Shown one piece after another: positions 1 to 64,000 of a stretch of 64,000 bases of DNA; the first letter of the stretch is position 1; the number at the start of each line of letters is the position of its first letter. The DNA comes from Malacoraja senta (Eukaryota). A program made the position numbers and the translations under genes. The notes beneath the pieces are model-generated. The model saw only the letters and a program-made list of their open reading frames with translations, was not told where the DNA came from and did no database searches. The stretch covers positions 4,962,001 to 5,026,000 of the forward strand of contig CM075995.1 in NCBI GenBank assembly GCA_038087875.1. The letters are read 5' to 3'.

Positions 1-259
1 AAACTTTCTGAAGTGGTGCTTGCAGCTGGAGTCTTAGAGTGCTACAGTGTGGAAACAGGCCCTTCGGCCCAACTTGCCCTGTATTTGGCCCATATCCCTC
101 TAACTTTGTCCCATCCATGTCGTCACCAGAGACTAATTGAGAATTCCTGGAGTCTGGGATGTCCGGGATGACCGAGTTACACTTGAAGGGTTGACAGTTC
201 TGGCTATTCAGTGCTCCTCTATAATGTCTCATTCTATTACTTGTTTGACCTCTCTGCAG

Positions 260-386
260 ATTGGAACCCTTGATGTTACTTTGGTCAACGTCCATCTGAA
301 AGGCACTCTCGCAGATGGAGATAAAACTCCTCCACATGCCCATAAAGTCTCACTGTTTACAGACACTCTTCAGGAAACCCTGAAAG
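260..386 (+). CDS. EEPD1: EEPD1 internal coding exon (third from last); upstream exons lie outside the window
   Basis: Acceptor tctctgcag|ATT and donor AAAG|gtatag. Translates IGTLDVTLVNVHLKGTLADGDKTPPHAHKVSLFTDTLQETLK-G, resembling vertebrate EEPD1 (..LTLVNLHL..TLQETLKG). Ends in phase 1, matching the next exon. Confidence 0.9.
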
Positions 387-431
387 GTATAGTACTGTAC
401 ACATGCCATGAAATAAATACTCTGCATGACT

Positions 432-710
432 TCAGTTTGGAATTACAGCGCGGAAACAGGCTCTTTGGCCCACAGAGTCCTCGTACACTAGCACTTTCCT
501 ACACACTTGGGACTATTTATAATTTTTACCGAAGCCATTTAACTTACGAACCTGTTCGTCTTTGGAGTGTGGGAGGAAACTGGAGCACCCGGGCAAATCC
601 CACGCGGTCACGGGGAGAACGTACAAACTCCGTACAGCCAGCACCTGTAGTCAGGAATGAAACCAGGTCTCTGGCACCGCGAGGCAGCAACTCTACCGAT
701 GCGCCACTGA
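432..710 (-). mobile_element. HE1/V-type tRNA-derived SINE
   Basis: Reverse complement of tRNA head (gcggtagagttgctgcc..), V-domain (gtacgttctccccgtgacc..tttcctcccacactccaaagac) and LINE-derived tail (gcctgtttccgcgctgt). Confidence 0.85.
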
Positions 711-759
711 GCCACTCTTCTCCTGCTTCCTGAGGCTCTTTAGTCAAGATTCTTATATT

Positions 760-1310
760 GACTGGAATTTAGAAGAATGAGAGGGGGTCTTATAGTAACA
801 TATAAAATTCTTAAGGGATTCGACAGGTTAGATGCAGGAAACATTTTCCCGATGTTGGAGGAGTCCAGAACCAGGGGTCACAGTTTAAGAATAAGGGGTA
901 GACTATTTAGGACTGAGATGAGGAAAATCTTTTTCACCCAGAGAGTTGTGAATCTGTGGAATTCTCTGCCACAGAAGGCAGTGGAGGCCAATTCACTGGA
1001 TGTATTCAAGAGAGAGTTAGATTTAGCTCTTTGAGCTAACGGAATCAAGGGATATGGGGAGAAAGCAGGAACGGGGTACTGATTTTGGATGATCAGCCAT
1101 CTTCTTCTTGCGAATGGCTTGCACAGCCTAAAGTTGTAGGACAACTTGTTCTATTTGATCTTATTTGATTGTGCACACCTGTTTGTCGAAACAGGGCAGA
1201 CCACGTGAAGGTTGCAATCTCGCATCCCATGATCAGCCATGATCACATTGAATGGCTCGAAGGGCCGAATGATCTACTCCTGCACCTATTTTCTATGTTT
1301 CTATGTTCTA
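760..1310 (+). mobile_element. CR1 (HER1-like) LINE 3' fragment
   Basis: LEFRRMRG.LI..YKILKG..RTRGHSL..FFTQRVVNLWNSLP, followed by 3' UTR and (tttctatg)n tail. Confidence 0.9.
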
Positions 1311-1893
1311 TGTAAGATGCTGCTCGTTGAATCCATCAGTAGCCAGTCACCTTCCTGGGCTTCACTCCAGGCCAAGGTTTACACACCAAAATTCTATTTG
1401 AATGTCAGTGGGCAGCAGAAGAAAATACATGCGTGGGAAAGAACTGCAGATGCTGGTCTAAATCGAAGGTAGACACAAATTGCTGGAGTCAGGCTGCGTC
1501 AGGCAGCGTCACCCATTCCTTCTCTCCCGAGATGCTGCCTGTCCCGCCAAGTTACTCCAGCATTTTGTGTCTAGCAGAAGAATATACAACAAGGTTATGC
1601 TATTTCTTTTTACGTTTAGCAGTCTCAACAGAGGAAATATCTATTAACTTTAATTGTCAGTTAATGCTAGGTTAATTTTGAAGGGTTATGCCAGAGACTC
1701 AAGGTCATCACATTTTTATAAAAGCAGCCCTTGTTCAAGGCTGCTGTGTCCTGCAGAGTAGAGTCATAGAGTCAGTACAGCACGATCACAGGCCCTTCGG
1801 CCCAACTTGTCTGTGCCGACCAAGATTCTCCATCTAAGCTACTCCTATTTGCCCGCGTTTGGTCCGTATCCCTCCAAATCCTTGTAAACCAGT

Positions 1894-1921
1894 CTGAAGA
1901 AGGGTCTCGACCTGAAACGTC
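1894..1921 (+). ncRNA. Minimal hammerhead ribozyme-like motif in a Penelope-derived tail (EEPD1 intron, sense)
   Basis: CTGAAGA-A-GGGTCTCGACCT-GAAA-CG-TC: core CUGANGA/GAAA/UH, stem II hairpin, palindromic ACGT stem III. Confidence 0.6.
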
Positions 1922-2014
1922 ACCCATTCCTTCTCTCCAGAGATGCTGCCTGTGCCATTGAGTTACTCCAGCTTTTTATGTCTATCTTCCTTCTAAACCT
2001 TTCTTGTCTACATA

Positions 2015-3093
2015 AGGGCCTGTCCCACTTGGCCGTCATTTGCGCGCCATTTATGCGACCTCCAAAAATTTGGTCGTCGCGTTGTGACGCATGGGTAGCG
2101 CGGGATGGGTGCATGGAGAGGCATGGAGGAGTATGGAGTTGCGCGCGGTATCGCGCGCCGCTCCAGGATTTCGTGCTGCACAAAATCTTCGCGCGCCACT
2201 GTCGTGGCGTATCACTTACGCACGCGGACGTACAGCGGTCGCACGCTGATGTCCTGACCTCGTACGTGTAGTGCATGGTGTCGCATGATTACATCACCGT
2301 GCGTAACCATGCGCCGATGCCCATACGCAGTCGGCCCGCCTTTTACGCGTCATGGATATAAGCGCGCGCAATTTTAAAATTTGCACAGTTTCGTAAAGAA
2401 AACTACGTGGTGAACACCAAAATCCACGAAACCGGAAAGTGCAAAAGTGAATTGATGCTTCACTTGCAATGACTGCTTGGGTCCCTGGATTGTGGGTAAG
2501 GAAGAGGTTAAGAAGACAAATGTTGTATCTCCTACAGCTGGATGAACGAATGACATGAGAAGGGGTGCAGTTGGTAGAAATGGAAGAGCAAACCAGATAA
2601 GTGATACAAAATGCTGGAGTAACTCAGCGGGAACGGCAGCATCTCTGGAGAGAAGCAATGGGTGACGTTTTGGGTCGAGGCCCTTCTTCAGACTGAAGAA
2701 GAGTCTCGACTCGAAACATCATCCATTCCTCCAGAGATGCTGCCTGTCCCTCCGAGTTACTCCTGCATTTTGTGTCCATCTTCAATTTAAACCAGCATCT
2801 GCAGTTCCTTCCTACAGATTAATTTGGTCTGCAGCTTGCTACTTTTCATTCACCTCTTTTTTTGAATAGGTGCATTACATCTGTAGTTTTCCAATTGCTA
2901 GCACCACTCAAGAAACTGGAACATTTTAGAAAATCACCATAAATATCATAAACTGGGTAAATATCATAAACTGGGTATTCAAATGACGTCACGCGCGCCA
3001 GATGGCTGTGCTGGCGCATGAAGACGCGTGATGAAGCGCGCGACAGTCACTACCGGCCTGTCGCGTAAATGACGGGCAAGTGGGACAGGCCTT
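2015..3093. mobile_element. PIF/Harbinger-like MITE with nested Penelope fragments
   Basis: TIRs agggcctgtcccacttggccgtcatttgcgcg / cgcgtaaatgacgggcaagtgggacaggcctt; CpG-rich interior; Penelope-type sequence at ~2420-2815. Confidence 0.75.
2603..2815. mobile_element. Palindromic Penelope-tail element with two head-to-head hammerhead-like motifs
   Basis: Arms mirror around cttcttcag-a-ctgaagaag (centre 2692). Confidence 0.75.
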
Positions 3094-3289
3094 GTACAGT
3101 CCAAGTTTTTATTTTAATGCTGTTATAGCACCTGCCTCAAGTACCATCTCTGGCAGTCTATTCCATGTAGAACATAGAACAGTACAGCACAAGAACAGGC
3201 CCATCGGCTCATAAGAACAGGCCCTTTGTCTGAACTTGATCTCACCGATCATTTTACAAATAGCTGTCAAAAATGTTGTGTAGTTTCTG

Positions 3290-3872
3290 TTTAGTTTAGA
3301 GATACAGCACGGAAACAGGCCCTTTGGCCCACTGAGTCTGCACCAACCAGCGAACCCCGCACGTTAACACCATCCTAACCACACTAGGGACAATTTACAC
3401 TTATACCAAGCCAATTAACCTACTAACCTGATCGTCTTTGGAGTGTGGGAGGAAACCGAAGATCTCAGAGAACAGCCCTATCGGCTCATAAGAACAGGTC
3501 CTTTGTCTGAACTTGATCTCATCGACCATTTTAAAAATGGCTGTCAAAAATGTAGTGGTTTTTTTAGTCTAGAGATGCAGCGTGAAAACAGGCCCTTCAG
3601 CCCACTGAGTCCACGCCGACCAACGATCACTGCACACTAACACTATCCCACACACACTAGGAACATTTTGTTATAGTTTACCAAAGCCATTTAACCCGAC
3701 AAACCTGTATGTCTTTGGAATTAATGTGCGAGGAAACTGGAGATCCCAGAGAAAACCCACGCAGATCACGGCGAGAACGTAAAACTCCGTATTGGCAGCA
3801 CCCGTAGTCAGGATCGAACCCGGGTCCCTGGCGCAGTAAGCAGCAACTCTACCGCTGTGTCACCGTGTCGCC
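3290..3872 (-). mobile_element. Two HE1-type SINE copies within a local tandem duplication
   Basis: SINE tail and V-domain seen twice, each preceded by the same ~90-nt flank (..cggctcataagaacagg.cctttgtctgaacttgatctca..). Confidence 0.8.
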
Positions 3873-4382
3873 ATATTGGTGACATGCAATGAAGGGGAAA
3901 AAAATTGCTTTGTGTTTTGGTTCTAATAGTTTAATCTCTCATCAATGCCACTCAGACAGATAATCTGTTGGTCTCTCTTTGCTGTGCATGAGAGCATGTC
4001 TTTGCGTTGATGCTGGTTGCCTGGTTGTAAAGGTATGCAGGATAACTCAAGCACTATATCCTTGCATTTCATTTACAGAAGGGGATCAGGCCTCTGGACT
4101 CTGCTTAAATGTGGGGGATTGCTTTTTCTCATGGGATCCCTTAACTGATGTACTATTCCACAGATCATGATATTTAGTAGATTCTTTGCATTTTCCAGTA
4201 ATTTGTGTCAGCTGTAATTTAGCCTTTCCAGCCAAAATTCAGATTCCTGGAAAGTCACTGCTATCTTAAATATGTAATGAAAATATTCATCAAGTTCACA
4301 GCTCACAGATTGCAGCTTTTTCCCCTTTTGGAACCTAAGCAGCACAATGCTGGACTTGGCTAATTTTTATTTCAATTTAACC

Positions 4383-4703
4383 GCGGCACCGTGGAGCAGC
4401 GGTAGAGGCGCTGCCTTAAAGCGCTTGCCGCGCCGGAGACCCGGGTTCGATCCCGACTGGGTGCTGTCTGTACAGGGTTTGTACGTTCTCCCCGTGACCG
4501 CGTGGGTTTTCCCCGGGTGCTCCAGTTTCCTCCCACACTCCAAAGACGTACAGGTTTGTAGGCTAATTGGCTTTGGTAAAATTGTAAATTGTCCCTAGTG
4601 TGTGTGTGTAGGATAATGTTAGTGTGCGGGGATCGCTGGTCGGTGCGGACTCGGTGGGCCGAGGGGCCTGTTTCCGCGCTGTATCTCTACATTAACCTAA
4701 ACT
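4383..4703 (+). mobile_element. Full-length HE1/V-type SINE
   Basis: A-box-like (gtggagcagcggt), B-box (ggttcgatccc), V-domain and gggcctgtttccgcgctgtatctcta tail. Confidence 0.9.
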
Positions 4704-5347
4704 AGACTATACCAGCAATCAAAGAACCACACAGCACAGAAGGAGGCCATTTGGTCCATTGTGCCTCACCTAGCTCAATGAAAGAAAACCAATTTCCTCC
4801 CTATGCCCTCCAAAATGCTATCTCTCTTTGACCATATACACAATTCCCTTTTTGACAGTCCCTCTTGAAGCTGCTTCCGGCGAGCTTTGATAGTGTGTTC
4901 CAGATTTAAAAAACCCTTTACTGTGTTTTTTCCCTCATAACACTCCTAGTTCATTTTTCAACCACCGGTAACTTGAGTATCTGCCAGTGAAACAGCTTTG
5001 TTTCTACTGTAAGAAAATCATTCATGGTTGAGAACACTTCTGTCAAACATTCTTTCAATCTTGGGAGTAGAAACGAGGAACTGCAGAGGCTGGTTTATGA
5101 AAACCGACACAAAGTGTTGGAGTAACTCAGCAGATCAGATCAGCATCTATGGGGAACGTGGATAGGGGACATTTCGGGTGGGGACTCGCTGAATTGTTCC
5201 AGCATTTTGTGCCGTCCTTTCAACCTTCTTTGCCCTCAGAGTGTGCCCCAGTTTTCTAGTCCCACCACATAACGGAATCGTTCATCCCTGGCACTATTCC
5301 AGTAAATCTCCTTCCAACTATATAATTTAGTTCTCTTTCATTTTCAG

Positions 5348-5542
5348 GTGAAAAGGATGTTGTCATTTTGGGAGACTTCAGTCTATCGCCGGACGCAAAT
5401 GATTTTGACTACTTACGGAAAGAGAAGTTTCTTCACTGTGTCCCAGCAAATACCTACACCAACATCAGCACTAAAATCCCTCAAGGCTCAAAGTCGACAG
5501 ACAACATCTGGATTAGTCGCACCCTCAAGAAGACATATTCAG
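5348..5542 (+). CDS. EEPD1: EEPD1 penultimate coding exon (EEP domain)
   Basis: ttttcag|GT GAA AAG ... TCA G|gtacat; 195 nt, phase 1-1. Translates EKDVVILGDFSLSPDANDFDYLRKEKFLHCVPANTYTNISTKIPQGSKSTDNIWISRTLKKTYS, with the EEP-type GDF and DNIW motifs. Confidence 0.95.
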
Positions 5543-5552
5543 GTACATTGCA

Positions 5553-5872
5553 TTCCCTTGCATCCCCTCTCTCTCCATCCCTCCCCCACCCTAGCCATCC
5601 TGCTAGTTTCACTGTTTGTATCCACATGTTATCACCTTTCCGCAGCCAACAATGGACCCTTGTGCGCTCCACCTTTCCTTGATCATCTGGCTGGCTTTGA
5701 TTTGTTCTTTTCACACCTTTCATTCTTTGTTCTTTGCACCTTTTCATGACCTTGGTTTCCCTCTCCCCTGACTCTCAGTCTGAAGAAGGGACTCGACCTG
5801 AAACGTCACCTATTCCTTTTCCCCTGAGATGCTGCCTGACCCGTTGAGTTACCCTGGAATTTTGTGTCCATA
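5553..5872 (+). mobile_element. Penelope-like 3' tail with hammerhead-like motif (5780-5807)
   Basis: Pyrimidine-rich tail homologous to the sequence after the GIY-YIG stop in the 36.3 kb and 52.6 kb copies, then ctgaagaagggactcgacctgaaacgtc and gagatgctgcctgacccgttgagttac. Confidence 0.75.
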
Positions 5873-6269
5873 TTCAGGTTCAATGCAGCCAGATCTGGAG
5901 AGATCATTTCGACCCACGCAAAGTTACAACTTGTGCCACATTTTAAAATCTGTACAATTTGTATATTAGACTCTGGTGAGATTATATTGCCCTTTTCCGG
6001 TCAGTTTGCTAGGGGTACTGTGACAGAATGCTACTAAGTGTTAATTAGTAACGGGCTCAGCACCAAACCCTGAGACACACCACTAATCACAGAATAAAGG
6101 AACAATACAATAAGTTATAGAAAACAAACAATCCTGACTGATGGAACATTTGGCTTACAGATCATTCTCAGGAAATGTACCCTTAGATAACCCAGAGACT
6201 GTTTGTATTGGGGCTGGAATTTATGTGTTTTTAACTTTTGACAAGTATTCAATTTTATGTTAAGCTTGT

Positions 6270-6400
6270 GTGAGAAAGAACTGCAGATGCTGGATAAAAT
6301 CAAAGGTAGACAAAAAATGCTAGAGTAAGTCAGCGGGTGAGGCAGCATCTATGGAGGGAAGGAATGGGTGACATTTTGGGTCGAGACCCTTCTTCAGACT
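6270..6400 (-). mobile_element. Penelope-tail fragment with degenerate hammerhead-like motif
   Basis: gaactgcagatgctgg..gcagcatct..gggtcgagacccttcttcagact. Confidence 0.7.
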
Positions 6401-6502
6401 GATTTAAGCTTGTCTGTCTGCAAATAAGAAGTCGTTGTTCCTTTTCTCTCCTTTCGGTTTCTTTCTAAACCTATGTCCCTTTTTTCCCCCTTCTGCCACC
6501 AG

Positions 6503-6702
6503 GTCATTGGTCTGTTGTGAGGGAAGGTCTCACCAACCCCTGGATTCCTGACGGTTGGTCATGGGGCGGAGTTGCCTCTGAACATTGCCCGCTGTGGGCA
6601 GAGCTCTACGTAGAGAGAGACTTGGGTAGGAAAGTGCCATTTGGCAATGGCAGTGCTGTGACTGTCGAGCAAGCAGACGGAAGCACCAAGGAAGAGCGGT
6701 GA
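6503..6702 (+). CDS. EEPD1: EEPD1 last coding exon
   Basis: Polypyrimidine tract then ccag|GT CAT TGG. Translates HWSVVREGLTNPWIPDGWSWGGVASEHCPLWAELYVERDLGRKVPFGNGSAVTVEQADGSTKEER*, the characteristic EEPD1 C-terminus (REGLTNPWIPD.WSWGGVASEHCP). Confidence 0.96.
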
Positions 6703-7640
6703 CACACAACACGTGGCCGGTGGACAGTTATCACAGAACAATTATTCACCCATGAAGCAAGTGAACGACTGGATGTGAAAAAAAAATCTAATCTGCCTTT
6801 TAACAATTAACTTTCAGTTATGACGTGGTTAATTTCAGCTGCAAATAAGTGTGTTTTTTTTAATTGAATATAGGCTATTTTTGTTGGAAAGCGATAAAAG
6901 AAGAGACATTTTAAATGGGTAAAAAAGGACACTTTATGCCAAACGATTTGGCAATTTAAATCTATTAATGCCGTTTAAAAAAAAAAAGTTGGATGGCCTT
7001 AAGGCTAATCTGTTCACCCACTCTTTGGAAAACTTCAAAATACTGCACTATTTTTATTCGACATCACCAGCAAGCTACGATTGAAAACTACAGCTGCTGC
7101 TGGCACTTAATGCTTTGGATAATACGTGAAAGGGTTAAACTTGTACATAAAATAGCAGATCCAATCTTATTTTGTGATTTTTCTTTGTTTTCGTTTTTGC
7201 ACAGAACTTTAGGATATATTTGCTCCTATTCTGGCATCCATAATATAAAATGTAAAACAATAGTAGATTATACTTGTACTGAGCTCGTGATGGTAAAGTA
7301 CTTTTTTTGGGAAAAAAATAGAAAAAGTTTGGTATGCTCAGACTGCATCTGTTGCACATAAGTATCATGCTGCTGGTGTGGTAATCCGCGTTTTACATGA
7401 ATCCAGGGAGTGAAAAGGGAAGGCTGCATCCAGCAGTGAAATAGTGTTAGCACAATATAACCATTGCCACAGTCTGACGCTCAGTACTGGACTGTGTCCT
7501 TTGGAGATCTGTGACTAACACATTGAAATGGTACAGTGTATGACTGTTACTATAATTACCACTTGTAATATTAGATTGTATGGTACTCCAAAATTGCACT
7601 TTTGATTAAAGAGCTAATAAATTTAACAACATGTGAGCAA
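6703..7640 (+). promoter_or_regulatory. EEPD1: EEPD1 3' UTR with candidate polyadenylation signals (ATTAAA 7605-7610, AATAAA 7616-7621)
   Basis: Repeat-free AT-rich stretch after the stop codon, ending in two adjacent polyA hexamers shortly before repeats resume (~7760). Confidence 0.6.
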
Positions 7641-7994
7641 ACTGTGGCTTAACCGTTATTGTTAAATACGTAGAGGTGATTAAAACTCTTCTCTGCATTC
7701 TGATGACGGCGCGTCAGTGTTCAAGAACTGCAGTGGCATCCGTTTTCTCTGAGGAAGGTTCATAGGTTCTAGGAGCAGAATTAGGCCATTCGGCCCATCA
7801 TGTCCACGCCGCCATTCAATCATGGCTGATCTATCTTTCAATGAGGGAAATTCCCTCTCAAAATTCCCTCTCCCTCTCAGCCCCATTCTCCTGCCGTCTC
7901 ACCATAACCCCTGACACCTTTACTAATCAAGAATCTATCAATCTCCACCTTAAAAATATCCATTGACTTGGCTTCCACAGCCGTCTGTGGCAAT

Positions 7995-8790
7995 GAGTCA
8001 AGAGTGTTTTATTGTCATATGTCCCAGATAGAACAATGACATTCTTATTTGCTGCAGCACAACAGAATATGTCATCATAATAAATAATGTAAGAAAAACT
8101 CGGATAAAAAAGAACAAACAATAGTGCAATAATAATAATAATAATAGTAAGTCTATTGTAGTTCATAGCTTATGAGGTTGTCGTGTTTAATAGCCTGATG
8201 GCTGTAGGGAAGAAGCTGTTCCTAAACCCGGACGTTACAGTTCTCAGGCTCCTGTACCTTCTTCCCGATGACAGTGGTGAGTTGAGTGTGTAGCCAGGAT
8301 GGTGTGGGTCTTTGATGATGTTGGCAGCCTTTTTAAGGCAGCAACTACGCTAGTTCCCTTCGATAGTGATGAGGTCAGAGCCGGTGATGGCTTGGGCAGT
8401 GTTTACAACTTTATGCAGTCTTTTCCGCTCCTGGACATTCAAGTTGCCGAACCAGGCCACGATGCAGCCAGTCAGTATGCTCTCCACTGCACCTGTAGAA
8501 GTTCAAGAGAATCCTCTTTGACATAAAAAATCTCCGTAATCTTCTCAGGAAGTAGAGGCACTGATGTGCTTTCTTTATAATTGCATCAGTGTGCTGGATC
8601 CAGGAAAGATCGTCGGAAATATGCACACCCAGGAATTTGAAGTTTTTGATCCTCTCCACCATCGTTGATGTAAGCAGGATTGTGGGTCCTCAACCTTCCT
8701 CTTGCAAAGTCCACAATCACTTTTTTGGTTTTGCTGATATTGAGAGCCAGGTTGCTGTGCTGGCAGCATATGGTCAGTCGGTCGATCAAA
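7995..8790 (-). mobile_element. Rex1/Babar LINE 3' fragment (flanked by CR1 3' UTR pieces)
   Basis: Frameshifted LALNISKTKKVIVDF..VERIKNFKFLGVHISDDLSW..HTDAIIKKAHQCLYFLRRLRRF; tail gacaataaaacactcttgactc. Confidence 0.85.
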
Positions 8791-11134
8791 ATAAATTCTT
8801 TCTCATCTCCTTTCTAAAGGCATGTCCTTTGAGACAATAGACAATAGACAATAGGTGCAGGAGTAGGCCATTCAGCCCTTCGATCCAGCACCGTCATTCA
8901 ATGTGATCATGGCTGATCATCCCCAACCAGTACCCCGTTCCTGCCTTCTCCCCATATCCCCTGACTCCGCTATTTTTAAGAGCCCTATCTAGCTCTCTCT
9001 TGAAAGCATCCAGAGAACCTGCCTCCACCGCCTTCTGAGGCAGAGAATTCCACAGAGGCTATGAGCTCTGGTCTAAAACTCTCCCACTGGTAGAAACATC
9101 CTCTCCGTATTCACTCTTTCCAGGCCTAAGAACAAAATGTCCATCCCTAGTCTTACGTACTCTGCCATCAACAACTTATTACAATTCAGCAAGCTGTTCA
9201 AAGGTTCATTAGTGATAGGAACAGAATTAGGCCATTCGGCCCATCAAGTCCACTCCGCCATTCAATCATGGTTGATCTATCTCTCCCTCCAAATCCCATT
9301 CTCCTGCCTTCTCCCCATAAATCCTGACACCCTTTATTACCATTCCTTCTCCCCAGAGATGCTGCCTGGCCCGCTGAGCTACTCCAACATTTTGTGTCTA
9401 CCCTTTATGTACCAAGGTACAGAGAGATTATTTTTTGTTGCATCCAGTCAGCAAAGTACTTCAATACATAAGTACAATTGTAGATTAAGTACAAAGTGTG
9501 TAGAAATAGTCCGCTAACACAATGTACAACAGTCGCCAGGTTTTGCCGCCATTTTCAATGTCTAAGTTGTTTTAGGTGCAGCTGGCCATAAAGGCCTGTT
9601 GCCGTGGCGACATTGTAGGGTCGGCCTGGCCAAGCGACGTTGTAGGCATCCTCTGTTGCTACTGCTGAGCAGAGCCATGTGTCTATCCAAACGTCAGGCA
9701 GAGTCGCTGCTTTGGATGTCTGTGTGATATCTACTTGCGGATCGTGGGTTGCGGTGTGGCCATGAGGCCACAGATGAAAACAACCATCTGGGTAAGTTTC
9801 TTGAGGACCCTGCGTGTCATGTATTACGTCTCCACAGCTGCTGATACAGCGCCAGACACAGGGTTCAATCCTGGCTTCAGGTGCTGTCTGTGTGCAGTTT
9901 GTACGTTCTTCCTGTGACCACTTTGGTCTCCTCCAGGTGTTCCAGTTTCCTCCCACATCCCAAAGACATGCAGTCACAGTTTAGTTTATTGTCACGTGTA
10001 CGGCGCTACAGTGAAAAGCTTTTGTTGTGCACTAACCAGTCAGCAGAAAGACAATATATGGTTATATTTGAGCCAGTGTATAGATATTGTACAAGATTAG
10101 GGAATAACCTTTACAGGTTTGTATGTTAATTGGCCTCTGCAAATTGCTCCTAGTGTGTAGGGAGGGGATGCGAAAGTGGGATAACAGAACAAGTATGAAC
10201 GGGCGATCGGTATGGACTCGGTGGGCTGAAGGGCCTGTTTCCATGCTGTACATCAAATCTCCAAAATATCGGATTTAAGACATTTTAATAGTTGGTGCTT
10301 GTTTTCTGATTGTTAAGCTGACTTGACAGTGCATCTTAACATTGTGCTTGGGTGTGATTTGATATATAACTGGTCACTTCTCAACTTCTTATTTCCAACA
10401 GAGTCTTTTGAGATCCTAGAATATTACAGCATTTGGTGACTGTTTAGTCTAAACCGTCAAAAAGTCAAATTTCTGAAAGAGCATTGTTGTTCCATTTGTC
10501 TCTGCATGGTGTCTATTTTAAGGAAAAGGAGGTAAATATTTGAAAGCTAGGTATTTCAAATTTGATAGATCTTCCATTCATCTGCATTTTTGGTGACGTT
10601 TCTGTGATGAATGGCGCTCTTCAAACCTTTTATTTTAATTAAGTTTGGCTGAAGGGTCCATGAATTAAACATGAAGCTAAGTGGTTTTAAGTAAACCGTG
10701 GGAATTAATAAAAAAATGTTCATGGTAGGATTAGGCAGAAGCAGAGAGGAGCATTGTGAGCATCTAACGGCCAACTAAACCTGTTTAAAAAAAAAATTTG
10801 TATAGATAACCTAGATCCAGAATTTCAATGGTCAGACAACTGTTGGAGCAGGTGAGGAATAAGGTCAGAAATGGCAGCTCGGGACTAACCAGAATATATT
10901 GACAATGAAATGTTGCAAGAAGGAAAATGAGAGATCAAGTAAATAACGCTTAAAAAAGTACTGAGCAAAGGAAGAAGGCAAAGACATGGGTGGTGTTAAA
11001 GGAGCTAAGTTTGGTGGATTTAACACTAATCTTGTATAGTCATTGCACAAGCTGACAGGATGTTTAATTAGTAAACCAAATTAGTAGAACTTAAATTGGA
11101 GACAGATGATCAAACTGACACATACACAAAGTCA

Positions 11135-11418
11135 GTTCAGTTTAGTTTATTGTCATGTGTACCGAGGTACAGTGAAAAGCATTTGTCGCGTGCTAATGAG
11201 TCAGCGGAAAGACAGTACATGATTACAATCGAGCCATTCACAGGGCGTAGATACATGATAAGGGAATAACGTTTAGTGCAAGTTAAAGCCAGCAAAGTCC
11301 GATCAAAGACAGTCCGAGGGTCACCAATGAGGTAGATAGTAGTTCAGGACTGCTCTCTAGTTGCGGTAGGATGGTTCAGTTGACTGACAACAGCTGGGAA
11401 GAAACTATCCCTGAATCC
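11135..11418 (-). mobile_element. Rex1-type 3' end fragment or Rex1-related short retroposon; similar copies at ~24270-24735, 30740-30945, 57345-57720, 63120-63400
   Basis: Shared ..ttcttcccagctgttatcag..cactaaacgttattccctt..ttttcactgtacctcggtacac.tgacaataaactaaac tail. Confidence 0.75.
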
Positions 11419-12159
11419 GAGCCAGAGCACGTATTGGACAGCATTTGAGTTGAGGTCACCTAGAAACAAATGGGACACTTCCCTGCATGGTCACTACAAC
11501 TCCAGGGCCACAATGCGGAAGCTAAAGAGGAGATCAGCAAAATGTACCGCTGCTTTACACCCTGTGAAGGATTGCAACACTAAAGGTAAGGAAATATCAG
11601 GGTAATGTGCGACTGATAACTTGCAACGTCTCAACTTCTGTAATCAATACTGTGACTGATGAGAGTCAATATACCGGAAGCCTTCTTGACTACCCTATTA
11701 CCAGTGATGCTACTTGCCGTGAACTGTGTATCTGTACTCCTAGATCCCTTTGCTCTACAACACTCCCCAGGGCTCTTTCATTCACCGGGAAGGTGCTGCC
11801 CTCGTTTGATTTCCAATTGTATCGGTGGTTTTTTTTGCACTACTTCAGCTTGAAGTACAATCCTTTAGCACTTATGTACTTATTGTTCCATTGATCATGA
11901 CCATGCATACTCTACTCTGAGCTCCACACCACAAGGAATTTCATTGCACCCTGGTGTATATGGCAATAAACTAACCTGAATCTGAATTTCACATGCTTCG
12001 ATACAGGCACAAATTATGTGATGTAACAATTATGTCAGTAATTGGGTTTCACATAACATTTCATGAAGCAGCACATAAAAAGTATTGCACTGTACATTAG
12101 GATAGAGTGGGTTAGTGTCCTATTAAATGTTTTATTGACCTCATGCTTTTATGAATGAG

Positions 12160-12710
12160 TCATAGAGTGATACAGTGTGGAAACAGGCCCTTTAGCCCAA
12201 CTTGCCAACAACAGCCAACATGTCCCAGCTACACTAGTCCCACCTGCCTGTGTTTGGTCCATATGCCTCTAAATCCATCCTCTCGATGTCTAATTGTTTC
12301 TTAAACGTTGCGATAGTCCCTGTCTGAAACATCTTCCCATGCAGCTCCTTTCATACCACCATTTGTCTGAAAGAGTTACCCCTCAGATTCCTATTAAATC
12401 TTTCCCCTTCACCTTAAACCTATGTCCTCTGGTTCTCGATTCCCCTACTCTGGGTGAGAGACTCTGCGTCGACCCAATCTATTCCTCTCATGATTTTATA
12501 CACCTCTATAAGATCTCCCCTCATCCTCCTGCACTCCAAGGAATAGAGTCCCAGCCTACTCAACCTGTCCTTATAGCTCACACCCTCTAGCCCTGGCAAC
12601 ATTCTCTCACATCTTCTCTGTACCCTTTTGAGTTTGACAGCATCCTTTCTATAACATGGTGCCCAGAACTGAACACAATATTCTAAATGCGGCCTCACCA
12701 AGGTCTTACT
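12160..12710 (-). mobile_element. CR1 LINE 3' fragment (second subfamily)
   Basis: [53 protein letters not shown] and gggcctgtttcc tail. Confidence 0.9.
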
Positions 12711-13071
12711 ACCTAATGTTTAAGTCCTTTTCTCTTAACATATTTTGCTGGAGGAACCTTTAGAGCACAAATGTTAAGCAGTTCCATGTATAACATCATT
12801 TGTATAAATTCTGCTTATCTAACGATAAACACTGCTTCCTTTTACTAACAACAGGACCTTATCACTGTGTGAAAACAATGAACGTTGAGTTATTTCCTTA
12901 TCCAATGCTGCTGAAGTTCTTGTGCATTTTTCAAATCACCTGATGCTGCACTGAATATATATTTTTAGGAATTATAGTCACAATTATAGTTCTGAATATT
13001 ACCTAAGATAGACACAAAAAGCTGGAGTAACTCAGCAGGACAGGCAACATCTCTGGAGAGAAGGAATGGGT

Positions 13072-13099
13072 GACGTTTCGGGTCGAGACCTTTCTTCAG
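13072..13099 (-). ncRNA. Minimal hammerhead ribozyme-like motif
   Basis: Reverse complement reads CTGAAGA-AA-GGTCTCGACC-C-GAAACGTC, within a Penelope tail fragment (13010-13103). Confidence 0.55.
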
Positions 13100-13764
13100 A
13101 CTGGTCAACAGGATATTACCTGTAAAAAGTATTGAAGACACAGAGTTAACCTATTCGACATGTAGGTTAATGGCATTGCTTCTGGTAAAAGCGTATCTTT
13201 ACTTTGGCATTAACTTCCCACTTCCCATCACTACAAGCAGTGAGAGGACTGGCTTATAACAATGTTATCTTGCTAAACAGATTGTGAATACATTTCAGTT
13301 TCCTGTAACAGAACAAAATGTAATCATTATTCCAGTGGTTGCCCAAGCCATTGACTGGAATGTTGGCAAAGGCAGGTCTGAATCATTTGCAACTAAGTTC
13401 ATTAAGAAGTGCTGAGCCCATGATCCATCCACGCTTCCCTTGAAATCTCAACCTACACAGAAGCCTGACTTCAGCTTCTGTGCTTATCTCTGGCTCTTAA
13501 CCATCTGCCTATTAAAACCTCTCCCCCCTCGCCTATGTCCACCTATCACCAACCACACTTTGTCATGCCTCTCCCCTTTTCCAGCTCTCTTCTCCCTCCC
13601 CCCCTCCCCAACCCCACAATCAGCTTGAAGAAGAGTCTCGACCTAAAACGTCATCTATCCATGTTCTCCAGGGATGCTGCCTGACCTGCTGAGTTACACC
13701 AGCACCTTGTGTCCTTTTGTGTATTAACCAGCAACTGTAGTTGTTTGTTTCTACTCATTATACA

Positions 13765-14381
13765 ATGATAATCCCTTTTGTAAGGCAGTTCTGAATCCGT
13801 ACAACCAAGTCACTGTTAATCCCATGCATCATAATCTACTGTTTCAGCCTACCAAGGGGGATTTTATCAGAAGCCTTACTAAAATTCACTGGACAACATC
13901 CATCACCCTCCCGTCATCAATTAACTTTGTTACCTCCGTAAAAAACTCAATCAAGTTTGTGAGAAAACAACCGTGTTGTACAAAGCCATGCTGAGTATCC
14001 CTAATTAACCCAATCTCTTCCAAATGGGAGTAAATCCTATCCCGACAAATCTTTCCCAAAAGGTTCCCAACCACTGGCATGAGGCCTATAAAAAAATTCC
14101 CTGGATTTTCTCTACTTGGCTTCTTGAATAAAGGAACAACATAAGCTACTCTCAGACCTCTGGGTCCAAGCCTGTGGCTAGACGATGATGCAAAGGTCTT
14201 TGCCAAGGCTCCCGCAATCTCCTCTCTTGCCTCTCCCTATAACGTGGGTTAAATCCCATCAGGTCCTGTGGATTCATCCACCCTAATTCTCTTCAAGATC
14301 CCCAACACCTCCTCCTCCTTAACTTCTAGCTGCCCTTGCATATTAGTATTCCCCACACTCATCTCACAAATCCTTCTCCTT
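13765..14381 (-). mobile_element. Old CR1 ORF2 fragment, split by an L1 insertion (continues at 19295-19390)
   Basis: VAYVVPLFKK.SRENPGN..QHGFV..CFLTNLIEFF.EVTK.ID.G..DVV on one side, EVLNE.L.SVF.KE on the other side of the L1. Confidence 0.85.
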
Positions 14382-17300
14382 TTTTTAAATATTTTTATTT
14401 TATTAGAAGTAAGTACAATTGTATACAATCATATTTTCATAATACATTTTATGTACAGCTTCTTATTTTTTTATTATAATAAAGAAGAAAAGAAAAAGAA
14501 ATTAGATGATGAAGTATAGAAAAATGTGAGATATATAGTGTGTGGAGAAGAAAAATAGAGTGAAAGAGGAAAGTTAAAGAGTAGAAAATAGGAAAAAGAG
14601 AATAAAAGAAAAAAAGGAAGAAAAAGAAAAAAGAAGTAAGGAGATCTTATTTATAATCTTGACCATCCCTCGCCCAGTCATGAGTTAGCTTTTACAATTG
14701 TGTTGCACCATATGATTCCAAAAAGACGACAAATGGAGACCAACTCGTTGTGAATTGGTCAAATTTATCTATTAGGAGGAATCGCATTTCCTCAAGATGT
14801 GCAGTGTCCAACATACTTGCAATCCACATTTTGAGTGTTGGTATTGGTGTATTTTTCCAAAATTTAAGTATTAATTTTTTTGCTATTATTAAACCATAAT
14901 TTAAAAATAATTTTTGAGATGGATTCAATTTATTCCCATCTTCCATTACCCCAAATACAATCAATTCATTATTAGGTTCCATTTTTATCTTAAATAATTT
15001 TGTGAATATTTCGAAAATATCACTCCAAAATCTATAAAGTTTTATACAGGAAACAAAAGAGTGTGTTATAGTTGCATCTTGGATTACACATTTATCGCAA
15101 GTGGGGGATATATTTGGGTAAAATGTATTTAATCTTGTTTTTGAGTAATACAATCTATGTAAAATTTTAAATTGGATTAGATTATGTCTTGCGTTAATCG
15201 AACATTTGTGAATGTATGTCAAATACTTTTCCCATGTAACCTTCGTAATTTTATCATTAATTCTCGTTCCCACTCTTCTCTAATTACCTCAGTCGCAGGT
15301 AAATCTATATTTAAAATACTATTATATAAATATGCTATTAATTTTTGTGTATCAGCTTTAATATTCATTACTTCTTCCAATAAATCAGGAATTATTTTTT
15401 GATATCCCTGTATGTATGTCTTCAAGAAATCGCAAATCTGAAAATATTTAAAATAATGATTGTTTTTCAGTTTAAATTTTAATTGTAATTGTTGAAATGA
15501 TAGTAAATCTCCCATTTCATACATGTCCCCGATCCTTTTCATTCCTAAACTTTCCCATTGATTATATATTTTGTCCATCATAGATGGTTTAAATAAAGGA
15601 TTATTCGCTATCGGTGTTAACAATGATAGGTTTCTTAATTTTAAGGATAATTTTATTTGTTTCCATATTCATATTGTATCTTGTATAATTGGGTTCTTCT
15701 TATATATTGTATTGTTCATTTTTTTCGGGGAGAAGAGGATCGTTCCTATATTACAAGGATAACAATCCTCTTTCTCCATTTTTATCCATTCTGTCTGTTG
15801 GGTTGAACTATCCAACCAGTAAATTATATTCTTAATATGTATTGCCCAATAGTAATACAGAAAATTCGGGAGTGAAAGTTCCCCGACATCTTTTGGTTTA
15901 CATAAGTGTTCTTTTTTAATTCTATGTGATTTATAGTCCCAAACAAAATTAGTAATATTAGAGTTTAATTTAGAAAAAAAATATTTTGGTTCATATACTG
16001 GTATAGACTGAAATAGGTATAATAACTGTGGTAGAAAGATCATTTTTATAGCGTTTATTCTACCTATTAGTGATAAAGGAAGTGTTTTCCAAAATGTAAT
16101 CATTATATTAAGTTTATTTATTAAAGGTATAAAATTGACATTAAATAAAGCTTTATGTTTTCTAGTAATCTGAATACCCAGATATTTAAATTTTTCTGTT
16201 GCTATTTTAAAGGGGAACTTCAGTAAGTGTGTGGATTCTTGAGGTTTTAACGTCATGATTTCACTTTTGTTCCAATTTATTCTATATCCAGAAAAGGACC
16301 CAAATTCCTCTATTAAGTTTAATAAATTTGGTATGCTCGTTTGTGAGTTTGTTATATATAACAAAATATCATCTGCATATAATGAAATTTTATTATTTGA
16401 GTCCCTAGTATTATAACCCTGAATATTCGGATGACTTCTTATACTTTCGGCCAAAGGTTCTATCATAAGGGCAAATAGCAGGGGTGATAAAGCACATCCC
16501 TGCCTATTACCCCTCGATAATTGAAATTTTTGAGATAACATACTATTAGTTAATATTCTTGCCATCGGTTTATCATATAATAATTTCACCCATGTAATAA
16601 AATTCTCTCCCATATTAAATTTTTGTAATACTTTGTATAAATACTGCCATTCTACCTGATCAAATGCTTTCTCTGCGTCCAAAGAAATAATTGATATGTC
16701 TCCTTCCTCCACTTTATGTGAGTACATTATATTAAACAGGCGTCTCAAATTATTAAATGAATATCTTTTGGGTATAAACCCCGTTTGATCAGGATTTATC
16801 AATTTACTAATATATTTGCTTAATCTTCTGGCTAAGGTTTTTGCTAAAATGTTCTGATCTGTATTTAAAAGTGATATAGCTCTATATGAGCCCGGTTCCT
16901 CTAGATCTTTATCTTTCTTTGGAATAAGCGTGATAGTTGATTCTGCTACTGTTTCAGGTAATTTATTTTCTTTAAAAGCGTGAGTATATAAATTAAATAA
17001 ATAGGGGGTCGTTATCTCATGAAATTTTTAATAAAATTCATTACTAAAACCATCTGGTCCCGGTGTCTTACCATTTTTCAACGATTTTATTGTTTCACCT
17101 ATTTCTTCGATTGTAATTTGCGCTCCGAGTTCTTCTTGTTCCAAAAGATCAAGTTTTGGTAGATTACAATTATCTAAATTTTTTTTAATTTTACTATCTT
17201 CTGTTTTAGTTTTTGATGTATATAAATTTTGATAAAATTGAGCAAATCTTTTATTAATATCTTTAGGTAGTATTAATAATTCACCATTCTCGGATTTAAT

Positions 17301-19294
17301 TTTATTTATAGTATTTTCTTTTTCTTGTTTTTTCAGTTGGCGCGCTAACAGCTTATGTGGTTTGTCACCAAACTCAAAATGTTCCTGTTTTGTAATTTGG
17401 AATAATCTTATTACTCTTGCCGAGAGAATTCGATTAAGTTTAAATTTCAGTAATATTATCTTATTATGTTTATCTATAGTGGAATCTTTAGCATTATCTT
17501 TTTTTTTTTTTTTTTTTTTAATTTTTATTTATTAGAAGTACATTACATCACAGCCACATACATTAATACTCGTCATTTATATCTTCTTACAATTAATGTA
17601 CTCCCTTTATTTTTTTTTTTACGCTAAAGAAAGAAAAGATTGAAAGAGAGAAGAAAGTGAAGGAAAAAGTGCAAGTGTAGAAAAGTGTAGAAAATGTAAC
17701 AACAAACAAAAAAAAAAAAAGGACGGGGACCCTATGAAAGCGAAATTAAAGACAAAAAAAAAAAGGAGTTAAGAAATAGGCCCTAAGAAAAGAAAAGAGA
17801 GAGAGAAAAAAAGAAAAACAAATGTTTTTTTTTTGAGCATCACGTAAATAGGACATACCAACTCTTCAACTATCATCCCCCCTTACCCGACCTCAATTTT
17901 TTATTTTTTTAAAGTACTTTTGCACCCTATGTTTGTAATAATTCTATAAATGCAGACCACGTCAGGTGGAAGTGATCTGGTTTACCTGCTAGGAGGAGTC
18001 TTATCTCTTCAAGGTGTAGTGTTTCAAACATATTTGAAATCCACATATTTATAGTTGGTATTGGAGCCTTCTTCCAAAATTTTAGAATTAGCTTTTTTCC
18101 AGTTATTAACCCATAATCCATTAATTTCTTTTGAAACACATTTAGTTCTGGATCATCTTCCGTTATTCCGAAGATAATCCATTCTGCTTTGGGTATCAGT
18201 CTTGTTTTAAATAACTTTGTAAAGATTTCAAAAATTTCATTCCAAAATTTTTGAATTTTTGTACAGAAGACAAATGAGTGCGCTATAGTTGCTTCTTGGG
18301 ATTGACATTTATCACAAATAGATGATACGTTTGGGAAAATTTTATGAATTTTAGTTTTCGAATAATATAATCTATGTAAAATTTTAAATTGTATTAAAGT
18401 GTGTCTTACATTAATCGAGCATTTATGTACTTTTAATAAGTATTCATTCCAACTTTCCTTTGAAATTTTAATGGCTAACTCTTGTTCCCAGTCTCTTCTG
18501 ATACCCTCCGTAGATGGTATTTGTACATTTAAGATAATATTGTACAAATATGATATTAAGTTTGCTGATTCCGCTTTTGTCTGCATTGCCTCGTCCAGTA
18601 CATCTGCTGGGTTATTATGATGATCTTTTATATATTTTTTCAAATAGTCGCATATTTGAAAGTATTTAAAATATTGATTATTTCCGAGTTTATATTTTAT
18701 TTGTAATTGTTGAAATGAAAGTAATTTTCCAGTTTCATACAAGTCACCAAGCGTTTTAATTCCTAGTCTATCCCATTGTGTATAAGCTTTATCTATAATA
18801 GAAGGACTAAACGAAGGGTTATTGACTATAGGTAATAAAAGTGATAAGTTTCTTAATTTTAAATTTTGTTTTATTTGTTTCCAAATACGGATTGTACTAT
18901 GAATAATTGGGTTCTTATTATAGTTTATGTTATTCAATTTCATTGGAGAGAGGAGGATCGCTCCAATCTTTAGCATTATCTAACTCTAACTATCTTATTT
19001 CTTGTTCTAACAACGTTTGTTCTGTTTTATTCTTTTTATTTTGAAAAATTTCGTATGAAATTATAATTCCTCTAATAAATGCTTTAAAAGTTTCCCATAG
19101 TAAAGAAGGTGAGGTACCTGGTGTATCATTTATCTCAAAAAATAATTTCATTTGTTGTTTTAAGTATTGATAACCCTGTAAGTCATTTAATATATATGTA
19201 TTAAATCTCCAAAAAAAAAAGTTTTTACCCGGCATTCCCTCAAATCTTACTGAAAAAGTCAACGGAGAGTGATCAGAAATACTACTAATGTGGT
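14382..19294 (-). mobile_element. L1-clade LINE copy A, 5'-truncated in the endonuclease domain, interrupted by L1 copy B
   Basis: ORF2 pieces: ISDHSPL (EN), GKTPGPDGF, SLDAEKAFD, QGCALSPLLF, LYADD (RT), CDKC..H...C zinc knuckle. PolyA tail at 14382. 16-bp TSD acaaatccttctcctt at 14366-14381 and 19295-19310. Confidence 0.95.
17500..18964 (-). mobile_element. L1-clade LINE copy B nested in copy A
   Basis: T-run (polyA tail) at 17500; ~345 uninterrupted codons of ORF2 C-terminus (17927-18964); 17-bp TSD aatctttagcattatct at 17483-17499 and 18965-18981. Confidence 0.95.
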
Positions 19295-19545
19295 ACAAAT
19301 CCTTCTCCTTGATGAAAACTGATGGAAGGTTCTCATTTAGCACCTCGCCTACATCTCCAGACTGCAAGCACTCATTCCTTCCGTTATCTGTGAACAGTTT
19401 AATTTAGTTTAGAGATACAGCGTGGAAACAGAGACACTTCCACTCACCGAGTCCGCGCCGACCAGCGATCCCTGCACATTAACACTATCCTACACACACT
19501 AGGGGACAATTTACAATTATACCAAAGCCAATTAACCTACAAACG

Positions 19546-20416
19546 TTGGATTGGATTGGATTGGATTGGATTCAATTCATTGTCATTGTCTCAATCAAGA
19601 GACAACGAAATGCAACTTTCCTTACAGTCATACAAAAAAATATTTTTTTTAAGCACAAAACAGAAGTCCACGACACAAACATCCCCACAGCGGCACCAAA
19701 GTTCCCCACTGTGAGGGAAGGAACCAAAGTCCAGTCCACCTCCTCGCTGATCTCCCCAGATGTTCACCTGTGGTCAGGGGCTCCCGAGCACTCTGTAGTC
19801 GCCGCTATGGGTGGCCCGATGTTCAGGCCCTCTCGCCGGGAATGATGGAACCCCGACGTCGAACGGGAGAACATCCTCAGCGGCCCGGACCTCCAAATCA
19901 GCCACCTCCCACCAGAGTCCGCGGCTCCCGAAGTCCACAGGCCGAGCTGGGCGTAGACTCATGCTGGCGACCCCCGACAAAGGGTCCCAGGACTCCGCAA
20001 TGTTGGTCAGCGCCGCCCGTGTTGGGAGCTCCGCGAACCACAGCTCCGCGATGTCGATGCAGCAGGCCCAACACTCCGGAGCTTCAAACAGCGATCCCAG
20101 GTGAGGCATCGCCCGCTCTGCGATGTATCCAGCGCTGCGCCGCCGCTGCTGGAGCTCTGGAAAGTCCCGGCAGGAAAGGCCGCGCCAATCCAGTAGGTAG
20201 GCGGGGGGGGGTGGGGGGAACGAGGACGCGACTCGAATAATAGTCGCATCCTCTCCAGGTAGCGACTGAAGGACGGTTTCCCCCTTACCGTACCCTCTTC
20301 CCCCCACATAAAACAACAACAAAAAACCAAAAAACATACTTTAAACATAACAAAATATAAAAAAGATACCAGACTGAAGGCGGAGGCAGCCAGCTTACAG
20401 CGCCACCGGATGTTGG
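19546..20416 (-). mobile_element. Unclassified GC-rich non-coding retroposon, copy 1
   Basis: (atcca)n tail; body homologous to 49716-50497 and 56030-56800; no credible ORF. Confidence 0.65.
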
Positions 20417-20739
20417 TGTACGTGTACGTCTTTGGGATGTGGGAGGAAACCAAAGCCCTAGATAGGGCTCTTAAAAATAGCGGATTCAGGGGATATGGGG
20501 AGAAGGCAGGAACGGGATACTGATTGGGGATGATCAGCCATGATCACATTGAATGGCGGAGCTGGATCGTAGGGCCGAATGGCCTACTCCTGCACCTATT
20601 GTCTATTGTCTATTGTCTATTGTCATCCAGAGAAAACCCACGCAGGTCACGGGGAGAACATACCAACTCCATACAGACAACACATAGTCAGGATCAAACC
20701 CGGATCTCTGGCGCTGTAAGGCAGCAACTCTACCACTGC

Positions 20740-21235
20740 TAGGGTTGCCAAATTTCTCACTCCCAAATAAGGGACAAAAGGTCAAAATAAGGGTCAAATT
20801 CCTGACGGCAATTCGTTGACCGACTTGGCCGTGGCTGGGTGAATGATGAGTTGGCCCGGGTGTTGGACTGCACACAAAGCCCAGCCGGCGGGCCAGCTGA
20901 GGAGTTTTGGTCTGGCACCCCATCCAACTCATGAACCGATAATTGGCCATGAGAAGGAGAGGTGGTGGTGTCGGCGGTATGCGAAGGTTCGAAGGTCGAC
21001 GGCTGACCGGGCTGCCAACCGACGGGGCCACGGGCGAGGCGCTGCTGCTGCACTCCATGGGATGCACTACGTCAGGACGGGTAAGGCGGGGCCGGACGCG
21101 ACGCTCCGACCCGACAGTCCCCTTGACCCAAGTAGTGGCAGTCAAATACGGGACAAGAGCGGTACCATATGTGTCAAATCAATTTAGCCCAATATATAGG
21201 ATGTCCCAGCTAATACGGGATAGTTGGCAACCCTA
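20740..21235. mobile_element. hAT (Blackjack-like) non-autonomous DNA transposon
   Basis: TIR tagggttgccaa / ttggcaacccta; 8-bp TSD accactgc / accgctgc; subterminal tacgggac-type motifs. Confidence 0.9.
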
Positions 21236-22509
21236 ACCGCTGCGCTGCCGTGCCCTGCCTTCTCCCTGGCTGCCCACTTGTTTCAATGTAGGTATACAAA
21301 TCTTTTCTTTAATCTGAATTTGTGCTTAAAATTTTTTTTTTTTTTTGTATGACTGTAAGGAAAGTTGCATTTCGTTTTCTCTTGATTGAGAATGCCATTC
21401 ACCTGGCCGGGCTCATTGCCCAACGCATGGTCCAGGATGTTCCCTTCTTGCATTGGACTATCCACATACAGTTCAAGAAACCCTCTTGAATGTGGAGTTT
21501 GTACATTCTACTTTGCAGCCCTGGAAAGTAGAAGTTTGAGTTTGATCCCAACTACGGGTGCTGTCTGTATAGAGTTTGTACGTTCTCCCCGTGACCACGT
21601 GTGTTTTTCTCCAAGATCTTTGCTTTCCTCCCACACTTCAAAGAAGAACAGGTTTGTAGGTTAATTGGCTTCTGGAAGACTGTAAATTGTCCCTAGTGTG
21701 TAGGATAGTGCTAGAGGATGGGCTTAATGCTGGTCGGTGTGGACTCGGTTGGCCAATGGAGCCATTTCCCTACTGTATCTCTAAAGTCTAAAATCTAAAA
21801 TCTGTCCAAATGTCTTTTGAAAGTCATAATTGTATCATCCTCCACCACTTTGTCTGCCAGCCCTTTCCAGAAATGGACGAACTTCTGAACGAAAAAATTG
21901 ACGCTTAGGATCCTCTAAAATCTCTTCCCTTTCACATTAAGCCGATGCTCTATGTTAACAATGGCTCATATGTTCCCATAGCCCAGAGATTTTTTCAGAG
22001 AGAGGATGATGGGTATGTGGAACAAGCTCCCAGAGGAAGTAGTTGAAGCAGGTACAATAAACACATTTAAAAGACATTTGTATAGGTCCATGGATTGGAA
22101 AGGTTTAGAGGGACATGGGCCAAGGGCAGGCAGGTGGGACGAACATAGATCGTGGTTGGCAAGGGCAGTTGAGCCAAAGGGCCTGTTTCCATACTGTATG
22201 ACTCCATGGCTGACAGTAAACATCCTTATCTTTTCGAAAGTCAGAGCAGCTGTGTCCCTAAGTCCCACACAATTGGGAAGCCATCACCCTCGCCTGCACC
22301 TGAAATTCCAAGAGCAATAGTTTCATGGTACAGCAGGTTGGATTTTTCCCAGACCAACTGCGTAGATGCCTGCTTTTATTTCTTTGCATTTGAATTCCAG
22401 CTGGAAAATACATGCATTATATTACTAGGGCATTTGATGCAAGTGTTTGTTGTTTAATCATGCGAGGAGGCCTAATTTGGGGGAAAATAGGATTACACCA
22501 TCTGCTTTC

Positions 22510-23100
22510 ATAAGATCATAAGTGATAGGAGTAGAATAAGGCCATTCGGCCCAAGTCGACTCCGCCATTCAATCATGGTTGATCTATCTCTCCCTCCTAA
22601 CCCCATTCTCCTGCCTTCTCCTTATAATCTCTGACACCCATTCTAATTAAGAATCTATCTTTCTCTGCCTTAAATATATCCGCTGACTTGGCCTCCACAG
22701 CCTTCTGTGGCAAAGAATTCCACAGATTCACCACCCTCTGACTAAAGATATTCCTCCTCATCTCCTTCCTAAAAGAACGTCCTTTAATTTTGAGGCTATG
22801 ACCTCTAGTCCTAGACTCTCCCACTAATGGAAACATCCTCTCCACATCTATCCAAACCTTTCATTATTCTGTACGTTTCAATGAGGTCCCCCTTCATTCT
22901 TCTAAACTCCAGCGAATACCAGCCCAGTGCCGTCAAACGCTCATCATATGTTAACCTACTCATTCCTGGGATCATTCTTGTAAACCTCCTCGAGACCTTC
23001 TCCAGAGCCAGCACATCCTTCCTCAGACATGGTGCCTAAAATTGCTCACAATATTCCTAGTGTGGCCTGACCAGCGCCTTATAGAGCCTCAGCATTACAT
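22510..23100 (-). mobile_element. CR1 LINE 3' fragment
   Basis: LALEKVSRRFTRMIPG..SLEFRRMKGDLIETY..RTRGHSL..SQRVVNLWNSLP. Confidence 0.9.
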
Positions 23101-23380
23101 GTTTAAGAAAGAACTGCAGATGCTGGTAAATTGAAGGTAGACACAAAATGCTGGAGTAACTCAGCGGGACAGGCAGCACCTATGGAGAGAAGGAATAGGC
23201 GAAGTTTCGGGTCGAGCCCCTTCTTCAGACTGTACTACTGTCTCTGCCAACATTCTTTCCTTGTTCCACTCCCTCTCCTGACATCAGACTGAAGAAGGGT
23301 CTCGACCCAAAACGTCACCAATTCCTTCTCTCCATAGATGCTGCCTCACCCGCTGAGTTACTCCAGCATTTTGTGTCCAC
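23100..23380. mobile_element. Inverted (palindromic) Penelope-tail element with degenerate hammerhead-like motifs on both strands
   Basis: Left arm ends cccttcttcagactg (~23232); right arm begins cagactgaagaagggtctcgaccc (~23285); ctcagcattacat occurs on both flanks (TSD-like). Confidence 0.75.
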
Positions 23381-23459
23381 CCTCAGCATTACATCACTGT
23401 TTTTGTATACAAGCCCTCTCGAAATAAATGCTTTCTACTGTTGTCAGAAATTCGGATCA

Positions 23460-23770
23460 GGGCGGTACGATGGCGCAGCAATAGAGTTGCTGCCTTGCAG
23501 CGCCAGAGACCTGGGTTCGATCCTGACTATGGGTGCTTGTCTGTACGGAGTTTGTATGTTCTCCCCGTCACATGCATGGGTTTTCTCCAGGATTTCCGGT
23601 TTCCTCCCACACTCCAAAGACTTATAGGTTTGTAATTTAATTGGCTTGGTAAAATTGTACATTGTCCCTGGTGTGTGTAGGATAGTGTTAGAGTACGGGG
23701 ATATCTGGTCAGCACGGACTCGGTGGGCCGATGGGCCTGTATCCACGCTGTCTCTCCAAACTAAACTAAA
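23460..23770 (+). mobile_element. Full-length HE1/V-type SINE
   Basis: tRNA head, V-domain and (ctaaa)n tail. Confidence 0.9.
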
Positions 23771-25006
23771 ACGAAAACTATTGTATTTTCATGCTCTCTT
23801 TACAAGGGAAGTAATTGCTGGGGATTCTGCCCTTGAGGGATTTTGCCTCTGGGGAGGCTCAGATCTGCAGAATAAAGGAAGGTGTACATTTTGCCTACTT
23901 CATCTTATGGTGACAAAGTCCAATTCATGCCAAGGTATTATTTTATAAATAGATTTATATTTACAAACAGGCAGGTAATAATGATTGGCTGAATGATCCC
24001 ATGTTTCATTCAGATATCTCCGTTAAGTGGGAGGAAATGTACCTTTGTTCCCACACGTCCCCTGTCAAGCTCATCGAGCGTGCAGTATTGATTTGCTACG
24101 GACCAAATGCTTTCAGCTAGACAGCCTCTGGAAACTGTAGAACTTGAGCTGGCCCTGGTTCTGTGCTCTCGTGAGCAGGGCACTTGGCCAGCTGGCCCAT
24201 TGGAATCCAAACGCAAGCACACTTCAATTAGCGGGAAAGCGAATACATTTACCCAGCAGAATGGTGCCATTCAGCTGGGAACCGCTCCATCCAAGACCGC
24301 AAGAAATTGCAGAGGATTGTGGATGCAGCCCAGACCGTCCCGCAAACCAGACTTCCTTTGGCTCCATCTATGCTTCGCACTGCTTCGCGCACCCCGGCCA
24401 CTCCCTCTTCTCCCCTCTCCCATTAGGCAAGTACAGAAGTGTGAAAACGCACAGCTCGAGATTCTGGAACGGTTTCTTCACAGCTGTTATCAGGCATCCA
24501 TCCTATCACCAGCTAGAGAGCTGCCCTGACCTATCATCTACCTCATTGGAGACCCTAGTATTTTCTGTAATTGGACTAAACTGGACTTTATCTTGCACTA
24601 AACATTATTCCCTTTATCCTATATCTACTCTGAGGATGGCTTGATTGAAATCAATGTATAGTCGTATCGCTGACTGGATAGCACACAATAAAAGACCTTT
24701 TCACTGTACACATGACAATAAAGTGACCAAAACTATATTCATTGTGCAGGGGTAAGTGAGATGGGAAAATGTGTACATTTTAGTTCAGTTTAGTTTAGAG
24801 CTACTGCGCGGAAACAGGCCCTTCGGCCCACCGTGTCCGCACCAATCAGCGATCCCCACACACTAACACTGCCCGACACACACTAGGGACAATTTTACAT
24901 TCATACCAAGCCAATTAACCTACAAACCTGTACGTCTTTGGAGTGTGGGATGAAACCGAAGATCTTGGGGGGAAATACACGCGGTCACGGGGAGAACGTA
25001 CAAACT

Positions 25007-26122
25007 GGGGTAGAGTGCTGACATGGATAGAAAATTGGTTGGCAGACAGGAAGCAAAGAGTAGGGATAAACGGGTCCCTTTCAGAATGGCAGGCAGTGAC
25101 TAGTGGGGTACCGCAAGGCTCGGTGCTGGGACCGCAGCTATTTACAATATACATCAATGATTTGGATGAAGGGATTCAAAGTAACATTAGAAAATTTGCA
25201 GATGACACAAAGCTGGGTGGCAGTGTGAACTGTGAGGAGGATGCTATGAGAATGCAGGGTGACTTGGACAGGTTGGGGGTGTGGGCAGATGCATGGTAGA
25301 TGACGTTTAATGTGGATAAATGTGAGGTTATCCACTTTGGTAAAAAAAACAGGAAGGCAGATTACTATCTAAATGGCGTCAAGTTGGGAAAAGGGAAAGT
25401 ACAACGGGATCTGGGGGTCCTTGTTCATCAGTCTATGAAAGTAAGCATGCAGGTACAACATGCAGTGAAGAAAGCGAATGACATGTTGGCCTTTATAACA
25501 AGAGGAGTCGAGTATAGGAGCAAAGCGGTCCTTCGGCAGTTGTAAGAACCCTAGTGAGACCACACCTGGAGTATTGTGTGCAGTTTTGGTCCCTTAATTT
25601 GAGGAAGGACATTCTTGCTATTGAGGGAGTGCAGCGTAGGTTTACTAGGTTAATTCCCGGGATGGCGGGACTGTCATATGCTGAGAGAATGGAGTGGCTG
25701 GGCTTGTACACTCTGGAGTTTAGAAGGATGAGAGGGTATCTTATTGAAACATATAAGATTGTTAAGGGTTTGGACAAGCTAGAGGCAGGAAACATGTTCC
25801 CGATGTTGGGGGAGTCCAGAACTAGGGGCCACTTTTTAAGAATAAGGGGTAAGCCATTTAGAACGGAGACAAGGAAACACTTTTTTTCATAGAGAGTTGT
25901 GAGTCTGTGGAATTCTCTGCCTCAGAGGGTGGTGGAGGCCGGTTCTCTGGATACTTTCAAGAGAGTGCTAGATAGGGCTCTTAAAGATGGCGGAGTTAGG
26001 GGATATGGGGAGAAGGCAGGAATGGGGTACTGATTGGGGATGATCAGCCATGATCACATTGAATGACGATGCTGGCTCGAAGGGCCCAATAACCTACTCC
26101 TGCACCTATTGTCTATTGTCTA
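25007..26122 (+). mobile_element. CR1 LINE, 5'-truncated, inserted in a SINE (24780-25006 and 26123-26215)
   Basis: VTSGVPQGSVLGPQLFTIYINDL..KFADDTK RT core, thumb region, 3' UTR and (tattgtc)n tail. Confidence 0.93.
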
Positions 26123-26994
26123 TACAGACAGCACCCGTGGTCGGAATCGAACTCATGTCTCCAGGGCTGCATGCGCTGTAAGGCAGCAACTCTACCGCTA
26201 TGCTGCCGTGCCGCCTATCTGAAGTAAATTGGAGCAATAAGTTCAAAACCCATGCACGGGTTGGTGTGACAGTTTACTGTTAGTTCACCCAGGTTTAATG
26301 GACCACTGCCTAGAAATTCTGAGGATTCAATTTAGCAACATGACTTAAGTAAGCAAGAAACTGAAGGAAGAGTGCAAGCATTAAATAGCGTTATACAGCA
26401 CAGAAACAGGCCCTTCGGCCCAACATGCCCATGCCGACCAAGATACCCCATCCACACTCAGGGTCCCGATCTGAAATGTCATCCATCCTTTATTCCAGGG
26501 ATGATGCTGCCTGACCCACTGAGTTACCCAAGCACTTTGTGTCTATCCCTCTCAACATTTTCTGTCCATGTAGCTGTTTAAATGTCTTTTAAATGCTATT
26601 ACAATACAATACAATACAATACAATACGGTTTTATTCGTCACATTGCACATAAAGTACAAGTGAAATGAATTTTATGGTATCAATTTCCTCCACTAGCTG
26701 CTCATTCCATACACCCACCACCATCGATGTGAAAATTGGTATCCCTCAGATTCCTATAAAATCTTTCCCCTCTCACCTGAAACCTATGTCCTATCGTTCT
26801 TGATTCCGCTATACTGCATCTACTCTATCTATTCCTCTCATGATTTTATACACCAATATAAGATCATCCCTCAGCCTCCTGCACTCGAAGGAATAAAGTC
26901 CTAGCATGCCCACCCTCTTCCCTCTGGCCCTCAAGTCCTGGCAACATCCTCGTAAATGGGGTTGTATCTGATGCTGAAAGTTTGGAAACTCTTT

Positions 26995-27248
26995 TTCGAG
27001 CTTCTGTTCGCATCCGTATATCCCTTCGTTATCACCTCTTCCACAGCCAACAATGGACCATTGTGAGCTCCACTTCTCCTTGGTCAATGGTGCCGGCTCT
27101 GATTTGTTCTGTATCTTGTCATACCTCGAGCTTCCCTCCCCCCTGACTCTCAACCTGAAGAAGGATTTCGACCTGAAACGTCTCCTATTCCATTTCTCGC
27201 GATGCGCTGCTGGACCCGCTGAGTTACTCCAGAATTTTGTGTCTATCT
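26995..27248 (+). mobile_element. Penelope 3' tail with hammerhead-like motif (27155-27182)
   Basis: ctgaagaaggatttcgacctgaaacgtc..gatgcgctgctggacccgctgagttactccag. Confidence 0.7.
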
Positions 27249-27274
27249 GTACTGTTCTATGTGTTATCTTCGAG

Positions 27275-29600
27275 TATGTCCACAGACTCACTAGTGGTTG
27301 ATCACTTGTCAAGTTTTCCTTGCAGATGTCATATGCACGTTGCTGTTCCTTTCCCACGTCCATTTCGCATCTTTTTGTAAGAGATGGTGAAGTGGCTTTA
27401 GCACAGTTGCTAAATCTGGAAGGAATCGTGCATAGAACTGCACCATCCCAAGGAATGATCGTAGCTCTGACACATTGTTGGGTTTTGGAGCATTCACTAT
27501 TGCTTCCACTTTCGCCTTCACAGGGCGAAGTCCGTTGGCGTCTACTTTGAGTCCAAGTAGACCACCTCTGACTGTGCTAATGCACATTTACTTTGTCGCA
27601 GTTTGACATTGTGGCAGTTCAGTCGTGTGAGAACTTGCTCAAGGATTTCCAGATGTTCTACCATGTCTCTGGGGATATGAGTAGGTCATCCTGGTTGCAC
27701 ACACAGTGTGGAATGCCTTGTAACATTTTGTCCATGACAGACTGGAAGATTTTTGGGGAGGATTTCACACCATAGGGTAGCTTTGTATATGAATACAAGC
27801 CATTATGTGTGTTGATAGTCAAGTACCGCTGACTTCCTTGTCGACATTGAGTTGGGCGTAAGCATGAGACAAATCCAGTTTAGTGAAGACTCTTGCTCCG
27901 CTAAGTTCTGCGTACAGATCTTGTGAGGTTGGTAACGGATATTGTTCGTCATCAACGGCTTGGTTGATTGTGACTTTGTAGTCACCGCATAGTCTAACAG
28001 TTTTGTCGGCTTGGGTACGGCCACAATTGGCGTTGCCCAGTTACTCTGGTCTGTCTTCACGAGTATTCCATTCCGCTCTAACCTGTTGAGTTCCACCTCC
28101 ACTTATTGCTTTAGTGCATATTGTACAGGTCTTGGTCGACAATACACAGGTCTCATATTCTTGCTTAAGTTGAATGTGTGCAGAGTACCCTGTTATTCCC
28201 GTGTAACTGTCAGCAAAAATTTCTGCATGTTAGCTTATGACGTTTTCAAGACATGATTTGGACAAATCGATGCTGAAAAGTTTCTTCCAGTCTAACTATT
28301 CTACTCAGCCAATCCTTTCCAAGGAGGGTTGGTTTATTTCTGTAGCTGGCCACTATGATGGGCAGTGTTACTGACTGACCACTATGCTGAACTTTACAGT
28401 TCATTTGTCCGCATGTCTGCAAAACTTCGCCTGAGTAGGTTCTCAGCTTGATCTTACTCTCAAACAATGGTGTCTGTGGGAACTTTGTGTCAATACACGG
28501 ATCGATTAACTGTTCATTAATCAATAGTTTAGTTTGAAAGTCCTTGCCTTAGCTTATCAATGTTGGTTGCATAAATGGTGTACAACCCAAGTTCATTTCC
28601 ATCTAGCGTTCGTCTCCAAGTTGTGAACTCCTTTCTGATGTTGTCGTTTGTTTTCCGCAGATTGTTGGTTTCCTGCTTTAAGCTTGGCCCGACATGCTGA
28701 GGCGATATGGCCTTTCTTCTGGCAGTTATAGCACTTGGCCATTTTTGAACTGACAAAATTGGGATGAGTGATTACCTTTGCAACGTTAACAACTGGCTGA
28801 ACTCGGCTCCCTGCCATACTTTGGTTTTGGTTTAACGCCTCTTGGTTTGGCCATGGGCACTGCCTTGTGACTGTAAACGGCCACTACACTCTGTGGTGGA
28901 CGAAACTCGCGAGCATTCTTTGATGCCATCTCCAGTGTGGTAGCAATCTTGCATGCTTTCTCAAATGTAAGATCTGGAGTGTTCTTGAGTTTGGACTGAA
29001 TTCATTCATCCACTAGATTCATCCACTAGACCACAAACAAACCTGTCGTGTAGTGCGCGTCCGAGAAAGGTTCCAAAGTTACAGTGCGAAGTTAAGTTTT
29101 TCAAGGCAACAATCTACTGATTGATTGCCTCATTCTGCTTCTGGTTTCAAGTGCCAAATTTATAGCTTTCTGCAATTTCCAGAGGCTTTGGGTTGATGTG
29201 TTCCTCCAACTTCTGCATAATGTTATTGAATGGCACGTCTTTTGCCTTTATGGGCGCAAGGAGATTCACGAGTGTGCCGTACACTTCAGGACCGATCTCT
29301 GTGAGCAGAATCGCTTTCATGCGTTCGCAAACGGCCTTATTTGTTTCCGTCACTACCTCTCCTTCACCGCTAATCTCAATTATGTTGTTTGATGTGAACA
29401 AACATGTTCGATCTCTCCATATAGGAGCTGAACGGCTCTCTACTCTTGTCGAAAGTGGCAAGGTTTCCGATGTGGCCCGTGGATGCCGCCATCGTATCAT
29501 TCTCTTTTTTTTTAAAGTCCGTTCAAAAAACCTGATTTTCTGTCTGTTCTGGTGTAACAATTCACCTAAAACTTAGCTGCACAAAGACTATTCAGCTTGA
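27275..29600 (-). mobile_element. Decayed Gypsy (Mag-like) LTR retrotransposon: gag-protease-RT, truncated before RNase H and integrase
   Basis: Gag KAILLTEIGPEVY..PLEIAESYKF; zinc knuckle CYNCQKKGHIASAC; protease region KLRTYSGEVL..LLGKDWL; RT NWATPIVAVPK; connection SELRSFLGMVQFYARFLPDLATVLKPLHHLL. Many frameshifts. Confidence 0.9.
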
Positions 29601-29878
29601 GGAACTCAACAACATAACAGTCTAAAATCCTATACAATCCCAAGGATGGCATCTTGCCACGTAGAACACAACATAGAGATATCCTGACAAACTCTCGACG
29701 ATTTGTGCAGCTGCTGTTTTAAACTACAGTCCCCTTCATAGAAGGATCTGCAGTCTATCGTGTCCAGCTCGCAAATAACTGCGACATAACTCTGTATTTG
29801 CTGTTTAAAATGTTAAACAATACTGCATGTTGCAAAACAGTCCTATGCTGTATTTAAAGGATGAGTTCACAAACTATA

Positions 29879-30189
<311 letters not shown>

Positions 30190-31119
30190 CTCTGAAGGTG
30201 TGAAAATAGGACAAATGGAATGTAGATCAAGGAAATTGTAGAATAGATCATTGTTAGCTGGGAGAAGTAACAACAAAGCAAACAGAGATAAAATGTAGTC
30301 AGAGACAGTAAGACCGGTCGGACAACTGGGAAGGAGGAGAGGGGATGGAAAGAGAAGGAAAGCAAGGGTTACTTGTCGTAAGGAATCAGTTGCCCTCCTT
30401 CTGCTCCAAGCAATTTCTTTGTAATCTGTATTTTGAAGTCTGGATTAAGGTGATAATCTTCTGCATGAAACCATAGCTGTTGTCCTCAGGTGACATTCTG
30501 CTTTTTAACCAAGATATTTGTAGGTTGAGATAAAAATAGAATGTTAGCCTGAGGATTATGTACCATAATCGAAAAATGCCTCTGAAAGCCCTTAACAAAT
30601 TAAAGCCTTTGATGTGAGTGTGTACATTTTTAGCTCAAAGCTTGGATGTTTATGGAAAAAGTATGCATGTTTTTTCAATAAATGGGCCAGTGGTAGTGAG
30701 AAACTGCCAGTTAATAGTGTATAATAATAATAAGATAGACCCTCGGACTATCTTTAATCAGACTTTACTGGACATAATCCTGCACTAAACGTTATTCCCT
30801 TTCTCAAGTATCTGTAAACTGCGGATGGCTCGATTGTAATCATGTATTGTCTTTCTGCTGACTGGTTAGCATGCAACAAAAGCTTTTCATTGTACCTCGG
30901 TACACGTCACAATAAACTGAACTAAACCAACTAAACTAAACTAAATTAAGAACATTTCAGTTGTTTACAGGCCTTATAACTGAACTGGTGCAGCATGTAA
31001 ATGATACTGGGCATCCGAGCAATAATACGCTCTATTTAAAGAGCTACTACAAGAAATAAACAAGGACACCCGAGATATCCTCGTTCTTTAGTAGTCGTGG
31101 TTTCCCCCCTGCTGTCATT

Positions 31120-34100
31120 ACATAGAAACATAGAAACATAGAAAATAGGTGCAAGAGGAGGCCATTCGGCCCTTCAAGCCAGCACCGCCATTCATTGTGA
31201 TCATGGCTGATCGTCCCCTATCAATAACCCGTGCCTGCCTTTTCCCCATATCCCTTGACTCCACTCGCCCCTAGAGCTCTATCTAACTCTCTCTTAAATC
31301 CATCCAGTGACTTGGCCTCCACTGCCCTCTGTTCACAACTCTCTGGGTGGAAAAGTTTTTTCTCACCTCAGTCTTAAATGACCTCCCCTTTATTCTAAGA
31401 CTGTGGCCCCTGGTTCTGGACTCGCCCAACATTGGGAACATTTTTCCTGCATCTAGCTTGTCCAGTCCTTTTATAATTTTATATGTTTCTATAAGATCCC
31501 CCTCATCCTTCTAAACTTCAGTGAAAACAAGCCTAGTCTTTTCAATCTTTCCTCATATGACAGTCCCGCCATCCCAGGGATCAATCTCGTGAACCCCATC
31601 TGCCTCAATCACAAGGATATCCTTCCTCAAATTAGGAGACCAAAACTGTACACAATACTCCAGATGTGGTCTCACCAGAGCCCTATACAACTGCAGAAGA
31701 ACCTCTTTACTCCTATACTGAAATCCTCTTGTTATGAAAGCCAACATTCCATTAGCTTTCTTCACTGCCTGCTGTACCTGTAAGCCAACTTTCAGTGACC
31801 GGTGTACAAGGACGCCCAGGTCTCGCTGCACCTCCCCTTTACCTAACCTAACCCCATTGAGATAATAATCTGCCCCCTTGTTTTTGCCGCCAAAGTGGAT
31901 AACCTCACATTTATCTATATTATACTGCATCTGCCACGCATCTGCCCACTCACTCAACCTGTCCAGGTCACCCTGCAACCTCCTAACATCCTCTTCACAG
32001 TTCACACTGCCACCCAGCTTTGTGTCATCCGTAAACTTACTAGTGTTGCTCCTAATTCCCTCTTCCAAATCATTAATATATATGGTAAACAGTTGCGGCC
32101 CCAACACCGCGCCTTGCTGCACTCACTCGCCACTGCCTGCCATTCTGAAAACGACCCGTTCACTCCTACTCTTTGCTTCCGGTCTGCCAACCAATTTTCT
32201 ATCCATGTCAACAGCCTACCCCCAATACAATGTGCTCTCATTTTAGTCACCATTCTCCCGTGTGGGACCTTATCAAAGGCTTTCTGAAAGTCTAGAGACA
32301 CTACATCCACTGGCTCCCCTTCATCCATTTTACTTGTCACATCCTCAAAAAATTCCAGAAGATTAGTCAAGCATGATTTCCCTTTCAAAATCCATGTTGA
32401 CTTGGACTAATTCTTTTACTGCTATCCAAATGCCCCATTATTACCTCTTTAATAATTGACTCCAGCATCTTTCCCACCACCGAAGTCAGGCTAACTGGTC
32501 TGTAATTCCCCGTTTTCTCTCTCGCTCCTTTCTTGAAAAGTGGGATAACATTAGCTATCCTCCAATCCACAGGAACTGATCCTGAATCTATTGAACATTG
32601 GAAAATGATCACCAATGCGTACACTATTTCTAGAGCCACCTCCCTGAGGACCCTGGGATGCAGACCATCAGGTCAAGGGGATTTATCATCCTTCAGTCCC
32701 ATTAGCCTACCCAATATTATTTCTCGCCCAATGAAAATTTCTTTCAGTTCCTCTACCCCCTTAGATCCTCTGTCCTCCAGTACATCTGGGAGATTGTTTG
32801 TGTCTTCCTTAGTGAAGACAGAGCCGAAGTACCTATTCAAGTCTTCTGCCATTTCCTTGTTGTCCATAATAATTTCACACGTGTCTGCCTTCAAGGGACC
32901 CACATTTGACTTTGCTACTCTTTTTCCCTTAACATATCTAAAGAAGCTTTTACTGTCCTTCTTTATATTCCTGGCCAGCTTCCCTTCGTACTTCATCTTT
33001 TCAGCCCGTATTGCCTGTTTTGTTTCCTTCAGTTGTCATATGAAAGTTTCCCAATCCTCTGGCTTCCGGCTACTCTTTGCTGTGTTAAAGGCCTGTCTCA
33101 CGGGTATGCGGTTACTGGCGGTTACTGGTGGTGAAGCAGGAAGTTGGGCCCGCCAGAGACTGCGGGGTCGGTCCCACGCACACCGCCGGGACCGTCCGGT
33201 GTTGGTCCCACGGTGCTCACAAAAAATCGACAACGTTCAAAAATGTTGTCCTACCGCACAGCCGCCGCCAGTGCGGCACGAGCACCGCCACAGCCGCCGC
33301 CAGTGCAGCACGAGCACCGTCACAGCCGCTGCCAGAGCGCCGTGAGCACCACTAGCACCGCCACAGCCGCCGCCAATGCAGCACGAGCACCGCCACAGCG
33401 CCGCGATCACCACTAGCACCGACTCAGCCTCGCGATCCGAAATGACGTCATCGCGTAGCCCGTCCGCGTTGCGCCATGTCGCCATCACCCGACGCCGCAC
33501 TCGTGGGACAGGCCGTGCGGTGATCACTCGGCCCCCGCGCGGCATCCGTGCGGCGCTCCCACGGCATACGCGCGGCGCTCTCGCGGTAGCCGCGCGGTCC
33601 CCGCTTCCGGCGACGCCGTGCTTCACCGCCAGTAACCGCCTGCCCGTGGGACAGGACCATTATACATCTTTTCTTTTCGTTTTATTCTATCCTTAACTTC
33701 TCTTGTCAGCCACGGTTGCCTCCTACTCCCCTTAGAATCTTTCTTCCTTTTTGGAATGAAATGAAATGATCATGCGTCTTCCGGATTATGCCCAGAAATT
33801 CCTGCCATTGCTGTTCCACCCGTCATTCCTGCTAGGATCTCTTTCCAGTCTACCTTGGCCAGCTCCCTTCTCATGCCTTCATAGTCCCCTTTGTTCAACT
33901 GCATCACTGCCACTTCCGATTTAACGTTCTCCTTCTCAAATTGCAGATTAAAACTAATCATATTATGATCACTACCTCCAAGCGGTTCCTTTACCTTGAG
34001 TTCTCTTATCATATCTGGTTCATTGGACAACACTAAATCCAGAATTGCCTTTTCTCTGGTCGGCTCCATTACAAGCTGCTCTAAGAATCCATCTCGGAGG

Positions 34101-34600
34101 CATTCTACAAACTCTCTTTCTTGGGGTCCTGAACCAACCTGATTTTCCCAGTCTACCTGCATATTGAAATCCCCCATCACCACAGTGGCATTACCTTTGT
34201 TACATGCCAGTTTTAACTCCTGCTGCAACTTACACCCAACATCCGGGCTACTATTTGGGGGTCTGTAGAGAACACTAATTAGTGTCTTCTTGCCTTTACA
34301 ATTCCTCAACTCAATCCACAGTGACTCTACCTCGTCAGTCCCTATGTCTTACCTCACAAGGGACTGAATTCCATCCCTCACCAGCAGAGCTACCTTCCCT
34401 CCTCTGCCCACCTGCCTGTCCTTTCTATAGGATGTATAACCCTGAATATTAAGTTCCCAGGCACGATCCTCCTGCAGCCACGTCTCAGTAATCCCCACAA
34501 TGTCATATCTACCAACCTCTAACTGAGCCTCAAGCTCATCTACTTTACTCTTATACTTCATGCATTCATATACAATACTTTTAATTCCTTACGCATCTCA
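31120..34600 (-). mobile_element. Long CR1 LINE covering nearly all of ORF2 (EN+RT), with frameshifts
   Basis: EN motifs YDIVGITETW, YRPP, MGDFN, SDHN; RT motifs NYRPVSLTS, DFQKAFDKV, KFTDDTK; (tagaaaca)n tail at 31120. Confidence 0.95.
33088..33659. mobile_element. PIF/Harbinger MITE inserted in CR1
   Basis: TIR aaggcctgtctcacggg / cccgtgggacaggacca; TTA duplicated at 33085-33087 and 33660-33662; internal (gcacgagcaccgccacagccgccgcca)n repeats. Confidence 0.88.
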
Positions 34601-34814
34601 CCTTTCACATCGATGCCTATTTCACTTGGCCATACTCTCCTATCCCTTTGTGAGCTTCCTTTCCCGTTAATTCTGGGGTCATTTAACCATCCCTTTTCTC
34701 TCTTTCCCTTTAACTCCATCCTCGACTATCCCATTTGACACCCCACCCCCCTTATTCAGTTTAATTTAGAGATACAGCACGGAAACAGTCCCTTTGGCCC
34801 ACCCATTCCTTGTC

Positions 34815-35318
34815 CAGCTATTGAAGGAGTGCAGCGTAGGTTCACCAGGTTAATTCCCGGGATGGCGGGACTGACGTATGACGAAAGAATGGGTTGACTG
34901 GGCTTGTGTTGGCTGGAATTTAGAAGGATGAGAGGACACCTCATAGAAACATTTAAAATTCTTAAGGATTGGACAGGCTAGATGCGGGAAAAATGTTCCC
35001 GATGTTAGGGAGTCCAGAACCAGGGGTCACATATTAAGAATAAGGGGTAGGCCATTCAGGACTGAGATGAGGAAAATTTCTTCACCCAGAGAGTTGTGAA
35101 TCTGTGGAATTCTCTGCCACAGAAGGCAGTGGAGTCCAATTCACTGGATGTTTTCAAGAGAGAGTTAGATTTAGCTCTTAAGGCTAAAGGAATTAAGGGA
35201 TATGGGGAAAAAACAGGAACGGGGTACTGATTTTAGATGATCAGCCATGATCATATTGAATGGCGGTGCTGGCTCGAAGGGCCGAATGGCCTACTCCTGC
35301 ACCTATTTTTCTATGTGT
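34815..35318 (+). mobile_element. CR1 LINE 3' fragment
   Basis: [16 protein letters not shown]..; 3' UTR gatcagccatgatcatattgaatggcggtgctggctcgaaggg. Confidence 0.9.
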
Positions 35319-35889
35319 CGACCAGCGATCCCCATACACTAACACTATACTACACACTGTGGACAATTTACAATTCTACCAAAGCCAATTAGCCTACAAA
35401 CCTGTATGTTCTTGGAGTGTGGGAGGAAACCGGGGCTCCCGGAGAAAACCCATGCAGGTCACATGGAGAACGTGCAGACAGCACCCGAGGTCAGGATCAT
35501 ACCTGGGTCTCTGGTGCTGTAAGGCAGCAACTCTATAGCTGTGCCACCGTGCCACCCGTCAGAGTGTGTGAAGCTACCTATGAGAATACAGGTGAGTGCT
35601 GGGGATGTGAGAGACTGACCAGGGCAGCCCCGTTGTGCCTCACGCGGCACCTCGCCAACTCTGCCATCCCACACTGGAGGCGGGCTGGGAGCCGCACTAC
35701 ACGGTGGAGCCGGAGTACCTCACTTAGCAATAGAAGACATTCTCATTTCGTTAGCCGCATCACCTCCGGTACTGAACCTCAGCACCGGGGCGTCTCTGCC
35801 TTCCCATGGGCAGACACACAAGCAGCGGCTTTCTGCCAAGCCACACGGCAAAGTTGCACAGATGCATGGATGGATGGATGCCTCGTCCC

Positions 35890-36755
35890 CATTCCCTCTG
35901 TGTCCCAGAGTTCTGCTCTCGCTCCCCCTACTCTCCCAGATAAACCAAGGACGGAGTTCCTAGGTCCTCACTTTTCGCCCCCCAGCCTCTGCATCCAAAA
36001 CGTCATCCTTCTACATCTCCGGTACCTCCAACGTGATCCCACCACCGGTCACAGCTTTCCACCCCCACCCCTTTCCGCCTTCTCTCCGCACTCCTTGGAT
36101 CACACATCCCTTCCCACCCAAACCACCCCAGCGAGACCAAGCGAAGACTTGGAGACCATTTCCCCGAACATTTGCGCTCCGTCTGCCAATGTCTGAAGGA
36201 TCTCCAGTTGCTAACCATTTTAACACCTGTTCCCATTCCCACACTGAATCTCTGTCCTTGGCCTCCTCCATTGCCAGAGTGAGGCCATATGCAAACTGGA
36301 GGAACAGCTCCTCAAATTCCACTTGGGCGTCTTACAACCCAACGGAATGAACCTTGAATTTTCCAATTTTAGATAACAAACTTTAAATAACAACTACCCC
36401 TTCCCCTCTCCCATCTTCCCCCCAAACCCTCCCCTTCTTCCCCCAAACCCCCCTCCTAGACTCATAACTAATTCACCCCTCCCACTCTCCTTCCACCTAC
36501 ATTCCTTCCTCTAGTTTCACAATTTGCAACTCTTTAATCATTTTATCTCACACCTATCTTTTCATCTCTGTCCTTTATACCTCACCTGTACCTCACCTGT
36601 GTTGGTTTATCACCTGCCAGGCTTTGTCCTGGCACTTCTCTCTTCCAGCTTTCTTCCCCCTCCACAATAAGTCTGAAGAAGGGTCCCATCCCGAAAGGTC
36701 ACCTGTCCATGTTCTCCAGAGATACTGCCTGACCCACTGAGCTACTCCAGCATGT
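35890..36755 (+). mobile_element. Penelope-like element remnant: GIY-YIG endonuclease C-terminus plus 3' tail with hammerhead-like motif (36673-36700)
   Basis: ETKRRLGDHFPEHLRSVC..PVANHFNTCSHSH..LLHCQSEAICKLEEQLLKFHLGVLQPNGMNLEFSNFR*; tail ctgaagaagggtcccatcccgaaaggtc. Confidence 0.88.
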
Positions 36756-36904
36756 TAATAGGTGTAAAATGCGCTGATGGAGAAAGAAACAGTAATAACA
36801 TTTAAAGAGATCTAGACAGGTACTTGAATGAGCAGGAATTATTGTAGGCAAGTAGGATTAGTGTAGATTGGCATGATGGTCGGCATAGACGTCGAGGGCC
36901 GAAG

Positions 36905-37110
36905 GTGTAGGAAGGAACTGCAGATGCTTGTTTAAATCGAAGGAAGACACAAAATGTTGGAGTAACTCAGCGGGACATGCAGCATCTCTGGAGAGAAGGA
37001 ATGGGTGACGTTTCAGGTCGAGACCCTTCTTCAGACTTCACCCATTCCTTCTCTCCAGAGATGCTGCCTGTCCCGCTGAGTTACTCCAGCATTTTGTGTC
37101 TACCTTCGAG
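36905..37110. mobile_element. Palindromic Penelope-tail element with minus-strand hammerhead-like motif (37007-37034) in its loop
   Basis: Roughly 70-bp near-perfect inverted arms flanking gtttcaggtcgagacccttcttcagac. Confidence 0.8.
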
Positions 37111-37924
37111 GGCCGAACAGCCTGTTTCAATGTTGTACACCTCTAGAACTTCTTTACCAAATAGTTGACATTTAAACTATAATAATCTATGATTTCCACA
37201 TCCCGATTGTGTTCAGAGTAACTGACAGTGAAAGATGCCAAAGAAGGCAACCGTGGGAACAGGCAGAGTTCAATCCTGACCTTGGCTGCTGTCTGTGTGG
37301 AGTTTTGTACGTTCTCCTTGTGACCATGTAGGTTTCCTCCTGGTGCTCAGATTCCTCTCACATCGCAAAGACGTGCGGGTTTGTAGGTTAGTTTGGCCAC
37401 TGTAAATTGTCCCTTGTGTGTATGGAGCGGATGTGAAAGTGGCATAACATAGAACCAGTGTGAACTAATTGGTGGTCGGCAAAACTCGGTGGGACGGAGG
37501 GCCTGTTTCCACGCTGTTTCTCGAAACTAAAGTTTTCTTTCCAGGCTTAAAAAGGGAAAGGAAGTTTTCTCTTTGGATGAATCTTGAGTGGGGTTAGAGT
37601 TTGAGGGTGTAATCCACATGGTGGATAACAAGGGCCTTGTTTCCAAAAGGAAAATCCACTCTCGAAATATCTCACAGCTCCAACTTTTATTGAGAGAGAG
37701 CAGCAAAATATTTAAAGCATTTTAGTTCTTATAATTGCTGGCATGCATTGTGTGCAGAGTGACTTAATCCTGCCCCCTGCTGCCATAGACTGAATGAGTT
37801 TAATAAAGAAGGCAGAGGGAAGGATTTATAACGGTAGGTTTCTGAATCAGTGAAGTTGAACACCTTAGTTGTGCCATATATTGGTATGGTATCTTAACAA
37901 AGCATTGGGTCTCGCTAATAGATT

Positions 37925-38200
37925 AGTTTAGTTTAGTTTAGAGATACAGCGTGGAAACAGACCTTTCAGCCCACCCACGCTGACCAGCGATCCCCGTACA
38001 TTAACATTTCACATTTATACCAAGCCAATTAACCTTCAATGCTGTACATCTTTGGAGTGTGGGAGGAAACCCGACAGCCCGGAGAAGACCCACGCAGGTC
38101 ACGGGGAGAACGTACAAACTCCATAGTCGTAGACAGGATCGAACCCGGGCCCCTGGTGCTATAAGGCAGCAAATCTACTGCTACGCCACTGTGCTGCCCT
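37925..38200 (-). mobile_element. HE1-type SINE (another + copy at ~37260-37530)
   Basis: Tail, V-domain and tRNA head present. Confidence 0.85.
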
Positions 38201-38433
38201 CATGGCAAGAAGTAGTCATTCTTTTAAATTGCTGAGCCTTCAGGTATGAACATGTGGCTTATTTTCTCTCCAGTTCTCGGGATGACTGAGCATGTCCAGT
38301 ATAACCAAACATATACAGTACAATATTATCACTCAACCCCTGCTCTCCAGAGATGCTGACTCAGCCGCTGAGGTACTCCAGCATTTTTGTGTCTACCTTC
38401 GATTTAAACCAGCATCTGCAGTTCTTTCTTACA

Positions 38434-38866
<433 letters not shown>

Positions 38867-39119
38867 ATTTTGTGTCTTTGGTGAATCTGTGGAATTCATT
38901 GCCACAGAAGGCTGTGGAGGCCGAATCAGTGGATATTTTTAAGGCAGAGATAGATAGATTCTTGATTAGTACGGAGTCAGGGGTTAAGGGGAGAAGGCAG
39001 GAGAATGGGGTTAGGAGGGAGAGATAGATCAGCCATGATTGAATGGCGGCCGAATGGCCTAATTCTGCTCCTATCACTTATGACCTTATGAACCCCAGCC
39101 AAAAACACCCCATCCTTTT

Positions 39120-40738
39120 TATTTTTATTTTTGTTTTTTATTTATTTTTTAGAAGTAAGTACAATAATGTGGCACCAAAGTACCTAATATTTATTGACAT
39201 ATTACATTTCATATACAATTTCTTATTTTTAATTTAATAATGAAGCAAAATAAGAAATTAAAGATTACAAAAGGAAAGATTGAGATGAAGTGTTGCGTGA
39301 GATAGCAAAATAGCCCTAGAAAAAAAAGAGGAGAAAAAAAGAAGAGGAGAAAGAAAGAAAAGAGAAACAAAAGAGAAAAGGAAAGGAGATTGGAAGCGAT
39401 AAGTCTATTTGATAATCCTACCCCCAGTCACCTATTTCTGAACCATTATATTTCTATGATTGTGTTGCACCATATGCTTGTAGAAAGTCGATAAAGGGAG
39501 ACCATATCAATAAGAAGAGGTCTACCTTACCTACTAGGAGTCGTATTTCTTCAAGATATGCCGTTTCTGACATATTTGAAATCCACATTTTCACCGTTGG
39601 TGTTGCCGAATTTTTCCAAAATTTAAGTATGAGTTTTTTTGCCATTATTAAACCGTAATTAAGTAAGGATTTTTGATACGTATTTAGCGTATTCCCATCT
39701 TCCATTGATCCAAAGATAATCAATTCTGTATTCGGTTCCAGTCTTCTATTAAATAATTTTGTAAAAATTTCAAATATTTCATTCCAGAAATTATGAAATT
39801 TTATACAGGAGACAAAAGAGCGTGTTATAGTGGCATTCTCAACTAAGCATTTATCACATATTGGTGAGATATTTGGATAAAATTTATTCAATCTAGTTTT
39901 CGAGTAATATAGTCTATGTAAAATTTTGAATTGGATTAAATTATGTTTTACATGAATCGAACATTTATGTATATATATCAAGTATTTTTCCCATGCTTCT
40001 TTCGCAATTTTATCTGTAATTCTTGTTCCCAATCTACTCTAATTGCCTCTGTCGATGAAGGTTCTATATTTAAAATAATATTATATAAGTATGATATTAA
40101 ATTGCTTTGCTTTAATATTCATCGCTTCTAGTGGATCTAAAGTTATATTTTGGTATCCTTGTATGTGTTGTTTCAAATAATCTCTGATTTCAAGGTATTT
40201 AAAGTATTGATTATTTTTCAAGTTGTATTTTAATTGTAGTTGTTGAAATGATAAAAAGATTCCCATTTCATACAAATCTCCAAAGCTTTTAATTCCTAAT
40301 CTTTCCCAAAAGGTATACGCTTTATCAATAATAGATGGTTTGAATGAGGGATTATTTACTATTGGAGTTAAAAGCGATAAATTTCTTACTTTCAAAGTTA
40401 GTTTTATTTGTTTCCAAATTCGAATTGTGTTGTGAATAATTGGGTTCTTCTTATATATTGTATTGTTTAATTTTATCGGGGAGAAGAGGATCGCTCCTAT
40501 ATTAAAAGGAGCGATCCTCTTCTCCATTCTTATCCATCCTACCTGTTGTGGAGAGCTGTCCAACCAATTAATTATGTTTTTAATGTGTACTGCCCAGTAG
40601 TAGAATAAAAAGTTTGGGAGTGTCAGTCCCCCAAGTTCTTTAGGTTTACACAAATGTTTTCTTTGGATTCTATGCGCTCTATAGTCCCATATGGAATTAG
40701 TAATACTAGAATCTAATTTTTTTAAGAAGTTTTTTGGT
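39120..40738 (-). mobile_element. L1-clade LINE copy C, 5'-truncated
   Basis: ORF2 C-terminus (LCKPKELGGLTLPNF..CDKC); A-rich tail; TSD caccccatcctttt at ~39106-39119 and 40739-40752. Confidence 0.93.
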
Positions 40739-40999
40739 CACCCCATCCTTTTAAAGAAAAATAAATTGCATGTTGTATCCCAAGTAGCTGACAAGCAGCC
40801 ATGCAATCTTCTCTGCACCCTTTCCAGCTTAAGATTCAGTTATACTAATTTGCAGCTGTATTCTTCAGTTTTTTGTTTATAAGAATCTCTGCTGGAGTAG
40901 TCATAGAAAATAGATCATAGAACAATACGGCACAGAAACAGGCCCTTCGGCCCAAAAGGCCTGACCGAACATGATTTCAAGTTATATTTATCTCTGCTT

Positions 41000-42364
41000 G
41001 CACATAGAAACATAGAAAATAGGTGCAGGAGTAGGCCATTCGGCCCTTCGAGCCGGCACCACCATTCAATATGATCATGGCTGATCATCCACAATCAGTA
41101 CCCCGTTCCTGATTTTTCCCCATATCCCTTGATTCCTTTAGCCCTAAGAGCTAAATCTAACTCTCTTGAAAACATCCAGTGAATTGGCCACCATTGCCTT
41201 CTGTGGCAGAGAATTCCACATATTTAAAAACTCTCTGGTTGAAAAAGTATTTCCACATCTCAGTCCCAAATGAGCCACCACTTATTCTTAAACCATGACC
41301 CCTGGTTCTGGACTCCCCCAACATGGGGGACATTGCTCCATATCCCTCCATTTTCTACAGATCCATGTACCTATCCAAAAGCCTCTTAAATGCTACCATT
41401 TTATCTTCCACCTCTACCATACTTGGCAGTGCATTCCAGGGACTCACCACTCTCTGTGTTAAATAAAATTTACCCCACACATCTCCTTGAAATTTAGTCC
41501 CACTCATGTACCAGCTATGCTCTGTGATCTTTGACATTTCCATCCAAAGAAAAAAAGTTCTGGCTGTCTACCCAATCTATGGCTCTTATGATTATGTATG
41601 TATCCATCAGGTCTCATAGATACATAGTTATATTGACAATATTGACATTTGGCCCTTTGGGCCAGCACCGCCATTCATTGCAATCATGGCTGATCATCCA
41701 CAATCAGTACCCCGTTCTTGCCTTCTCCCCATACCCCATGATTCCGCTAGTCCTAAGAGCTCTACCTAACTCTCTTTTGAATGCATCCAGTGAATCTGCC
41801 TCCACTGCCTTCTGATGCAGAGAATTCCACAAATTCACAACTCTCTGTGTGAAAATGTTTTTCTTCATATTCCTAAACGGTGGGCCCTGGTTCTGGACTC
41901 CCCCAACATCGGGAACATGTTTCCTGCATCTAGCGTGTCCAATACGTTTAATAATTTTATATGTTTCTATAAGTTCATCTCTCATCCTTCAAAATTCCAG
42001 TGAATACAAGCCCAAGTCGCTTCATTCTTTCATCATATGACAGTCCCGCCATCCCGGGAATTAACCTCGTGAACCTATGCTGCACTCCCTCAACAGCAAG
42101 AATGTCCTTCCTCAGATTAGGAGACCAAAACTGCACACAATACTCCAGGTGTGGTCTCACCAGGGCCCTGTACAACTGCAGTAGGACTTCTTTGCTCCTA
42201 TACTCAACTCCTCTCGTTACGAAGGCCAACATGCCATTAGCTTTCTTCACTGCCTGTTGTACCTGCATGCTTACTTTCAGTGACTGAAGTACAAGGACAC
42301 CCAGATCTTGTTATACTTCACCTACTCCTAATCTAACACCATTCAGATAATAATCTGCCTTCCC
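41000..42364 (-). mobile_element. Cluster of CR1 3' fragments; the last continues at 44190-45040
   Basis: [27 protein letters not shown]; resumes with gataacctcacatttatcc after the + strand insert. Confidence 0.88.
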
Positions 42365-44190
42365 TACCAGGAATCGTTGGTGTGGGAGGAGCGGCGTCCG
42401 GGCTGTGAGTATAATCCTCGACCGCGGGGCTTGTTTTACAGAGGCCCAGGAACCGTTGATGTGGGAGGAACCTAAATCTGTAACGTTCCAACGTTCCACT
42501 CGCATTCCACAGTTCAAAATAAGTGGGCTTGAGGAAGCCGCTGATTGGTGGAAGCGGACTAGAGGTAGCAGCTGATTGGGTGTCAGATCCCTGCTGATTT
42601 CTTCCAGCAGTTTGTATTGTATTGTATTGCACTTTATATTGTATCCAGGGTAAGGGAGGAGTATGAGGGCCAGGGCAGTTTACTGTTCTGGATGTCAGAT
42701 GTGGGAAGTCATGGAGTCTGATAGCCCTCCAGACGTCCACATCTGCGCCAGGTGCATCGAGATGGGGCTCCTAAGGGACCGTGTTAGGAACCTGGAGCAG
42801 CAGCTCGATGACCTCCGTCTGGTCAGGGAGAGTGAGGAGGTCATAGAGAGGAGTTATAGAGAGGTGGTCACTCCAAAACCACGGGACACAGACAAGTGGG
42901 TCACAGTTAGGAGGGGCAAGTGGCAGAGGCAGGGACTAGTGAGTACCCCGGTGGCTGTACACCTTGACAATAAGTACTCCTGTTTGAGTACTGTTGGGGG
43001 GGACAGCCTACCTGGGGGTAGCAACAACGGCCGGGCCTCCGGTACAGAGACCGGCCCTGTTGCTCAGAGGGGTAAGGAAAAGAAGAGGAGGGCAGTAGTA
43101 ATTGGGGACTCTATAGTTAGGGGGTCAGACAGGCGATTCTGTGGACGCAGTCGGGAGACCTGGATGGTAGTTTGCCTCCCTGGTGCCAGGGTCTGGGATG
43201 TGTCTGAACGTGTCCAAGATATCCTGAAATGGGAGGGAGAGGAGCCCGAGGTCATGGTACCTATAGGTACCAATGACATAGGTAGAAAAAGGGAAGAGGT
43301 CCTGAAAGGAGAATTTAGGGAGTTAGGAAGAGAGTTAAGGAAAAGGACCGCAAAGGTAACAATCTCAGGATTACTGCCTGTGCCACGCGACAGTGAGAGT
43401 AGGAATGGAGCGAGGTGGAGGATAAATGCGTGGCTGAAGGACTGGTGCAGTGGGCAGGGATTCAAGTTTCTGGATCATTGGAACCTCTTTTGGGGAAGGT
43501 GTGACCTGTACAAAAAGGACGGGTTGCACTTGAACCCGAGGGGGACCAATATCCTGGCGGGGAGATTTGCAAAGGCTACTGGGGAGACTTTAAACGAGGT
43601 TCTACTGCAATTGTACAGGGTCTTGGTGAGACCACACCTGGAGTATTGCGTACAGTTTTGGTCTCCTAATCTGAGGAAGGACATTCTTGCCATAGAGGGA
43701 GTACAGAGAAGGTTCACCAGACTGATTCCTGGGATGTCAGGACTTTCATATGAAGAAAGACTGGATAGACTCGGCTTGTACTCGCTGGAATTTAGAAGAT
43801 TGAGGGGGGATCTTATAGAAACGTACAAAATTCTTAAGGGTTGGACAGGCTAGATGCAGGAAGATTGTTCCCGATGTTGGGGAGGTCCAGAACAAGGGGT
43901 CACAGTTTAAGGATAAAGGGGAATTCTTTTAGGACTGAGATGAGAAAAACATTTTTTACACAGAGTGGTGAATCTCTGAAATTCTCTGCCACAGAATGTA
44001 GTTGAGGCCAGTTCATTGGCTATATTAAGAGGGAGTTAGATGTGGCCCTTGTGGCTAAAGGGATCAGGGGGTATGGAGAGAAAGCAGCTACAGGATACTG
44101 AGTTGGATGATCAGCCATGATCATATTGAATGGCGGTGCAGGCTCGAAGGGCCGAATGGCCTACTCCTGCACCTATTTTCTATGTTTCTA
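42365..44190 (+). mobile_element. Internally deleted CR1: 5' UTR, intact ORF1 and 3' end of ORF2/3' UTR
   Basis: 5' UTR with repeated cgttg.tgtgggagga; ORF 42663-43853; CR1 3' UTR and (tttctatg)n tail. Confidence 0.9.
42663..43853 (+). CDS. CR1 ORF1p (zinc finger, coiled coil, SGNH/GDSL esterase) fused in frame to the ORF2 C-terminal segment
   Basis: CSGCQMW..HICARC; heptad [19 protein letters not shown] blocks [25 protein letters not shown]; junction ..[22 protein letters not shown] at 43595/43596. Confidence 0.8.
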
Positions 44191-45040
44191 TGATAACCTC
44201 ACATTTATCCACATTATACTGCATCTGCCCTGCATCTGCCCACTCACCCAATCTGTCCAAATCACCCTGCATCGTCATAGCATCCTCTTCACAGTTCACA
44301 CTGCCACCCAGCCTTGTGTCATCTGCAAATTTGCTAATGTTACTTCTAATTCCTTCATCTAAATCATTAGTGTATATTGTGAATAGCTGCTATCCCAGCA
44401 CCGAGTCTTGCGGTACCCCACTAGTCACTCTGAAAGGGACCCGTTAATTCCTACTCTTTGTTTCCTCTCTGTCAACCAATTTTCTATCCATGTCAATACC
44501 CTACCCCCAATACCATGTGCTCTAATTTTACCCACTAATCTCCTGTGTGGGACCTTATCAAAGGCTTTCTGAAAGTCCAGGTACACTACATCCACTGGGT
44601 CTCCCTTGTCCATTTTACTTGTTACATCCTCAAAACATTCCAGAAGATTAGTCAAGCATGATTTCCCCTTCATAAATCCATGCTGACTTGGACCGATCCT
44701 GTTACAGCTATTCAAATGTGCCGCTATTACATCTTTGATAATCGACTCCATCATCGTCCCCACCACGGATGTCAGGCTAACTGGTCTATAATTCCCTGCT
44801 TTCTCTCTCCCTCCTTTCTTGAAAAGTGGGATAACACTAGCTACCCTCCAATCCACAGGAACTGATCCAGAATCTATAGAACATTGGAAAATGGTCACCA
44901 ATGTGTCCACGATTTGTAGAGCCACCTCCTTGAGAACCCTGGGATGCAGACCATCAGGCCCCGGGGATTTATCAGCCTTCAGTCACATCAGTCTACCCAA
45001 CACCATTTCCTGACTAATGTGAATTTCCTTCAGTTCCTCC
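44190..45040 (-). mobile_element. CR1 RT fragment
   Basis: DWRVASVIPLFKKG..NYRPVSLTS..DFQKAFDKVPH. Confidence 0.92.
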
Positions 45041-45524
45041 ATCATCACCTTGACCTCCAACTTTCCAGAGAAAACATCCAATTTATCCAACCTCTCCTTA
45101 TTTCCAATAATCTCTAATCGAGGAAGCATTCTGGTAAACCTCTTCTGCACCCTCCATTTCTTTCCTGTAATAGGCTGACCAGGACTGCACAAAATACTCC
45201 AAATGTGGAGTAACCAAAGTGTTATAAAACTATAACACAACTTCCAGAATTTTATGCACAAACTTCTTCACCTTTTTTATTCATCGGGGTCTCTGCTGGT
45301 GTAGTCTTTATAATTTAATGTGCAGTGGATTTCAACAATATCTAGGTTATCTGAGAGAAGACAAGCTGGCTTTAGGGCATTGGGTGTTCGCAGTCTGTGT
45401 TTTGTATTTGGTAGTGATCCATCTGGAAGACACTAGACCGCAAACAGACCAAGTTGCTGCTAAATGTTGACCATAACCATGTAAACATCAGGGTTGTGGG
45501 TAACACATCATGGGGGTCATTTAC

Positions 45525-45898
45525 GTGTAGGAAGGAACTGCAGATGCTGGTTCAAACCAAAGACAGACACAAAAAGCTGGAGTAACTCAGCGGGACAGGC
45601 AGCATCTCTGGAGAGAAGGAATGGGTGACGTTTCGGGTCGAGACCCTTCTTCAGACTGGTTAGGGATAAGAGAAACGAGAGATATAGACGATGATGTGGA
45701 GAGATAAAGAACAATGAATGAAAGATATGCAAACAAGTAATGATGACAAAGGAAACAGACCATTGTTAGCTGTTTGTTAGGTGAAAACGAGAAGCTAGTG
45801 CGACTTGGGTGGGGGAGGGATAGAGGGAGAGGGAATGCCGGGGCTATCTGAAGTGAGAGAAATCAATATTCATACCACTGGGCTGTAAGCTTCCCAAT
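45525..45898 (-). mobile_element. Penelope 3' end (last GIY-YIG codons plus tail)
   Basis: Reverse complement LGSLQPSGMNIDFSHFR*, then tail with hammerhead motif and gagatgctgcctgtcccgctgagttactccagc. Confidence 0.85.
45627..45654 (-). ncRNA. Best-preserved minimal hammerhead ribozyme-like motif
   Basis: Reverse complement: agt CTGAAGA A GGGTCTCGACCC GAAA CG TC acc. Confidence 0.65.
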
Positions 45899-46809
45899 TT
45901 ATATTGTCTACTATCAGTGGGTGACTGATTCTGATGAGTAATATTAATGCACTATAAACTCTTACCCGGTTGGTAAAAGATCACGTCAAGTATCGGTGCT
46001 GGCTCGAACGGCCGAATGGCCTCCTCCTGCACCTATTTTCTATGTATCAAGTAGCGGTGGAAGTCTATCCATGTCTTTATTATCCATGAGAACATGTATG
46101 GATTGTCAGAAAGGGAATTGCTTATCCCATTTTAACATGTGAAAAGATTTGCATATTAGCATGCAAATCTTTAATCATCCCATCTTGTTTCATAAAGCAA
46201 TTATTTTTGTGATTAACATCTTCCAATGCTAGGTAGATTTAGGCAGACTGGTGTAGATTTAAATAATGAGCTACAGGCAATAAGGGAATGTGTGTGGAAG
46301 CCTGTGCTGATGAACTGAGGATTATTTTCATTATCTTCAGTATATAAGCAGAACTGTGGAAAATATAATTGAAGCATACTCCCTGGAGCCCCGTCCTTGA
46401 ACAGTTCAATCCAAAGTAATCAGTTCTTGGCCACCACCATTGTACCCTTGGTTTTCAATTGAATACTATTAATCAGGTTAATAACACCCTGACCACTGTA
46501 TACTGTATTAATGCTCAGACTGTTTTAGCAATAACAAGGAGAGCACAAGGAACATCTCTGTCCCATCAGGGTCCATTTCGTTAATGTGCTTAAAGAATGT
46601 TTTGGAGAAATGTGGTGCCACAAGTGGCCAAGTCAATGGATATTTTGAAGGCAGAGCTGGATATATTCTTGGTAAGTCAGGTGTCAGGGATTATGGGGAA
46701 GGCAGGAGAATGGGGTTAGGAGGGAGAGATAGATCAGCCATGATTGAATGGCAGAGTAGACTTGATAGGCCAAAATAGCCTAATTCTGCTCCTATCACAT
46801 GAATTTATA

Positions 46810-49141
46810 ATCTTGTTATGAATATCATTAGTGTATTTTGTATTGAGAATCCAATTAAATTGATAAAATCATCATTAATTCGGTTAAAGCTAAGTATCCT
46901 CATCCAAAAAAATGTAATCTGTTGTTCATTTTGCCTACACTTACCTGTACATAACAGATAGGTGGGTATGAATATCCATCTTCAAATAATCTGATCACGC
47001 CTTAAAATATTGGCTCTTGATTCTAATGGATTCCATCATAATGTGTAATTGACTCCATCATAATGTGTAAAAATGGTTCATTTTATTCAGCCTGATACTC
47101 AGTGAAGCAGGAATCGATCGAATGCTGAACATTACGCTGCATCTTTATTTTTCTCTCCCCCCCCCCCCCCCCATGGTACATTTGGTGACCAAAATGATGG
47201 TTGAAAATGTCCCCACACTGAACAAACAAACTGACTGCAATTACTCTCATTCCACCATAAGTACAAAACTACATGCATAAACATTTTTTCTTTAAAAAGA
47301 TAGCAAAAGCCGACAGAATTGAATAACAAACAACTCGCATGCACTTTCTTTTGTGAGTTGACCATCACAATAAACCATAAGACATCATCTGGACCCATCA
47401 AGCAATGGGTGCCAGTTCTGTTATTTAAAATCTCCCCCTCCCTAACCATTAGCTCTGCTACTCACAGAACATTTAATTTTGTACAGAAACCTTGAATATT
47501 AATAGTTGTGAGACTGTTTATAGTGTGATCAGATTAGTGAAAATGAACATGCCTCATTATTTATTATATAAATTCAGAAAATTTCCCTTTAAGTCAGACG
47601 CCAACCAAAATATTTTGCATCGCACTTTTTATAGTAGCTTTCAACATCGAGGACAAAAATACTTGAACAATTGTCTCTAGCACGGTCTAATCTATGTGAC
47701 TTTTAGAATAAACCCTGTTCTGCTTTCCAGTTTTGTTATGGGGATGACTATGAGGGTGGTAAAGCATTCAATGAGCATCTCCTTATATTCTGGGATGGTC
47801 TCTTGACCACCAAGTAGACACAGAAATAGTCTTCCAACCACCAACCACTATTAACAAAATGAAAGCCAGCATTCTTTTTTTGAATGAAAACTTCCATTTG
47901 ACCCAGAAGGAAGTAGCAAAGTCTAAGACACCTAACGGATTTAGTTGGGGAAGTGAGAAACAGGGGGAGGGCCACCAAAGCCTCTGAAGAGGCAACATGA
48001 AGCTGTCCATTAAGCCACCCACTGCTACCTTCTGTAGATGGATAACTCCCCTGTGCAAAGACAAGGTTCCCCAAATATACAATGGTCAATAATAAATCCA
48101 CAATGGAATTTGGCAAAACCGTCGTTAGACAGAGAGAGTGATTAGACTACCAAACTGGTTTCCATGTTCAGGAGTTGAAATGAAAAGCAAAGCATCAAAG
48201 CAGGTTTGTGAATTCATGCAGAAGGAAGTGGAGGCTGATGTTGGTGAGTTGGAAGAACCATTTAGAGCAGAAAGACTGGTACGTATCTGCAGTGACCTGC
48301 TTCTGTACTACACAATCCGCACGATGGTTATGAACAAATCAGCAACCCTTGCAAACCGTGATTCTCTGCTCTGGACGGCAGTCCGACATCATTGCATTTG
48401 TGAGCTGAAAAGAGGTGTTTTTAATTTTGACAGTAACAAAAAGACACTGGTACCACAAGTTACTAACGTTTTCCACTATTTCAGAAATGGACAATGTCAA
48501 TTGGTACAAGTATACAGAGATTAATATGACAATGTTAACGCGAAAATATTTGTTGCAGTTTATCTGTGCAGCATCAATGCCATTTTTAAGTTCGCCACAA
48601 GCCCCTGAATTTATCAAGTCTTAGAAGAGAACAAGGTGGGGGGGGAGAGTAAGTTGATATATTTTATCATAGCCAGAGGTGAAGTACGGTACTTATCGGA
48701 CAATGATACAAACATTCAGGCATATGCAACACCATGCTGACGATCACAATTCTGACAATAGTTTGGTTGGGTTGGAATTTTTCACACATTGCACTTTTCT
48801 CTTGCATTCTTATTGCACAAATAAGTATGTTTCTTTCAAGTATCCTTTTTTAATGTATTTTGAATTTTTTTTTTACAAAACGTAATCAGCTTTCATCTCA
48901 ATACCTTTAACATAGTAAAATATATTTATATAATCTACTATACTTTAGACTTCAAACCTCAATTAGAAATTACCTAATGCCTCAAAGTGACCAATTCAAA
49001 TACAAATTCTGAACTTGACCAAATACAAATTGCCAGTCAAACATGTATCCAACTCTGAATGATTATAGATTTGTTTCTAGAGACGTAGTACTATTTGGTG
49101 ATCTCAGTTACTGGATCAATCAGCCGAGGTCACGATTCCTT
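46810..49141 (-). promoter_or_regulatory. MATCAP2: Probable MATCAP2 3' UTR; candidate minus-strand AATAAA at 47144-47149 and 47082-47087
   Basis: About 2.3 kb with no recognisable interspersed repeat directly after the stop codon. The exact 3' end cannot be determined. Confidence 0.5.
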
Positions 49142-49300
49142 TCAGATCAAAATCTGGAGTTCATTATCTGTCAGCCCATTCACTTTCATAATCTTGTCCA
49201 GTTGCTCCATATACCGAAGTTGATCTTGCATGAAGTGAGGTATCTGTGCATTCTGCAAGATGGCGATAATCCTCAAGCGGTCCACGTCCTCATGAGATAT
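49142..49300 (-). CDS. MATCAP2: MATCAP2 (KIAA0895) last coding exon, microtubule-associated tyrosine carboxypeptidase family
   Basis: Minus-strand acceptor ttaccttcag|ATA. Translates ISHEDVDRLRIIAILQNAQIPHFMQDQLRYMEQLDKIMKVNGLTDNELQILI*, matching the KIAA0895 C-terminus pattern (VSYEDVDRL..PHF.QD..RYME.L.KIM.VN.LTD.EL..LI). Syntenic with EEPD1. Confidence 0.92.
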   Translation of the reverse strand: MSHEDVDRLRIIAILQNAQIPHFMQDQLRYMEQLDKIMKVNGLTDNELQILI

Positions 49301-49715
49301 CTGAAGGTAAGAGAAAATGGAAATAAAATTTACTTTTATTGCATGTAACAAGCATCTGTTTTTTTTTTCAGGCAGCGTGAGGGTGATTGTATCAAATGTA
49401 AGGCCCAGCCAAGAACGGGATGTTAAATTGTCGATCATTATGTGGGTGGTCTTAGTTCAGATCCAACTCAGAGAAAAAAAACAAGTTTTTATTAAGATTG
49501 GAAAATCGTTGGGAGAAAAAGTTGATACCAAATACGTAGAACGGACCAAAAGGTTCCTTGTATGTCTCAACAAAATCATTCCCTTAAATCATAGTCATAC
49601 AGCACGGAAACAGGCCCTTCGGCCCATCTTGCCCATGCCGACCGAGATGCCCCATCTACACTAGTCCTTCCCCCTGCCCACATTTGGCCCATATCCCTCT
49701 AAACCTTTCCTATCC

Positions 49716-50497
49716 GTCTGTCTTTTTTTATTTTTGTCTTGTTAAGTGGATGTCTTGGCTTTATTTTTATATTATTTTTTAGCTGTGTATATGTGGGGGG
49801 CGGGGGGGGGGACTTTTTAATCTCTTCCCTGTACGGGGACCTGACTTTTCTTTGTCGAGTCTCCATTGCCGTTGTCGTTGTCATTGGGTCTAACATCATG
49901 TAGCCAGCAGCCTCCAACAGGAATCGACCTGGAGCTCCAGTCGCAGCGTCTGCGGACTCACTATCGCGGAGCTGGCCGACTTCGGAGTGCGGAGCGCTGT
50001 GGTGGCGCGCGGCTGCGACCCGACTTCGGAGCTCGGAGGCTCCGGCTGCAGGTCTGTGGACGGTAACATCGGGAGCTCGCGGGTCCCTGGTGTGAGACCG
50101 CTTTTCGGAGCTCCTGCAACGGCAAACTTCGCCCGTTCGAGTCGAGGGGTTTAAATCGACCAGGAGCGGGGCCTTACATCGCCCGGCGTGGCTTAAACGG
50201 CTGCGGGACACCATCGCCCGCCGGGGGGCTCTAGCATCTAACATCAGGAGCCTCGATCGGCTCGATGTAGCAGTTTGGCTGCTTGACTGCGGGAGAGGAA
50301 TGGGCACAGAGAACAGGGAAGAGATAAGACTTTTGCCTTCCATCACAGTGAGGAGGTGTTTGGGGAATCACTGTGATGGATGTTTTGTGTGAAAATGTGT
50401 TAATTGTGTGTTGTTGTTTTTTTGTTTGATGATAATTGCAGAAACGAAATTTTGTTTGAACGTATGTTCAATTGACAATAAACGTTATCTTATCTTA
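49716..50497 (+). mobile_element. Unclassified GC-rich non-coding retroposon, copy 2
   Basis: Ends tgacaataaacg(ttatc)n; interrupts a CR1 tail; hairpin ccatcacagtg..cactgtgatgg at ~50340-50379. Confidence 0.65.
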
Positions 50498-51241
50498 TCT
50501 TAAATGTTATTATAGTACCTGCCTCAACTACCTCCTTTGGCGGCTCGTTCCATTTACCCACCACCCTCTGTGTGGAAAAAGTTGCCCACCTCACCTTAAA
50601 GTTATAAATCGTGCAAATATCCCTGAGTACTAACACACCTTTGAAGGAGAGGGGTGGAAAGTCTGTAACACCTGTCCAGAGGAGACTGGCAATGGAATTG
50701 AGAAGTAGGGGGTGCAGCCAGAGGTTAAGGAGAAGACTCAATGCTCCTTGGATGTATTACTATTTGAACAGAATGGTGAATGCATTGACCAGACTCTGCC
50801 CAGTGAAACAAAGGCAACAAATCATGTGAGAAATTTGAGAAAGAAGTGGCCAGATATTGGCCAGGATACGCGATTCGGTTGCTATTTAATTTAAGGGTCT
50901 GACCTAATGGATGGAATTGTATATTTTTAGTTTTAGTTTAGAGATACAGTGCGGAGACAGGCCCTTCGGCCCACCGAGTCCGCGCCAACCAGCGATCCCC
51001 GCACACTGACACTAACACACGAGGGGCTATTTACAAATATACCAAGCCAATTACCCTACAAACCCGTACATCTTCGGAACTTGGGAGGAAACCGGAGCTC
51101 CCGGAGAAAACCCACACAGGTCACGAGGACAATGTACAAACACTGTACAGGCATGCAATGGAATGGATAACTTTATTGTCACATGTGACAAGGCACAGTG
51201 AAATTCTTTGCTGCATACCCAATGTATACAAATAGCAGCCA

Positions 51242-52105
51242 GCTCTGTGATCCAGTCTGTGTCCCAGAGTTAGATTTAGTAGTTTGCATTCCAGTTAGAT
51301 ACTGGCAATGAATGCCGTCCATAAAACCTGTTCTAGCAAACCCAGTCCAGTTTCGCAGCCTCACAGAACACAGAATTGTACACAACCGGAAATCTTATTT
51401 GGGCCCTAATGAAGCTCAAAGTTACAAAGTACATCGGCTCCTCCTTTTGTTCTCCACCCCCCCCCCCCCTCTACAGTGGTCCCCCACGGTGGGTTCCCAT
51501 TGTCCATTGTTCTTCCACCCTCCCCTACACCATAGTCACGATTGAACCCTGGTCTCTGACACTGAAAGGCAGCAACTCTACTGCTGTGCCCAAACATTTG
51601 TTTCTTCTATTGCACCTTGTATAGAAGATAGAAAAATGAGCACATTCCATTGTTCGTGTATTTGCTCTTTGGAAGATTGGGCTGATCGTCATCCCATGCA
51701 TTCTCACATTTTATGAATGTGGAGTTAAAGTTTGGTTGGCCTCGTATGCCAAGCTGCGGACTTAAACTGGCACAAATGCAGATCTTGAATCCTTGTGCAG
51801 CCGCCTAAAATAGTAAATCTGATACTGCCTCAACAAAGTACCCCCTCACTTTGGATTTGTCCATTGAGCTTCATTAGGGCCCAAATAAGATTTCCGGTTG
51901 TGTACAATTCTGTGAGGCTGTGAAACTGGACTGGGTTTGCGAGAACGGGTTTTATGGACGGCATTCATAAATGATTACACACACAGCTTTTCTCTGCTGT
52001 ACATTTGTATGTTTTTCCTATTTGGAGATCATATTCTATTTTCAGTATCTAACTGGAATGCGAACTACCAAATCTAACGCTGGGACACAGACTGGCTCAC
52101 AGAGC
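51242..52105. repeat. Long inverted repeat (arms ~51242-51430 and ~51852-52105)
   Basis: For example gaattgtacacaaccggaaatcttatttgggccctaatgaagctcaa is mirrored by ttgagcttcattagggcccaaataagatttccggttgtgtacaattc; the right arm has an extra ~75 nt. Confidence 0.9.
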
Positions 52106-52372
52106 AATGAAGTAACTCTGACCATAACCCCACACAAATCCAGTAGGTCAACTGTCACCACGTTTTAGAATAAATATTTCAGATGTATATACACTGTTAC
52201 TGAATAAGGTCTTTAATACCTTAATACTCTCAGTTTTGTACAGGATGCCAATACAAAAATATCATGGTAGAGGGCATAGCTTCAAGGTGAGGGGCAGTTT
52301 AAAGGAGATGTGCGAGTCAAGGATTTTTGGTGGTGGGTGCCTGGAACGCATGACCTTTGGGGGGGACAGACA

Positions 52373-53020
52373 TTAAAAGCTGGAGTAACTCAGTGGGACA
52401 GTCGAGACCCTTCTTCAGACTGAAAGTCACGGGAAAGGGAAACGAGAGATGTAGACGATGATGTAGAGAGATAAAGAACAATGAATGAAAGATATGCAAT
52501 AAAGTAACAATGATAAAGGAAACAGGCCATTGTTGGCTGTTTGGTCGGTGAGATCAAATAGCTGGTGTGACTTGGGTCGGGGGAGGAATGGAGAGAAAGG
52601 GAACGCAGGGGTTACTTGAAGTTAGAGAAATCATTTTCATACCATTGGGTGTAAGCTGCCCAAGCGAAATGTGAGATGCTGTTCCTCCAATTTGCGTTTA
52701 GCCTCACTCTGACAATGGAGGAGGCCTAGGACAGAAAGGTCAGTGTGGGAATGGGAAGGGGAATGAAAGTGTTTAGCAACCGGGAGATCAAGTAGGTCCA
52801 GGTGGGCTGAGCGAAGGTGTTCAGCGAAATGATCGCCAAGTCTACAATTGGTCTCGCCAATGTATCAGAGTCCACATCTAGAACAACGGATAGAGTCGAT
52901 GAGGTTGGAGGAGGTGCAAGTGAACCTCTGCTAACCTGAAAGGACTGTCGGGGTCCCTGGACAGAATCAAGGGAGGAGGTATAGGGACAGGTGTTACATC
53001 CCCTGTGGTTGCAGGAGATT
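52373..53020 (-). mobile_element. Penelope-like element remnant with GIY-YIG endonuclease
   Basis: Reverse complement QRFTCTSSNLIDSIRCSRCGL*YIGETNCRLGDHFAEHLR..PVAKHF..LLHCQSEAKRKLEEQHL.FRLG; tail carries a partial hammerhead motif at ~52401-52418. Confidence 0.9.
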
Positions 53021-53396
53021 GCCTTTGGGGGGGGGGGGGGGATCTGGAGGGAGTGGGGGCTGTGGTGGTGGCAGTTATGGTATTGGTTTTGATGCAGCCT
53101 TTAGATAGACACGTGGATATGAAGGAATATGAATCATGAGCTGGCAGATGAGATTAATTTTTCTTGGCAACATGTTCGGCATGGACATTGTGGGCTTTGC
53201 TGTACTTTGCTGCACTGGTTTATGTGTGTGTGGGCATTTAGACTAACCTTCAATTGTGAACCACTCAACTTAAATCAAAGGAGGAAGGGTTTGGTGATTG
53301 TTAAGTTTACAATCCTGGATTAAATTTTTGATCTTGCTGCTAGTTTATGAATCCGAGATGGCAAAACCTGAGCTGAGAAAGAGCTCAGGGCATTAG

Positions 53397-54012
53397 TTTT
53401 TAGTTTTAGAGATACAACGTGTCTGTCCCCCCCAAAGGTGACGCGTTCCAGGCACCCACCACCTTCGGCCCACAGAGTCAGTACCGACCAACGATCACCA
53501 GTACACTACTTCTATCCTACACCCTAGGGACAATTTACAGAAGCCAATTAACCTACAAACCTGCACATCTTTGGAACGCGAGGCGGCACGGTAGCTCAGC
53601 GGTAGTATTGCTGACTTACAGTGCGAGAGACCCCGGTTCAATCCTGACTACGGGTGCTGTCTGTACAGAGTTTGCACGTTCTCCCCGTGACCTGCGTGGG
53701 TTTTCTCCGAGAACTTAGTTTTCATCCCACACTCCAATGACATACATAATTCTAGGTTAATTGGCTTGGTATAAATGTAAAATTGTCCCTAGTGTGTGTA
53801 GGATAGTGTTAATGTGCAGGGATCGCTGGTCGGTGCGGACTCGGTGGTCCAGAGGGCCTGTTTCCGCGCTGTATCTCTAAACTAATCCAGAGCACTCAGA
53901 AAAAACCCACGTGGTCACAGGGAGAAATACAAACTCCCTACAGGCAGCATCAGTAGTTAAGATCGAACCCATGTTTCTGGCACTGTAAGGCAGCAACACC
54001 ACCACTACGCCA
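53397..54012. mobile_element. Full + strand HE1 SINE (53582-53885) nested in a - strand SINE
   Basis: Minus-strand SINE pieces on both sides are colinear. Confidence 0.85.
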
Positions 54013-54161
54013 TCCAGTTCATGAGACATTTGGGTTTTGCAATAAAACTATGACCATTACATGATCAACACATCTACTGTTTACATCTGTAATCACTGCA
54101 CAGTATAAATACCACTCGTGTGAACAGCACAATGTAAAAGGAGAAAGTTAATTCAGCTGAC

Positions 54162-54259
54162 CTTGCCTAATGCTGTTAACAGCTGGAAGTCAATGTTGTC
54201 TCTGTGTCGCAGGATTTTAAGGATGCCATCCAGGTAGACTTGGTCTTTGCTAAAACATC
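54162..54259 (-). CDS. MATCAP2: MATCAP2 (KIAA0895) penultimate coding exon (not in the ORF track)
   Basis: Minus strand ctcattcag|GA TGT TTT AGC AAA GAC ... GGC AAG|gtcagc; 98 nt. Translates (G)CFSKDQVYLDGILKILRHRDNIDFQLLTALGK, the conserved MATCAP KDQVYL.G motif. Phase 0 join to the 49300 exon. Confidence 0.93.
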
Positions 54260-54490
54260 CTGAATGAGATAAATCAGATCATGCTTATGAATTCATTTCT
54301 TTCCGTCACCAAGATTTTCATTTTCATTTTGTATTCTCAAATCAAGGTGGGAACAGGGAGGAAAGAAATAGGATCGGCCGAGGTTGGAGGAGTGAACGGT
54401 GAGGGAAAAAGGAAGGTTAATGGGGGCAAGAAAAATACCAAGATTGAGTGAGTGCATGGTGCAGTTATGTGAAGAAAAAACTCACAGATA

Positions 54491-55076
54491 AGTGAAGTCC
54501 CACTTAGGCGTATTTTTCGGCGACTGCCGCCGTCTGTCATAGTCGTAGCAGGTCGCCGAACAACCGGAGACTGGACCCCTCCTACGACAATGTCTACAAC
54601 AACCTACCTCCTAGTCGACGTCAAGCTACGGCAAGCTACCGACAACCGGCGACCCATTAGGACGTCCACCTACAACCACACCTACGACAACCTACGTCCA
54701 CCCGCGACAAGCTTCGACAAGGTAAGACAATTCAATCACCGGCACCTGTCGCCAGTTGACGTAGGTTGATGTAGGTAGTCGCCAATGGAACTCACCGAAG
54801 TCAGCACCGGCGACAACCTACGTCATCCTGGCATCAGCCTACATTAACTAGGCGACAACCTACCATAGCACCTACGTCAGGAGAAGTCAAGATACGCTCA
54901 AATGTCAAACCCACTGTTGGCAAAAAAATTTCAACATGTTGAAAATTTTGCGGCAACCAGAAAGACGCTACGACTGAGGAGACTACTCACGACCATACAG
55001 GCGACACCCCGGCGACCATCGGCGAACATGTGTCAACAGCCAAGTCGGCAGTAGTCGCCTAAGTGGGACAGGCCCA
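54491..55076. mobile_element. PIF/Harbinger MITE
   Basis: gtcccacttaggcg / cgcctaagtgggacaggccca followed by tta; internal (cgacaacctac) repeats; palindrome tttcaacatgttgaaa. Confidence 0.82.
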
Positions 55077-55309
55077 TTAGAGTTTCTTTCACAATTCTAA
55101 TTTTCCGCAAATGCCTTTTATGATCAATGATCACACTACAAAAGATTAACACGCAACAAAACGCTTTTCACTGTATCCGGGCACACGTGACAATAAACTA
55201 AACTACATTTAATATTGTAGGGGTAGCCAATCAGCACACACAACAATGAAAGTGAAGATCAGAAAAAGAGGGAAGGACATTGCCTTGGAATTTCAATCAA
55301 CATTGATTG

Positions 55310-55635
55310 GGCGGCACGGTGGCCCAGCGGTAGAGTTGCTGCCTTACAGCGCTTGCAGGACCAGAGACACGGGTTCAATCCTTACTACGGGTGCTGTCTG
55401 TACAGAGTTTGTACGTTCTCCCCATGACCTGCGTGGGTTTTTTTTCCGAGATCTTCGATTTCCTCCCACACTCCAAAGACGTACAGGTTTGTAAGTTCAT
55501 TGGCCTGGTTACAAGTGTAAATTGTCCCGAGTGTGTGTAGGATAGTGATAGTTTGCAGGGCTCGCCGGTCGTTGCGGACTCGGTGGGCCAAAGGCTTGTT
55601 TCCGCGCTGTATCTCTAAACTGAACTAAACTAAAG
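55310..55635 (+). mobile_element. Full-length HE1/V-type SINE
   Basis: tRNA head, V-domain and ctaaa tail. Confidence 0.9.
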
Positions 55636-56029
55636 TGAAGGGACATCATTCACTGGCGGTCTTGTAGAAAGTGACCCACTGAGACTTGCTGAAGTCTGTG
55701 GCATAGACATTCCCTTATGCCAGGTTCCCCGGCCTGGCACTTTCCATGGTGACTCATTGACTAACATTGATGAGCAGACTGGGCAGGCAATCAGGCTGAA
55801 AGGTCCTTAGACTGCAAACCATGAAGTAAAAAAAATATTTTTTAATGTCCTTTTAAACATTTTGCAACAGAAAATAAAATAAATATGGATCAAGTTAACC
55901 AATATCATGGAGGTTGTGGGCCAAAGGTGTGTTACTGTGCTGTACTGTTGTATGTTCTAACAATACGTTAATTAAATGCCCCGACCATTGAAGATCAGCA
56001 CACCATGCGCCATGTGATAAGGTAACTAT

Positions 56030-56800
56030 ATACAATACAGTACAATATGGTTTTATTCGTCACATTGCACATAAAGTGCAAGTGAAATGAATTTGCCAGC
56101 AGCAGTACAATGATAAAGAACACACAATACACAATAAAAATTTAACACAAACATCCACCACAGCATTCATCACTGTGGTGGAGGGCACAAAATTTGGCCA
56201 GTCCTCCTCCATTTTCCCCCGTGGTCGGGACCTCAACCCTCCGCAGCCGTCGCTGCGGGCGTCCAGATGTTTAGACAAGGTAAGTCCAGATAAGTCCTGA
56301 ATGGGTGCCTCCCCACCGGAGACTGCGGCTTCAAGATGGTGTAGGCCGCAGGCCGGCGGTTGAAGATTTAAAGTCCCCGCCGCGCCGCAGCCAGAAGCAC
56401 CGCAGACTGCAGGGCCTGCGGTCGAAGCTCCCCTCCAGGGGTGATGGTAAGTCCACGCCGGGCTCACGGTAGAAGTTGGCCGCGTGCCAGCGGTGGTGGC
56501 TTCTTCTACTCCCGGGTCCCCCACGAGGGATCCCGGGCTGCGGACGCCGCGCCAGCTGGAGCTCTGCAGACCGCGGCTTCAGGCTGCCGGCTGCCGCGGG
56601 CCAGCGAAACGGAGCGCTCCTCTCTGGCGAGCCCCAGTGAGGGCTCGCCCGCTCCACGCCAAGAGTCCACGCTGCGCCCGCCGCTGAAGCCCCGGGCACG
56701 TCTCCGGGAAAGGCCGCACCGATCCTCGTTGTTAGGCCACGGGGGAGGCGACATGGAAAAAGTCGCCTCTCCATGGAGGAGGCGACCGAAACGGTTTCCA
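56030..56800 (-). mobile_element. Unclassified GC-rich non-coding retroposon, copy 3 (5'-truncated); isolated tail also at ~26600-26672
   Basis: (tattg)n tail; hairpin ccaccacag..ctgtggtgg; 5' part aligns by eye with copy 1. Confidence 0.65.
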
Positions 56801-57949
56801 TGCCACACAGGCTGTGGAGGCCAAGTCAATGGATATTTTTAAGGCAAAGATAGTTAGATTCTTGATTAGTTCTGGTGTCAGTGATTATAGGGAGAAGGCC
56901 GGAGAATGGAGTTAAGAGGGATGCCATGATTGAATGGCGGAGTAGACTTGATGGGCCAAATGGTCTAATTCTGCTCCTATCACTAATAAACTTATGAACA
57001 TATGGGTAGACTGGAATGCCTGAGTTGAGGTAAAAAAATCTGAGCAATAATTATTTGATTAAATGGCAAAGCAGTCTCGAGCGGCTGAGTGGCCTGTTCA
57101 TGCTCCTTATTCACATGCTTGTTTATATGTTGACCACTAAACGTTGGCCAATGTTGCTATGTACTGACAGCTGCACGATCAGAGCTGGCCTCTGCCAGTT
57201 GACACACTAAACCAGGACTCTATGTGGCCTCTGCATGTACATGATCCCATTGCAATTTTTTTTTAAATGAGCAGGGTAGTTATACTGGCCTATAATTATA
57301 CCTGAACCAATATCACCAAAACAGATGTCTCAAAAATGTCATAATCAAGGACGAGTCGCACCCTTCCCACTCCCTCTTCTCCCCTCTCCCTTCAGGCAAA
57401 AGGTATAGAAGTGTGAAAACGCACACCATCAGTTTCAGGGACAGTTTTTTCCCAGCTGTTAGCAGGCAACTGAATCTTCCTACCACAACCAGAGAGCAGT
57501 GCTGAACTACTATCCACCTCATTGGTGACCCTCGGACTATCCTTGATCGGACTTTGCTGGCTCTGCCTTGCACTAAACGTTATTCCCTTATCATGTATCT
57601 ATACACTGTAAATGGATCGATTGTAATCATGTATTGTCTTTCCGCTGACTGGTTAGCAGGCAACAAAAGCTTTTCACTGTACCTCGGTACAAGTGACAAT
57701 AAACTAAACTGAAAAATTAAACTAAATGGAAGAACGGTCTCGACCCAAAACGTCACCCATTCCTTCTCTCCGGAGATGCTGCATGTCCCGCTGAGTTACC
57801 CCAGCACTTTGAGTCTATAAACTGAAAACATACAGTATATGTGGGACTCGCTGGCTATAAGATCTCTTCAGAAGATATGAGATCATGAAACTCGATATAT
57901 TTCATAAAGGCTTGTCGTACATTGATTACAAAACCATTGCGTTTCCACA

Positions 57950-58765
57950 GAGAAACAGTTGGGATGTTATGCTACAGCTGTACAAGACATAAGCAATGAT
58001 GGAAGGCCACGTTTAGAGTATTGTGTTCAGTTTTCGTCACCCGGTTTTGGGGAAGATATTGTTAAGCTGGAAAAAGTGCAGAGAAGATTATTCACGAGGA
58101 TGTCACCAGGACTTGAAGGCAAAAAGGGAGAAGTTGAGCAGGTTAGGATTTTATTCCTTGGAGTGCAGAAGGATGACGGATGATCTTACAGAGGTGTGTA
58201 AGATCATGAGGGGAATAGACGGGGTAAATGCACAGAGCCTTTTACCCAGAGTAGCAGAATCAAGAACCAGAGGACATACTGTAGGTTTAAGGTGCTGGTG
58301 GAAAAATTTAATAGGAACCTGAAGGGCAACCTTTTCACAGAAAGGGTTGTGGGCATATAGAATGAACTGCCAGAGGAGGTAGTTGAGGCAGGTAATATCA
58401 CAACATTTAAAATATCTGTAGATTGGCTATTGCATGCTAGCCAATTATAGTGCTTGTTGGTAGTAGCTCCGCCTAGTACGTGCTTTATAGTATCAAGAGC
58501 TCACCTACGCTAGCTAGTAGATGTAGCAGCTCGGAGCTGTAATGTATTGCAGATCCTATACTGTAAGTGATTTAATAAACGTGTTGTATCTTAATGTGTG
58601 TTCGGGTCACATCATTACAATATCTTTGGACAGGTACATGGATAGAAAAGGTTTAGAGGGATATTTGCCAAACACAGGCAGGCGGGACTAGTGTAGATGG
58701 GGCATTTTGGTCGGCATGGGCAAGTTGGGCCAAAGGGCCTGTTTCCATCTTGTATAACTCTATGA
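57950..58765 (+). mobile_element. CR1 3' fragment interrupted by a solo LTR
   Basis: RPRLEYCVQFSSP..LGFYSLECRRMTDDLTEVCKIMRG. Confidence 0.88.
58417..58619 (+). mobile_element. Solo LTR (203 bp)
   Basis: TGTA..TACA termini; perfect 5-bp TSD atatc (58412-58416, 58620-58624); internal AATAAA ~58574; the flanking CR1 joins seamlessly. Confidence 0.88.
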
Positions 58766-59849
58766 CTGTAGGGCTGTACATACCAATTTGGTTGCCTTTT
58801 CCGTGGCATGTAGCAGAACGTCCTTATGTCATAGGCATAGAGTCTTACAGCGTGGAAGCAGGCCCTTTGGCCCAACTTGCCCACACCAACCAACATGTCC
58901 CAGCAACATCAGTCCCACCTGCCTGCATTTGGCCCATGTCCCTCCAAATCTGTCCTATCCATTATCCTGTCTAACTGTTTCTTAAACATTGGGATAGTCC
59001 CTGCCTCAACTACCTCCTCTGGCAGCTGGTTCCATAGACCCACCACCCCATTTGTGTGAAAACGTTACCCCTCAGATTCCTGTTAAAACTTCCCCCCTCA
59101 CCTTGAACCTTTGTGAGAAAAGATAGATGGGGCATAGTGGTCGGCGTGGGTACGTTAGGCCAAAAGGCCCATTTTCCATGCTGTACATCTCTGACTCTAA
59201 ACAGGTATTCTACCATCACTATTTAACCTCCACAGAAGTGTCCTTCCACCATTGCTTATTAAGTTAAACATAGCCCTCCATTCCCTTCTGGTTCATGTGT
59301 TTATCCATCTTTCCCTTGAATCCAGTTCTTCTCAGTCCTCAATTTAATGGCCTTCTGAGTAAGAATGCTACCCTAAATTCCCCAATGGATTTCGTTGGTT
59401 CTGGTCTTGCCATGACTAAAATCATAAAGGTTTTCTTGTCTCTTCCTCCATAATGTTATTTACCTCCCTCCTTCTGCTGGACAGCCTGATTGATCAGCTG
59501 GACGCAAGCACAACTGGCTAAATTTGTTAAAAAGCAACCTGTTCCCGTCATACAGCTGACCAGGAGATATTCCGCTGGTAGAATGTATGTGTAACCTAAA
59601 CCAGGGCACTATTGGCATTTGGGCTATGTGAATTGCAGGATTTGCAGACCTTGCTCATTTATAAAACCCACACATCAGCACAGCTCTTGAAAAAGAAACT
59701 TGTCTTTAAAACATTCAAAGATACTGCCCGACACCACAGGTCGGCCTGGGCAAGTTGGGCTGAAGGGCCTGTTTCCACACTGTATCACTCTATGACCACA
59801 AAATTGAACCAAAAATCATTGCTCGTTGGGGTTCAGTTACCTTTAAAGT

Positions 59850-60640
59850 TTAGATATACAGCATGGAAACAGGCCCTTTGGCCCGCCAAGTCCATGACTA
59901 TCCCTGATTCCCCCCCCCCCTTCACACTAGTCATCTCACCGCACACTCGGGGCAATTTTACAGAGGCCAATTAACCTACAAACCCGCACATCTTTGGGAT
60001 GTGGGAGGAAACTGGAGCACCTGGAGGAAACCCGCACGGTCACAGGGGGAACCTGCAAACTCAGTACCGACAGCACCAAGGTCAGGATCGAACCCAGGTC
60101 TCTGGTATTATGAGGCAGATCTACAGGCTTAAGAAGTGACGATTCTCAAAGGGTTAAAAGTCCCTTTGAGTGATAATGTTTTTATTCAGTGTCATACAAC
60201 CTGCTCACACCAACCAAGATGTTCCATCTAAGCTACTCCCATGGCCCATATCCTATTAAACCTTTCCTATCCGTGTATCTTTCTAAATGTTCTTTAAGTG
60301 TTGTTATTGTACCCGCATCAACTACTTTCTCTGACAACTCGTTCCATGTTATTCAGTGAGAGATTTGTTCTCAGGAGGTGAACATCTCTTTAGACTTTAG
60401 AGATACAGCGCGGAAACAGGACCTTCGTCCCACCAAGTCCACGCCGACCAGGGATTACCTTATACATTAGCACTATCGTATACACTAAGGACAATTTACA
60501 AAAGCCAATTAACCTACAAACCTGTACATCTTTGGAGTGAGGGAGAAAACCGGAGCACCCACAAAAAACCCACGCAGTCACGGAGAGAACATACAAACTG
60601 CGTGCAGACAGCACCCGTAGTCAGGATCGAACCTGGCGCT
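59850..60640 (-). mobile_element. Two HE1-type SINEs (59850-60120, 60390-60640)
   Basis: Tail and V-domain in reverse complement. Confidence 0.85.
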
Positions 60641-60764
60641 TTAAGGCTCGACCTGAAACGTCGCCTATTGCTTTTCTCCAGTGACACTGCCTGACCCATT
60701 GAGTTACTCCAGCTTTTTATCTATCTTCGGTTTAACCCAGCATCTGCAGTTCCTTCCTACACAT

Positions 60765-62240
60765 TTTTACTGGATCGAGGATTGGCTTCAAGGAAGGAAA
60801 CAGAGTGTTGTCTTGAAAGATTGTTTATCGGACTGGAGACCGGTCACTAGTGATGTGCTTCAGGGATCGGTGGTGGGGCCCATTGCTGGTTATGATTTAT
60901 ATCAATGATTTGGATGAGAATGTACAAGGGATGATTTGTTCATTTTCAGATAACAATAAAGGTGGTATTGTGGTCAGTGAAAATGGCTGAAGAATGGCTA
61001 ATAGAGTTCGCCATTAGCCAAGGCTAATGACTAAGGAATGGCAAATGCCGTTTAATGCAGATAAGTGAGAGGCGTTGTATTTTGGGAGGTCAAACCAGGG
61101 CAGAACCTCCACAGTGAATGGTAGGGATCTGGAGAGGGTTAAGCAGAGAAATCGAGGAGTACAGGTACATAGTGCACTGAAAGTGGTGTAGATTGGGTGG
61201 AAAATAAGACTTTTAAAGCCCTGTCCCACTGTATGAGTTCATTCAAGAGTTCTCCCGAGTTTGCCCTGATTCGAACTCGGAGATTTACGGTAATGGCCGC
61301 TCGTAGGTACTCGAGGTTCTCGTGGACATTTTTCAACACGTTGAAAAATCTTCACGAGTCTTCCCGAGCTTTCCGCGATTCCCGAGTACCTGCCGTTAGC
61401 GTTACGAGCTGCTAAGAGACGTCCCCGAACTCCAACGTACCCGCTATGTACATTCTACGTGCTTCCTCGAGTTTAATTATTTTTTAAAACTCAGGAGAGC
61501 TCTTGAATGAACTCGTACAGTGGGACAGGGCTTTAAGTGTTTTGACCTACACCAGTCAACGTATTGACTATTGATACGTTGAGTTCTTGATTAGTGCGGG
61601 TGTCAGGGGTTATGGGAAGACGGCAGGAGAATGGGGTTAGGAGGGAGAGATAGATCAGCCATGATTGAATGGTGGAGTAGACTTGATTGTCTCAATGGCC
61701 TAATTCTGCTCCTATTACTTATGACCTAAAAAGTTGTACAAGACGTTGATGATGTCACATTTGGAGTATTAAGTTCAGTTTTAGTCACCCTGCTATAGAA
61801 AGAAAGTAATAAAGCTGGAAAGGGTGCAGAGAAGCTTTACTAGGATGTTGCCAGGACTCAAGGGCCTGCGCTATTCGGAGAGGCCGGGCAGGCTAGGACT
61901 TTATTCCTTGGAGTATAGGAGGCTGAGGGGTGATCTTATGAAGGCCTATAAAATCACAAGGAGAATAGCACAGTCTTTTACCCAAGATAGAGGAATCATG
62001 AACCAGGGCACATAGGTTTATGATGAGAGGAGCAAGTTTTTCTGCTCGGGTGTGGTGGTTATATGGAACAAGCTGCCATGGGTGATAGTTGAGGCAGGTA
62101 CTATAACAGCATTTGAAAGACACTTAGACAGATACAGGGATAGGAAAGGTTTTGAGCGATATGGGCCAAATGCAGGCAAATGAGACTAACTTAGATGGGG
62201 CATCTTGGTTGACATGGACAAGTTGGGCCAAAGGGTCTGT
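60765..62240 (+). mobile_element. Old CR1 RT/3' fragment with nested MITE
   Basis: WIEDWLQGRKQSVV..WRPVTSDVLQGSVVGP; VQRSFTRMLPGL..LYSLEYRRLRGDL. Confidence 0.85.
61216..61533. mobile_element. PIF/Harbinger-like MITE with long TIRs
   Basis: aagccctgtcccactgtatgagttcattcaagag / ctcttgaatgaactcgtacagtgggacagggctt; flanks tta / taa; internal ttttcaacacgttgaaaa. Confidence 0.85.
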
Positions 62241-62566
62241 TCCTTAACTACAAGACACTATAGTTGTCCCTTTTGCTGTTTGGACCAGGGAAATGAAGTC
62301 GGGGCTGTGATTTTGTGGCCAATTATATGTGATGGATGGTAGGATGATGGCTGCTGCAACTTTGACCTATACTGAGCAGAAATAATTGTAACACAATGTT
62401 CAGCACAGGAGGAAGAACTCAGGCCAATCCTCCCTGCCTCTGGGTCGACGGTCATTAAAACCAGCTATCAGTATTACCGCTCCCAGCTGAGCCTTTCACT
62501 CAGGCTAGAGATCATACTTGGGAACTTCCTGATCTGTCGGCCAGGTCTACTCCTCAGAGAAACTTA

Positions 62567-63106
62567 AGGGGCTGTCCCACTGCGGCGACCTAATCCGCGA
62601 GTTCTGACGAGTTTGCCCTCGACTCATACTCGCAGCATGGTCGACATGAGGTCCTAGGAGGTCTTTGTAACTCTCCTTCATGCTCGAGAGTAGCCCCCGC
62701 GTACTCGAGGCCTCAGCTAGGTCGCGGCGTATTTTTCAACATGTTGAAAAATGCCTGCGAGTAAAAAAAGGTCGCCATGAAAAAAATCAATACCATTTTT
62801 ACACATTGGTTTAGTCGAAGTAGGTCGTAGTAGGTCGGCATGTTATTTGTAGGTAATCGAGGGTAGTCAAAGGTAATCGAAGGTAGTCGTAGATAATCTT
62901 CAACATAGTCGAAGGGAGATCGAAGGAGGTCGAAGGAGATCGAAGGAGGTCGTCTTCACTCTCCACTATTCGGTGTCAAATTTTCCCGAAGCTAGTCGAA
63001 GCTAGTCTTCAACATAGTCGAAGGAGGTCGAAAGAGGTCTTCAACATGACACTTTTTCAAACTCTCCTAAACTTGCCAATTAGGTCGCCGCAGTGGGACA
63101 GCCCCT
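62567..63106. mobile_element. PIF/Harbinger MITE
   Basis: Perfect TIR aggggctgtcccactgcggcgacctaat; TTA TSD at 62564-62566 and 63107-63109; internal (gtcgaagga) repeats; atttttcaacatgttgaaaaat. Confidence 0.92.
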
Positions 63107-63399
63107 TTACTCCTCCAGTGCAGTCACCCCCACTTCTCCCCTCTCCCGTCAGGCAAGAGGTACAGAAGAATTAAAACACATGCCTCCAGATTCAGGGAGA
63201 GTTTCTTCCCAGCTGTTATCGGGAAACCGAACCATCCTATCCACAACTAGAGAGCCGTCCTGAAATACTGTCTATCTCATTGGAGACTCTCGGACTATCT
63301 TTAATCGGACTTTACCTTGCACTAAATGTCATTCACTTAATGTATCTGTACACTGCGGGTGGCTCGATTGTAATCGTGCATAGTCTTTCTGCTGACTGG

Positions 63400-63700
63400 T
63401 TAAACCCGTCTCACGGTGCAAGTCCACCCACAAGTGATCCCGAGTTTAAAACAAATCAAACTCGTGGTAATCACATAGAAGCGGGAACGTCGGAACTCGT
63501 GGACGTAACTTAGCGACTCGTAACGCTAACGGCAGGTACTCGGGAAACTTGTTAACTCGTGAAAATCTTTCAACATGATGAAAGATTTCCACGAGTCAAA
63601 TTTACTCTTGAAGTAAACACTTTAAACTTTTAAACTCGTAAGAACGTAGTAGCCCGTGAGTTTACCGTAGTGACTCGTGAGTCTACCGTGGGCACTCTTT
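63400..63700. mobile_element. Probable degenerate Harbinger MITE related to 61216-61533
   Basis: Start aacccgtctcacgg; ctcgtaacgctaacggcaggtactcggga matches the reverse complement of ~61380-61408; tctttcaacatgatgaaaga palindrome. Confidence 0.6.
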
Positions 63701-64000
63701 AACTCAGCGGGACAGGCAGCATCTCTGGAGAGAAGGAATGGGTGACGGGATGACGTTTCCAAAATTCTGCTGCGTCTTTGTGTTACTCCAGCACTGTGTG
63801 TTCACTTTTTGTCAACCAGCATCTGCCCTTTCTTGTGTATGACATTATTTGTATCCGTGGCAGTTGATTGTCACTCCCTTCAGTTTCCAGCGGGTCGGGA
63901 CGTGACTGGAGTTGGGAGGGAAAGGTGGGGGGGGGGGAGGGGAGTGGGGGGAGGGGAGTGGGGGGAGGGGGGGGTTGGGGTGACTTAGTACGGGAGACAA

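What the first reader, a model, noticed from the sequence alone, without database searches (positions are those of the whole stretch)
1894..60662. Dispersed family of minimal hammerhead-ribozyme-like motifs carried by Penelope 3' tails
Seen: the motif CTGAAGA-A-[GGGTCTCGACCC hairpin]-GAAA-CG-TC recurs about a dozen times. Plus strand: 1894, 2693, 5780, 13626, 23289, 27155, 36673, partial at 57737 and 60645. Minus strand: 2664, 6370, 13072, 23200, 37007, 45627, partial at 52401. At 36673, 45627 and 52401 it lies a few hundred nt downstream of a recognisable Penelope GIY-YIG C-terminus, tying it to that element. Established: Penelope-like elements carry minimal type I hammerheads whose short palindromic stem III (here ACGT) cleaves as a dimer. 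Inference: the genome is seeded at high density with such ribozymes, many in short non-coding copies that could be a retrozyme-like non-autonomous family. Caveats: there is an extra A after the CUGANGA core, and stem I shows only about 2 obvious pairs (gt/ac), so activity is uncertain.
Basis: partly seen in the sequence, partly recalled or inferred. Interest (0 to 1): 0.75.

Follow-up and report, generated by a model that had tools for sequence, protein, structure and literature searches.

The report
Retrotransposon ends carrying minimal hammerhead ribozymes
The repeated motif is the already described miniature self-cutting RNA motif at the end of Penelope-type jumping genes, here in a skate or ray, and most of the many short copies look like decaying leftovers of insertion rather than a working ribozyme family.

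Summary
All 16 coordinates are real; the repeat has 26 arms at 20 loci (~7% of the window). It is the terminal repeat (pLTR) of a Neptune-type Penelope-like element (PLE) in a batoid fish: GIY-YIG/CCHH endonuclease ends lie 189-296 nt upstream in 3 copies, 3' ends fall at +90 or +130 (the PLE 'tail'), and head-to-head pairs share one target-site duplication with one tail per pair. The motif fits the published minimal type I hammerhead consensus (Cervera & de la Peña 2014), in which the 'extra A' is a conserved feature, not a defect. Non-CpG core positions differ in 1 of 130 cells versus 79 of 714 in the flank, but G12 is lost by CpG decay in 4 of 13 copies: selection acted on source elements, not on these copies. 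Stem I is only 2 bp, no covariation, hammerhead fold not predicted, no read ends at the cut site; cleavage untested. A separate retrozyme family is not supported. One lead: genome-wide, many copies start 2-3 nt before the core, at an initiator-like TCAGTCT, with an apparent extra G, as if copied from capped, uncleaved transcripts.

The parts
45525..45915 (-). Best-preserved 5'-truncated Neptune-type PLE copy: last endonuclease codons (stop ends 45844), 189-nt pyrimidine-rich 3' region, minimal hammerhead, tail to +130 (5' boundary approximate)
45625..45656 (-). Intact minimal type I hammerhead: stem I 2 bp, CUGAAGA, unpaired A, 4-bp stem II with tetraloop, GAAA, palindromic ACGU, predicted cut between 45627 and 45626
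   Evidence: consensus in PMC4209133 Fig S3
45653..45659 (-). Initiator-like YYANWYY (A at -3 = 45657), also a polypyrimidine/CAG acceptor-like site; genome-wide 5' loose ends at 45656-45658
   Evidence: function inferred
45525..45565 (-). 40-nt optional tail between the two preferred 3' ends (+90 and +130)
52365..53060 (-). PLE fragment: CX4CxxC linker (about 53013-52990), GIY-YIG/CCHH endonuclease (52930-52646, broken by frameshifts and a stop), 3' region, hammerhead with internal deletion
35870..36757 (+). Older PLE fragment (divergent subfamily): broken ORF end (stop ends 36376), 3' region, hammerhead at 36673 with intact core but broken palindrome
36904..37106 (.). Head-to-head pair, one insertion: - arm -3..+130 with intact hammerhead (C3 37034), + arm +27..~+92; 12-bp target-site duplication at 36892 and 37106
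23098..23380 (.). Head-to-head pair: - arm -4..+130 (C3 23228), + arm from about -50 to +89 (C3 23289, G12 lost); 13-bp duplication at 23088 and 23382
2600..2818 (.). Head-to-head pair joined at the CAG-T-CTG palindrome just before the core: - arm to ~+89 (C3 2691, G12 lost), + arm to +129 (C3 2693, palindrome broken)
1429..1574 (.). Head-to-head pair without a full hammerhead: - arm +49..+128, + arm +25..+90; duplication starting at 1415 and 1574
5066..5225 (.). Older head-to-head pair: - arm +11..+128, short + arm to about +96
63700..63830 (.). Head-to-head pair, - arm interrupted at +72, + arm degenerate with tail
1885..1988 (+). Solo short copy from about -8 to +93, intact hammerhead (C3 1894), imperfect flanking duplication
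5545..5869 (+). Copy with ~235 nt of PLE 3' region and hammerhead (C3 5780); 11-bp duplication at 5534 and 5869 that copies the end and donor of an EEPD1 exon
6267..6403 (-). Solo short copy -6..+130 (C3 6397, G12 lost), 9-bp duplication
13005..13105 (-). Solo short copy -6..~+93 (C3 13099, core intact, stem II 3/4), 9-bp duplication
13490..13754 (+). Divergent-subfamily copy with upstream 3' region, C3 and G12 both lost, tail present (5' boundary approximate)
26985..27248 (+). Copy with ~170 nt upstream region, hammerhead at 27155 with core intact, stem I broken (5' boundary approximate)
9340..9401 (+). Short copy starting about +30, i.e. at or just after the predicted cut site; 9-bp duplication
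26460..26548 (+). Short copy starting about +8
38338..38433 (+). Short copy starting about +35, with tail, next to a (CA)n microsatellite
57729..57817 (+). Short copy starting about +3, G12 lost; 11-bp duplication at 57705 and 57818
60645..60764 (+). Short copy starting about +12, with tail

Best explanation
The motif is the minimal type I hammerhead (min-HHR) of the pseudo-LTR of a Neptune-type Penelope-like retrotransposon that amplified in a skate/ray lineage. Shown here: PLE endonuclease upstream, two fixed 3' ends 40 nt apart, head-to-head pairs with one shared target-site duplication and one tail, core conserved across subfamilies, CpG decay in copies. Inferred from PLE literature: the element protein binds the pLTR RNA, nicks both target strands about 9-13 bp apart and starts reverse transcription internally at +90 or +130; one priming gives a solo copy, two primings give a head-to-head pair with one tailed arm; most cDNAs stop early, so the genome fills with 60-140-bp pLTR pieces. 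In source elements the hammerhead is kept by selection and most likely cleaves slowly after GUC only as an ACGU-paired dimer helped by the element protein, trimming tandem transcripts; uncleaved RNA is what gets integrated. The dispersed copies are mostly inert and mutate neutrally.
For: Endonuclease fragment P0001 is 62-68% identical (alignment) to skate and stingray proteins and 38% to a 752-aa RT+GIY-YIG protein; CCHH and CX4CxxC linker present, relatives have DKG and YIDD, the Neptune/Nematis signature per Craig et al.. 3' ends at +88..+95 or +128..+130 in the window and top loose ends at +90, +95 and +130 in three independent-library lays; 5 of 5 uninterrupted pairs have one tailed arm, and exact 12- and 13-bp duplications bracket two pairs, matching Craig et al. 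and Frangieh et al.. Motif equals the published consensus NNN CUGANGAH G..C GAAAN NUH. Non-CpG core 1 of 130 cells different vs 79 of 714 in the flank; base-matched draws expect 14.3, 0 of 20000 as low. G12 lost in 4 of 13 full copies and in 15-18% of laid sequence in 3 runs. Short copies pair with long ones on the tree (6397 with 23289; 1894 and 13099 with 45654; 5195 with 13625). In the anole PLE, cleavage needs the protein and is dispensable for insertion (PMC11167929).
Against: No cleavage was tested. Stem I has only 2 pairs, 80.8% of cells paired; no covariation beyond shuffles in 13 copies (346 and 339 of 500 shuffles as high). The hammerhead fold is not predicted for naked RNA: P(stem II) is 0.00-0.12 in 8 of 9 copies folded over -3..+130 (0.56 in one) because an alternative hairpin uses the same Gs, and the dimer conformation (-6.1 kcal/mol) is far above the dimer MFE (-22.9). 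No pile-up of RNA read ends at the cut site (table 6: none; fragmented polyA library, weak test). No full-length element or RT from this genome was seen; clade assignment rests on motifs, not on a tree with named references. The tree uses only 61 columns with modest support.
Confidence: 0.8

Rival explanations
1. The 93/133-nt unit is an independently transcribed non-autonomous element (retrozyme- or SINE-like): it carries its own start site at -3, the hammerhead and the RT-binding region, and is mobilised in trans by the PLE protein.
For: Sharp 5' ends at -2/-3 genome-wide and 7 of 19 window arms between -8 and -3 (binomial p 0.0008, post hoc; 0.003 counting one junction once); depth drops 14-24-fold just upstream of the core; head-to-tail joints of a 133-134-nt unit in 52-64 contigs per run; pLTRs alone can mobilise sequence in trans in Adineta (PMC3846280); Li et al. 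2026 derive animal retrozymes from PLE pLTRs.
Against: No tandem array in the window; copies keep both sides of the cut site, unlike cut-to-cut retrozyme monomers; hammerhead is minimal, not the canonical type of non-LTR retrozymes (PMC7229834); short and long copies intermix on the tree; part of the depth drop and the whole -4 pile reflect subfamily differences from the reference copy; tandem joints are a tiny share of ~280,000-320,000 laid contigs and their spacers are unknown.
Confidence: 0.15
2. The motif is catalytically silent in this lineage; its letters are conserved for another role (core promoter, splice acceptor or PLE-protein binding site) and it only works like a structural element.
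For: Weak stem I, alternative fold preferred; N7 and the extra A are as invariant as catalytic positions, as a contiguous protein- or promoter-binding word would be; 8 of 9 Xenopus dimers tested by Li et al. did not cleave; the site overlaps an initiator-like and an acceptor-like sequence.
Against: The GAAA block and U16.1-C17 lie 13-27 nt from the CUGA block and are also invariant at non-CpG sites while the stem II letters between them vary (11 of 117), which is the pattern of a hammerhead; PLE min-HHRs of Schistosoma, Drosophila and Anolis do cleave weakly or with protein help.
Confidence: 0.2
3. The dispersed copies are active, host-selected ribozymes that process pre-mRNAs such as EEPD1.
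For: Copies lie in EEPD1 introns (5780 sense, 6397 antisense); private changes are rarer in the core than the flank (1 vs 6.9 expected, p 0.008).
Against: G12 decays freely by CpG mutation; only 3 of 13 motifs intact; full motifs are 7 on + and 6 on -; if CpG sites mutate 6-10 times faster, 2.4-4 core changes are expected and 1 is unremarkable (p 0.09-0.31).
Confidence: 0.03

Closest known systems
Minimal type I hammerheads of metazoan PLEs (Cervera & de la Peña 2014, PMC4209133; Lünse et al. 2017, known here only from its citation and recall)
   Same: CUGANGA + one unpaired base, G10.1-C11.1, GAAA, 4-nt palindromic helix III (CGUC as in Takifugu, Xenopus, Petromyzon rows), NUH, position in the pLTR after the endonuclease, mostly dispersed single copies, nearby opposite-strand pairs.
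   Different: Stem I at the short extreme (2 bp, as in D. virilis and Culex; most rows have 3-5); stem II 4 bp; no chondrichthyan in their Fig S3 or Table S1.
PAc (Poseidon) of Anolis carolinensis (Frangieh et al. 2024, PMC11167929)
   Same: Two internal RT start sites giving an optional tail; hammerhead upstream of them; genomic copies span the uncut site; no RNA read ends at the cut.
   Different: Here the endonuclease has the CX4CxxC linker (Neptune/Nematis type); no ATG-led ORF begins in stem II; activity untested.
Penelope of Drosophila virilis (Schostak et al. 2008; Cervera 2014)
   Same: 2-bp helix I; an intron acceptor just 5' of the core (intron 416-491, C3 at 496) like the pyrimidine tract + CAG here; inverted 5' arms and one tail.
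   Different: D. virilis starts transcription 46 nt before its intron; here copy ends suggest a start at the core itself; no spliced joint was seen here.
Animal non-LTR retrozymes (Cervera & de la Peña 2020, PMC7229834; Li et al. 2026 preprint)
   Same: Type I hammerhead, short non-coding unit, PLE-pLTR relationship; Li et al. report retrozymes in their one chondrichthyan genome.
   Different: Retrozymes are 150-450-bp tandem repeats with canonical hammerheads that yield circular RNA; these are dispersed monomers and inverted pairs bounded by RT start sites.

Membership tests
PLE minimal type I hammerhead | Core CUGANGA ... GAAA ... NUH in type I order | tested here: met
   9 of 13 full copies have all 11 core letters; H17 = C in 13 of 13
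PLE minimal type I hammerhead | Unpaired base between 9 and 10.1 and G10.1-C11.1 pair | tested here: met
   A in 13 of 13; G-C in 7, G-U (CpG decay) in 5 of 13
PLE minimal type I hammerhead | Palindromic 15.1-16.1 segment allowing dimer helix III | tested here: met
   ACGU in 9 of 13, wobble-compatible AUGU in 1, broken in 3
PLE minimal type I hammerhead | Helix I and II supported by compensatory change | tested here: inconclusive
   Helix I 2 bp; 1 pair with a two-sided change; not above shuffles in 13 close copies
PLE minimal type I hammerhead | Self-cleavage (as dimer or protein-assisted) | not testable with these tools
   No read ends at the site in one polyA library, a weak test
Penelope-like element, Neptune clade | C-terminal GIY-YIG endonuclease with CCHH | tested here: met
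   P0001 itself has no Pfam hit but aligns to relatives with PF01541 and RVT_1
Penelope-like element, Neptune clade | CX2-5CxxC linker before the endonuclease | tested here: met
   Window ~53013-52990 (-) and 109 of 118 fetched proteins with the EN motif; shared with Nematis
Penelope-like element, Neptune clade | Placement in the Neptune clade on an RT tree with named references | not tested
   No RT in the window and no named reference elements at hand
Penelope-like element, Neptune clade | 30-40-nt tail on one end, inverted 5' arm, target-site duplication | tested here: met
Non-LTR retrozyme | Tandem units each with a complete hammerhead | tested here: not met
   0 of 20 loci in the window; genome-wide only rare head-to-tail joints with unknown spacer
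Non-LTR retrozyme | Canonical hammerhead with ~6-bp helix I and loop-loop contacts | tested here: not met
   2-bp helix I
Non-LTR retrozyme | Abundant monomer-length linear and circular RNA | not testable with these tools
   Needs northern blot or circRNA sequencing

The most novel reading that the evidence does not exclude
The short copies are 'strong-stop' run-off cDNAs: transcription starts at an initiator 2-3 nt before the hammerhead core, the PLE protein primes at +90/+130 in this 5' pLTR, and the RT runs off a capped, uncleaved 5' end, adding a G opposite the cap. This would map a vertebrate PLE start site onto the ribozyme, explain the 2-bp stem I, show in vivo that integration uses uncut RNA, and make the 93/133-nt unit a self-contained Pol II mini-element at very high copy number. 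Support: loose ends at -2 and -3 with unrelated AT-rich flanks whose first letter reads G on the element strand in 5 of 5 listed rows, and a -3 joint with one inserted G in 2 runs. Against: rows are consensus letters of related genomes, not counts; none of the window's copies starts G-AGU (solo copies start at -6 to -8; 2 of 3 have an unmatched G there); an acceptor site or the CAG-T-CTG fold-back could also make the boundary.
Probability: 0.4. Interest if true: 0.55.

Novelty: new member of a known kind. Interest (0 to 1): 0.3.

Why it matters
The ribozyme-in-Penelope link is established, so the motif itself is an expected find in a lineage (cartilaginous fish) that the original survey did not list. 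Its value is as material: one insertion per ~3 kb, with clean tails, one-tailed inverted pairs and a sharp 5' boundary, gives an unusually large natural record of how PLEs integrate and where they start transcription, both still open questions. If the cap-G reading holds, the unresolved role of PLE hammerheads (does cleavage matter for transposition in vivo?) becomes testable from genome sequence alone.

Tried and rejected
Rfam scan: 7 weak matches, none a hammerhead; Rfam models do not cover this minimal form, so this is no evidence against. No own genome held. Two exact-pattern scans of metagenome contigs: 0 hits each, so no outside copies for covariation. Pfam on the 95-aa fragment: 0 families. 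RNAalifold recovered 3 stem II pairs but a different pairing for the core and no covariation. The sigma-70 scan is irrelevant to a vertebrate. Earlier-findings look-ups returned nothing. Rejected: the extra A as a defect (published consensus feature); loose ends at 45658 (-4), 45614 and 45576 as true element ends (they follow subfamily or private differences from the reference copy); clustering of 5' ends at the cut site (5 arms start between +21 and +35, only one, 9340, at about +30; not among the 18 listed loose-end rows); a spliced form (none among the 15 of 631 joints and 12 of 432 filler rows shown). In one search the first core-vs-flank count (2 of 158 vs 216 of 1804) included edge-trimmed and over-run alignments; it was redone on the 13 of 24 arms spanning -3 to +84. 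Lünse et al. 2017 is not held.
Full report
Convention: offsets count hammerhead C3 as +1 (no zero); in the reference copy C3 = 45654 on the minus strand, so -3 = 45657, the predicted cut lies between 45627 and 45626, +90 = 45565 and +130 = 45525.

1. Observation. All 16 positions are real. A profile search finds 27 hits, which are 26 arms at 20 loci covering about 4.5 kb, 7% of the window, one locus per 3.2 kb. A strict descriptor finds 4 motifs versus 0.04 per shuffle in 200 shuffles. Rfam lists no hammerhead among 7 matches at E<=10. The host is a batoid fish by inference: the best protein relatives are from Leucoraja erinacea and Hypanus sabinus. The window includes the last two coding exons of EEPD1 (about 5348-5542 and 6511-6702).

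2. The carrier is a Penelope-like element. Three copies have endonuclease codons ending 189, 193 and 296 nt before the motif. The 95-aa fragment at 52930-52646, read with X at its stop, has no Pfam hit by itself but found 9 relatives among 78 candidates and aligns at 38% to a 752-aa protein with RVT_1 and GIY-YIG domains. It has the CCHH residues and, upstream in another frame, a CX4CxxC linker. Craig et al. (bioRxiv 10.1101/2021.04.23.441226, passages) give this linker as the mark of Neptune and Nematis; Li et al. found Neptune and Poseidon in vertebrates, hence 'Neptune-type'. No RT tree with named references was made.

3. Insertion anatomy. 3' ends fall at about +88..+95 or +128..+130 in the window. 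Laying public runs on 45490-45910 (15,721 RNA reads from X23; 278,948 and 320,651 contigs from X9 and X1; 0 from X22) gives top loose ends at +90, +95 and +130. Six loci are head-to-head pairs; in 5 of 5 uninterrupted pairs exactly one arm has the 40-nt tail, and exact 13- and 12-bp duplications bracket two of them, so each pair is one event. Solo copies have 9-11-bp duplications. This is the published PLE signature: a 30-40-bp tail usually on one end and an inverted 5' arm (PMC3846280 passages), explained by two internal RT start sites and extension of both strands in the anole element (PMC11167929, parts 1-2 of 4). That pairs arise by priming both nicked strands, one at each start site, is my inference.

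4. The motif. It reads U(-1)-A(+29) and G(-2)-C(+30) as stem I, CUGAAGA, one unpaired A, a 4-bp stem II with tetraloop, GAAA, CG, UC. No chondrichthyan appears in that supplement, and searches for Penelope with skate/shark, Leucoraja, or hammerhead with cartilaginous fish found no description; Li et al. (bioRxiv 10.64898/2026.07.22.740005, parts 1-3 of 5, supplements closed) do report retrozymes and PLEs in one chondrichthyan genome.

5. Selection. In the 13 of 24 aligned arms that span -3 to +84, non-CpG core positions differ in 1 of 130 cells, the non-CpG flank in 79 of 714, non-CpG stem II in 11 of 117; base-matched draws expect 14.3 and none of 20,000 was as low. But G12 sits in a CpG and is lost in 4 of 13 copies, and in 17.8%, 16.4% and 14.6% of laid sequence in three runs. 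If CpG sites mutate 6-10 times faster than others (a recalled range), only 2.4-4 post-insertion core changes are expected, so 1 is unremarkable. The best reading is purifying selection among several source subfamilies and neutral decay afterwards. Only 3 of 13 full motifs are intact. Against a working ribozyme: no covariation above shuffles, stem II probability 0.00-0.12 in 8 of 9 copies folded over -3..+130 because GGGU prefers the ACCC after the cut site, and the dimer conformation is about 17 kcal/mol above the dimer MFE. That fits the published weak or protein-dependent activity (review PMC6765202, passages) but equally a silent motif.

6. Retrozymes? Known animal retrozymes are tandem 150-450-bp repeats with canonical hammerheads that yield circles (PMC7229834, passages). 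None of the 20 loci is tandem; copies keep both sides of the cut site; on a 61-column tree of 21 arms short copies sit with long ones of the same subfamily (modest support). Genome-wide, head-to-tail joints of a 133-134-nt unit exist in 52-64 contigs per run with unknown spacer, so some tandem units may exist, but they are a tiny minority.

7. The open lead. 5' ends cluster just before the core: 7 of 19 arms ending between -8 and +60 end in -8..-3 (p 0.0008, post hoc), and -2, -3 and -4 are among the top loose ends in the runs; depth falls 14-24-fold there. The -4 pile and part of the depth drop are artefacts of subfamily divergence, but -2 and -3 are conserved positions with unrelated AT-rich flanks. 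In all 5 listed rows at -2/-3 the first loose letter is G on the element strand, and a joint ending at -3 carries one inserted G in 2 runs. An extra G marks reverse transcription of the cap in full-length L1 insertions (PMC11702581, passage). The site matches the initiator consensus YYANWYY (recalled) in 4 of 7 copies with upstream sequence. Hence the novel case: run-off cDNAs from capped, uncut transcripts. It was not found in the listings. Against: these are consensus letters from related genomes (1,517 further rows not shown), and window solo copies start at -6 to -8. Alternative: the 3' region may be a pLTR intron as in D. virilis (PMC2377424, passages; intron 416-491, C3 at 496): about 90% of laid sequence has CAG|GTA at the ORF stop (45847 T>C), a pyrimidine tract and CAG precede the core, and the joined frame stays open to +130; no spliced joint was among the rows shown. 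Fold-back at CAG-T-CTG explains the 2691/2693 junction only.

8. Verdict. Real, non-random, and a new member of a known kind: the minimal hammerhead of a Neptune-type PLE pLTR, multiplied as truncated insertions. It works like other PLE hammerheads by architecture and conservation; catalytic membership is untested. Interest 0.3; 0.55 if the capped run-off reading (probability about 0.4) is confirmed.

Noticed in passing
window 5534-5879 (+): A PLE copy inserted exactly at an EEPD1 exon-intron boundary; its 11-bp target-site duplication copies the exon end and GT donor, so the exon now has a donor followed by element sequence and the old donor lies 335 nt downstream.
   Followed up: partly
window 5348-5542 and ~6511-6702 (+): Last two coding exons of EEPD1 (first matches PDB EEPD1 chains at E 1.6e-26; second located with recalled motifs).
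   Followed up: partly
window 45844-45850 and 45655-45700 (-): Donor-like CAG|GTAR at the ORF stop (majority allele in reads) and pyrimidine tract + CAG just before the hammerhead: candidate ~190-nt pLTR intron; the joined frame is open through the tail.
   Followed up: partly
window 45599-45607, 45572-45579 and 45542-45549 (-): The segment at +48..+55 can pair either with +76..+83 or with a perfect complement at +106..+113 inside the tail; two alternative hairpins may underlie the two RT start sites. 88.5% of cells paired for the first, no compensatory change.
   Followed up: partly
window 45623-45646 (-): Alternative hairpin (GGGU with the ACCC after the cut site) predicted to outcompete stem II in the young subfamily: possible off-switch for the ribozyme.
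   Followed up: partly
window 2425-2600 (-): An older degenerate PLE linker fragment lies next to the 2600-2818 pair, consistent with insertion beside earlier PLE copies.
   Followed up: no
window ~30200-30450 (-): Pyrimidine-rich stretch resembling a PLE 3' region that runs into a (CT)/(GA) microsatellite; no hammerhead seen.
   Followed up: no
window 14692-19403 and 39454-40737 (-): Fragments of an L1/Tx1-like non-LTR element, including a 452-aa RT frame (PF00078, E 1e-41).
   Followed up: no
window 24919-25892, 31553-34348, 41975-44982: Many CR1-like LINE fragments (family label recalled from motifs such as LGGSV and [11 protein letters not shown]), including an esterase-like ORF1 at 42654-43853 (-).
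   Followed up: no
window 63542-63699: Palindromic, short-repeat-rich stretch that interrupts the 63700-63830 pair; possibly a MITE-like insertion (weak miRNA-like hairpin matches).
   Followed up: no
window 28246-28548 and 29147-29572 (-): Frames resembling gag/protease of a gypsy-type LTR element (label recalled, not tested).
   Followed up: no
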